Shown here piece by piece: positions 1 to 64,000 of a DNA stretch of 64,000 nt. A program made the position numbers and the translations under genes. Source of the DNA: Antedon mediterranea (taxonomy: Eukaryota > Animalia > Echinodermata). Below the pieces are notes generated by a model that was given only the letters and a program-made list of their open reading frames with translations, ran no database searches and was not told the origin of the DNA. The stretch is taken from the NCBI RefSeq assembly GCF_964355755.1, contig NC_092674.1, positions 12,462,001 to 12,526,000 of the forward strand. The letters run 5' to 3'. The first letter of the stretch is position 1. Each line of letters starts with the position of its first letter.

Positions 1-249
1 TCAGGCAATTTTAAGCGTTTACAAAATTGCCATGAGTGCGCATATTTTTGCGCGCGCACTGCGCGTTAAATGTTGTTACCCACTCTTTTTGCCCGATTTC
101 TGTTTTCTTGACTTACTTTTCAACTCAAAATTACGTTATACGAGCACGTCAAAAGTGACAGGCTACGCACGTGTAAATTAAAAAATATAAATGTTTTTAA
201 ACATTTCAACATTTTTAAACATGTTCAGTAATTTCGGTCAGTATAGTTC

Positions 250-367
250 ACTATGTCGGTCGGTCGGTCTATCTGTCGGTCTGTCTGTCGGTCTGTCTGT
301 CGCTCTGTCTGTCAGTCCGGTATCACTATGCATTGTAGCACGCGACTTAATGGCCGTTGGCCTTGTT
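250..367 (+). repeat. (GTCY/GTCG)n microsatellite within a probable DINE-1/HINE-like non-autonomous Helentron element
   Basis: gtcggtcggtcggtctatctgtcggtctgtctgtc tract followed by cgcgacttaatggccgttggccttgttt; the family assignment is from recalled resemblance only. Confidence 0.45.
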
Positions 368-1068
368 TTAGATGAGATAACTACACTTTTTGATTTTGAC
401 CGACCGGTTTGTCTGAAAATCATAAATAATACTAAACCACCTGATCATAAACAATACAATACAATTAACTAGAGACTGTAGCGGCCCGTTGTGTTAAGAA
501 AGCCGAAAAATATCGTGCATAGCCATAATACGTGATTTTGGCCTTCTATCGACAGAACCTCCCGTAATCGGCCACTTTTCAATTTCATAAAATAAGGCAA
601 TTAATAGGAATTGATACCTTAGTGGTTATAAAAGCCCAGGTCTATAGTCTACTTTATTTAAGTGTGGTCAACAACATGAATTCCAGAAAAGTGAGTGCTA
701 AATTAAACTAAATTTGAACTCATCAAGCCCACATTTTTGTCGCAAATACTGTAGGAGCAAATCCAAGCGTAAGCAACTAAAGAAAAGATATATAGGCCTA
801 GCATAGATGTGATAAGTAAGCCCATCAATTACAATTTCCACGGTTGGTCCCTTTCGGAAAATAGAGAACCCTACGAACCCCTCTTGCTATGAGCTTGACC
901 TTCACCGTGACGAGTTCGAGTTATCCTCGTTAACGCATACCCTGCAACTAACATGAAATACACATACAGTACTCTATGACGCGAAAAAATAATGTTCATA
1001 GTGTTCTGAATTGTGTCGATCTATTCTGTGTCATACAATATTAAGTGCGAATAACCAATATAGTAAAG

Positions 1069-1470
1069 TGTAGTGAATTTATCTTTAGTTGGTTCCGAGC
1101 TTTCTCAGGCGTATATATTTTCACGCGACGTACACTGCTGTCACTGAATGATAACTCATACAAAAAGTATATTTAACTCAACTAGAACATTTATTCCTTG
1201 TAATTCGATTAATACATCTTTCTACCACTACCAGTCAAGCCTTAATATTTTCTTTATCATCTTTCCGTTTATCTACTCTGATCTTATTCTCTCTTCTCCT
1301 CTAATATCTATTACATTCTACTTTTATACTGGATATGCAAATTTTAGGCTTCAGAGGAGGATAACATTTTCCCTCCGAAAATTATACGATTTTGATTGGC
1401 TAATAATAAGGCGGACCTGGTCTAAAGCATCCTTCTCTAAACACAGAGAATCACAACATTTAATATGACA
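1069..1470 (-). repeat. 3' LTR
   Basis: Direct repeat of 6758-7159; only two substitutions noticed by eye. Confidence 0.95.
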
Positions 1471-1481
1471 TTCCCCTTTTT
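1471..1481 (-). other. Polypurine tract
   Basis: Minus strand AAAAAGGGGAA immediately precedes the TGTCA start of the 3' LTR. Confidence 0.85.
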
Positions 1482-1569
1482 GGGAAAAAGATTGTGTCAA
1501 TCTTTCCAAAAATTTAACATTTAAAACCATTTTACTATAAACTATCTACAAATAACACCTCTATAATAA

Positions 1570-4500
1570 TTATGCACGGCTTAATCCATCTGCATTTCCA
1601 TTTAATGACCCTTTCTTGTAAATAACTTTAAATTTATATCCTTGTAAAAACAGAGCCCATCTCATAAGTCTAACATTGGCACCCTTCATTGAGTCCATCC
1701 ATCTCAATGCCTGGTGGTCAGTATGAACTTGAAATTCACAACCATACAGATAATACTTAAGTTTATTGATAGCCCAAACAATAGAGAGGCACTCTTTTTC
1801 TGGCACAGAATATCTCTGCTCATACAGATAACTTTCTACTTAAGTACACAATGGGATAATCATTACCCTCACCATCTATTTGGCTCAGCACTGCACCTAT
1901 GCCATAATTTGAGGCATCGGTTTGCAATATAAACATCTTATCAAAATTTGGGGCTTTTAATACATTATCATCAGTAAGCCGTTTCTTTAAAGTTACAAAG
2001 GCATTTTCACATTGTTCATTCCACTTAACGGTATTACTTTTACTCTTTAAAGTTAAATCAATCAATGGCTTAGCAATATCGGCATAGTTCTGTACAAATT
2101 TTCTGTAATAGCCAGTTAATCCGAGAAATGATCGGACTTGTTTCTTAGACAAAGGTCTGGGGAACTTTTCCACAGCCTCAACCTTATCAATCATGGGTCT
2201 AATTTCTCCTTTACCAATCTTATGCCCCAGAAATTCTACCTGTGCATAGGCAATTTTACATTTCAAAGGCTTTGCTGTCAATCCAGCACTACTTAATCTT
2301 TCTAATACATCATTCAAATGAAAAATATGATCTTTCCAAGTTTGACTATAAATACATATGTCATCTATATATGCCTTAGCATATCCCTCAGTACCTTGTA
2401 ATACCTTATCCATTAATCTTTGAAAAGTACTAGAGCTATTTTGCATACCAAATGGAAGTACATTGTAACAATACTGTCCAAATTGTGTAATAAATGCTGA
2501 TTTGTCTTTGGTCTTAGGATCCAGAGGCACCTGGTAAAATCCTTTAGTTAGATCTAACGTAGTTATGTATATTGCGGATGATACCTCATCCAACATTTCG
2601 TCTATGCGAGGCATAACATAAGGGTCAAATTGTGTAGTCTTATTTAGTGATCTAAAATCTGTCACCATTCTAATTTGATTCTGGCCTTTCTTCAGGGCAA
2701 TAATAGGTGCAGCATAGGCACTAACTGTAGGTTCTATTATACCCATAGCCAACATACTATCTAATTCCTCTTTCAATTTACCCTTTAATGCTTGGGGCGT
2801 TCTATATGCCCTATGCCTTATAGGCATTTCACCATTAGTCTTAATTTCATGTGTCACTAAGTGAGTTCTACCTGGTACATCTGAGAATACATTCTGTTGG
2901 TACTTTAACAATTCTGTTAATTGTTTAGTTTGTGTATCATTTAAATTACTACTAACGTTAACATCTCTCCATGTTTGTGATTGATGATAAGACAATCCTA
3001 TGTCTATTTCACTATCTAACTCATTGTCATGGACTGTTTCATTTAAGTCTACTTCTTCTATCGACTGAACATTTGTTACTACATAATAACCATCTTTACT
3101 TATTTCTACTTTATCATACCATCACTTTAACATATTAACATGTAGAATTTGTTTTTCTTTTCTTCTACCTCCTATGTATATTTCATAATTTACATCATTG
3201 ACCTTTTTTGTAACAGTGAAGGGGTCTTGCCATTTACTGTCTAACTTACTATTTCCTACTGGAAGGAATATCAACACTTTGTCCCCTTCTACAAATTCTC
3301 TATCAATAGCATTCTTGTTATAATTGTGGGACATAATTTCTTGTTGTTCAAGTTTGTTTACATTAGCATCTTTCATTAATTCCTCCATTTTTTCTCTTAT
3401 TTCTAACATGTATTTGATAACATCAGTAGATGTTTCTTCATCTTCTACCCAATTACTTTTGAGTAAACTCAAGGGTCCCCTCACCTCTCTACCATAAAGC
3501 AATTTAAAAGGTGAATGGCCCGTCGCTTTACTAGGAACTTCTCTGTATGCAAACAGAAAGGGGGGTATGTAGTTATCCCAATTTTTTCTTTGCTTAACTG
3601 TAAGTGTCCTTATCATATTTTTCAATGTACCGTGAAATCTTTCGACAAGCCCATTGCTTTGGGGGTGGTACACTGTAGTCTTTAATTGATTAATCCCCAA
3701 CATACTACATATAGATTGCATAATTGAAGACATGAAATTAGTTCCTTGATCATGTACAATCTCTTCGGGTAATCCTACTCTAGTAAAGACTTCTATTAGA
3801 GCCCTGGCTACTGTTTCAGCTCTAACATTGGGTAACGGGATAGCATCCGGATATCTCGTAGCATAGTCAATTATAGTAAGCATGTATTTGTTATTACGGC
3901 TTGTTCTAGATAAGGGTCCAACAATGTCTATCGCTATACGTTTAAATGGTGTACTTATAATCGGTAATGGTATCAAAGTATGTTTCCTTTTACTTTTACC
4001 CTTTTCTACCTTTTGGCATTCCTTACAGACTTTACAATAGACTACCACATCTTTAAATATACCTGGCCAATAGAATTGGTTCAGGACCCTACTTTTAGTT
4101 TTCTCAACACCCATGTGACCTGCAAATGGCACATTATGACCTAAGTGTAATACACCCTGTCTACACTTAGTGGGTAATACAATCTGTTCCACTTGGTTAT
4201 TCTTATCTTTAATACTACTCCAATTTCTCATCAATATACCTTGTCTCATAAAGAAACATACCCTATGCTGACCTATTTCTTCTATAGGGACTACCCTGTC
4301 AAACACTCCTTTGAGTGAGTCATCCTTAGTTTGCAATTTGATCAGTTCTTGTTTAGTTAGGTTCAGCTTGTGCTGTTGTTCATAAGTTTTATGTTTGACT
4401 GTTTTATCTTTAGCTTTATCCTCATTTTCGTCAAACAAATTATTCATTTCTGTTCCATTCATATCATCTAAACACTTAGTTTTATTTACTTTGTTGTCAT

Positions 4501-6199
4501 TTACTACTGTTTTCAACAACTGTACATTAGTTTCTTTAGGCGGCTCTTCTATCGGCTTAAAGTTACTATCTTTCCCTAACAATATCATTTCGTCTTGTAT
4601 TCTAACATCATTTTCTATTCTGGCTTGCTCCCTAGTTAGGACGAACATTTCTTTAGCCATTGTTTCCCCACAATTCTGGTCCAAATCATGACCCAATAAC
4701 ATGTCCCTCTGTAATCCTTCGATTACGGCTACAATCACTTTTCCTGTCACTATCTTACTTTCTATAGCTACCTCAGCTAAGGGGACGGTAATATCGCCTC
4801 CTATACCTCTTAACGTAACCCATTTTCCTGGCAAGTAACATTTGTTAGGCACTAGACTTTCCTTAACAGCTGACTGGGTACATCCCGAGTCTCTTAGCAT
4901 AGTTATATCCTGTCCTTCTAATTTTCCTGTTATAGTACACTTCTCCATTTTATTTTCTACACTATCCATAACTACTTGGGGTCTATCTGATTTTATTTCT
5001 TCACATCTTAAGCCATCTTTCACATTCGGGCCCTTCTTAGTGTCACTAGTCTTTCCTTTTGCTACCATCTTAGGACAATCCCCTATTTTATGTCCCTTCT
5101 CCTTACAATTAAAGCATAGGCCATTAATCCATTCATTTGAAGGTTCTCTCTGTTGGAAATGTCTACCATAGTTATGGAATTTGCCTCCCCTTCCGCGATA
5201 CCTATTGTATCCTTGCTGCCTAGCTCCAGGGTTATTCTGAGTCGTACTATTCTTAGGTTTACTATTTTCTTGGCCCTTATAATACGTAGGCTTATTTTCA
5301 GAATTTACGGCATTCCAATAGCCACGGCCACCTCTATTAGCTATATAATCATCGGCTATCATAGCCATATCATAGCTCTTATTTACTTGTTTATCTCTAA
5401 GATAAAGCCTCAGATCTTCAGGCATTTTATCAAGTGCCTGTTCCATTATAATCATTTCAATAATGCCTGCAGCATCATCTTCTTTTACATTAGCACATTT
5501 CATCCAACATTTTAAATAATGGGAGAGCTCATTCAGCCATTCCCTGATGGACATATCTTTAACTCTGTTTGAATTTCTAAATTTAAGTCTGTAGGTCTCT
5601 GCGGACACATCATACTTTTCTAAGATTGCCTTCTTTAAGGTATCATAATCTACACATTCTTTTACGGTTAAGGAGGCATATGCTGTCCTAGCTTTACCAG
5701 ACAGTTCAGGTGCTAACCTAGCGGACCACGTATTCTTATCCCAACCTGTGGCTTCTGCCAAGTGTTCAAATGTTCTAAAATATATATCAATATCATCTGA
5801 TTCCTTCAAAGTAGGAACCTTTACCTTCATTTCATCTACTATATTCCTAGCATTACTGTAGCTAGACCTATTTTCTAATTCCATCATTTTCACTCTTTCT
5901 TGTGATTCAATTTTTCTTTGCTCTATATCTATTTTCTTTTGCTCTATATCTGCTTTTAATTGGTCTTGTTGGTATTGTAATTCTAACTTTTTGTTTTCGT
6001 CCTCGAACTTCATTCGAAAATATTCGAGCATCATATCTTTAGGCATACCGCCGGGTATTTCGGGCAAATCAATATCCCTAGCCATGTTATCATACATTTT
6101 ATTGACTTGGTCAACCTCTTCTTGGTCAACCATATCTTCCCTAGTATCTTTTTCTGACATAGTCTTATCTATATTTTTACCAGATCTTAAAGTTGTCAT
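1570..6199 (-). pseudogene. gag-pol polyprotein (SCAN-like capsid, CCHC knuckle, aspartic protease, integrase, RT, RNase H) with one nonsense codon and one frameshift
   Basis: CFNCKEKGHKIGDC; LRDSGC; H2C2 plus IAIDIVGP/DQGTNF/NGLVERF integrase; LDLTKGF/PFGMQNS/YIDDI RT; QTDAS, EKECL, TDHQAL and NADGLSR RNase H. TGA at 3122-3124 is in frame with the RT ORF; frameshift near 1822. Confidence 0.93.
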
Positions 6200-6743
6200 G
6201 CTATCATGCTAATAACAATTTTACTAATGAAATATGTAAACTTATGTATACAAAATATGTTATAAAAGTATTTGTATTACCTTGATTCCATTCAGATATG
6301 TAAAAATATGAAATCCACATAAATTTTTAAATGCAATACAATATAAGACATTAATTTACTTCAAAGTCACAAACAACGTTCCAAGTTCGCTCCGTACAAA
6401 AATTTACTTTCGAAATAAAAATTAGTTTACAAAGTCAGCTTTGCAAATCTTCTCCAAATTTCTGGGCTTCCTTCTGTTACTTCAGTCTTCTTCTTTCAGA
6501 CCTCGGTGAATATATACAGTATCTCCGATGAATATCCAGCAGTCTTGAGTAGGTACCTTGAGCTCAACAGTACTTCTTCTTCGTTGTAATATCCAAACAA
6601 CGCACGGTATAAAAACTGTCAGGAATCCAGATCTTCGTAACCATTTAACTTTTTGGTTACTGATTTAACAGGCCCGTAGAGTAGGCACTGTCACTTCTTC
6701 TTCTTCTTCTTCTTGATACTTAAATCATGTAAACAAAAATTTT

Positions 6744-6757
6744 CACCGCTGCCACCA
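6744..6757 (-). other. Primer binding site, tRNA-Leu type
   Basis: Minus strand TGGTGGCAGCGGTG abuts the 5' LTR and is complementary to the tRNA-Leu 3' end ...CACCGCTGCCACCA. Confidence 0.8.
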
Positions 6758-7159
6758 TGTAGTGAATTTATCTTTAGTTGGTTCCGAGCTTTCTCAGGCG
6801 TATATATTTTCACGCGACGTACACTGCTGTCACTGAATGATAACTCATACAAAAAGTATATTTAACTCAACTAGAACATTTATTTCTTGTAATTCGATTA
6901 ATACATCTTTCTACCACTACCAGTCAAGCCTTAATATTTTCTTTATCATCTTTCCGTTTATCTACTCTGATCTTATTCTCTCTTCTCCTCTAATATCTAT
7001 TACATTCTACTTTTATACTGGATATGCAAATTTTAGGCTTCAGAGGAGGATAACATTTTCCCTCCGAAAATTATACGATTTTGATTGGCTAATAATAAGG
7101 CGGACCTGGTCTAAAGCATCCTTCTCTAAACACAGAGAATCACAACATTTAATACGACA
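6758..7159 (-). repeat. 5' LTR
   Basis: Direct repeat of 1069-1470, followed on the minus strand by the PBS. Confidence 0.95.
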
Positions 7160-7699
7160 TAAAGGTTAATTCTATTCTGTTCCGTTTATTCACTAAAGCC
7201 TAAATTTCAATCAGATATGTTACTTTTCACTATGAAAATCGGTTCTTTTTAGTGGGCTGAATTATTAACATGAATTGATTTAAACGGCCACCAACTGTCA
7301 GTACTCAGTTTAATAAAACTAAATCCCACTTGTACAGAGCATTTAACATGAAAACTTTTACAGATACAATATCATTTCACTATAAATCTTTGATATCATG
7401 TGTATATAAACAACACTGGATGTGTTTACAATTGCCATGTCACGGGAATACGGTTGAGTTTCATAGGAAACAAAGTTGCAGCGATTATAAGTTTCTGAAA
7501 TATACTGTAGTGCTGCTGTGTTATCGGAGAAAGTATATAATCTATATAATCAGTATGTTATAGGCGTCACTTTACTGATATCCTTTTTCTTTTTAAGATT
7601 TTCAATTCTAATATAATTAATACTGACAATTTATTTAATATTCGTAATCCAAAACGTGTTACTCGTAGCTCTTCTTCTGTTGGTACTCTTTTTGATATT

Positions 7700-8071
7700 C
7701 GTCGCTGCAGAACTGAATCTTCTTTTCAATCATATCCCACGTATTACCAGAATTTGGAATAACTTACCCAGTGAAATCCGCAACTTAAATATTTCTGTTA
7801 GTTCTTTTAAAACCAAATTACTGAATTATCTCAATATTTATTTTTGAAATAATTTTGATATTGAAAAAGTGTGTAGTTGGTCGCTTTCTTGTAGATGCTT
7901 TAATATTGTAGAACGTAATTTATTTACTTTTCTTATATTTTTCTGTTCTGGTTTGACCAACTAGCATAGGTGTTTAGCACCTGTTTGGTCTTTCCGTGCT
8001 TCCTTTTATAATTGTTTTGTCTTCTTTGTTATGTATATGGCAGAAATTGAATAAATAAATAAATAAATAAA
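7700..8071 (+). mobile_element. CR1/L2-group LINE 3' remnant
   Basis: PRITRIWNNLPSEIR...SFKTKL C-terminal motif, 3' stem-loop and (AATA)n tail; copies at ~36560-36895 and ~40355-40658. Confidence 0.65.
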
Positions 8072-9061
8072 CACAGTATGTATTCAATTATCTCAACACA
8101 AATACCAATTGAAATGCCATGGTTTCTGTGATTAGTTCTTTAGTTCTTTTAAATATGTCTACTATAATCTTTCCATCTCTTCTGAAAACTGTTTTCAATA
8201 CAATCAATTGCCTGTTGTAGATACAAACAAGGAAAATGCTTATTCGTCATTACTAACAAGTAAGTTATCAAGGATAGTTATTTCTTCAGGTTGATGTACT
8301 TACATTTCCATCACATAACCCTTACCTTCTATCACGTAAAGTATTAAGAGTACACGCCTGTTCATGTGCGCCATATTATTGCTCATATATTCTTTACTAA
8401 AATAATTTTGCAAGCACGTTTAATGTATTGATTCAACATTACTTTGTTTATCAATATTGGGGTTGTATATTCATATGAAGTAATAATATTAACAAGGTCA
8501 ACACTCGGGAAACCAAATTTTCTGGAAAAAATTGAGACTGCATGACATTTTTTTCTGTTATTAACCATAATAGGAAGTATAAATAAAATGTCAACTATTG
8601 CTATATTTTGTGGTTAAAGGTCACCAAATACAGGCCAAAATACCAAAAAATCATATTTTAAAAATAAAACCATTATAATGGTTTAGATTCACGGTGATTC
8701 TAGAAACAGCAGCGAATTTATCAAAACTGTTGTTTTTGCTCTTTTAAATTGAAATTTCATGGTTTCTCCCAGTTTCCATGGTTACAAGACACTATTAAAA
8801 TTTACCAAACATAACATTATTAGTGGATTTATATTTAAGATGTCTTCTTCCTAAACAATATTAAACAGTTTGGATTGCCAAATTTACCATTTTTTGACTT
8901 TGAATTGATTCTGTCACACTGTGCCATGGGCCAAGAGCTATTCCTTTATTATTCTATTTTTTTTTTAATCGGTAATCGTGACCCTTTATAAGTTGTTGTA
9001 TAATATGATGTGCCAGCGTGCTACGTTCTAGACATTGGAATAGTAAACAACTAATAGTAAA

Positions 9062-10518
9062 AAGAACTTTAAATGAATTGTAAACGTCTGTCCAGCATTA
9101 GATATAATCTTAAAATTCTCTTCTGGAAAGAGGTAATAGATGTATGGAGTAATTTTATTTCTATTCATTATCCAAAGTATGTTGACGAGCTATTACGAAT
9201 GCAAGTTTGGAATAATGAAGTAATAAGAATAATATACGGCCATACTGCGTTGAAACACCGGTTCTCGTCAGATCACCGAAGTTAAGCAACGTTGGGCCCG
9301 GTTGCGTTCTGGATGGGAGACCGTCTTTGTGGCGGGTGCTGTATATACTGGAGAGTGATGGTGTAATGGTAATATCTGAATAGCATGTAATAGGCATGGG
9401 TTCGAGGTTATCTGTACCATACTAATTGCATCCTTAGGCAAGATGCTTTACTCTCATTGCCTAATCTTGTAGGCGCTGCACTGCTGGCTGCCGTGGGTCC
9501 GTGGAGGGCCTAATTTCCTCACTGAGGACAAATATTAATACAAAATACAAAAAAAAAAATACAACGAATGTATAAGATATGGAAATTGGGAAAAAGCAGG
9601 TATTCTGTTTGTTAATGATTTGTTTAAAAGCAATGGGCAATTTATGAATAAAAAAGAAGTCGAAGATACCTATGGAATTAAGATAAACTATATAAAATCA
9701 ATAGGATTAAGAAGGCTTCTGATGGAAATAAATAACAATTTAATGATATGTGAAATAAAAAAAAACCAGTTTTGCCGGATATTCCATTTCATATAACAAG
9801 TACTCTTTCAACAAAGAAAGGGATGTCGTATTTGTTATGATGTTTTAAATAACTCAATGTTTAAATCATGAACAGGACAAAAGAAATGGGCAGAGAATAA
9901 ATTTGTATTCAATAACGAACAATTGAAAGCTATCTACCTAGCTCCATATACGTGTACAATGAATATTGTTTTAATATATTTACAATATAAAATTGTAAAC
10001 AGAATAATTGCAACAAATGAACAATTATTTAAAATGAATATAAAAGAAACTTCAATGTGCTCATTTAGAGATGGTAAAATCGAAACCAATTAGCATTTGT
10101 TCTGTAATTGTGCAATAGTAAAAAGGATATGGAACCTTCTCCAGGAAAAAATTTCAGAAAAAACTGGAGTGCAATTTATTTTTAGTAAATAGAGCATAAT
10201 TTTTGGATACCTTGATGCGCATCAGTTTTTTATTCTAATTGTAAAATCATTTATTTATAAATGTAAACTAGTTAAATGCCAAATATCAAAATGGTAATGA
10301 ACGAGTTAAAAAGGTTTTATGAAACGGAAAAATGTATTTATCATCAGAATTTCCAGGACAGTATTTTAAATAGAAAATGGATAAAATTAGAAGCATTTAT
10401 AAATCAGATGGATATCTTTGTTGTTTTTGTTTGTTTTTATATTTTTTATTTGATTATGTTTTTCCTTTGTAATGTATTATATGATGAAAAAAATAAATAA
10501 ATAAAAAAATAAAAAAAT
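9062..10518 (+). mobile_element. Tx1/L1-like LINE 3' fragment, interrupted by a SINE
   Basis: WNNEVIRI; FQYKIVNRIIATN...CSF...ET..HLFCNC zf-RVT-like motif (most intact in copy 3); A-rich tail. Confidence 0.75.
9232..9561 (+). mobile_element. Chimeric SINE with a 5S rRNA-derived head, tRNA-like segment, CORE-like box and A-rich tail
   Basis: 9232-9346 resembles 5S rRNA (tacggccatac...gatcaccgaagttaagcaacg...ggatgggagacc). Then tggtgtaatgg (A box), ggttcgag (B box) and ccttaggcaagatgctttac. Absent from the paralogous sites near 37948 and 41838. Confidence 0.8.
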
Positions 10519-10986
10519 AGTAAACAACCAAATAAAAGTGACATTGGGCAGACTTGTAAATGGTAGTTGCGAATGAATTGCAGTTTCTTACAAAGGGAGC
10601 ATACCGCCTCTCGAAACTACGTATTTTGGTACCTGTATGTGTATAGCATGGCCCCCGGTTGTCGACGCGTGAGCTGGGCCAACTTCTAAATATATTTACT
10701 CTATAAATATTTCTTACAGAGGGACACCGCCAGATTAAGTGCGTCCTATCACTAGTAAGTAACTTGATTCAGATTTCTAACTAAAGGACAGATATTGACG
10801 CGTAAACCACAATGAAAATTAGTTTGTCAATTAGTTGACGTTTTACTGTAATATTAAATATATTTGTTACTAGAAATTAGTTTGATAAAATATATTTTAC
10901 AAAATTAGTAGACCTAATCGTTTTCCCCTAATAAATTAAGGGGGTGGGGGGGGGGACACGTGTTTGTTTATGAGTGAGAATCAATA

Positions 10987-11191
10987 AGGCATTTAATTAA
11001 AATGCAGACCGTCTTAAATTACATTGACATGTTACGATAAATATATTCTCATCATCAGAACTGTAATCAAAGCCTAGAGTACTTGTATACGTACAAAGTT
11101 GCGTTTAAATAAGTCAATAATTAGCATGAGAATAGATTTATCGAAACATGTCACGTAATTTTAAGACGGTCCACATTTTCATTAAATGCCT
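10987..11191. mobile_element. MITE with ~55-bp imperfect TIRs, flanked by TA
   Basis: aggcatttaattaaaatgcagaccgtcttaaattac... / ...gtaattttaagacggtccacattttcattaaatgcct; copies near 39380-39585 and 43316-43520. Confidence 0.65.
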
Positions 11192-13009
11192 TATGATATT
11201 ATTTGATTATCAATCGTAATTTGGTGGTATTATACATGATGTGCCTGTTTATGTACAGTGAAAGAGCTTATTTTAGTATCCTATAGTAATATATTTTCTA
11301 TATAAGATCATTTGTTATTTTCAATTCGGCGAGGTCCGATGGCATTCGTGACTGCCGGAACAACGCAACAAAAATGAAAAACAAAAATGGCATGTTGTGT
11401 TTTCTGTAGGCCTATACAGTAATTAGTTTCACAGAAACCACCATTGACAGTAGCAGAATTGGGTGTTTATTTCAAGCTCACATAAACGGGCAAAGAAATC
11501 CTCGTCATTAAAAAAAAAACATTATTTAAGCTTATTCACTATAGTATATTTAAATTATCTACTTATTAATTTATTTATATATTGTTTTCTCTTTTTACTT
11601 GGTTCGATAAAACATGTTACCGAGAAACGGAAAACATTCTAGTTGAAATTGTTTATGTTAATTATACCCACAGATTGTACAATTTTCTTTATACTTAATT
11701 AGGTACTCTTTTTGTACTGTTGGGAATTGATAAATATTTCAGTTCAATTATTTTCCAAAATAGTGGTACACAACAATGAAAGAAAATGTGAAAACAACAT
11801 TTTGTTAAGTTCTTGTCAATATTAATATTCTTGCGACTGAGGTGAACTTCGAAAATGCCGGTCAGATATAAAAAAAAAAGTTACAAGGAATAAATTAGCA
11901 ATTGTCAACTGCGTACTCATCCATCAAACTAGCCGCCAAATATTTAATTCCATGAATCTTATGAGGGTTAGTTTTTTAGGAACAATAGTACCTTTTTTAT
12001 TTGTTTTGGCAATTAATGCAATTAAAGCGTAATTAATTCGACATATTCAATTTGGAATAATATGTCCTGTAAAATGACTAGAATGTTCTGATTTGTTAAT
12101 TTTTAAATGATATTATATACAGAATTATATAATTATTATTTAAAATGTTCGGGTGGCTTCCATGTATGCGGCTTTTGGCCTTAATGGAAGTCCTTTTGTA
12201 TATTTTTTGCTTTGTATTTTTTTAATGGATCAAATAAACTGACTTGTGTGACTGGTATCTCGCCGCCTTTCCACGTATCATTTTATCGCATTCCATCATA
12301 TTACTATTGAAACCGAATTTAAACATTTTAACAAGCTCTTCACAAAATGCCAAGATACATTAAAAGAACGCTCATCGCCAGATCTATGTATAGTAATCAG
12401 AAATATTCAAACAAAAATGATGTTGTTGTGATGTCTGTGGTGGGTGTTAGGTGTGGCGGCGTTCATTTGGGGAGTCATTTGTTGGTAACATTTTATAATA
12501 AAATAGATTCCCTTAGATAGGAACAAGTACAACACCGTATTTGATATTATCTAGAAGTGATAACAGTTAAAAGTTGTATGAAAAAGCTTGGTAGATAAAT
12601 ATGATATAGCAGTCAATGAATTATTCAACAAGTATAATTGTGTTTGTTTATAATACAATATTGTGTGTATAAATGTACGTTGCGCGGCGTTTATTAGAGG
12701 GTGGAGGCTTGATATTTCAAAGATGTTTTTTGGGGAGGGGGCGTTTATTCAAATAAATGCGGTAGGCTTAATTGGTATAATCAATACATTATTTAGTTCT
12801 AATCAAACACCAAATAATGAAAATCATCAGTGAACTGTTTCGGCATAAGGAAAACGTTTTAAACGGCTTGCAGCATTGGTCAAACCACTCCGTGTCTCAA
12901 TAGCGATACAGTACATGCAGAGTATCAGAACGTACCAGTTCCAGAAACGGATGAAATACGAATTTAATTAAGTATTAAAGCAAACATAACAACGGACGAA
13001 GATTAATTG

Positions 13010-14165
13010 ATAGTTGTCCCACTAAACAAATACAAGGACCGGGAAAACCCAGCAAACTATCGCCCAATTACTCTATTATCCATTTTTTTGTTAAAATATT
13101 AGAAAGAGGTTGGGGAGAATAAGATAATGGGTAGAAATAAAACAAATTATATCAGAGGAACAGGCGGGCTTTAGGAATAAATATAGGACGATTGATAATG
13201 CTTTTATACTATAATCAATAAAGCATTACAAAAAAAAGGGGAAAACGCTATAGTGTGTTTGTAGATTTTAAACAGGATTTTGATCGTGTGGATAGATCAA
13301 TTTTAATAAATTAGATAAGTTAAACCTTCTTGTAAACTCAATCTACTTGATATCTATGTACACGAACACTGAAATAAAAATGAAAACGCTGCATGGTTTA
13401 ACAGATGCAATATAATGTAGTATAGGATTAAAGCAAGGATGTCTCCTCTCTCCACTTCTTTTCACTCTTTTTATATGATTTTAAAGACATTTTACAGAGG
13501 GAAAAAAACCACTACTGTTTAATAGATAACAATGTAATTTCACACTTATTATTTGGAGATGATCTAGTTTTGTTTTCTTATTCTAAAGTTGGTCTACAAA
13601 AGCAAATAAATTGTCTTGTAAAATATTGCAATGTAAATAAGTTAGAAATAAATAAGTTAAAAACTAAAGCTTATGGTGTTCCGAAATGGTGGGGATGAAA
13701 AATGGTACATGATGTCAATATAGAAATAGTAAAAGAATATAAATATTTAGGTTTTTAATTTAATAATAAAGTGGATTGGAACACGATGAAAATTAAACAG
13801 GCGGAAAATCACGCTTTACATTATCGTGCCATAATCTGTTGATTGGAAAGGGGCGACATTAAAAAAGTAACCGAGAGTCTAGAATATGCATGTTTTGTGA
13901 TCAATTAAGTTTAGAAGATGAAAAACATTTTCTTTTTTACTCTCCTTTTATAAAAACATTAGAAAAAAAATATATGTCTAATTTAAATGTATACATGTTA
14001 AAAAATATGTTTATAAACAATGAAACTCAAAAAATTAAGTCTTTGCAACCTATTTATGTAAAGCTTATGAAAAGAGAAAAACCTGTATTTCCGAAAATAA
14101 TATAGATTTTATTATGTGAAATGGGCCGGAGGCCACTGTTTAATGAAATCAAAAGAAAGAAAAAA
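13010..14165 (+). mobile_element. Highly degraded non-LTR retrotransposon RT fragment
   Basis: Remnants NYRPITLL, EEQAGFR, FVDF..FDRVDR, GLKQGCLLSPLLF and LFGDDLV across stops and frameshifts. Confidence 0.75.
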
Positions 14166-14177
14166 AGTTGGTCTATA

Positions 14178-15700
14178 CATCAGCGTAGTACAGAAACGGC
14201 TTTGTTAAAAGTCAAAACATATATTCTCCACAACTTTGCCACAGGTCGCGTGCTTATAAGCAATAATTCATACATGTCATCCGTGTTCGACACAGTGGAC
14301 CATACAGTTTTAATTATTTCATTTATTTATTTTATTCATTTCCCAACCAACAGTGAGCTCATGGTTCACCACTTACAGGAGGGAACACAGACAAACACGA
14401 ACATATACAATAACAAACATTAAACTAAACTACTAACAATGTTACGAAACTTACGGAAATTATTACTAAAGATATCTAACTCAGGGTTTCTTAAAGTAAA
14501 AGAATTATAAGTTTGACTTAATCTACTAATAAAACCATGTTTTAAAACATTTACTCTACTAAAAGGAATATGAAAAGTAGTATTTCTTCTAAGACGACGA
14601 CTAGGGACTCTAAGATAAAAATTACTAACTAAGTTACAGTCAATTAAAGAATAAATACATTTATACAAAAAAACAAGATCAAAAAAGGTTCTACGAGACT
14701 CAAGAGATCGGACATGGAAATGAAAGTCAGGATTCTGGTTGTGGCTGATGTAGCGTAAAAAACGGTTATGCAGACGCTGAATGCGCGTAGACTGAGTTTT
14801 TGAAATAGAATTAAAAATAACAGAACTGAAGTTGAGAATGGGATGGATAATTGAATAATAAAGGTGGATTTTGGTTTGCCTGTCAACATGTTTACAATTA
14901 CGCCACATCAGCCCAAGCAGTCTATTGCACTTGCCAACAAGATAATCAATATGAAAAGAAAAGCAAAGGGAACTATCAATAAAAACACCAGGATCTTTTT
15001 GCGATTGCATATTAATAATATAATTAATAGATTATCTAATGAGTTTGAGTATCAAATTTGGTGCTATAAATTGAATTGGATCATGTTTAGACAACCGATG
15101 TTACAAGGTCAAATTGTTGGGTTGTCAATCTGTAAAAACAAAAATTAAAGTCGGTGTCCCACAGGGGTCAACAATTAGCCCGGCACTTTTTACAGCGTAT
15201 ACTAGACCTATTGCCGATATTATAAAGTTTCATAATGTTGGGTATCATCTATATGCTGATGATACCCGACTTTATTCAAATTTTGATCCTAAAATAGCCG
15301 GTGACTTAGAAGTGTCTATTTTTTAGATTAATAATCTGTATCAAAAAACTTAAAATATGGATGTGTAAAAACAAACTTACGCTTAATGAGCAAAAGACAG
15401 AACTTTTAGTTTTGGTTCCACTAAAGGTTAATATTAATGATAGTAAAATTGAACTTAATATTGGTGGTGACATTCTGAAACCATCAGATACCGTTACGAA
15501 TCTTTGATACAGACCTTAGCATGACACCTCATATTAATATGATTTGTATATGACTTCTATATTTTTATATATTTATATTTTCCTATGTATCATTTTTCAT
15601 TGAGATTTCTATTTTTATATCTTAAAATTGTAACAAAATATGTTAAGCGCTTTGATCAACTATATCGCTATATAAGCATTTAGTATTATAATTATTATCA
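14178..15700 (+). mobile_element. L2-like LINE RT fragment split by a nested LINE
   Basis: STETALLKV...FDTVDH (14180-14310) resumes as GVPQGS..YADDT (15150-15280); short AT-rich tail near 15685. Confidence 0.7.
14315..15095 (-). mobile_element. CR1-like LINE 3' fragment nested in the L2-like element
   Basis: ORF 14420-15010 (KDPGVFIDSSLCF..HI, LYYSIIHPIL, LESRRTFFDLVFLYK); A-rich tail at 14315-14340 on the minus strand. Confidence 0.75.
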
Positions 15701-16420
15701 CTAGATGTACGCGAGCGAAGCGAGCGTACCTTCTAGGTCGTGTCCACAGATGGTTCTCAAATACACAGTAATTCCAGCGTAAAAAAACTGGCGATTTTAA
15801 ATGTACTTACCGAAGGACTATAAATACATTGTCGTTTTCCGAAACGAATAAATAGACACGATGATTAATGTAGTCAACTGAAATTAACACCCATGGAATT
15901 AGGCCTACTTCCGAAGGAGAAACTTGTCTTAAAAATGAGTCCAAGTTTTTTATTTTAACTCATTTAAACAAACCCAATTTGTGTTTTGTATATAACATTA
16001 GAGTTGAGTGATGGGGAAGAGGATGGGAAGATAAATTTTTAAACAAATTCTTTATCCACTCAGTAACGAAAAATAGTTTTAAATGTTTTATAGGCCTATC
16101 AATAATATACCACTAAACAAAGTAAAACATTTACGATTTAATACTTTTTTAAAACTGTCCCTTTTATAGTCGATTGAAATAGTAAACGACGACGTTTATA
16201 TTTGGGTAATAAATGGGTAATACGTATTTACAATATTGCTAAAGTATTGCAATATTATATCTCAGTCTGAGAGATTGGAATGTTCTATTCATCGCAAATC
16301 AATACATTTGTATAAACGTATATTATTAAATCTAACAAAATAGTATTTTTTTAAAGAATTCGGCCTGTCTTCAACATTATGAGACTGTACTCGAGCTGTT
16401 CAACCGGTTTTTAGCTATTA
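15701..16420 (-). mobile_element. Non-autonomous Helitron, 3' portion
   Basis: CTAG terminus with GC-rich hairpin (15701-15736); colinear with parts of 35050-36175. Confidence 0.7.
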
Positions 16421-18105
16421 AAGCTCAGGTACAGGCATGAATTTTAAATATAATATCTGGTTAAGTACATTAATGAAATATTTGTAACAGAAATCAAGAC
16501 GAAAGAACATGAATTTCCATTAAAATGGTCGAATACAAAATATGGCAAAATTCTGCCATAAAAACCAGGAAGACTTTTTTTCAGTATTTAGATCTTGACA
16601 GATTCGTGACGGACGCATATTCAAATAAACCAAATTCACTAGAATTTAGTAATGAAGCAAAAGTTTTAGATTCGTCTTAAAAATATCATATCATCGCATC
16701 CAATCCTATTACTATTGAAAACGAATTGAAACATTTTAACACGCTTTTTATGATGGCCACACAAATCGTCAGATCTATGTAATGAGAAATATACAAACAG
16801 TGATGTCGGGGTGGGTGTTTGTGGAAGGCATTTGTTGGTAACATTAATTTCATAATAAAATAAATTCCCCTATATCAAGTACAACACTGTATTTCGTATT
16901 ATCAAAATTGATAACAATAAACAATTGTATGAAAATAATTGTTAAATAGATATAACAGTTAATCAATTATTCAACATAATATAATTATAATTGTGTTATA
17001 ATACAGAATTGTGTGTATAATGTGGGTGGCGTGGCGTTTATTAGAGGGTGGAATTTGAATATTCCAAAGATGTTTTATGGGGGAGAGGGCGTTCGTATAT
17101 CGGGTCTCAACGGCGATAAACGCAGATAGCGCGCAACCTGTTCAAACCTAACATCAACTCAACAACTCGGCTACCATTTAGCTATATCGAGAATTTACCT
17201 GATTTGAAATACATCTATGATTATGGCTATAATCAGTTCTCCCGATTGAGGCATAGTGTAATTTATGATATTCAAAATTGATATACTGATTTTAAAATTT
17301 ACCCGCAATATAATTCGATGATGTTTTAATATAATTGATTTGTTGATCGTTTTTTTGCACAAACAAAAATGTGATGTGCCCATATATTGACATGATGATG
17401 TCATATAACTACCATATTTGGGCACACTAATGTTATAGTGTAGACAGCTTGGAATGTTACGCGTGGCCGTAAAAAAGCAAAACGAACATTGGAGGGGAGC
17501 AAAAACTCGGAAGTCGCAAAATAGTATTAGTGAAACGCGTAATAACATTGCAGTGATATTTATTAATTCATAAAGTTTATGAAATAATTAAATTAAAAAA
17601 ATTATTACAAAGTGCGACAGACAGTTATTACAACGTGCGACAGCTCGATTACTACAAGTGCGACACAGTACAAACGGGGTTTACAGATAGTAGTTATATG
17701 CGATGTGTCTTTTTTAAAGACAGTACTTATCAGAAATGGACCCTATTTGTGTCCTTTCTTGAGTTTCGGGATCATTAATTTGAAAATAATATTAAGTTCT
17801 GTGGTGAGATCTTACTTGGAGATTCAGGGCTTTAAATGACCGCGACTTAAAACTGTCTTTGATTTATCTTACTTCCCAATGTCAAGATTAACATTGATGA
17901 GGCAGCGTTGTTCCGAATTACGTGAGGGGTACCGTGCAGTCCTCGACAATATCAGTCATCCTCACTACAAAGTAGGCCTAAGTTGGTTCATTTAGGTATG
18001 TTATTACCGATACGCCCTTTAAAAATTGTTAAATTAGCACTTTGTTTTAAACACACTGAATTATATACTGTAGTACATATTAATATTAATGTTTGTAGCA
18101 CTTAC

Positions 18106-18204
18106 ATTCTCCTGAAGATCCAATTTAGCACCAGCCTTGAGCAAAATAGTGCAAACATCTGTGTGGCCCTTTAGTGCAGCCAAATATAAAGGTGACGCTC
18201 CATT
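18106..18204 (-). CDS. Ankyrin-repeat exon A: NGASPLYLAALKGHTDVCTILLKAGAKLDLQEN
   Basis: 99 bp; tttcAG acceptor; GTaagt donor; phase 0; ankyrin consensus G-x-S/T-P-L-x-x-A-A-x-x-G-H...LL..GA. Confidence 0.9.
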
Positions 18205-20304
18205 CTGAAACATTACAAACATTATGTTATAGTAGTTTTTACTCTAAACAAAGTATTATAATATTTTCCTGCAATCAATACGATGTAATCAATTAAAAAT
18301 AACGTTATAGATTTAAATAATGCTACATTGTATTGACGAGAGGTTCTGCCAATAGAGGGCTAAAATCACGAATTATTCATTCATTCATTCATTCATTCAA
18401 TCTTTTATTTCGGAAACTCTGGTCCATAGAAAGTAAATTACATATAAATGAAATAAATAAAATAAACAAAATTACTACTACTCATCTCAGGATGGCATTC
18501 CATCTGGAGAGCATCTTCGACTTAACTAAGACATTGCTTATAATCGTTGAGATTAAAATATGCACGATATTGTTTACGTGTTTTAATATTATGTATGATT
18601 TTCAGACATAATTTTAAAAGCTTGCATGAAAATAGTGTAGTTTTCTCATCTTCTAAATCAAATGTCAACTGTATACGTGAAGCATACTTTTATTGGATTG
18701 TTATTGTATTGTTTTAACAATACACTACATTTCAGTTCCAACTTATCCTTACATACATAAACTTGGTTCTTAATTGATATGATAATCCTTATTGCAGCTT
18801 ATAGGCTATGGGGCATGGCCTTCTATCGTTTCATTTCGTGATCCCCTATCGGGGGGGAGAATAAAATTGCTATGACAATTATAACAAAAATATAGATAAC
18901 CTTAAACTGGCCGGTCCCGCTTGTAAATTTTACGCGTCAACGAAATATGTTTGTTTTTATATGTATTTTATTGCGATATAGAAGATTTTTGTAGGTCAGT
19001 ACAGGTCGCACAATTGACCAATCAAAAAATTTGTCTTTTAACTCATGGAGCTGTGCAACAGTAACTGTCCAATCAGATTCCCTTACACAGCGGGATACGG
19101 CTACTAGACGATCGTAAACAAACATGTGTTGTTCTTCTGGAGCGCGGAGCAGGAAGATGTCATCTTCTGATGATCAAAAACGTTGTTATTGACACAATAC
19201 ATCTAATTCTGGGACAATATTAACATTCACAGAAACCAAATGGAAAACTTTTTTAATGTGTACAAAAAGTTGGTGCAATCTAAGCGGCAATCAAAAGGAG
19301 TTTTGTAGCCGCAAATCCTTTTGAAAATATTGAGAGGAGCTTACCAATACTTGTTACCAATTCCTGGCGACGCTGGATGTCATAAAAAGATGCTATCAAT
19401 ATTTCACTGATTGTAGCAAACAAAGGCGAGCAGTAAAATATGAAATAGAGGATGTTAATTCATCCAACAATGAAGAAGGTAAATTCTATTTGTTTTAATG
19501 ATAGGTCTAGCCTAGGCTAGGCCCCTACTAGGCCTAGTAATTAGTTCATATCATACTGCCTTGCTAAAAAAAGCCTAGCTAGGTAGGTTGGCGGTGGGTA
19601 GCCTACAAAGTTTATTTTTTTAATATGTATTAAGCCTACGTAGAGTAGGCTAGGCCTAGTATATAATTTTTTTAAAATATCTGGGCCAACAAAAAATGAA
19701 TCCATAATTACAATATGAATTAGGCCTAGCTAGGGTGGCCCCAGTATTATTGTGTAGTGGACCTAGTTTGATGGTACCTCCATCTTGGGAAAAAACATTT
19801 GCATTTTATTATTCAATGTGGTAATGCATGCAAACCTTGGCAAGTAGCCTCAGGCAAGGACAGAATGGACCAACCTGATGCTTTATGTTGTTATTTGAGA
19901 CATATTATTTGAATTCTTGTACTGCAATATTAAATAGTGTATAGATGATACTGAACTGATTATATTATTATATTTATTACACAAACATTTAGAATCATAA
20001 ATATTATTAGTATTCTTTTTTTTTACAGAAGAATTTCAAGGATTAGAGTCAACAGAAGAGTTACTAAACGAAGGAGAGTTCTGCGATCACATGTAGCAAT
20101 TACACAAACTGCATAAAAAATGCTGAACGAAGTCGAAGAGTAGCCATCGGCTCACAAACAATTAAAATACCAAAAGCCGAACAGCAAATTCCAGAACAGT
20201 TGAAAACATTTTTATCTGCTAATCAAGTTCTTCTTTCAAATATGAAGCATGTGTGAAGCAGATCACCTCAAGGGAATAAATGTATTCATAACATCATCAT
20301 TATT

Positions 20305-21171
20305 ATGCCATTCTATTTCAGAATCAAATGGAAAAGTTTTAATCAAGAAGAGGCAGACACCAGAATGTTTCTGTATGCGAAGTATGCTGCACACCATGGT
20401 GGTAAAGATATTGTTACAATCAGCCCTGACACTGATGATGTTTTTATTATTGGATTGGAATTTTGCAAAAGTCTGCATGGCTCTCACCTATATTTCAATA
20501 CTGGAAAAGATGCTAATCTCCGAACAATTCATCTGCAGGCTATTCAGGAACATATTGGAAATGATGTTTCAAATGCATTAATTAGACTACATTGCTTCAC
20601 AGGATGCGATTCAGTCAGAGCTTTTTTTGGGAACGGTAAAGTGAAGGCAATGAAACTCGTAATGGAAAACTCTAATTTATGCATTCTTTTCATTGGGCAA
20701 TTCTACCAGCAAACTTTCAGATGAATTACTTTGTGATCTAGAAACATTTGTATGTAGGCTGTACAGTATTGTCACAAGAACCAATCTGTCAATGAAGTAA
20801 GGTATGCAATGTTCTCAATGAATGTAAGAGCTGAAAATATGATGCCACACAATAAGGATACTGTATATAAACATATTCAGCATGCCAATTCTCAAGCTTC
20901 AATTCACAAAGCTAGTTTTATTCAACAACAAAATGCTCCATCTCCTGTTGGAAATGGGTGGAAGATGGCCGATAATAAACTCGTAATTGACTGGATGGAG
21001 AAGCAACCTGCTCTACACAGCATTCTCGAATTGTCATCCTGGTCATGTAAAAAGTCAAAATGCAATGAAGGGGTTGCAAATGAAAAATGCTGTGTATCCT
21101 TAGGATTCTCTTGTACAGAATTATGCTCGTGCAAAAACTGTAACAATCTTCTTCATACATCAGATGTTTGA
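20305..21171 (+). pseudogene. Academ protein C-terminal remnant (XPG/PIN-like nuclease plus Cys-rich zinc finger)
   Basis: EEADTRM, SPDTD, LHCFTGCDSV.AFFG.GK, P.PVGNGWK, SCKKSKC...CTELCSCKNC; broken across ORFs. Confidence 0.75.
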
Positions 21172-21303
21172 AATTGATGGAGATGATAGCGATGATGAGG
21201 AAGAGTTTGAGCAGGAAGAACTTTTTAGTGTTACAGTAGTTTAAGTGTAATTTATGGTTTACAAATGTTCATTTTACTTGGTCTACATGATTTTAATGTA
21301 ATA

Positions 21304-21618
21304 GGCCTATAATATGTAAATTTATATTAAACTATTTTGTAACTTAACTATTTTGTAACGTAAAAGATGAACCATGAGAAAGTATAAATAAAGAACCCAT
21401 GAGGTGATAAGCAATATTAAGACACAGGAGTATTATAAGAAACTTTCTACTTTGATGCTTACAATACATTAATATGCCTATAAAATGTAAATTTATATTA
21501 AACTATTTTGTAACTTAACTATTTTGTAACGTAACGGATGAACCATGAGAAAGTATAAAATAAAGAACCCATGAGATGATAAGCAATATTAAGAAACAGG
21601 AGTATTATAAGAAACTTT
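21304..21618 (+). repeat. Local direct duplication (~140 bp x2) inside the Academ element
   Basis: gcctata..atgtaaatttatattaaactattttgtaac...caggagtattataagaaacttt occurs at ~21305 and ~21476. Confidence 0.8.
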
Positions 21619-22268
21619 GCTGTAATAATTTCATTTATTTGTTACTAATTGATTATAATTCTATGTTATACATCTACAATGAAAACAATAATGCAACATT
21701 TGATTTATTACTAATTGATTATAATTCTATGTTATGCATCCAATGAAAACAAAAAGTTGCAATTATATAGGAGAGATAATATTAATAAATATTTTGTGAC
21801 AGCATAGTCATGAATTATAAAGATTGAAAATGCATCTTCTTTTCAGTGTGCTTAAATAAATATTAATTAAGGTTTACTAACAGATACATTTCTTACAAGG
21901 ACTACAATATTAATCTCAAAATTATGATAAAAATATTGCATGTTAAATGTAAAAGAAAGATACAGTATAAGTTATTCCAATGGAACGATTGTATTTTATC
22001 CAGTACTAACACTAACAGAAAATATACAAAATAGAGGGCGCTATTTCTATGTATTTCTTTATGTTGAGAAATTCGATTTTTTTACACCTAAAATTACACT
22101 TATTGCGTAACTTTTGAAAGCGGGACCGGCTGAATTTGTGTTAATCTAATTATTAACTATAAACTGTGTGAATATCTTCCTCCCCCCCGTTAGGAGATCA
22201 CGAAATTCGTTTTCTAGGCCTCTTTTTGGCTCATGCCCCATAGCCTATTAAAAGAAGCTATACTGGTA

Positions 22269-23557
22269 ATGAGCGCAGTAACATCTGACAAACGGCGGGC
22301 TTTGATAACTGCTGTAAAATCAACAGGGGCTAAATTTGAACCAGAACACTGGGTTAACCCGATATCAATCACGAAAGATGCCCTGGATTATTTATCATCA
22401 TGTTTTAAATCAGATGTAATTAGAATTCTATAGACCTCAGCTTCATCCCTATTTCTAGATAAATGCCATTCATACTCATTGAGAGATGGCTGGTTTATTT
22501 AGCAGAAACCAGACATCGTTTAACTTGCATCAGCTTAAACTTATTATAGCTTGACCAAAATTATGCAAAAATCCCACCTCCTCTTGGGAGTTTTCTGCCG
22601 CTAGTTTAGGCCTCCTCCAAGGCAATTATTGTTATTGATTATACGAATTACGTAATTAGTTAGCTTAGCAATGATCTATGCCTCAAAAGCTCGGACGAGT
22701 TAGAATTTGAGGGGAAAGGTCATAGGTCAAGGTCACAACTAACAAAAAACTATTTTACTGCCTAGAGACCACAGTTTTTATCCAATTCTCACCAAATTTA
22801 GCCACAATGATCAATGATCCATCATATAATTGTGGTTACATTTTGAAGAGTCAGGGTCAAAGATCAAGGTCCACAAAAAACAAAAAAAAAAGAAATAAAA
22901 AAAAATAATAAAAAAAAACCTCGACCTCAACTGTGAGAGGCTGGATACATAACCATTACACCAAACTTTCATCCACAACTTTGCAGTGTGCAGTTAGCCT
23001 ATTTACACTTAGAACTAAGAAAAAAAAAGTATATATATATATATATATATTTTCGAGAGACATTTTATGTGGGGGAATTTTACAGTAGGCGGATGTTTGT
23101 ACTCTCAGAGTACCCTCTAGTTGGAATTGTTATTTGTAATAGTACAGGACTAATTTAAATGCAGAAGCTCACAGTAAGTTTACGTCGTTGTACCATTGTT
23201 TCCTGATAATTGGAATGTAATCAGTTTTTATTATAGTGATTTCTGATTTGACAAATTAAATTTGTCAAAATCAGAAATCACTATAATGTATGACTGATGA
23301 GTTCAAGTTCAATCTGAAAACATCACTGATGACACAAATTATAGCTAAACATTAATTATTATTGTCAACATAATCGAGTTGAAGGTATTGCTGTATATGT
23401 ACATAAATATCATAGTATAGCATACTGACAAAAAACGTTACATAAGGTAATTAGTCTATTTTCGTATACTAAGCGACATACATTTTCTATACCTGACATA
23501 ATTATTTGAAGTATGTATATCCCAATATATTTGGTTGGTGTCATAATATGCGATTTT
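22269..23557 (+). repeat. Large inverted repeat, left arm (1289 bp)
   Basis: Reverse complement of 24311-25598; the only difference noticed is one homopolymer length. Confidence 0.95.
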
Positions 23558-24310
23558 AAACTCACATAAACATGCAATGAAATCCTCGTTATTGAAAAAA
23601 AAAATCTATTTATTAATATTAATATATTGTTTTCTCTTTTTACTTGGTTAGATAAAACATGTTACTAAGAAACGGCAAACATTCTAGTTTAAATTCTTTA
23701 TGTTAAGTACCCACAGATTGCACTATTTTCTGTAAGCTTAAATAGATTCTCTTTTCGTTCATGTGTTGGGAATAGAAAATATTTCTCTTCAAACAGTTTC
23801 CAAAATATTGGTACACAACAATGAAAAAAAAATGTGTGTTACGTTCTCGGTCACGGTCACTAGAACCATTCTTGCGACTGAGTTGAACTTCGAAAATGCC
23901 AGTCAGATGTAAAAACAAGTTAAAAAGAATAAATTAGCAATTGTCACTACATACTCATCCTTCAAAACTAGCCGCCATCAAGCAAACACTCAATGCACAC
24001 TCATTCAGATAAACAAAAAAATGCACTTATTTTCGGATGATTTTTTTCTTACTTAATTTGTGTATTGTTTTATATTAATGTACATCGTTTTTTTTTTTAA
24101 TATTATGACTCCAATTATATATTGGAAATAAGGATTTGATCGAGTCGACCTTAGATTTGCAAGTAACAGAGAAGCATTTCTCTTGTCCGTTGTCAGATGG
24201 TTATTGAATCTTTGTTGTTGATTTCTCTAATACTTATATGTAATTAACCGCTTTACGTCACTCTGTGTAGTAGGTACTACATACTCATCCTTCAAAACTG
24301 TCAGGTATAG

Positions 24311-25598
24311 AAAATCGCATATTATGACACCAACCAAATATATTGGGATATACATACTTCAAATAATTATGTCAGGTATAGAAAATGTATGTCGCTTAGT
24401 ATACGAAAATAGACTAATTACCTTATGTAACGTTTTTTGTCAGTATGCTATACTATGATATTTATGTACATATACAGCAATACCTTCAACTCGATTATGT
24501 TGACAATAATAATTAATGTTTAGCTATAATTTGTGTCATCAGTGATGTTTTCAGATTGAACTTGAACTCATCAGTCATACATTATAGTGATTTCTGATTT
24601 TGACAAATTTAATTTGTCAAATCAGAAATCACTATAATAAAAACTGATTACATTCCAATTATCAGGAAACAATGGTACAACGACGTAAACTTACTGTGAG
24701 CTTCTGCATTTAAATTAGTCCTGTACTATTACAAATAACAATTCCAACTAGAGGGTACTCTGAGAGTACAAACATCCGCCTACTGTAAAATTCCCCCACA
24801 TAAAATGTCTCTCGAAAATATATATATATATATATATACTTTTTTTTTCTTAGTTCTAAGTGTAAATAGGCTAACTGCACACTGCAAAGTTGTGGATGAA
24901 AGTTTGGTGTAATGGTTATGTATCCAGCCTCTCACAGTTGAGGTCGAGGTTTTTTTTTATTATTTTTTTTTATTTCTTTTTTTTTGTTTTTTGTGGACCT
25001 TGATCTTTGACCCTGACTCTTCAAAATGTAACCACAATTATATGATGGATCATTGATCATTGTGGCTAAATTTGGTGAGAATTGGATAAAAACTGTGGTC
25101 TCTAGGCAGTAAAATAGTTTTTTGTTAGTTGTGACCTTGACCTATGACCTTTCCCCTCAAATTCTAACTCGTCCGAGCTTTTGAGGCATAGATCATTGCT
25201 AAGCTAACTAATTACGTAATTCGTATAATCAATAACAATAATTGCCTTGGAGGAGGCCTAAACTAGCGGCAGAAAACTCCCAAGAGGAGGTGGGATTTTT
25301 GCATAATTTTGGTCAAGCTATAATAAGTTTAAGCTGATGCAAGTTAAACGATGTCTGGTTTCTGCTAAATAAACCAGCCATCTCTCAATGAGTATGAATG
25401 GCATTTATCTAGAAATAGGGATGAAGCTGAGGTCTATAGAATTCTAATTACATCTGATTTAAAACATGATGATAAATAATCCAGGGCATCTTTCGTGATT
25501 GATATCGGGTTAACCCAGTGTTCTGGTTCAAATTTAGCCCCTGTTGATTTTACAGCAGTTATCAAAGCCCGCCGTTTGTCAGATGTTACTGCGCTCAT
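24311..25598 (-). repeat. Large inverted repeat, right arm (1288 bp)
   Basis: Reverse complement of 22269-23557; 753-bp spacer between the arms. Confidence 0.95.
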
Positions 25599-26165
25599 AC
25601 ATATATATTATAACTCTAGTAACTGTCCTTTTCTGATATCTATCTTCGACTCAATGTATTTCATTTCTTTCATGAATATGAACAGTTTATCTTAAATGAA
25701 AGTTGAATTGAATTTGAATTGCTTGTTTATTGTATTAACCATTGTCTGTAATGTTAGTATTAATTTCTTTAAAATTAATCTTATGAGCGTTAGTTTTACA
25801 GCAACAATAGTACTTTATTTAACATTTTATAATAACAATAAATTACCCTAGATATGAATAAGTACAACACCGTGTTTGATAGTATCAAGAAGTGATAACA
25901 GTAAACAATTGTATGAATATGCTTGATAAACAAATAGACATAGCAGTCAATGAATTATTCAACAATTAGTATAATTGTGTTTGTTTTAGAATACAATATT
26001 GTGTGTATAAATGTACGTGGCGGAGCGTTTATTAGAGGGTGGAGGTTGGATATTCCAAAGATGTTTTATTGGCAAGGGGCGTTTATTCAAATATTTGCGG
26101 TAGGCCTAATTAGTATAATCAATATATTATTTAGTGTAAATCAAACACCAAATAATGACAATCAT

Positions 26166-28124
26166 TACCCAAAAAGAAAATTAGAATATTTAAAAATAAT
26201 AGGCCTTGGCTCACAAAAGATGTAAGAAAGGAATTACTTAAGAATTATATTGCATCCAAAAACAAATGCAACGAGATGGAAAAAAAAAGATTAAAAAATG
26301 TGTAAATAAGAAAATCAAAGCATGTAAAAAAGAATATGGAGAAAAAATTGAGAACAAATTCAAGTGCCGGGACACCCGTCAGGCCTGGAATAGAGTTAGG
26401 AAAATTACAGGTATGGGGAAAAGAATAATGAAATTGAACACAGTTTTAAACCAAATGATTTTAATATTTTTTATTCTAGATTTGATGAAATAAATTTTAA
26501 ATGTGAAATGACTGCATCTGCTAAAGGGTTTAAAAATGAAATGAATGATAAAAGTGCAATAAAAATTGATTTAGATGATGTTAAGAAATATATGGAAAGG
26601 GTCAATGTTAGTAAAGCAAAGGGTCCGGACGGTGTATCAGGGCGTTTGATTAGATCATGTGCCTCTCAGCTTTCACCAATAATAAGCCAGCTTTTCCAGT
26701 GTTCACTGAACACGGGGGTGGTAACTGATCTATGGAAGGTCTTTGAGATTATACCTGTCCCGAAAATGTGTAACCCTAAAATCATTAACGACTTCAGACC
26801 AGTGGCATTAACATCTATTCTAATGAAGATCCTTGAGAAAATTGTTAGAAGTCAACTAATGTCTGAATGTAGTGATTTTATGGATAATAACCAATTTGCA
26901 TATCAATGTAATAGAGGGGTCGATGATGCTATTATAAACTTGTTAGACCTGGTGGTTTCACATTTAGATAAGAAGGGGACCTATGCTCGAGGGCTATTCA
27001 TAGACTTTTCATCTGCATTTAATTTGATGCAGCCTCATATTTTAATGAATAAAATGTCTGAATGGAAGGTTAATCTTTACCTTGCTCTATGGGTTGGTGA
27101 TTTTCTTACAAATTGGCTACAGTATGTTAAAGTTGGTAAATCTATCTCAGAGATTAGAAGGATCAACACTGGTGCACCCCAGGGTCTGTCACCAAGTTTA
27201 TTTACAATATATACTAGTGAATGTCGATCTTCATGTAGCATGTGTCATATCAAATACGCAGATGACATGGTACTGATTGGTCTATTGAAAACTGCTGACG
27301 ATCATGTGTATAAAGCTGAATATGTTAAATTAATGTCATGGTGCAATGACAATTACCTTAAGATTAATTTTAATAAAACTAAAGAAATTATATGGGATTT
27401 TAGGAAAAAGAAAAATGAAAAAAGTTATCTGATAGTTAATGATCAGACAATTGAACGTGTTCATGAAACCAAATATCTTGGTACACATATTAATGATCAA
27501 CTTAGTTTTGAAAAAAATACGGCCGAGATAATTAAGAAAGGTCACCAAAGGTTATATTTCCTAAGAAAGCTAAATAAATTTAATGTTAGCTGTGGTACTC
27601 TAAAATTATTCTATGAAACAGTTATTCAATCAGTGCTAGTTATCTCTTTTATTGCTTGGTTCGGTAATTTAAATGAAACACACAAGAAAGGTCTCATTAG
27701 AATTACTAAGATAGCATCAAATATAATTGGTTGTACGGTTAATGATTTAAAATATCTTCATGAAAAACAGGTCCTAAGTAAATTAAGTAAAATTTTAGAA
27801 GAAAAGAAACATCCAATACATATGAGATTTTTAAGAACAAGTCAGGCCGGTTACGGGCTCCTAGAGCTGATACGTTAAGAAACCGACTGTCTTTTGTATC
27901 AAATTCAACTCATATTTTTAACTCAAAGATTGTTAGATCATAATAGCGAACATGCAATATATATTTTAAAGTTTTACTGTTGATGGATGTTTTAATTAAT
28001 GTTTTTAAATTGTAAAGTTGTCCTATGTATGATGTAAATATGAATGTTTTACCATATTTTTATGTCAATGTACAATTTAGTATATATGGAACGAATAAAG
28101 ATTGATTTGATTTGATTTGATTTG
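26166..28124 (+). mobile_element. 5'-truncated Rex1/Babar-like LINE
   Basis: RT ORF; (GATTT)n tail; candidate TSD ATCAT (26161-26165, 28125-28129); empty site visible in the paralog at ~63155 (gacaatcatcagtg). Confidence 0.8.
26508..27878 (+). pseudogene. LINE reverse transcriptase (Rex1/Babar-like), lacking the endonuclease
   Basis: KAKGPDG, DFRPVALTS, QFAY, FIDFSSAFN, GAPQG, KYADD, QRLYFLRKL. Confidence 0.85.
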
Positions 28125-30257
28125 ATCATCAGTGTGCCGTTAATAAGAAACACGTTTTAAACGGCTTGCAACATGAACCAAAGCATCCCTGGTCTCAATG
28201 ACGATGCAGTACATACAGATAGCGCGCAGTTTGTTCAAACATAACAGAAACTCAACAACTCGGCTACCATTCGGCTATATCGATTTCTGATATAATTTTA
28301 TATACTGATTTTACAATTTTCCCTGCAAAATACCTCGATGATGTTTTAATATGCTGGACTTTTTTTTTGCAGTATAATTTCATTTTGTTTAAACTTCAGT
28401 CGTTGCCCTTGAAAAAAAAACCTGCCGATGAAATTAGAAATTTTGTTTTAAAACTTTCTAAAATATCTGCCTAAGAGAGAAATATTATAAAATCTACGTT
28501 TCGCAGTACATCTGAAATAGGAAAGGTAGGTATGCAAGGAGGAAATCTAAAAAATAACCATACTTTATATATATAGACACGCTAGCATTGACCTCGTGGA
28601 GCACATTTAGCTCGTAGTATCATACACGTGCACATATAGCTCATCGCGTTTGTAAGTCACAAACATATTAGTGATTTTTTTTTTATTATTATAGTATTAT
28701 GTCAATGAGGCTTAGTAGTATGCCACATGCAATATGAATTGAGAAAAAGAAAAATAACGACAATTGTATTATTACTGTTACCGAATTAAAGCTTTAAAAA
28801 AGCATTATTAAATACATACCGATAGGTCTATGTGAACGGCCGATACTAACCACGATACATTACTTTTAATTACTCTTTGTAGGCCTACATTTAGTCTTTG
28901 ATCACTACATTGGATACGTTATTATGTTGCTTGTAAACAGTCATTCTACATGCTTTAGATCATAGAAATAATTACTTTGTTAGGAGTAACTGTACATTTA
29001 ATGTACGATGATACTAAACAATCGCAATTGACATACTAAAAATAATGTAAACCAATATTGATAGAGTTTAATTAAAGCAAAGGTTTCTTTTATGTTTGAA
29101 TGCAATTATATTTAGCTAGACTTATTGTTGTTTTAATTTAGATACACAAATAAAAATATGAAATCATAAGAAGAAACATTCGGGAATTACCAATCGTGAT
29201 CTTAGAAATTATATTCATGACTAATGTGTCTATTTTAATATTTAAAGTAATCTTTTCTTTATATTATGTCATTTGAACAATTGAATAGAACATGAACTCA
29301 GTACTTATGGATTTTAACCCACGAAGCCTCAACCTTTGCAATCGAACATTTTACCGGCACAAACGAAGCAAATTGAAAAAGTCAACATGTTGCTGATCTG
29401 GTAGATACCATTGAAATGTTAGCGAAACAATACGCCATGTGTCTTAGAAAAGATAGTATTAATGTTTTTTTATTTTCATCGGTAGACTTTTAACGGCGGT
29501 AAAGTTACTTCCGAGTTCGTTATCACTTTTCGATGTCCGGGTTGCAACTACGACTTTGCTGTAGTCACAATAAAACCTCTGTACAAAACGCTTGCAGCTG
29601 TCCCACATGTGAACGTGACATGTACATTTGATATATATTTTGAGTCAAAATATTTCATATTTCTCTCTTTAAACAAACTAAAAAAAAATGAACTAATTTA
29701 TAATAATTATACTGTATATGGTTTGGCTATTTAATATTATTGTAATTCAGACTGTTTAAAACTTAATGAAGAAATAGCTCATAATGTTTAATATGTTATA
29801 AATTGTGTATACACTACGATGTGACGTGACGTTATTATTACAGTAGTAGAAAATGTATAAATATTATAATGTACCGATGATAAGCCGACTCGCAATAAAA
29901 TTAATAATATTACAAGTAATTTTTGTTTATTTTCGGACCGCGTGTGTGAAGGTATATAAGTACATAAACCCCGATAGCCGAGTTGTTGAGTAAGCTGCCA
30001 AGACTTTATGTATACTGTGCGCTATCTGTGTCCTGTCAGGACCCTGGGATACTTCTGCCCATGTTGCAAGCCGTCTAAAACGTCTTTCTTCTTAGGCCAC
30101 TGTGTCGCGGAATAATGTATTAATTATACCAATTAGGATGGTATTTATTTGAATAAACGCCCGGAACACCTCCACAATAAAACATCAATTAAAATAATTA
30201 TCTCGCTACCAACCCCACCCCAAATACATCTATTAAACGCCCATCCACAATATTATA

Positions 30258-30472
30258 TTTCGCTGTCGCAGCCCCAAAACTCTGGAACACTCTACCACTC
30301 GAAATACGCTCATCAAAATCTGTTATCACATTTAAAACTAAACTCAAAACTCATCTCTTCAGAGAAGCATAATCGCACGCTACTACTTGCACTGATCTTG
30401 GAAAACACAGCGCTTTGAAACCTTTGTCTCTTGCGCTTTATAAATGTTATTTATTATTATTATTATTATTAT
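30258..30472 (+). mobile_element. L2 LINE 3' end
   Basis: FAVAAPKLWNTLPLEIR...FKTKLKTHLF, agcgctttga..gcgctttataaat stem-loop and (TTA)n tail. Confidence 0.7.
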
Positions 30473-31100
30473 ATTTATAACCCAATTATACTATTTTTAG
30501 TAGATTTCTTCGGACTATTATCTACAATTTACCAAGCATTTGTTATTCTTTCTTACCACTTTTCATATCTACAATAAACACTATACGCCTAAAACGCTAT
30601 TAATCATCTAAGACACTTAGGTTAGTGAGTACGTTTAGTTTTACAAATATCAAAAGCATAGTAACCGACCGAAATTGTCCAGGCAAGAATGTCCTTCTAA
30701 AACTGTTTACGACCCGAGTCATTATCATTCCGAGAACCATCGTCCACACTTCCTAGAGGGAAGCGAGCTCACCTTCTAGTAATTATTATTAATATTTATA
30801 AAGATTAAACAAGTTATTACAAAGTGTGACACCAGTTGTTACAAAACATTGGTTAATCTGACTTTCCAATTTCAAGATTAACCTTGACGACGCAGCGGTG
30901 TTTCGAACCATGTGATGGGTACAACCGTGCAGTTCTCGACAATTTAGTTGCAACAAAAATGATCTGTAATATGACCCGCGATGTGGTTGCTTCATTTAGG
31001 TATGTTATTACTGGCACGCCCTTTAAATTGTAAAATTAAACACTTTTTAAATCACACTTAATTATATAGTAATATTATTATTAATGTGTGTAACACTTAC

Positions 31101-31199
31101 TTTGGCCTGAAGATCCAATTTAGCACCTTCCTTGAGCAAAATAGTGCAAACATCTGTGTGGCCGTTTTGTGCAGCCAAATGTAAAGGTGACCACCCATT
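31101..31199 (-). CDS. Ankyrin-repeat exon B: NGWSPLHLAAQNGHTDVCTILLKEGAKLDLQAK
   Basis: 99 bp; tttcAG / GTaagt; phase 0. Confidence 0.92.
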
Positions 31200-32519
31200 C
31201 TGAAATATTACAAACATTATGTTATAGTAATTTTTCTCTAAACAAACTATTATAATATTGTCCTGAAATCAATACGATGTGATCAATTAAAAATGACGTT
31301 ATAGATTTAAATAATGCTACATTATTAAATTAAATACGTATACATTTGTCTTTCTTGTATAATATTTTTATATAAGTGCTTTATAAATGTATAAAACAAA
31401 TAAGTAGGGTTTTTTGCCTAAAAAGTAAACACTTCATCCGATAGTGCTAACTAGTCTGAGTGTAAATTATGATAAAGGGGCGTTTGAACTGGCAGTTACA
31501 GCTAAAATATCCAGGATTCAAATTTTGTTCAGGTAACACATTTTGACTGCTAAATTCTTACCATTCATGGTTTCATTTTACCGTTACTTGGAGGGGATAT
31601 GTTTTTTTAAATATTTTATAAAATCAAATAAAAATCTCGATTCATATCTATTTATTGTATCATTTTGCATAAAATAGGCTACAGTGTTGCTCTACAGTAC
31701 CATCCAAAAACAGAAAACTGAAAAAAACACGAAATATCATTCTCTAACATTCAGTGCCCTAAAGGCATATGGTAACAATGATTACAGAATCTATTACGAG
31801 AGGTGATGGACCTTTTCTTTGAACGTCAAAATAGTGCATTGAATAGGTTGGGTCCTCAGAAAGTCTCTTATAAAAATGAGTACTGTAGTCCTATACGTGA
31901 TGCATAACTAACAATACGTTCCAGCTAATTCCTACATGTGGTCTCGGTAAACTATAAAACAAGGAATAATGAGAATACTTTCAATGACAGATTTATAAAA
32001 AAAGATGTATGCATTATGTGACTTGTTTTATTGTTAAATAACTATGTAACTATGCATTTTGTGATAGGGATGTAATGGGATAAAACGATCAGCATTACAT
32101 TCCCTTTCCAATGGATGGATGGTTCAGTGTGGAAGGTCGGCCATTTTAAAATACAAATGGCACCTAACTCTTTTGAATTCAGCAACTCAAGAATAACAAA
32201 GTTAGCCAATAAAATCTATTTTGGCACACATATCGAGCTGGAGCTAGTTTTCCTTACATATGTGACTGTATTATACCGTATCATAATGTTGTATATTTTA
32301 AATTTTGACATGACATAATAAACATTGAAAGTTCTTTCTAACAGATTTTTTCTCGGGGTACGCGCCGCCGTCTTCTTTATATCTTTACATAGATTGTATA
32401 TTGTTTTCAATAAGCCGTGCGGAAGATTCAGGTAATGTCTTTTAGTATTAACAGGGAAGAGTTAAATTACGTAAATTAACTCTTCCCTGGTATTAAAGGG
32501 TAACACCGCGGCTTTAAAA

Positions 32520-32668
32520 TGTATATTATGAATATAGATTGCTGAACCACCACTCATTCGTCCAAGACGGGAATCATTTATTAAGTTGTAATTTTCAAGA
32601 TCTATTATATTCGGTTTATTGTCGTCAAACCATGTCTCTGACATTACAATTACTGCAAATGTATGACT
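32520..32668 (-). mobile_element. LINE AP-endonuclease fragment
   Basis: SETW...R....GGSAIYI motif in ORF 32462-32644. Confidence 0.6.
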
Positions 32669-33090
32669 TAATGACGTTATTATTACAGTTGTAGACTATG
32701 TATAAATACTATAATGTACCGCGATGGTAAGCCGACTCGCAATAAAATTAATAATATTACAAGTAATATTTATTATTAATTTATAAAGATTAAACAAGTT
32801 ATTACAAAGTGTGACATCAGTTGTTCCAAAACCTTGATTAATATGACTTTACAATGTCAAGATTAACCTTGACGAGGCAGCGGTGTTCCGAACCATGTGA
32901 GGGGTACAACCGTGCAGTTCTCAACAATTTAGTCATCCTCGCCACAAAAATGGTCTGTAATATGACCCGCGATGTGCTTGCTTCATTTAGGCATGTTATT
33001 ATTGGCACGCCCTTTATATTGTAAAATTAAACACTTTTTTAAATCACATTGAATTATATAGCACATATTATTTATGTGTGTAACACTTAG

Positions 33091-33188
33091 TTTGGTCTGA
33101 AGATCCAATTGAGCACCTTCCTTGAGCAAAATGGAGCAAACATCTGTGTGGCCGTTTTGTACAGCCACATAAAAGGTGACGCTCCAAT
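33091..33188 (-). pseudogene. Ankyrin-repeat pseudo-exon C
   Basis: 98 bp (1-bp deletion after GASP) and donor mutated GTaag to CTaag; otherwise YVAVQNGHTDVCSILLKEGAQLDLQTK. Confidence 0.88.
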
Positions 33189-33923
33189 CTGAAATATTAC
33201 AAACATTATGTTATAGTATTTTCTCTCTCTAAAAAAATTTTTACAATATTGTCCTGGAATCAATACGATGTGATCATTTAAAAATGACGTTATATATTTA
33301 AATTATGCTACATAGTTAAATTAAATAAAGAGTATTAACCCTTTTCTTTAAGATAATGTATTGTATACATATACATTTTATGTCTTTCTTGTAGGCCTAT
33401 AACATTTTTTTTACAGTGTTTTATAAATTTATAAAACAAATAAGTGTTTTTTTCTTTTTTTGGCCTGAAAAGTAAACACTTCATCCGATAGTGCTAACTA
33501 GTCTGAATGTAAACTGGCAGTTACAGCTAAAAATATATCTAGGCTCCAAATTCTGTTCAGGTAACACACTTTTACTGCAAAATTCTTACAATGATTACGG
33601 AATCTATTACGAGAGGTGATGGAATTTTTCTTTGAACGTCAAAATAGAGCATTGGATAGGTTGGGTCTTGCAAAATTTAATGTGTTTCCTCAATAAAGTC
33701 TCTTATAAAAGTGAATCAAATTGAGATTTACTTAATTATAACTACTGTAAGTGAAGCATAACTAAAAATACGTTCCAGCTAATTCTTACATAGTGAATAA
33801 TGATAATATTTTTAATGACAGATTTATAAAAAAATAATTAGGCCTATGGGAGGTTTAACTACAAAAGATTTAAGTCTACGCAAAAGTAAAGTCTATTTGA
33901 TACTCTCATTAATGAGGTCGTGC

Positions 33924-34639
33924 CATTTGCAGAGAATAGGGCATTGCTTACCAACAGAACGATCCACCTACAAACAAGAATGATGTTTCTTAATGGTCTA
34001 GTTAGGAGTAGACTCACCTATGGTTGCCATGCTTGGAGGGCAACAGGAAGTGAAATGTCCAAACTTAGCACAACATACAAAACCTTCCTAAGAAGAATGC
34101 TAGTGAATGGCTTTCAAAGAGTCTGCCCACCAAACCATGTAGACATATCCTCAGATGATGAAACAGATGAAAACTATATAGACTGGCGTTACGTAATTGA
34201 AAATGACGATCTCTACAAAATTACTGGCTGTCAACCGCTAGAAGAATATGTCTACAAGCAACAATTCAACTGGATCGGACATGTAATTAGAAAAGAAAAT
34301 GAAGATCCTACAAAAATTCTTACTTTTCACACAACACAAAGTAAACGAAGAGGTCGGAAGATACCATCAGTACTTGATAGAGTTGTACAACAAAGTCAAC
34401 TTACTAGATGCAACTTCATTAGAGCCTGCTTCAACAGAAATTTATAATTCCCAGCAATGTTTTAACTGTATATATGAACTGTTTTATAAGTTGTTTTGTG
34501 ACTGTGTAATTTGGTAGTAGTCACTCTCATACTGTAGGCCTACATTTAAAAGTAACACATCCAAATGCCAACTTCAAGTCAATGGCTACCAGATGTCTCT
34601 GTGAGACGGTTATTTGAACCAGTACCAGTACCAGTACCA
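33924..34639 (+). mobile_element. Short 5'-truncated copy of the RTE-like LINE at 57108-60096
   Basis: Near identical to 59391-60104 (three substitutions noticed); (CCAGTA)n tail. Confidence 0.92.
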
Positions 34640-34975
34640 TTTAGGATCACTACGGTAGTGATTTATTTGCAATCTCAACTTCAGATTGGGTACCGTACCG
34701 TATTTCATGATTTAGGTGATTTTCCTATTTTTGTTTGTTACTTTGGGTGGAATATACTGTATGGTACTGCAAATAAGTCAATCTATAATAATAACCCACT
34801 ACTCTAATATTAACCCATGGGGGTTACTCTTCAAGTCACAAAAACTTATGATACAGCTGTATTTTGAAAATAAGGAGATAATGCAGCTTGATCTTGGGAG
34901 TGGGGTAGGATTGAGTGTTTTTGAGTTCAAACAAATTTGTTTATTCGTACTGTTTTATTATTTTGCTATGAGTTG

Positions 34976-37900
34976 CGTCACTTTACTGATATCGTTTTTC
35001 TTTGTAAGATTTTCAATTCTAATATAATTAATACTGACAATTTTTTTAACTAGATGGTACGCTCGCTTCGCTCGCGTACCATCTAGGTCGTGCCCACAGA
35101 TGGTTCTCGAATACATAATAATTTCAGCGTTAAAAAACTGGCGATTTCAAATGTACGTACCGCAGGACAAATACATGTCGTTTACAGGAACGAATAAATA
35201 GACAATGTGATTTATGTACTCAACTAAAAATAGCACCCTGGGAATTAATTCCGAAAGAGAAACTTGTCACAAAATGAGACCAATTGTTTAAGTCAAATTT
35301 AAACAAACTTAATTTGTGTTTTGTATGTAACATTAGGGTTGAGGGATGGGGAAGAGGATGGGTGGAAAGAAGAAAAATTTTTAAATATATTCTTTATCTA
35401 TTTAGTAAAGAAATATTAATTGTTTTCATGTTTTACAAATAATATACCACTAAACACAGAGTAAAACATTGCGATGTAATACTTTGTTGAAGCTATAACC
35501 GTCCAAGTCGATTGAAATAGTACAGTACATGTAACGATGTAACATCACTACGACAACGTGTATATATTTATATAATGTAAAACAATTTGTGAAAACCACC
35601 TCTATTTGGGGCAAATCATAAATTCGATTTAATCATCAATATATATTAAATTATCTAACTCAACTTAATTAGTAGGCCTAATGGTTTTCAATTGTTTCTT
35701 AGAGCCAATTCTTACTTAAGTTGGTTCCTACCCTACCCACCAAAGTTGTTCTGCGTTTAGGGCATGTGATGCACTGTAGGCCTATCCTCTACTGGATTTA
35801 CAACGCTACTCATGCCAGTGAGGGAAGGGTGATGATGTGGGTGGTTTAACTGCAATAATAAATATTTGTACATAAATATACGGCGACTGAAAACGCTAGC
35901 TCATTATCTGTTTAAAAAAAATGTATATCCAACCTCTGCAGCACAGATTGAAATAAAAATGGATCGAATTTCTGTTATGAGTATACAGTACTTGCCTTTA
36001 CGACGCCTGAAGGAATAGACGCTTGTGGAACAGAGATTGGAATGTTCCATTCATCGCAAATCAATACATTGGTAAAAACGTATATTAAATCTATCAAAAT
36101 AGCATTTTTAAATCGGACTGTCTTCAACATTATGATGCTGTACTCGAACTGTTCAACCGGTTTTCAGCTATTAAAAACAATTATCGTAGGAGGTGATAGG
36201 AAAATGCGAAGTGTCCTCGTATTATTGTGTGTGGGTATTTTTCAAATTGGACATCCATTAGACAGTGTATACCACGATCGGAAAACACCCCTATTTGGGG
36301 CAAATCGTTGAACCTAAATTCGTCAATAACTAATTATCGAATTCAATTTAATTAGTAAACAGGGTTATGTCAGGTGGTTAAAATCAGTACCGAAAGTACG
36401 AACCAACTTTACATACCATGGAGTAAACATTCTAGAAATAACGCGCGATTTACCGAATTTTGCCCTTACGTAAATTTATATAGATATTCGTAATCCAAAA
36501 CGTATTACTCGTAGCTCTTCTTCTGTTGGTACTCTTTTTGATATTCGTCGCTGCAGAACTGAATCTTCTTTTCAATCATATATCCCACGTGTTACCAGAA
36601 TTTGGAATAACTTACCCAGTGAAATCCGCAACTTAATAAGCCAAATTACTTAATTATCTCAATATTTATTCTTTAAAAAATGTTGATATTGAAAAAGTGT
36701 GTAGTTGGTCGCTTTCTTGTAGATGCTTTAATTGTAGAACGTAAATTACTTATTTTTCTTATATGTTTCTGTTCTGGTTTGACCAACTAGCATAGGTGTT
36801 TAGCACCTGTTTGGTCTTTCCGTGCCTCCTTTTATAATTGTTTTGTCTTCTTTTTTATGTATATGGCAGAAATTGAATAAATAAATAAATAAACACGGTA
36901 TGTATTCAATTATCTCAACACAAATACCAATTGAAATACAATTGGTTTCTGTGATTAGTTCTTTAGTTCTTTTAAATATGGCTACTATAATCTTTCCATC
37001 TCTTCTGAAACCTGTTTTCAATACAATCAATTGCCTGTTGTAGATACAAACAAGGAAAACGCTTATTCATCATTACTAACAAGTAAGTTATCAATGATAG
37101 TTATTTCTTCAGGTTGATGTACTTACATTTCCATCACATAACCCTTACTTTCTATCACGTAAAGTATTAAGAGTACACGCCTGTTCATGTGCGCCATATT
37201 ATTGCTCATATATTCTTTACTAAAATAATTTTGCAAGCACGTTAATGTATTGATTCAACATTACTTTGTTTATCAATATTGGGGTTGTATATTCATATGA
37301 AGTAATACTATTAACAAGGTCAACACTCGGGAAACCAAATTTTCTGGAAAAAAGCAATGGATTTGATACTGCATTACATTTTTTTTCTGTTATTAACCAT
37401 AATAGGAAGTAAAAATAAAATGTCAACTATTGCTATATTTTGGGGTTAAAGGTCACCAAATTCATGGTTTCTCACAGTTTCCATGGTTACAAGACACTAT
37501 TAACATTTACCAAACATAACATTATTAGTGGATTTATATTTAATATGTCTTCTTCCTAAACAATATTAAAAAGTTTGGATTGCCAAATTTACCATTTTTG
37601 AACTTTTGGCACACTTTGAATTGATTCTGTCCCACTTTGTCATGGGCCAAGAGCTATTCCTTTATTATTCTTCTTTTTTTTTTAAAAATCGGTAATCGTG
37701 ACCCTTTATAACTTGTTGCATATGATGTGCCAGTGTGCTACGTTCTAGACATTGGAATAGTAAACAACTAATAGTAAAAAGAACTTGAAACGAATTGTAA
37801 ACGTCTGTCCAGCATTAGAGATAATGTTAACATTCTCTTCTGGAAAGAGGTAATAGATGTATGGAGTAATTTTATTTCTATTCATTATCCAAAGTCTGTT

Positions 37901-39700
37901 GACGAGCTAATACGAATGCAAGTTTGGAATAATGAAGTAATAAGAATAGGCAACAAATGTATAAGATATGGAAACTGGGAAAAAGCAGGTATTCTGTTTG
38001 TTAATGATTTGTTTAACAGCAATGGGCAATTTATGAATAAAAAAGAAGTCGAAGATACCTATGGAATTAAGATAAACAGGCTTCTGATGGAAAAAAAATA
38101 ACAATTTAATGATATGTGAAATAAAAAAAAAATTTTTGCCAGATATTCCATTTCATATAAAAAGTACTCTTTCAACAAAGAAAGGGATGTCGTATTTGTT
38201 ATGATGTTTTAAATAACTCAATGTTTAAATAATGGAAAGCACAAAAGAAATGGGCAGAGAACAAATTTGTATTCAATAACGAACAATTGAAAGCTATCTA
38301 CCTAGCTCTCACCATAATATACGTGTACAATGAATATTGTTTTAATATATTTTCAATATAAAATTGTAAACAGAATAATTGCAACAAATGAACAATTATT
38401 TAAAATGAATATAAAAGAAACTTCAATGTGCTCATTTAGAGATGGTAAAATTGAAACCAATTAGCATTTGTTCTGTAATTGTGCAATAGTAAAAAGGATA
38501 TGGAACCTTCTCCAGGAAAAAATTTTAGAAAAAACTGTAGTGCAATTTATTTTTAGTAAAGAGAGCATATTTTTCGGATACCAAGATGCACATCAGTTTT
38601 TTAATTTAAAAGCCATTAATGCAATTATTCTTATTGTAAAATCATTTATTTATAAATGTAAACTAGTTAAACGAATGCCAAATATCAAAATGGTTATGAA
38701 CGAGTTAAAAAGGTTTTATGAAACGGAAAAATGTATTTATCATCAGAATTTCCAGGACAGTATTTTAAATAGAAAATGGATAAAATTAGAAGCATTTATA
38801 AATCAGATGGATATCTTTGTTGTTTTTGTTTGATTTTTTATTTGATTATATTTTTCCTTTGTAATGTATTATATGATGAAAAAAATAAATAAATAAATAA
38901 ATTAAAAAATAGTAAACAACCAAATAAAAGTGACATTGGGCAGATTTGTAAATGGTAGTTGCGAATGAATTGCCGTTTCTTACAAAGGGAGCATACCGCC
39001 TCTCTAAACTACGTATTTTGGTACCTGTATGTGTATAGCATGGCCCCCGGTTGTCGACGCGTGAGCTGGGCCAACTTCTAAATATATTTACTCTATAAAT
39101 ATTTCTTACAGAGGGACACCGCCAGATTAAGTGCGTCCTATCACTAGTAAGTAACTTGATTCAGATTTCTAACTACAGGACATATATTGACACGTAAACC
39201 ACAATGAAAATTAGTTAGTTGATTAGTTGACGTTTTACTGTAATATTAAATATATTTGTTACTAGAAATTAGTTTGATAAAATATATTCTACAAATTAGT
39301 AGGCATAATCGTTTTCCACTAATAAATTAAGGGGGTGGGGGGTGGGGGACACGTGTTTGTTTATGAGTGAGAATCAATAAGGCATTTAATTAAAATGCAG
39401 ACCATCTTAAATTACATTGACACGTTCCGATAAATATATTCTCATCATCAGAACTGTAATCAAAGCCTAGAGTACTTGTATACGTACAAAGTTGCGTTTA
39501 AATGAGTCAATAATTAGCATGAGAATAGATTTATCGAAACATGTCACGTAATTTTAAGACGGTCCACATTTTCATTAAATGCCTTATGATATTATTGATT
39601 ATCAATCGTAATTTGGTGGTATTATAAATGATGTGCCTGTTTATGTACAGTGAAAGAGCTTATTTTAGTATCCTATAGTAATATATTTTCTATATAAGAG
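34976..39700 (+). repeat. Segmental duplication block, copy 2 (interrupted by a Helitron)
   Basis: Colinear with 7565-11325. Confidence 0.9.
35050..36484 (-). mobile_element. Complete non-autonomous Helitron (1435 bp)
   Basis: Minus strand A|TCTATA...CTAG|T, 3' hairpin and no TSD; empty site at 7631-7645 (tttaa|tattcgt). Confidence 0.85.
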
Positions 39701-40075
39701 AATATTTTGTTTTTCTCTTTTGTTGCGCAAACACCACTTTTATTCACATTCATATTATCTCATATTACATAAAAGCGTATTATTTAACTTGTAAATGTCG
39801 TTACAGTTCATAAGTAACATTTTTACATATATGAATTCTGTATTACTCCTTTTTTCATTAATTTTCTTATTTTTTTGTTATACACTTGCCAGGATCATCA
39901 TTATCATCTATCCCGTTTTAAAATAGTTCACACATTTTCATTTGTTTGTTTTCATTTTACAACCCGGATTATACAATATATTTATATACATGATAAAAAA
40001 AACAATAATAGCTCAGTACCACCAGTAACCCGTATCACTGTAATTCTTTTTCGGTTAATCGTATCAAATTAGAAA

Positions 40076-40355
40076 TTATATTATCATAATCTTATTTCTT
40101 AAAGCTACCCATTTTTCTATACTTGTTTCTTTATTGTTATATGTTTCACATTCAATGTTATATAACATATTGCTTTTAAATGAATTCCATAAAGATTTAC
40201 CCACTGGCTTATTTAGTGCAGATAACATTTTTATTCTATAAATAGTAAATGCTGCAAAAGTGTAAAAATAATCTATTAGCTTATCTCTCGTTCCTAGTAT
40301 TAATTGTTTAAATGATATATTATTGTGATTTAAACTTACAAAGATACTAAGCATT
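40076..40355 (-). mobile_element. Possible L1/Tx1-like LINE 3' remnant at the junction between block copies 2 and 3
   Basis: Short ORF ending ...TSIEKW followed by A-rich sequence; weak. Confidence 0.3.
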
Positions 40356-43300
40356 TTCCCAGTGAAATCCACAACTTAAATATTTCTGTTAGTTCTTTTA
40401 ATAAGCCAAATTACTTAATTATCTCAATATTTATTCTTTAAATAATGTTGATATTGAAAAAGTGTCTAGTTGGTCGCTTTCTTGTAGATGCTTTAATTGT
40501 AGAACGTAAATTATTAATTTTTCTTATATGTTTCTGTTCTGGTTTGACCAACTAGCAAAGGTGTTTAGCACCTGTTTGGTCTTTCCGTGCCTCCTTTTAT
40601 AATTGTTTTGTCTTCTTTTTATGTATATGGCAGAAATTGAATAAATAAATAAATAAACACGGTATGTATTCAATTATCTCAACACAAATACCAATTTAAA
40701 TGCAATGGTTTCTGTGATTAGTTCTTTAGTTCTTTTAAATATGTCTACTATAATCTTTCCATCTCTTCTGAAAACTGTTTTCAATACAATCAATTGCCTG
40801 TTGTAGATACAAACAAGGAAAACGCTTATTCATCATTACTAACAAGTAAGTTATCAATGCTAGTTATTTCTTCAGGTTGATGTACTTACATTTCCATCAC
40901 ATAACCCTTACTTTCTATCACGTAAAGTATTAAGAGTACACGCCGGTTCATGTGCGCCATATTATTGCTCATATAATCTTTACTAAAATAATTTTGCAAG
41001 CACGTTAATGTATTGATTCAACATTACTTTGTTTATCAATATTGGGGTTGTATATTCATATGAAGTAATAATATTAACAAGGTCAACACTCGGGAAACCA
41101 CATTTTCTGGAAAAAATCAATGGATTTGATACTGCATGACATTTTTTTTCTGTTATTAACCATAATAGGAAGTAAAAATAAAATGTCAACTATTGCTATA
41201 TGTTGGGGTTAAAGGTCACCAAATACAGGTCAAAAATACAAAAAAAAATCATATTTTTAAAATAAAACCATTATAATAGTTTAGATTCACGGTGATTCTA
41301 GAAACAGCAGCGAATTTATCAAAACTGTTGTTTTTGCTCTTTTAAATTGAAATTGCATGGTTTCTCCCAGTTTCCATTGTTAACAAGACACTATTAAAAT
41401 TTACCAAACATAACATTATTAGTGGATTTATATTTAATATGTCTTCTTCCTAAACAATACTAAAAATTTTGGATTGCCAAATTTACCATTTTTGAACTTT
41501 TGGCACACTTTGAATTGATTCTGTCCCACTGTGCCATGGGCCAGGAGCTATTCCTTTATTATTCTATTTTTTTTTAAATCGGTAATCGTGATCCTTTATA
41601 ACTTGTTGCATATAATGTGCCAGCGTGCTACGTTCTAGACATTGGAATAGTAAACAACTAATAGTAAAAATAACTTGAAACGAATTGTAAACGTCTATCC
41701 AGCATTAGAGATAATCTTAAAATTCTCTTCTGGAAAGAGGTAATAGATGTATGGAGTTATTTTATTTCTCTTCATTATCCAAAGTCTGTTGACGATCTAT
41801 TACGAATGCAAATTTGGAATAATGAAGTAATAAGAATAGGCAACGAATGTATAAGATATGGACATTGGGAAAAAGCAGGTATTCTGTTTGTTAATGATTT
41901 GTTTAACAGCAATGGGCAATTTATGAACAAAAAAGAAGTCGAAGATACATATGGAATTAAGATAAATTATATAAAATTAATAGGATTAAGGAGGCTTCTT
42001 ATGGAAAAATTTAACAATTTAATGATATGGGAAATAAAAAAAACTGTTTTGCCATATATTCCATTTCATATAAAAAGTACTCTTTCAACAAAGAAAGGGA
42101 TGTCGTATTTTTTATGATGTTTTAAATAACTCAATGTTTAAATCATGGAAAGCACAAAAGAAATGGGCAGAGAATAAATTTGTATTCAATAACGAACAAT
42201 TGAAAACAATCTACCTAGATCCACATACGTGTATAATGCATATTGTTTTAATATATTTTCAATATAAAATTGTAAACAGAATAATTGCAACAAATGAACA
42301 ATTATTTAAAATTAATATAAAAGAAACTTCAATGTGCTCATTTAGAGATGGTAAAATTGAAACCATTTTGCATTTGTTCTGTAATTGTCGAATAGTAAAA
42401 AGGATATGGAACCTCCTCCAGGAAAAAAATATCAGAAAAAACTTGAGCGCATTTATTTTTAGTAAAGAGAGCTTTATTTTCGGATACCAAGATGCGCATC
42501 AGTTTTATAATTTAAAAGTCATTAATGCAATTATTCTAATTGTAAAATCATTTATTTATAGTTAAATGTAAGCCAACTATCAAAATGGTTATGAACGAGT
42601 TAAAAAGGTTTTATGAAACGGAAAAATGTATTTATCATCAGAATTTCCAGGACAGTATTTTAAATAGCAAATGGATAAAATTAGAAGCAGTTATAAATCA
42701 AATATGAAATTGTTAGAGATTAGAATAATTTTTATGAACCTTTATTTAATTTGTGAGATGGATATCTTTGTTGTTTTTTGTTTAATTTTTATTTTTTATT
42801 TGATTATGTTTTTCCTTTGTAATGTATTATAAGATGGAAAAAAAAGAAGTAAACAACCAAATAAAAGTGAAATTGGGTAGACTTGTAAATGGTAGTTGCG
42901 AATTAATTGCCATTTCTTACAAAGGGAGCATACCGCCTCTCGAAACTACGTATTTTGGTACCTGGATGTGTATAGCATGGCCTCCGGATGTCTACGCATG
43001 AGCTGGACCAACTTCTAAATATATTTACTCTATAAATATTTCTTACAGAGGGACACCGCCAGATTAAGTGCGTCCTATCACTAGTAAGTAACTTGATTCT
43101 GATTTCTAACTACAGGACAGATATTGACGCGTAAACCACAAAGAAAATGAGTTTGTGAATTAGTAGACGTTTTACTGTAATATTAAATATATTTGTTACT
43201 AAAAATTAGTTTGATAAAATATATTCTACAAAATTAGTAGGCCTAATCGTTTTACCCTAATAAATTAAGGGATGGGGGGTGGGGGCACGTGTTTGTTTAT

Positions 43301-44610
43301 GAGTGAGAATCAATAAGGCATTTAGTTAAAATGCAGACCGTCTTAAATTACTGGACATGTTCCGATAAATATATTCTCATCATCAGAATTGTAATCAAAG
43401 CCTAGAATACTTGTATACGTACAAAGTTGCGTTTAAATGAGTCAATCATTAGCATGAGAATAGATTTATCGAAACATGTCACGTAATTTTAAGATGGTCC
43501 ACATTTTCATTAAATGCCTTATGATATTATTGATTATCAATCGTAATTTGGTGGTATTATACATGATGTGCCTGTTTCTATACAGTGAAAGAGCTTATTT
43601 TAGTATCCTATAGTAATATAGTTTCTATATAAGAGAATATGTTATTTCAAATCAAGTACAAAAGCCGACGATCCAAGCGAATTACATGTTTAAAAAAAAT
43701 CGGAAAACACTCATTTGTTATTTTCAAAACACATTGAAAATCGGCGCGGTCCGATGGCATTCGTGACTGGCGGAAAAACGCAACAAAAATGAAAAACGAA
43801 AATGGCATGTTGTGTTTTCTGTAGGCCTATACGGTAATTAGTTTCTCAGATACCACCGTTTACAGTAGTATAATTGGGTGTTTATTTCAAGCTCATATCA
43901 ACGGGCAAAGAAATCCTCGTTATTAAAAAAAACATATTTAAACTTATTCACTATAGTATATTTAAATTATCTACTTATTACTTTATTTATATATTGTTTT
44001 CTCTTTTTACTTGGTTAGATAAAACAAACGGAAAACATTCTAGTTGAAATTGTTTATATTAATTATATCCACAGATTGCACTATTTTCTTTATACTTAAT
44101 TAGGTAATCTTTTCGTACTGTTGGGAATTGATAAATATTTCAGTTCAATTATTTTCCAAAATAGTGGTACACAACAATGAAAGAAAACAACATTTTTGTT
44201 ACGTTCTTGTCATTAGAAATATTCTTGCGACTGAGGTGAACTTCGAAAATGCCGGTCAGATATAAAAAAAAACAGTTACAAGGAATAAATTAGCAATTGT
44301 CACTGCATACTCATCCATCAAACTAGCCTCCATCGAGAAAATATTTAATTCTATGAATCTTATGATGGTTAGTTTTATAGGAACAATAGTACTATTTTTA
44401 TTTGTTTTGGCAATTAATGCAATTAAAGCGTAATTAATTCGTCATATTCCATTTGGAATACTACGTCCTGTAAAATGACTATAGAATGTTCTGATTTGTT
44501 AATTTTTAAATTATATTATAATATACAGAATTATATATTATTTAAAATGTTCGGGTAGCTTCCATGCATGCGGCTTTTGGCCTTAATGGAAGTCCTTTTG
44601 TATATTTTTT
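40355..44610 (+). repeat. Segmental duplication block, copy 3 (contains the least-decayed Tx1-like fragment, 41806-42565)
   Basis: Colinear with 7765-12210. Confidence 0.9.
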
Positions 44611-45910
44611 CTTTTTTTACAGTATAATTTAATTTTGTTTAAACTACAGGCGTGGCCCGTGAAAAAAAAAAATCAAAGTATATGTATCGCCGTCAACGGC
44701 AAATATTGGAGCAGATCAAAAACTACATCAACCGGGAAATCACGAAATCAATGTTATACCGCGGACGATTGAAAATCTGCCGATGAAATCAGAAAGGTTG
44801 TTTTAACACCTTTTATAATATCTGCCTAAGAGAGAAATATTATTAAATCTACGTTTCGCGTATCTGAGATAGATAATGTAGGTATGCAAGGCGGAAATCT
44901 TTTTCCATTGTGCTCAAAAGTAACCATAATTTAAGTATAGATACACTAACATCGTGGAGCACATTTAGCTCGTAGTATCAGGTACGTGCACATAGCATCG
45001 CATTGGTAAGTCACAAACATATTAGTAAAATGCACAACACTGCAGTAATAGTTATTAAAACATAAAGGTTATGAAATAATCAAATTAAACAAATGTCTAT
45101 CCTTACACGTACGAAAAAAACACCAACAGTTATCTAACAACACGAATTCCTTACCTTCGCGCAAACACTGAAAGAACGAATGATTATTTATTATGCTTAA
45201 TTCTGGAATAGGTATGCACAATGTAAAACGCATAGCACCAACTCCTTGTCGGTTCTTACCCCAGCTGTTCCATTCGTCTAATATCTTAGAAAAGATAGTA
45301 TTAGTGTTTTTAATGTCTTATGTCATCGGTAGACTTTTAACAGTCAGCGGTAAAGTTACTTCCTAGTTCGTTATCACTTTGCGATTTCCGGGTTGCAATA
45401 GTCACAATAAAACCTCTGTACAAAATGCTTGCAGCTGTCCCACATGTGAACCTGGCATGTACATTTGATATACATTTGAGTCAAGATATTTCATGTTTCT
45501 CTCTTTAAACGTCAAAATGAACTACAGTAATATATTAATTATATTGTAGAATACTATGGTTTGGCTATTTAATAGTATTGTGACTTACAGGTAATAAATA
45601 GTTATTATTAATATAAAGTTATTACAAAGTGTGACATCAGTTGTTACAAAACCTTGGTTAATCTGACTTTCCAATGTCAAGATTAACCTTGACGAGGCAG
45701 CGGTGTTCCGAAACATGTGAGGGATACAACCGTGCGCAGTACTCGACAATTAATTAGTCATCCTCGCAACAAAGATGATCTGTAATATGACCCGCGATGT
45801 GGTTGCTTCATTTAGGTATGTTATTACTGGCACGCCCTTTAAATTGTAAAATTAAACACTTTTTAAATCACATTGAATTATATGGCACATTTTATGTGTG
45901 TAACACTTAC

Positions 45911-46009
45911 TTTGTCCTGAAGATCCAAATTAGCACCTTCCTTGAGCAAAATAGAGCAAACATCTGTGTGGCCGTTTCGTGCTGCCACATGCAAAGGTGA
46001 CACTCCATC
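45911..46009 (-). CDS. Ankyrin-repeat exon D: DGVSPLHVAARNGHTDVCSILLKEGANLDLQDK
   Basis: 99 bp; tttcAG / GTaagt; phase 0. Confidence 0.92.
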
Positions 46010-49000
46010 CTGAAATATTACAAACATAATTATGTTATAGTATTTTCTCTCTAAACAAAGTATTATAATATTGTCCTGAAATCATTATGATGTGATCAAT
46101 TAAAAATTATGTTATAGATTTAAATAATGCTACATTGTTAACCCTTTTCTTTAAGATAATGTATTGCATACGTATACATTTGTCTTTCTTGTATAACATT
46201 TTTTTATAGTGCTTTATAAATGTATAAACAGATAGGCATAAATGTTTGGTTTTTTTTTGCCTGAAAACTAAACACTTCATCCGGTAGTGGTAACTAGTAT
46301 GAGTTTTAATTATGATAAAGTCACTTTTGAACTGGCAGCTATGACTAAAAATATATCTAGGCTCCAAATTCTGTTCAGGTAACACATTTTGAATGCTAAA
46401 TTCTTACTATTGGTTTCATTTTACCGTTACTTGGAGGGGATATGTTTTTTTTTAATGTTTTATAAAATCAAATGAAAATCTTGATTCATATCCATTTATT
46501 GTATCATTTTGCATAAAATACATTGTTGCTCTACAGCACAATACAATGCAAAAACAGAAAACTGAAAAAACCACGACATATCATTCTCTAACATTCAGTG
46601 CCATAAAGGCATATGGTAACAATGATTACGGAATCTATTACGAGAGGTGATGGACCTTTTTTTTAACGTCAAAATAGTGCATTGGATAGGTTAGGTCTTG
46701 CAAAATTGAATGTGTTTCCTCAGTAAAGTATCTTATAAAAATGAATCGAAATGAGATTTGCTTAATTATAACTACTGAAGTCCTATACGTGAAGCATAAC
46801 TAATAATACGTTCCAGCCAATTCTTACATGTGGTACAGGTAAACTATAAAATAAAAAATAATGAGAATACTTTCAATGACAGATTTATAAAAAAAAAAGA
46901 CGTATGTCTAATGGAAGGGTTAACTCGAAAAGATGTGAGTCTATGTAACAGTAAAGCCTATTTGATACTCTCAGAGCCATAGTAATTACGGTATTTGCAT
47001 AGACTATACCCAACTTCAAGTATTATTAAATTATATGACCACGTTCTATCACCATATTAAATATTGTTTAAAGAAAACATTAGTCATAATGTTTTTAAAG
47101 TGTAATCAGTGCTACTAAGCCTCTTTGATGTTTACATTGGTAGTTAATTACTGCAATACAAATACCTACTTATCAATATAAGTATATGCAAGTTACTTTT
47201 TGGTAATAATTAATTGTCATAAACAGGTTGTTAAATGATACTGGTATGTACTTTTGTTTCTAATTTATCCAAAACAATATTATTTTAATTATAAACTTTT
47301 AATATTAAAAATCATTGGACAGTTTGTGTGATATGTGTAATGTACTTCCTAATTAAAAAAAAAATAAGTATGAAAGCAAACATAACAACAGACAATGATT
47401 ACTAGTTTCCCGAATAATTGTTGAATTAAACTAAAATTTGAACTCAACCATCACCGTGATGATATCGGGATATCCGCGTTAACGCACACAGTGTAATAAA
47501 CATCTTGAAATACACTCATACTCTATAAACTGTAAAACATGTATAGTGCTGAATTATGTCTGTTATGTGTCATACAGTACTAAGTGCGAATAACCAATAA
47601 AGTAGTGTTTTCTTTTCGTAAAGAAAACAATGCATTTAATGTGATATTTTTCTTGATAGTATAATATTCAATTGTTTGGTGTATATCACTGTTATGAGTC
47701 CAGGTAAGCACAACTGTGACATCTATTGTCTATAAACGTCTATAAATTTCAAGTCCTTTATTGTCTGACTTCGTTTTGAATGAAGCTATAGGCCTTCAAA
47801 TTCAAATGTCAAAATAATACTAATATTGGTGTCCTTTCTACATGATCTCAAGCTCTTCCGCTAGTCACCTAATCCACCAAAAATATTGGTATGCATACAG
47901 AGTCATGTCAGGAATAAACAATGTAAGTCGCTTATTACGAAGATGGACCTATTTCATTATGTAACTGCTGTTGTCACTATGATGTTATTTACGTACATAA
48001 TTTGTATAATTAATGTTTATCTATTGTGTAATCACTTATGTTTTCTGATTGAACTTAACTGATTTTAAATCAATGAGAGCTCATCAGTTATATACATTAT
48101 AATGATTTCAGATTTGACAAAATAATTAAAACTGATTACTTTCCGATTATCAGAAAGCTTAAATGTGTTAATATTTACATAAACAATGGTACGAAGACGT
48201 ACACTTACTGTGAGCTTCTGCATGTAATATATACTATTAAGAGGCTAATTATGCCTATTTCAAATAACAGTTCGGAATAGTTGGATTTTGTTGCTTATGT
48301 TCGAAATTGTCTTTTATTTCAAACTCACAAAAACGGGCAATGAAAATTTCGTTATTAAAAACATTATTTAAAGCTTATTCAGTATAGTTAAATTATTCAA
48401 TTATTCATTTATTTATATGTGTTGTTCTATTTTTTTTTCTTTTTACTTGGTTAGATAAAAAATGTTAGTGATAAAATGCTAATATTCTAGTTAACATTCT
48501 TCATTTAATGATATTCCCACAAATTGCACTGTTTATGTATACGTAAATAGGACGGTAGCTCTTTTCGTATATTTGTTGCTGTTAGGATAATAAATATTTC
48601 ACTTCAAAAACGTTCCGCCATAAAGCAAATATTCAATTCACAGGATTTCAGTACATTATTGTTTTATATTATTGTAATTCGATGTTTTCTTCATTTTTAC
48701 AATTAGTAATGCCAATTATTATCCTATTGGAAAAAAGGGTTTAGTCGAGTCAACTTTAGATCTGCAAGTGACAGTGAGAAGCTTTTCTCTTGTTCGATGT
48801 CAGGTGGTGATTGAATCTGAGTTAAAAGTTTTTAATAAATGTTTATGTCATAATTAATCATGAATTATTCATTCGTCCTGAAAAAAAAATTACGCGTCAT
48901 GTATAATTTGCTCACGGTTGTATGGCGGCGCCCTTCCACATAACCTTTTATCCCATCCCATCCTATTGAAACCGAATTTAGACATTTTTAAATAAATTTG

Positions 49001-49770
49001 ATTTGGTACGCTACCAATAATACTACTGTTTTAATAATACAGTAGAAAGATTTCTCACCTAGGTAAACAAAAGAAGGGTTACTTCTTGACACTCTCAAAA
49101 GGCTTTATAGATTGTTGCTATTAATTCGGTTCGGACGTAAATGAGTTTGCAGTAAATGAATAGAAGTTTAAAAAAGAAGTTAAAGAGAGGCGTATGAATG
49201 AAGGTGAGTGAATAAGGCCTATTCCACATCTTTGTGTGTGATTGATGCGTTTATACCTATTATAGACACTGTTATATACATTCTGAAAAAGCATGTTTCA
49301 TTGTTGTTGCCGACGGATCGATTATGATGTTATGTATAATACAGGTCATGATTTTTGTTATTAAAATAGGAAAATAAACTACTAAATTGTGTTTGTGTTT
49401 CAGTTACTGAACAACATAGTTCTGTTGGTTCTGTTACTTATATATACAACAGTACTTTATAATACTATTTATTAAAATGTGCTTATATAGAATACAATTT
49501 TGTTTATGTATCGCTGTTTCACATTGATCAAAGCGATTGACATTATGATTACAATGTAGTAGCAGTTAAAATATATATCTCAATTATGTATTGAATGAAA
49601 TTTAAAATCACTTATTACATTTTTTAATAGTACGTTCATTTTAATAATGCTTTTAAACCAAAATTCCGATTTAACTCAATGTTTAGATTAACTTTATGAT
49701 GCAGCGATGTTCATAACCATTTGAGGGGTTGTTGAGCTGTGAAATGTGCAAAAAGTCACATTTCTGAAAA

Positions 49771-50607
49771 CAACCACATTTGTGCAAACATGGCGCCCTC
49801 AAATGTGCAAATCTGTAAAATTGTATAGTTCACTAATATGCAAACATCTCGCCGTTAACTGTAAAAACGATCAGTTTTGAGGTTAAAAATGTGCAAATGA
49901 AATTCTACAAATTTGCAAATCATGTTTTTCAACCTAAATCGTTTATTCAAGAAATATTTTCGCAATTTTAATATTAATAACATTTTATTCTTTTATCTGT
50001 ATTTGTTATAAATGTATACAGCTTTCAATGAGCTTTGGTTTTATTAAATACTGAAAATACCTTGCACAATTTGAATATTGATTCAAATTACGAAAGAAAA
50101 TCGTCAATGAATTTCAAATTGCATAAATTGTTCAAATCGCGTATCAGAAATACATTAATAAAATAATATAAAATCTAATGAACTCAGTTCATTAGGTTTT
50201 GTAAATTTCGTTTAAAATAAGAGACAACTATAATGGACTTCTATTTCAACAGAATGGAAGTTACCATCTCCAGCAAGCAGCGACCACGTGTCAGTCCTGC
50301 ATCCCCTGACATTCAGATTCTGTCAAAAACAGATTATTTCAGCCTGTAGGCCTATATATATGTAATACTATATCTTGAAAACATTGTTAGAAAACCCCGT
50401 GACTATTTAGAATTAGGTTATCATTTTAATAAACGATTTTTGGTTGAACAAAAATGATTTGCACATTTTTAGAATTTTATTTTGTACATTTAACGTCAAC
50501 ACTGATCGATTTTACATTTAACGGCGGGGGATGTTTGCACATTAGTGTATTATACATTTTTACAGATTTGCATATTTGAGGGTGTAATGTTGACACAAAG
50601 GTGGTTG
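49771..50607. mobile_element. Foldback/MITE with ~175-bp imperfect inverted arms
   Basis: 49771-49947 is inverted at 50428-50607; interrupts the conserved flank of exon E. Confidence 0.75.
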
Positions 50608-50735
50608 TACATCCTCGCAACACAAATAATCTGTAATATGATGTTATTACTAGCATGTCCTTCTTTCAATTATATTTTTTTTAAACCACACTGAATTATA
50701 TAGCACCACTTAATAATACTGTTTGTAGCACTTAC

Positions 50736-50834
50736 ATTGTTTGGAAGATCCAATTTAGCACCTGCCTTGAGAAAAATAGTGCAAGCATCTGTGTGGCCCT
50801 CTTGTGCAGCCACACATAAAGGTGACGATCCTTT
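50736..50834 (-). CDS. Ankyrin-repeat exon E: KGSSPLCVAAQEGHTDACTIFLKAGAKLDLPNN
   Basis: 99 bp; tttcAG / GTaagt; phase 0; visible within ORF 50670-50852. Confidence 0.88.
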
Positions 50835-51429
50835 CTGAAATATTACAAACATTATTTAGTATTTTTTTATTCTAAAACAATCTATTTAATATTGTGCTGA
50901 AATAAATTCGGATTTAATGCTACGTTGTTAAATTAAATAAAGATTATTAAACTCTGGTATTTTCTTAATAATATAATAATAATGATAATAATGTATTGTA
51001 TACGTATACATCTGTCTTTCTTTATAGTATATTTTTATAGTACTGTATAAATGTAAGACAAATAAGGGATTTTTTTTTGCCTGAAAAATAAGCACTAGTG
51101 CTAATATAGTCTGAGTGTAAATTAAGATAAAGTAACGTTTGAACTGGCAGTTACAGCTAAAAATATATCTAGGATCCACATTCTTTTTTAGGTGACACAT
51201 TTGGACTGCTAAATTCTTACCATTGGTTTAATGTTACCGTTACTTGGAGGAGATATATATATATTTTTTTAATGTTTTACAAAATCAAATGGAAATCTCG
51301 ATTAATATCCATTCATTGTATCATTGGCATAAAATGCAGTTTTGATCTGTACAGCACAATACAATGCAAAAACAGAAAACTGAAAAACAACGACACATCA
51401 TTCTCTAACATCCAGTGCCCTAAAGACAT

Positions 51430-52221
51430 AATAGTTGGGGAGCCAGAAAGGGTTTACGTGCACCCTCTAGCAAACTATATTAACAATGTTTTTTTGCTTC
51501 CTTATATCAATACAAATAATTTTTTTTGCTGTTGGCCGAAAAAAAATTTGGATACTTGGTCAGTACAGCGGCCAAAAGGTCAATATGGTCAAACTGTGCG
51601 TAACTTGGTAACTACTGGGTGTATTGAAATATTTTTATGCCAAACTACTCAGAAGACCCATATTTCTATTCACTCTAATGGGAAACTTTTGCCAAAAGTG
51701 GACAGAAACCCCTTTTCTGACCACTGGTCAAGAAATTGGCCATATGAATATCTCATCAACCACTGGTCAGAAAATGATAATTGTGGTCTCCAATTACTCG
51801 AAAGTATATGTTTATGTTTGTTCTAATGTAATAAAAATTATAAAACTGTCAATAAACCCCTAATTTTGACCTTTGACATAATTATAGCCGGCACAAATAT
51901 TTTTCTTATCTCAGAAATTGTTGGGCGGATATGGTCATAGTTGATGTCAAAATACTCAGAAGATACATATTTCTATTCACTTTAATGGACAACTTTTGCC
52001 ATAAATGACCATGAAACTTTATTTTTGACCATTGGTCAAGAAAATTGCCATATCAATATCTCAGCAACCACTAATCAGAAAGTTATTATTTTAGTCTCAA
52101 ATTACTCACAATATATATAATTATAATATTTGCTCTAATACAACAGAAATACACAAAATGTTAAAAAACACCTTATTTTGACATTTAACATATAGCTGGT
52201 ACAATCATTTTTGCGTGGAGC
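51430..52221 (+). repeat. Unclassified interspersed repeat with an internal ~315-bp diverged tandem duplication
   Basis: 51640-51905 resembles 51950-52210; the right end recurs inverted at 54346-54522. Confidence 0.6.
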
Positions 52222-54521
52222 ACACTTACATTTTTAAAGTGTAATATGTTTTTTAAAAAATAACAATTTATGAAAAAGTGGAGCTTTTCTTTTCAGTTAT
52301 CACATGATAAATTGAAACGCGTTGCCCACGATACATCATACGGTAGGCTACTCCAGGCCCGTAAACTAGTTTTTATAGAGGGGTTCGAATTTGAAAGCCT
52401 TTGATAGACCTACCAATTAGGATTAATTTGGATGTGTCTATTAAATTCCAAATACACTGGCTCTATGGATGATGGTTTTCAGTGGAAGAGGTGGCGATTA
52501 GGAGGGAGTTCTCAACCTCAACCCCTACCCCCATCGTGTTCGGATTGAGTAAGGATATTTGATAATATGGACCTATAAGTTGACGAGAAATTTAAATGTA
52601 AAATTTAGATGTAAAACTCGTATCAAAGTTCCAGCTTGGAGTCAATTGTATAAACCTTAAAAAGATATTTGAATCTGAAATATACACATAGGTCCAGCTA
52701 ATTTCAATGGTAGGGGCGGTTAAGGGAAGGGGTATTCTGCACCACCTCAGTTCCATCATGGTGGGGGCTGAGGTAAGAAAATGAAAACATGGACCTTTTA
52801 GTTGGTACAATCGTATCAAACTTCTCAATTCTTTAACAATAATATTGTTGTTTGTACTTTAATTTATGGATAGGGAAAGTCACGCCGTCTCCACACCCAA
52901 ATCATTATGCTATGATACAAACTTTAAAGTCTTGCAATATTTCACTTTAAAAGCCAGGTGCCGGCAAAAATTGCTATTGATCATACATTCCAATAATTAT
53001 CGATATATAGTTTCCCCTATGTTTCATCATTTTTGGAATTTTATTTCTGTTACACGAGCTTGTTGAAAATAAGCACTCTCTTATCAGTGGGGGGATAGTT
53101 CAAATTACACAGTAAAATCTCTATTTTTGTGTACACAAATTTTGTAAATAGAGAGGCATTTTAAAAAGCTATGAAAAATAAACGGTGTGGTAAAAAATGT
53201 TATCAGATGATAAATATAGGTAATGTAACTTAAATTTTACATTTCTGGTATTTTTATTCAACTTCAGATTTTTATTTTCATGGTATAGCAAACAATATCT
53301 ACCATCTTTTGTCACCTTCTAGGGAGTCACCAGACATGTTATTACATTAGGTTAACTACCTAACTACTGAAAAAATATCTTCTTTTGCCAAATTTTGTAT
53401 TTGGTCATATTAAGGGAAATTCATGTTTTTTCGTCTTGATTTCTGTTACAAATATTTGATTTATGTACAGTTAACCAAATATTATATTTAAAATTTATGC
53501 CTGTACCTAATCTTTAAAGCTATACTCACTTTCTTTCTTGCTTGTGTTTAAAATTAAGAAAATCTAACGACAAATCAAATAAAACCGTTACTACAGTAGT
53601 GTGACTATATGTTATTATAATCCTAAAGGACATTATTGTTATTATTATTAATTTGTCATCGTCCTTTTTGTTGGATTTACTAATAATGTAAGAAGCAAAT
53701 AAATGAATGAATGAACATTGAATAATAAACCATCATACTACATCAGTGCGCATGTGATTTTAATTAAAACTAGTATCCTAAATATAGGTTTGTGAATAAA
53801 GATTACTATGCAACTAATTTACATATTTGTGTTTATTTGTATTAAAAAGATTCAATATAACTAAGTATGTTGCATCAAACAGCTTATTGGAATGAAGAGA
53901 AACATTGGAACATCTGAACAAAACAAACATAAGTTCTTTAGAATTAAATTATTAATTTTCAGTTTTAATTAAAATCACATATACTGAGTAGTATGCATGA
54001 TGTTTAAGGTTTACTGTGCAATGTCATAACAAAACATGGTAAGCTTCTTATTATTATTATAAGTTAGTGATTACAACAAAATGGAGGACGAGTAAATAAG
54101 CAATATATATAATATATAGTATACTACGGTTACTTTGATTTGTTTTTATTGCTCAACTATGGTTTTAAAATATTTAACAGTATACTGTATAGCATTTGTC
54201 ATTCATTTACGGGAGTTTTTTTTTAAATTGTTAAACAGTGATATAGGTTAGATCTGTAATTATAATACTAAATATTAATAATGATCTTGGTGATGGGAGA
54301 TTTAACTATGATGTTATTCATTAAAATTTTATAGAATTATCTACTGCTCCACGTAAAAATGTTTGTACCAGCTATAGGTTAAATGTCAAAATAAGGTGTT
54401 TTTTAACAATTTGTGTATTTCTGTTGTATTAGAGCAAATATAGTTATATATATTGTGAGTAATTTGAGACTAAAATTATAACCTTCTGACTAGTGGTTGC
54501 TGAGATATTGATATGGCCATT

Positions 54522-55030
54522 TTTCATTCATTCATTCATTCATTTATTTGATCAAAATCACATAAAAACAAGTAAAAAAGGTTCATGAATAAAACAGTAT
54601 AAAAACAACATATAAAACAATGATAAAATATTTTTAAACATCTAAAACCGTATAAAAAACAAAGTCTAAAATTGTAAAATAATTAAAAACCATTAAAAAA
54701 TCTTAAAAGAGATAAAAAGGGAGAGAAAAAGTGATTTCGATCAGGATCGTCCAAGAAAACCAATAACTCAGGTTTATTTCCATTGGAGTCCTTGAGGTAA
54801 AACAGTTTTAAAAAGTTAAAAATAAGTTTAGATGCTATGCCGTTTCGATGCAAGATTGTTTTTAACTAAATTTCTAAATACATTTACACTCTCAGTACTT
54901 GTTATCGTACTTGGCAATTTGTTCCATTCTTTAATTGCTGGAGCATAAAATGTGCCATCTATAACATTACAAGAGATTGGAGGAACAAAATTAAAATAAC
55001 TGTGTCGGGTATGGAAATAACTTGAACTGA
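54522..55030 (-). mobile_element. CR1-group LINE 3' remnant
   Basis: Minus strand AIKEWNKLP motif and (AATG)n tail at 54522-54545. Confidence 0.55.
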
Positions 55031-56193
55031 TAGCTACAACTTAATCACTCTCTGTGTACCTGTATATAGTGTAAATAAAGTACGGTTGAGAGGATTTAAC
55101 AACAGTCTGTGTCATTTATATAAATAGTGCTACATAAGTAAAGTGTTAACATTAATTCCTATTTTATTATGCAAACATTATAACGAACACTGAATCCTAA
55201 TTATAGTTTTCCAATAAATGCCGAACCAGAATTTGTCTTCATTTGTTCGCAACTGAAGAAAATACATTTTAAGCCTATAGCCTAGATTTCAAAAGTTAAG
55301 CCTTAATTATATTACTTTCACTGCTGGTCTAAAAAGATGAACCATACGAACCCCATAGGCTAGGGGCTTACCGTCATCGTGACAATTATGGTTATCCGCG
55401 TTAACGAACACAGTGTACCAAACATGTTGACCTGAAAACATGTTTTTAGTGTTCTGAATTGTGTCTTTTTTGTGTGTCATATTTAGTGAGAATAACTAAT
55501 AAAGTCATTATGTTATGTTTTCTTCGTATAAAAATAGTGCATTGTGTGTTATATTTTTCTTGATAGTATAATATTCAATTTGTTGGTGAATTGTACTTTT
55601 ACGAGTCCAGTTAAGCATAATTGTGGCACTTATTGTCCAATTCCGAGCCTTTTATCGTCTGACTTGATTTGTAATACTGGTGTCCTTTTTCGTGACATGA
55701 TCTCAAGCTAGTAGATCTCATTGTCCAACTACTGGCTTTCGGCCAATTGTTCTCTTCACCACAAAATCACATCCCTCTCCACTTCAAAATCATGTCTACA
55801 TTCTTGTTGTATTTTGACACCGTGATACCTTTAAAACATTTAAGATGTCGGTGTCTCAACAACTTCCGCCAACATCGGCAAATGGGGCATCACCTGTTTT
55901 TATTCTACTGACATCCTCTGTTCTATTCTTAAATAAGCGTTTATTAAGTTTATCCAGTAAGTTTAACTTAGCTTTGTTAGCATTACTTCTATTACTATGA
56001 ACGCAATTCAAATGAATATGATGACAATTGGTTTTTTTAGTGGGCTGAAATATTAACTTAAATTGACGTAAACGCTCATATACTGGCAGTATTTCTTTTA
56101 TTTAAACCATTTCCCATTCAGAGAACTAAAAAGGAAACACTTTTGTTTCCTTTAGTTATCGCCAAACGCGAGTGTTGTCACACGAAAATGACA

Positions 56194-56375
56194 CAGTCAA
56201 TATCATCGTACTCTAGAATTTACTGGATTTTATATGTTTAATGATAGGGACACGATAATGACGCAACAATTACTCAGTCAATATCATCGTACTCTAGAAC
56301 TTAGTGGATTTTATATGTTTAATGATAGGGACACGATAATGACGCAACAATTACTCAGTCAATATCATCGTACTC
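56194..56375 (+). repeat. 81-bp tandem repeat, ~2.25 copies
   Basis: cagtcaatatcatcgtactc starts at 56194, 56275 and 56356 with near-identical intervening sequence. Confidence 0.9.
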
Positions 56376-57107
56376 GAGGAAATATATACGATTAACGATC
56401 CTCGCAGAAGTACAGTATAGTCATGTGATGCAGTTTCAACCAATCACGTTCATGTATTTACATATATAATATAATAAAAAATGATTTGTTCAATTTTAAT
56501 TAGTTCCCCTCAATGTATAGTCCTTTAAATGTTTCTATTATTATTATTTTTTCCATCTTTTCAGAAAATTGATTACACCACATTCAATTAGATTACTTAC
56601 TTGTCCATAACATTGAACCGTTACGTTCTATCACTTACACTATTAAAATTACACAACATGTGCGCCATAACATTGCTCATATATTCTATACCACAAATGA
56701 TTGTGCAAGCACGCGTATGTATTGATTCAACATTACTTTATTTACCAATTTGGAGTTGGTACAGTATATTCATGTGAAGTATATCTATGGTCAACATTCG
56801 GGACACCAAAGATTTCGGGATTTTACCGAGCTTGGCGTGTTAGTCAGCCGATTGCAAATTCCTACCAAAACGCAACGAACACCATCAAATGAAAACGAGA
56901 TAAAAATATACCAAAATACACTGTACATAATAAAAAGTATGGATGGAGTCGTTTAAGTGATACATATTGCACTTAGATGTTAAACAGATTACCAATTGAA
57001 TAATGATTTCTCACACAGTACCGTTTTACGGTCTTCATAAAATCAAGGCATTTTCGATTCTACACCTTTGGTTTTACTACACAGTTTTAATTTATAGTAA
57101 CCAGTAC

Positions 57108-60096
57108 GTTCAATGGAGTCAGCTAATGTTTATGAACGTCTAATGGCAATAGACGTCACAATAAAAAATTGTAAATTAAGAATTGTGTCTGCGTACTCTC
57201 CTACGGAATCCGGTTCAGAATCATCAAAGGATATTTTCTATGCAAAACTCTCCAAAGTAACAAGAGTCGAGAACAACACAAAACTCTTACTGATGGGAGA
57301 CTTTAATGCAACATCAACAATAACAACCAGAAAATCACTCTTTGATGGAAACCTACATAGATTTCAAGACACAGATGACATTAGTAACGACAATGGCACA
57401 AGACTCATCAACTACTGCTCTGACTTCAAGCTATGCATACTGAACACCTGGTTTGACCATCCAAACGTTCATCGGATCACTTGGCATAGCAACGATGGTG
57501 TTAAAAAGAAAATACTAGATTACAACATATGTGATCACTGGTTGAGGAAGTATGTTACTGACACAAGAGTCTATAACAACTATTATCTTTCGTCGGATCA
57601 TAGAATCCTTGTGAGTAATATGACAACACCAGCCAACAAAGCAGCCAGGTGGAAGAAGCATAAAAAGAAAAAACAGAGCAAGAGAGCCAACATGAGTAAA
57701 CTTAAAGATCGAGAAGTAAGAAATAATGTTAAAACGAAGATAGAAGAAGAAATTAATAAAATTACTTCTCCTGAAAAGACAACAACCACTACATCAACTG
57801 AGCGCTATACAACACTTATGACAGTGCTAAATAAGGCAGTTGAAGAAGTCCCGAAGAAAACAAGAAACCAAAATGCTCATCCCTGGGATGGTGATGAAAG
57901 ACTACAACAGCTTATAAAAGAAAGAAAGAATATTAACAAAAGCATAGTTACCTACAAAGAAGAGGAGATCAAGGCTATGCAGAAAGCAATTAAGATAAGG
58001 GTGAAGGAACTACGGAATGAATATTTGTATGAAGAAGCAAGCAAGTTAAATGAAGCCCACCAAAATAGAAAAATATTTGATTTATGGAGAAAAGCTAAGG
58101 AGCACGGTGATGTTATAAGAAAAGCACCAAAGCCTATAAAATGTCTTGGATTACGTGAACACTTTAAAGATCACTTTAATCCAGACCAATCTAGCCTTAA
58201 AATCCCAGATGAAATTAGCACACCTCCAGAATATATTATCAACCTGAGACAACCAGAATTTGAGATGGACAATGAACCTCCGTCCAAGAAAGAAATTATT
58301 GATGCAATCGGACATCTAAAAGGTCGCAAAGCTACCCTAGATGTCGCTTCTGAAATGTTGCAAGTCGCCACAGAGAACCCAGTATTCGTCGACCATGTAC
58401 ATAGACTGTTTGAGGAAATTTGGAGAACGAAAGAAGTACCAAGTGATTGGGGACTGTCCAAATTAACAACCATTTGGAAAAAAAAAGGCAGTCCACTTGA
58501 TCCATCAATGTATAGAGGAATATCAATTGGGTCTACATTTTCAAAGATACTTATGGTTATCATTCTTTCACGTTTTTCCATCTTTTATGAAAGTCAACTT
58601 CTACGCACACAGTTTGGATTCAGGTCCAACAGAGGGTGCAATGATGCTATATATGTAATCAAGCAGATCCAGGAAATTGCGTATCGCTCAAATCGCAAAC
58701 TCTATACATGCTTCATTGATTTAACAGCAGCATTCGACCATGTGAATCGTAATCTTCTTTTCCTAAGCGTTCGTAATAGGTTTCACTTAAACCAGTCTAC
58801 TACTATGATTGACATTATACAATCACTGTACAGCTCAACGAAAGCATACCTTGCTGACGACGATCCGAGTGATGATAAGTTCGAAACATCTTCTGGGGTG
58901 CGACAGGGTGGTATTGAGAGTACCAGCATGTTTAACCAATATTTTGATTACGTTATTAGAGTGTTCAAACAACGCTGTAAAGATGCTAGTTTGGATGGCC
59001 TAATGATACAATACCTAATTCCTATTGAAGCTACAAATCGTGCTCAAAGATGTAAAGCACCATCAAGGGGCATCTATGACGACTTTGAAAGTGGCTATGC
59101 TGACGACTTTGCTGTAAGCTCCTGGTCACAAGAAGAACTGCAAACCATTGTGAACATCTTGAATAAAGTTTGTCTGGAATTTGGCCTAAGAATTAGTGCC
59201 CCCAAAACAGAAACCATTATATGGAACTGGAAAGAGGAAGTTGAAGAATACCCAAGATGCATCATACAAATTGGCGGCGTACACATTAACAACGTAACAC
59301 ACTTTAGATACCTTGGTGTATGGGCTACCTACAATGATGTTCATATTGGAGATCAAGAAGTAAAATACAGAATCAATTCAGCCAAAGGAGCATTTGCAGA
59401 GAATAGGGCATTGCTTACCAACAGAACGATCCACCTACAAACAAGAATGATGTTTCTTAATGGTCTAGTTAGGAGTAGACTCACCTATGGTTGCCATGCT
59501 TGGAGGGCAACAGGAAGTGAAATGTCCAAACTTAGCACAACATACAAAACCTTCCTAAGAAGAATGCTAGTGAATGGCTTTCAAAGAGTCTGCCCACCAA
59601 ACCATGTAGACATATCCTCAGATGAAGAAACAGATGAAAACTATATAGACTGGCGTTACGTAATTGATAATGACGATCTCTACAAAATTACTGGCTGTCA
59701 ACCGCTAGAAGAATATGTCTACAAGCAACAATTCAACTGGATCGGACATGTAATTAGAAAAGAAAATGAAGATCCTACAAAAATTCTTACTTTTCACACA
59801 ACACAAAGTAAACGAAGAGGTCGGAAGATACCATCAGTACTTGATAGAGTTGTACAACAAAGTCAACTTACTAGATGCAACTTCATTAGAGCCTGCTTCA
59901 ACAGAAATTTGTAATTCCCAGCAATGTTTTAACTGTATATATGAACTGTTTTATAAGTTGTTTTGTGACTGTGTAATTTGGTAGTAGTCACTCTCATACT
60001 GTAGGCCTACATTTAAAAGTAACACATCCAAATGCCAACTTCAAGTCAATGGCTACCAGATGTCTCTGTGAGACGGTTATTTGAACCAGTACCAGT
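57108..60096 (+). mobile_element. RTE-like LINE, slightly 5'-truncated, young
   Basis: Uninterrupted APE-RT ORF; (CCAGTA)n tail; candidate TSD ACCAGTAC (57100-57107, 60097-60104). Confidence 0.88.
57113..59914 (+). CDS. LINE ORF2: partial AP endonuclease plus reverse transcriptase
   Basis: AYSPT, MGDFNA, LDY, SDH; YRGISI, QFGFR, FIDLTAAFDHV, GVRQG, YADD, FRYLG, WIGHVIR; the N-terminal APE motifs are missing. Confidence 0.9.
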   Translation: MESANVYERLMAIDVTIKNCKLRIVSAYSPTESGSESSKDIFYAKLSKVTRVENNTKLLLMGDFNATSTITTRKSLFDGNLHRFQDTDDISNDNGTRLINYCSDFKLCILNTWFDHPNVHRITWHSNDGVKKKILDYNICDHWLRKYVTDTRVYNNYYLSSDHRILVSNMTTPANKAARWKKHKKKKQSKRANMSKLKDREVRNNVKTKIEEEINKITSPEKTTTTTSTERYTTLMTVLNKAVEEVPKKTRNQNAHPWDGDERLQQLIKERKNINKSIVTYKEEEIKAMQKAIKIRVKELRNEYLYEEASKLNEAHQNRKIFDLWRKAKEHGDVIRKAPKPIKCLGLREHFKDHFNPDQSSLKIPDEISTPPEYIINLRQPEFEMDNEPPSKKEIIDAIGHLKGRKATLDVASEMLQVATENPVFVDHVHRLFEEIWRTKEVPSDWGLSKLTTIWKKKGSPLDPSMYRGISIGSTFSKILMVIILSRFSIFYESQLLRTQFGFRSNRGCNDAIYVIKQIQEIAYRSNRKLYTCFIDLTAAFDHVNRNLLFLSVRNRFHLNQSTTMIDIIQSLYSSTKAYLADDDPSDDKFETSSGVRQGGIESTSMFNQYFDYVIRVFKQRCKDASLDGLMIQYLIPIEATNRAQRCKAPSRGIYDDFESGYADDFAVSSWSQEELQTIVNILNKVCLEFGLRISAPKTETIIWNWKEEVEEYPRCIIQIGGVHINNVTHFRYLGVWATYNDVHIGDQEVKYRINSAKGAFAENRALLTNRTIHLQTRMMFLNGLVRSRLTYGCHAWRATGSEMSKLSTTYKTFLRRMLVNGFQRVCPPNHVDISSDEETDENYIDWRYVIDNDDLYKITGCQPLEEYVYKQQFNWIGHVIRKENEDPTKILTFHTTQSKRRGRKIPSVLDRVVQQSQLTRCNFIRACFNRNL

Positions 60097-60312
60097 ACCA
60101 GTACAATAATAGTGTAAATATCAACGATCAGTGTGTTTCTAACAACAAAGGCTAACTTTTTCATGGGATTTACAACGACGTCTTAAGTGCTAGGCATATT
60201 TTAGGTATGTTATTACCGGTTCGCCCTTTAAATTTGAAAATTTAATCATTTGTTTTAATCACACTGAATTATATATATAGCACCCCTTATTAACAATGTT
60301 TGTAACACTTAC

Positions 60313-60411
60313 ATTGGTTGTAAGATCCAAATTAGCACCTGCCTTGAGCAAAATAGTGCAAATATCTGTGTGGCCCTTACTTGCAGCAGAATGCAAAGGT
60401 GTCCATCCATT
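60313..60411 (-). CDS. Ankyrin-repeat exon F: NGWTPLHSAASKGHTDICTILLKAGANLDLTTN
   Basis: 99 bp; tttcAG / GTaagt; phase 0. Confidence 0.92.
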
Positions 60412-62779
60412 CTGAAATATTACAAATATTATGTTATAGTATTTTTCACTTCACATCAAACGTGTACCGCCAAACCAAAACCAGGCGTTTGTCGGCAGCA
60501 AGGGATTTCTGTAAAATGCTTCTGAATGTGTAAAACCTATATCTTGACCATTTTTAGTTTTTTAAATAATCTTACAGAAAATTTACCGTAGATTCCAAAA
60601 ATCTATGTATTTTAAAGAAATTATAAGTATAAATCAATGAAAATAACATTTTAATGAGACCCCCTTTTTCGTCTTTGGTGAAAAAATCAAGTTCTATTCT
60701 GTAATTTGTGTCTATTTCTAACCAACTTTTACCTCTTTGATTATGAGAAGACCCCTTAATGTGTGGTATTTTTAGAAAGCTCGTGAAAAAATCTTTCCAA
60801 AGATAAAGGTTGTAGGTCATGTAAAATAATAGTATAGCCAATCAAACACATTCTTTAATAACCTTTTGGTATAAGCAAACCAGTCTTGTTGCTACGGAAT
60901 CCTGAAACAGGCAATTTGATTGGCTAACAGAGTGGCTCAAGTCATTGAAGCGTTAAATTTGCCTTTAACAGCTATTCAAAGTACACTGAGGAAGCGGTAA
61001 GGTTTTAACAAAACATTCTTACTGTAAAAAACATTCAATATTAATTTATTTTTTTATTTATGCATCCTAGATAATAATAAAACAACATAGAATAGTTTAA
61101 TGATTTATATAATATGAAAAGTAGAAATATTGGCTTCGCTAGCGAATCATAAACAACAAGAGGTTAGAAAGTACGAAATGACTTTCTAGCGCGACACACT
61201 CAGTTTGGTGAACACAGAAACACTTTTGATCAAAATATTAGGCCTAGCCTAGGCATAAGATAAGAGATGAACTGTATGCCAGCTTAGTACTTCAAGTTAG
61301 CCTAGTAAAACCACCTAGCATACCTTGGTCTAGGCCTAGCCCAAAAAAAAAAAGATTTTTAAATGTGTTTAAAAAAGTTTAATTTAATTTTTCATTCTGT
61401 TTTCAGATCTTGATTGGTAAATTAATACTGTAATGTAATACCAATAGTTTTGACAGTGGTGGTGATGCTGTTGCTACTTTCCCTTCTCAAACAACTCCAA
61501 TAATGGTGATACGGTGCTTTATAACTTTACAAAAATGACTTTGATTCTGATGATACATGAAACATGTATTCTATTATGCAACGTAACCCTGAATAAAACC
61601 GTGAAATAATTGTATCGAAAAATATGTATGTATTTAAAAGACCCGGCACAAAAGATGATAATACTGTTGTAACACGCAGCCTGAAATTACCAAAATGTTA
61701 TAATATCTTCGACTCAATGTATTTCATTTCTTTCATGAATATGAACATTTTGTCTTAAATGAAAGTTAAATTGAATTTGAATTGCGTGTTTATTGTAATT
61801 AACAATTGGCTGTAAATTTAATTATTATTATTATTATTATTTATTGCCAAAAACCAGTTACAAACAAACAAAAACACAGAAACTAAGGGAGTAGGCAGGA
61901 ACCTAAAAGTGAACCTAATCACTATAACAAGAGTTCAGGTTCCGTACTCCCAAAGTAACAACAATGATATAAAATAAACTATATAAAAATATTTAAATAA
62001 CAAATAGACGAATCAACAGTGTCAATATAAAATAAACGGATAAAATACATAATAGTCGATTCAACAAAGTCAATATAAAACATGTGATTTAAGTAAATTT
62101 AAAAATGTTGGAAAACTGTCTAAAATTAAAGAATTTTTAATCATTTCCGGTAATTCTTCCCACAACCTAGGGAATATATTAATAGCGGAATGATGAAGAC
62201 AATATAAATTTCTTTAAAATTAATGTAATTATCTGGAAGTCAGAGCGGGTCTTTTGTTCGTTGTGTTTCAGGCTCTCGCTATGTTACAGTTCTGATATAA
62301 GGTTGTGCTGGTTCTTTTGTTTCTGTTGTGTTTAAGCGCTTGCTATGTTCATATTTTTTAAGTACTAAGCTTAAACTTGTATATGTATAAGCAACTGATT
62401 TACCATTATGTTAACTAGAATCATGCTTACAATTAATTCTAATTACATTTACAATATTTATCTTAGTTTTGCTCGATCATATGTATAATAGTCAGGAGTT
62501 ATCACGAGTTGATGCTGTGTCATACGTTTGGTGTTATATAACTTGAGGTACTATTATATTGTTCGTTGTTGGATTGGTGTTGTGAATTATTACATACTGA
62601 TATAAGCCTAATTGACTGTAAGATAGAGTTGTTGTTATTTATTTATTAATATTTTGCAGGGCTTGAATTCTTGTACTTGAAATGATTTGTATAATAATTT
62701 GATGCTGGAGTACAATACGAATTAATAAATCGGACTGAAGGAAAGAATCAAAGTGTATTCTTCTTTATTTGTTTGGAAC

Positions 62780-64000
62780 CACGACATTAATCTTATGAGA
62801 ATTAGTTGTATAAGAACAATATTACTTTTTTTAACATTTTATAATAAAAATAAATTCCCCTTGATTAAAAAAGTACAACACCGTGTGATAACTGAAAACA
62901 ATTGTATAAATATGCTTGATAAATAAATAGATATAGCATTAGCAGTTAATGAATTATTCAACAAGTATAATTGTGTTTGTTTTATAATACAATATTCTGT
63001 GTATAAATGTACGTGGCTGGGCGTTTATTAGAGGGTGGAAGTTGGATATTCCAAAGATGTTTTATTGGGGAGGGGGCGTTTATTCAAATAAATGCGGTAG
63101 GCTTAATTGGTATAATCAATACATTATTTAGTTCAAATCAAACACCAAATAATGACAATCATCAGTGGGCCGTTAATAAAGATACACGCTCTAAACGGCT
63201 TAAAATATGGGCCAAAGCACCCGGGTCTCAATAGCGATGCAGTACATGCAGATAGCGCGCAATCTGTTCAAACCTAACATCAACTCAACAACTCTGGTAC
63301 CATTCGGCTATATTGATTTCTGATATAATTTTATATACTGATTTTACAATTTTCCCTGCAAAATACTTCCAATGATTTTTTAATATAATGCATTTGTTTT
63401 TTGTTTGTTTGTTTTTTTTTTTGCAGTATAATTTCATTTTGTTTAAACTACACTAGCGTGGCCCGTGAAAAAAAACCTAAAATATATGTTTCGCCGTCAA
63501 CGGCAAATATTGGAGGAGAGCAAAAACTACATCAACCCGGCGGAAATCACTTTTATACCGCGGACGGTTGAAAATCTGCCAACGAAATCAGAAATGTTGT
63601 TTTAAAACCTTTTATAATATCTGCCTAAGAGAGAAACATTATTTAAATGTAAGTTTCATCTGAGATAGATAAGGTAGGTATGCAAGGCGGAAATCTTGTT
63701 ATATTGTGCTTAAAAGTAATTATAATTTAAATATAGATACACTAACATTGACCTCGCGGAGCACATTTAGCTCGTAGTATCATGTACGTGCACATAACAT
63801 TGCATTGGTAAGTCACAAACATATTAGTGAAATGCACAACATTGCAGTAATAGTTATTAATTTATAAAGGTTATGAAATAATCAAATTAAACAAGATAGG
63901 GTCTATCCTTTAATACACGTACAAAAAAAACAACAGTTATCTAACAACACGTCCTTACTTTAGCAACTGAACGAACGAAAGATTATATTATGCTTAATTC
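62780..64000 (+). repeat. Intronic scaffold of the exon duplication unit
   Basis: Paralogous to 12480-12920, 16830-17200, 25775-26165 + 28125-28660 and 44615-45203. Confidence 0.8.

Follow-up and report, generated by a model that had tools for sequence, protein, structure and literature searches.

The minus strand of the window, the whole 64,000-nt stretch of Antedon mediterranea DNA analyzed here, carries six paralogous ankyrin units, identified by scanning all six frames for the motif and by searching with profiles. An nhmmer search of the window returns six matches with E values between 2e-50 and 6e-43, widely separated from the next match (E 2.8), and the array is therefore not a product of chance; the same search finds no seventh copy in the window and places none of the six significant matches on the plus strand, i.e., there is no inverted repeat exon within the window. 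The units and the related intron DNA around them are as follows:

60313..60411, minus strand: e1, intact 99-nt phase-0 ankyrin exon of a distinct subtype (nhmmer, Pfam Ank)
50736..50834, minus strand: e2, intact 99-nt phase-0 ankyrin exon (nhmmer, Pfam Ank)
45911..46009, minus strand: e3, intact 99-nt phase-0 ankyrin exon (nhmmer, Pfam Ank)
33091..33188, minus strand: dead copy, 98 nt, with a frameshifting one-base deletion, donor CT and an intact acceptor
31101..31199, minus strand: e4, intact 99-nt phase-0 ankyrin exon (nhmmer, Pfam Ank)
18106..18204, minus strand: e5, intact 99-nt phase-0 ankyrin exon, a possible mosaic (nhmmer, Pfam Ank)
62786..64000, no strand given: intron DNA like that downstream of e3, e4 and e5 (self-blastn)
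7628..12921, no strand given: intron blocks copied from other array units, matching 36473-44614 and 62832-63252 (self-blastn)

A preliminary description of this DNA had reported six 33-residue exons, five of them with an intact donor and in phase 0. The five are as described: e1-e5 are each 99 nt long, open, in phase 0 and followed by the donor GTAAGT, every one encodes a single ankyrin repeat on a symmetric exon, and all pass Pfam Ank (PF00023) at 25.7-43.6 bits against a cut-off of 21.1. The sixth unit shares the tttcAG acceptor that precedes all six, but at 98 nt it is frameshifted and its donor reads CT. This one inactivated copy among six units (33188-33091) lies between the intact exons e3 and e4; its skipping is predicted, and is required if the gene works. 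The window repeats share 20-26 of 33 residues in pairwise comparisons, and the exon alignment reproduces the variable columns listed earlier. The scaffold, previously called nearly fixed, is looser than that: columns 4, 17, 19, 21, 24 and 27 vary as well.

The introns from e1 to e5, counted via the dead copy, measure 9478, 4726, 12722, 1891 and 12896 nt. Self-comparison of the window reveals that the intron flanks of the units are mutually homologous, and thus the duplicated unit is an exon plus intron. At the right edge, 63399-64000 matches 44596-45203, the DNA 0.7-1.3 kb downstream of e3, at 85% (self-blastn); because of this resemblance to e3 downstream DNA, a further exon is expected beyond the window, and the sequence predicts it about 0.7 kb past the edge. 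In 7628..12921, neither nhmmer nor self-comparison detects an exon.

Of 11 long non-exon frames scanned, six have no Pfam match; four long frames and a zf-RVT piece are retrotransposons. A young Ty3/gypsy-type LTR retrotransposon occupies 1069-7159, with LTRs 99.5% identical over 403 nt and a 5-bp target duplication; RT-RNaseH comes after its SCAN-protease-integrase frame, in a different frame, and integrase ahead of RT is the Gmr1-like order. A LINE with a 937-aa endonuclease-RT frame lies at 57101-59911, and its 3' end recurs at 33924-34640 as a 717-nt copy with 99.4% identity, which lies upstream of the dead exon at a distance of 0.7 kb; another LINE RT frame of 492 aa (26400-27875) interrupts the e4-e5 intron. 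A 3-4 kb block with decayed LINE (zf-RVT) remnants occurs three times (7628-11321, 36473-39713 and 40355-43647), the copies being 88-98% identical and two of them in tandem. A large palindrome at 22269-25598, with 1289-nt arms that are 99.9% identical and 753 nt apart, is either a foldback element or an assembly artefact.

The closest relatives of the array were sought among 284 proteins of at least 84 aa, fetched by three word-seeded searches, each with a limited length range, two of which used the best 120 of 1599 and the best 120 of 277 matches. Among the matches listed, the profile search yielded generic ankyrins and one outlier, P0108 (XP_071950050), from Antedon mediterranea itself; P0108 as a query added P0176 (XP_071950764), from the same species, and eight longer crinoid Roc proteins. 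The best repeats of P0108 and P0176 score 68-73 bits against the exon profile and the next of the 284 proteins 45.8 bits, so that the window-type repeat occurs only in these two among the matches listed. Both proteins open with MFV[IM]FQ, the translated acceptor tract preceding the window exons, which implies that the two models begin inside an intron and that the exon-intron boundary is common to them and to the window. They thus share with the window the repeat type and the acceptor flank; they differ in having just three and two such repeats and in stopping early in Roc, whereas the window has at least five intact exons over 42 kb.

Pfam and alignment give the order three repeats, cap and Roc start for P0108, and two repeats, cap, Death and Roc start for P0176, with the Death domain of the latter at 42 bits (cut-off 22.6). 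The Roc scores, 25.4 bits in P0108 and 16.9 bits in P0176, are under the Pfam cut-off of 27 because both models stop early: they are truncated automatic models, neither of which extends to COR. Their P-loop region can be aligned with the eight longer crinoid Roc proteins, among which COR-A matches in seven, above the cut-off in five. The domains of the crinoid ROCO family are Roc, COR-A, Death and DED, and a Pfam scan of the ten crinoid proteins finds no kinase domain. The ten, all annotated as "uncharacterized", are:

Antedon mediterranea: P0108, P0176, P0121, P0125, P0126, P0129, P0130, P0141
Anneissia japonica: P0122, P0128

The eight longer proteins constitute an uncharacterized crinoid expansion of kinase-less Roc-COR with Death, DED or ankyrin. 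The repeats of Anneissia P0122 are ordinary and divergent, unlike those of the window array.

The flanks had been proposed as the place to look for attached domains. A tblastn search of the window with the cap, Death, Roc and COR parts matched nothing but the ankyrin exons and a single piece of LINE, and the 18 kb of window downstream of e5 hold no cap, Death, Roc or COR exon; it is the relatives that supply the Roc start and, in one of them, a Death domain. With no cap, Roc or COR exon in the window, the ROCO link rests on homology, by which the array gene is probably a crinoid ROCO and the array likely encodes the sensor at the N-terminal end of its protein. The preliminary analogy to the Ectocarpus ROCO genes has turned out closer than foreseen, since both of the nearest relatives have the start of a Roc domain and one of them has a Death domain too.

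Six sequencing runs match part of the window, none recorded as RNA; four (X1, X3, X5 and X6) were examined. X5 is putative RNA, which is a guess, and it also contains intron contigs; X6, labelled as a second organism, contains the same exon type including its flanks. In X5, one contig jumps back by exactly 99 nt at a joint on e4, with no such joint among the rows listed for X1, X3 and X6. Two between-joint rows and seven of the 12 listed loose-end rows of X5 pass in frame from the end of one exon straight into the start of an exon, among them PNN|KGS, QRN|NGV, PNN|DG, QAN|DGA, QGN|N and PRN|DG; the rows were decoded by hand, and several may share contigs. By contrast, none of the 36 loose-end rows listed for X1, X3 and X6 holds an exon-exon junction, and in four of them an exon runs on into donor and intron. 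Two X5 junctions fit window neighbors: PNN|DG matches e2 to e3 at 14 of 14 letters, and an e5-like start behind the e4 end matches at 29 of 30. PRN|DG is a junction present in P0108. The remaining junctions do not join window neighbors and may stem from other loci, alleles or skipping; an e2-e3 joint is not among the 15 of 96 joint rows listed, and no contig spanning two exons was seen in the runs examined. An intronless DNA copy as the origin of the X5 junctions is disfavored, as two runs of organism A (one sample, X5 being another) have no such joint; the many copies suggested by summed contig depth were set aside, as depth gives no copy number. The earlier expectation of in-frame splicing has support at the level of the family: its exons are very likely joined head to tail in frame, and the X5 junctions need not be those of this locus.

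The variable columns had been assigned to the beta-turn and helix 1, the ligand-contact surface of DARPins, and the gene termed DARPin-like. A structure predicted for P0176 from its single sequence has pLDDT 78-90 over residues 11-80, with helices at repeat columns 5-12 and 15-23; its top structural matches are DARPins, at an rmsd of about 2.5 A, for this relative and not for the window exons themselves. Since the model is unreliable past residue 98, the Death and Roc calls rest on Pfam and alignment. On this model, columns 7, 8, 11 and 12 are on helix 1 (columns 5-12), and columns 1, 3 and 31-33 are in the loop. The classic DARPin randomized set, positions 2, 3, 5, 13, 14 and 33, translates into exon columns 33, 1, 3, 11, 12 and 31. 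The designed-ankyrin consensus reads DxxGxTPLHxAAxNGH..., and in the corresponding library positions 2, 3, 5, 10, 13 and 33 are randomized, which are exon columns 33, 1, 3, 8, 11 and 31 (PMC4308713). The correspondence with designed libraries is therefore sound for columns 1, 3, 11, 12, 31 and 33, as well as for column 8, whose position PMC4308713 randomizes, and breaks down for column 32, which is Asp1, fixed in the designed consensus (PMC4308713).

With either face set, the mean pairwise difference among the window exons is 0.77 on the face versus 0.21 elsewhere, and only 473 of 1,107,568 six-column sets are as variable as the face; five Antedon repeats from P0108 and P0176 have the same face pattern (p 0.001-0.003). 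The DARPin-like pattern fits, but these positions show high entropy across natural ankyrins as a whole (PMC4308713), and designers chose them because they are variable there. Consequently, the pattern alone does not argue for selection; only a rate test does. A codon model with externally defined face columns gives omega 4.6-6.3 (p<=0.0013) for the face, a value inflated by silent sites that run at only 0.4-0.5 times the intron rate, and 0.8-1.1, not distinguishable from 1, for the scaffold. Since silent sites are slowed, 80 gap-free intron columns downstream of the exons served as the yardstick, on three topologies. Relative to intron DNA, the replacement rate is 2.5-3.3 times on the face (p 0.0002-0.007) and 0.4-0.5 times in the scaffold (p 0.002-0.02), and the silent rate in the intact exons is 0.4-0.5 times (p 0.02-0.06); these estimates come from five 33-codon sequences and custom code, on one tree despite likely recombination, and codon changes of several bases at once can make the face rate too high. 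The slow silent sites point to gene conversion or to splicing signals that lie within the exon. In the run contigs, 16 of 50 possible replacements are seen on seven face columns, against 11 of 166 elsewhere and five of 65 silent changes (face versus silent, p=0.0012), a tally of the 32 in-exon rows among 34 difference rows (two intron rows dropped) that overlaps the differences of the window and is not independent of them. The rapid diversification proposed earlier is upheld in that the variable columns lie on the face randomized in libraries and change faster than intron DNA; diversifying selection on the face is a good probability.

Repeats may have moved between genes. P0108 and P0176 are 82% identical in their first two repeats, 55% in their caps and 47% in their Roc starts. 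The e1 subtype is common to the window and both Antedon genes at 28-30 of 33 residues: e1 matches repeat 2 of P0176 at 28 of 33 and repeat 2 of P0108 at 30 of 33, differing from the latter solely at columns 1, 11 and 12. These sequence comparisons suggest homogenization or swapping of repeats between genes, although the automatic models may be wrongly stitched. Within the array, e5 combines an e4-like upstream flank with an exon and downstream flank of mixed e4/e2-like character and is possibly a mosaic; the max-chi test gives p<0.05 in 10 of up to 60 triplets, and its best value, p=0.004 for e5, is lost after correction.

The fast face might be illusory. Plain tandem duplication with constitutive splicing could produce an unconstrained face that looks fast through gene conversion and multi-base mutation, with no arms race, and it would explain why the same positions are high in entropy in ankyrins at large (PMC4308713) and why silent sites, as expected of conversion, evolve at 0.4-0.5 times the intron rate. 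Silent divergence, moreover, is raised at face codons (0.25-0.29 versus 0.09-0.10 at the other codons, with roughly 3-5 sites per pair), and the rate contrast comes from five sequences only. Yet unconstrained sites should not outpace introns, as the face does at 2.5-3.3 times; e1 and its P0108 counterpart differ only at three face columns; and the run-contig variants are likewise skewed to the face. We therefore consider an unconstrained face unlikely, and selection on the face is the better account of these rates.

Doubts about the gene as a whole concern its tail and its activity. The array could belong to a gene with a borrowed exon type and no Roc-COR, ending in ankyrin only or in a NACHT, kinase or other tail: the window contains no downstream domain exon by tblastn, and if repeats are as mobile between genes as they seem, the kind of repeat need not dictate the kind of tail. 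On the other side, both known carriers of the window-type repeat (two of two, among the matches listed for the 284 proteins) continue into a cap and a Roc P-loop, which makes a tail of another kind rather improbable. The array could also be decaying or detached, a pseudogene or an untranscribed exon reservoir full of transposons; one of the six copies is dead, recent LTR and LINE insertions sit in the introns, and the X5 junctions do not prove transcription of the window locus itself. Such decay is at odds with a frame and both splice sites kept in five of six copies, a scaffold replacement rate below that of introns and the two X5 junctions that fit window neighbors (e2 to e3 and e4 to an e5-like start); it has little probability, and the exons are in all likelihood functional.

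The reading preferred here, an array of in-frame ankyrin exons forming a ROCO sensor whose face evolves fast under selection for new specificities, is held at somewhat better than even chances as a whole. The protein would be an intracellular sensor-switch with an N-terminal solenoid of stackable repeats before a Roc-COR GTPase, in the order ankyrin repeats, cap, optional Death, Roc GTPase and predicted COR. In the germ line, exon-plus-intron units would be duplicated, lost and converted, so that repeat number and face keep changing; the units may come and go through unequal crossing-over and may be traded inside one ROCO gene or among several. Phase-0 symmetry would keep each such event in frame, any number or order of exons could fold into one solenoid, and failed copies would drop out through splice-site loss. 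Exchange would preserve a uniform, stackable scaffold even as the residues of the face diverge, the fast face reflecting selection that favors new ligand specificities. Ligand binding would switch the Roc-COR module, with the signal passed onward via death-fold domains. An immune or non-self role, suggested by analogy, has an even chance. A more far-reaching version is doubtful: tens of exchangeable ankyrin exons, combined by array-wide alternative splicing and swaps among ROCO genes, would make up combinatorial intracellular immune receptors, a natural DARPin library mounted on Roc-COR and death-fold domains, with annotation having missed the small, distant exons.

In the portions of the reports considered here (PMC3341825, PMC11378527), exon-per-repeat ROCO receptors under diversifying selection are known from brown algae, where LRRs form the repeats. 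If the preferred reading is true, a deuterostome ankyrin version would mean that the same design has arisen again with a different repeat; it would add a candidate class of intracellular receptors to echinoderm immunity and offer a natural data set on which ankyrin face positions selection tunes. In any case, the public gene models P0108 and P0176 look truncated. The literature listings searched, mostly of non-subscription papers, yielded no account of a ROCO array of ankyrin exons in crinoids or other animals.

Ankyrin repeats upstream of Roc-COR are familiar from animal DAPK1 and LRRK2, the former with a Death domain; these are conserved single-copy kinases with divergent repeats. The crinoid array resembles them in placing ankyrin repeats ahead of Roc-COR (in the window, by homology) and, as in DAPK1, in the association with Death, and departs from them in that the ten crinoid proteins scanned contain no kinase domain. 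Other relevant combinations, as far as the excerpted reports describe them, are ANK-ROCO proteins named in oomycetes and Gonium (PMC11378527) and, in Aplysia and sea anemones, Roc-COR linked with a TIR or a Death domain (PMC9334734, PMC5094078).

Like DARPins and the ANK-N5C library (PMC4308713), the window exons have a uniform scaffold and vary on the beta-turn and on helix 1; unlike them, they are natural, Asp1 (column 32) and His9 (column 7) vary where the designs are fixed, and their binding face is a predicted one (general background on DARPins is given, in the parts used here, by PMC8229355 and PMC8683736). In Podospora NLRs, according to the sections of PMC4986451 used here, ankyrin repeats that are almost identical to one another, and whose positively selected sites fall on the inner helix and hairpin, are attached to a P-loop switch, a combination to which the crinoid array is similar. 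There, however, the repeats are C-terminal to the NACHT domain, unlike the crinoid layout, and repeat-number polymorphism was measured. The same sections state that high internal repeat conservation, at an 85% threshold, characterizes 0.8% of metazoan ANK/TPR/WD repeats; the window repeats, with 20-26 of 33 residues identical, are under this threshold.

The closest parallel lies in the LRR-ROCO genes of the brown algae Ectocarpus and Saccharina, candidate immune receptors with shuffled single-repeat exons (PMC3341825, PMC11378527, in the portions considered). The two systems differ in several respects: the window is animal and its ankyrin exons are 99 nt in phase 0, whereas the algal LRR exons are 72 nt in phase 2 (PMC11378527); the window has no inverted repeat exons on the other strand; its introns span 2-13 kb and one relative has a Death domain, unlike the algal genes as described; and alternative splicing of repeat exons is a feature of the algal system, whereas the window is known from genomic exons and family-level X5 junctions. 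Common to both, within the same portions of the reports, are one repeat per equal-length exon, inactivated copies within introns (one of six units in the window), a fast-changing concave face (in the window, from five sequences), repeats placed before a Roc GTPase (in the window, by homology only) and, more tentatively for the crinoid genes, signs of exchange between genes. With its ROCO membership assigned by homology, the array is likely an animal, ankyrin-based version of the exon-shuffled ROCO receptors of brown algae.
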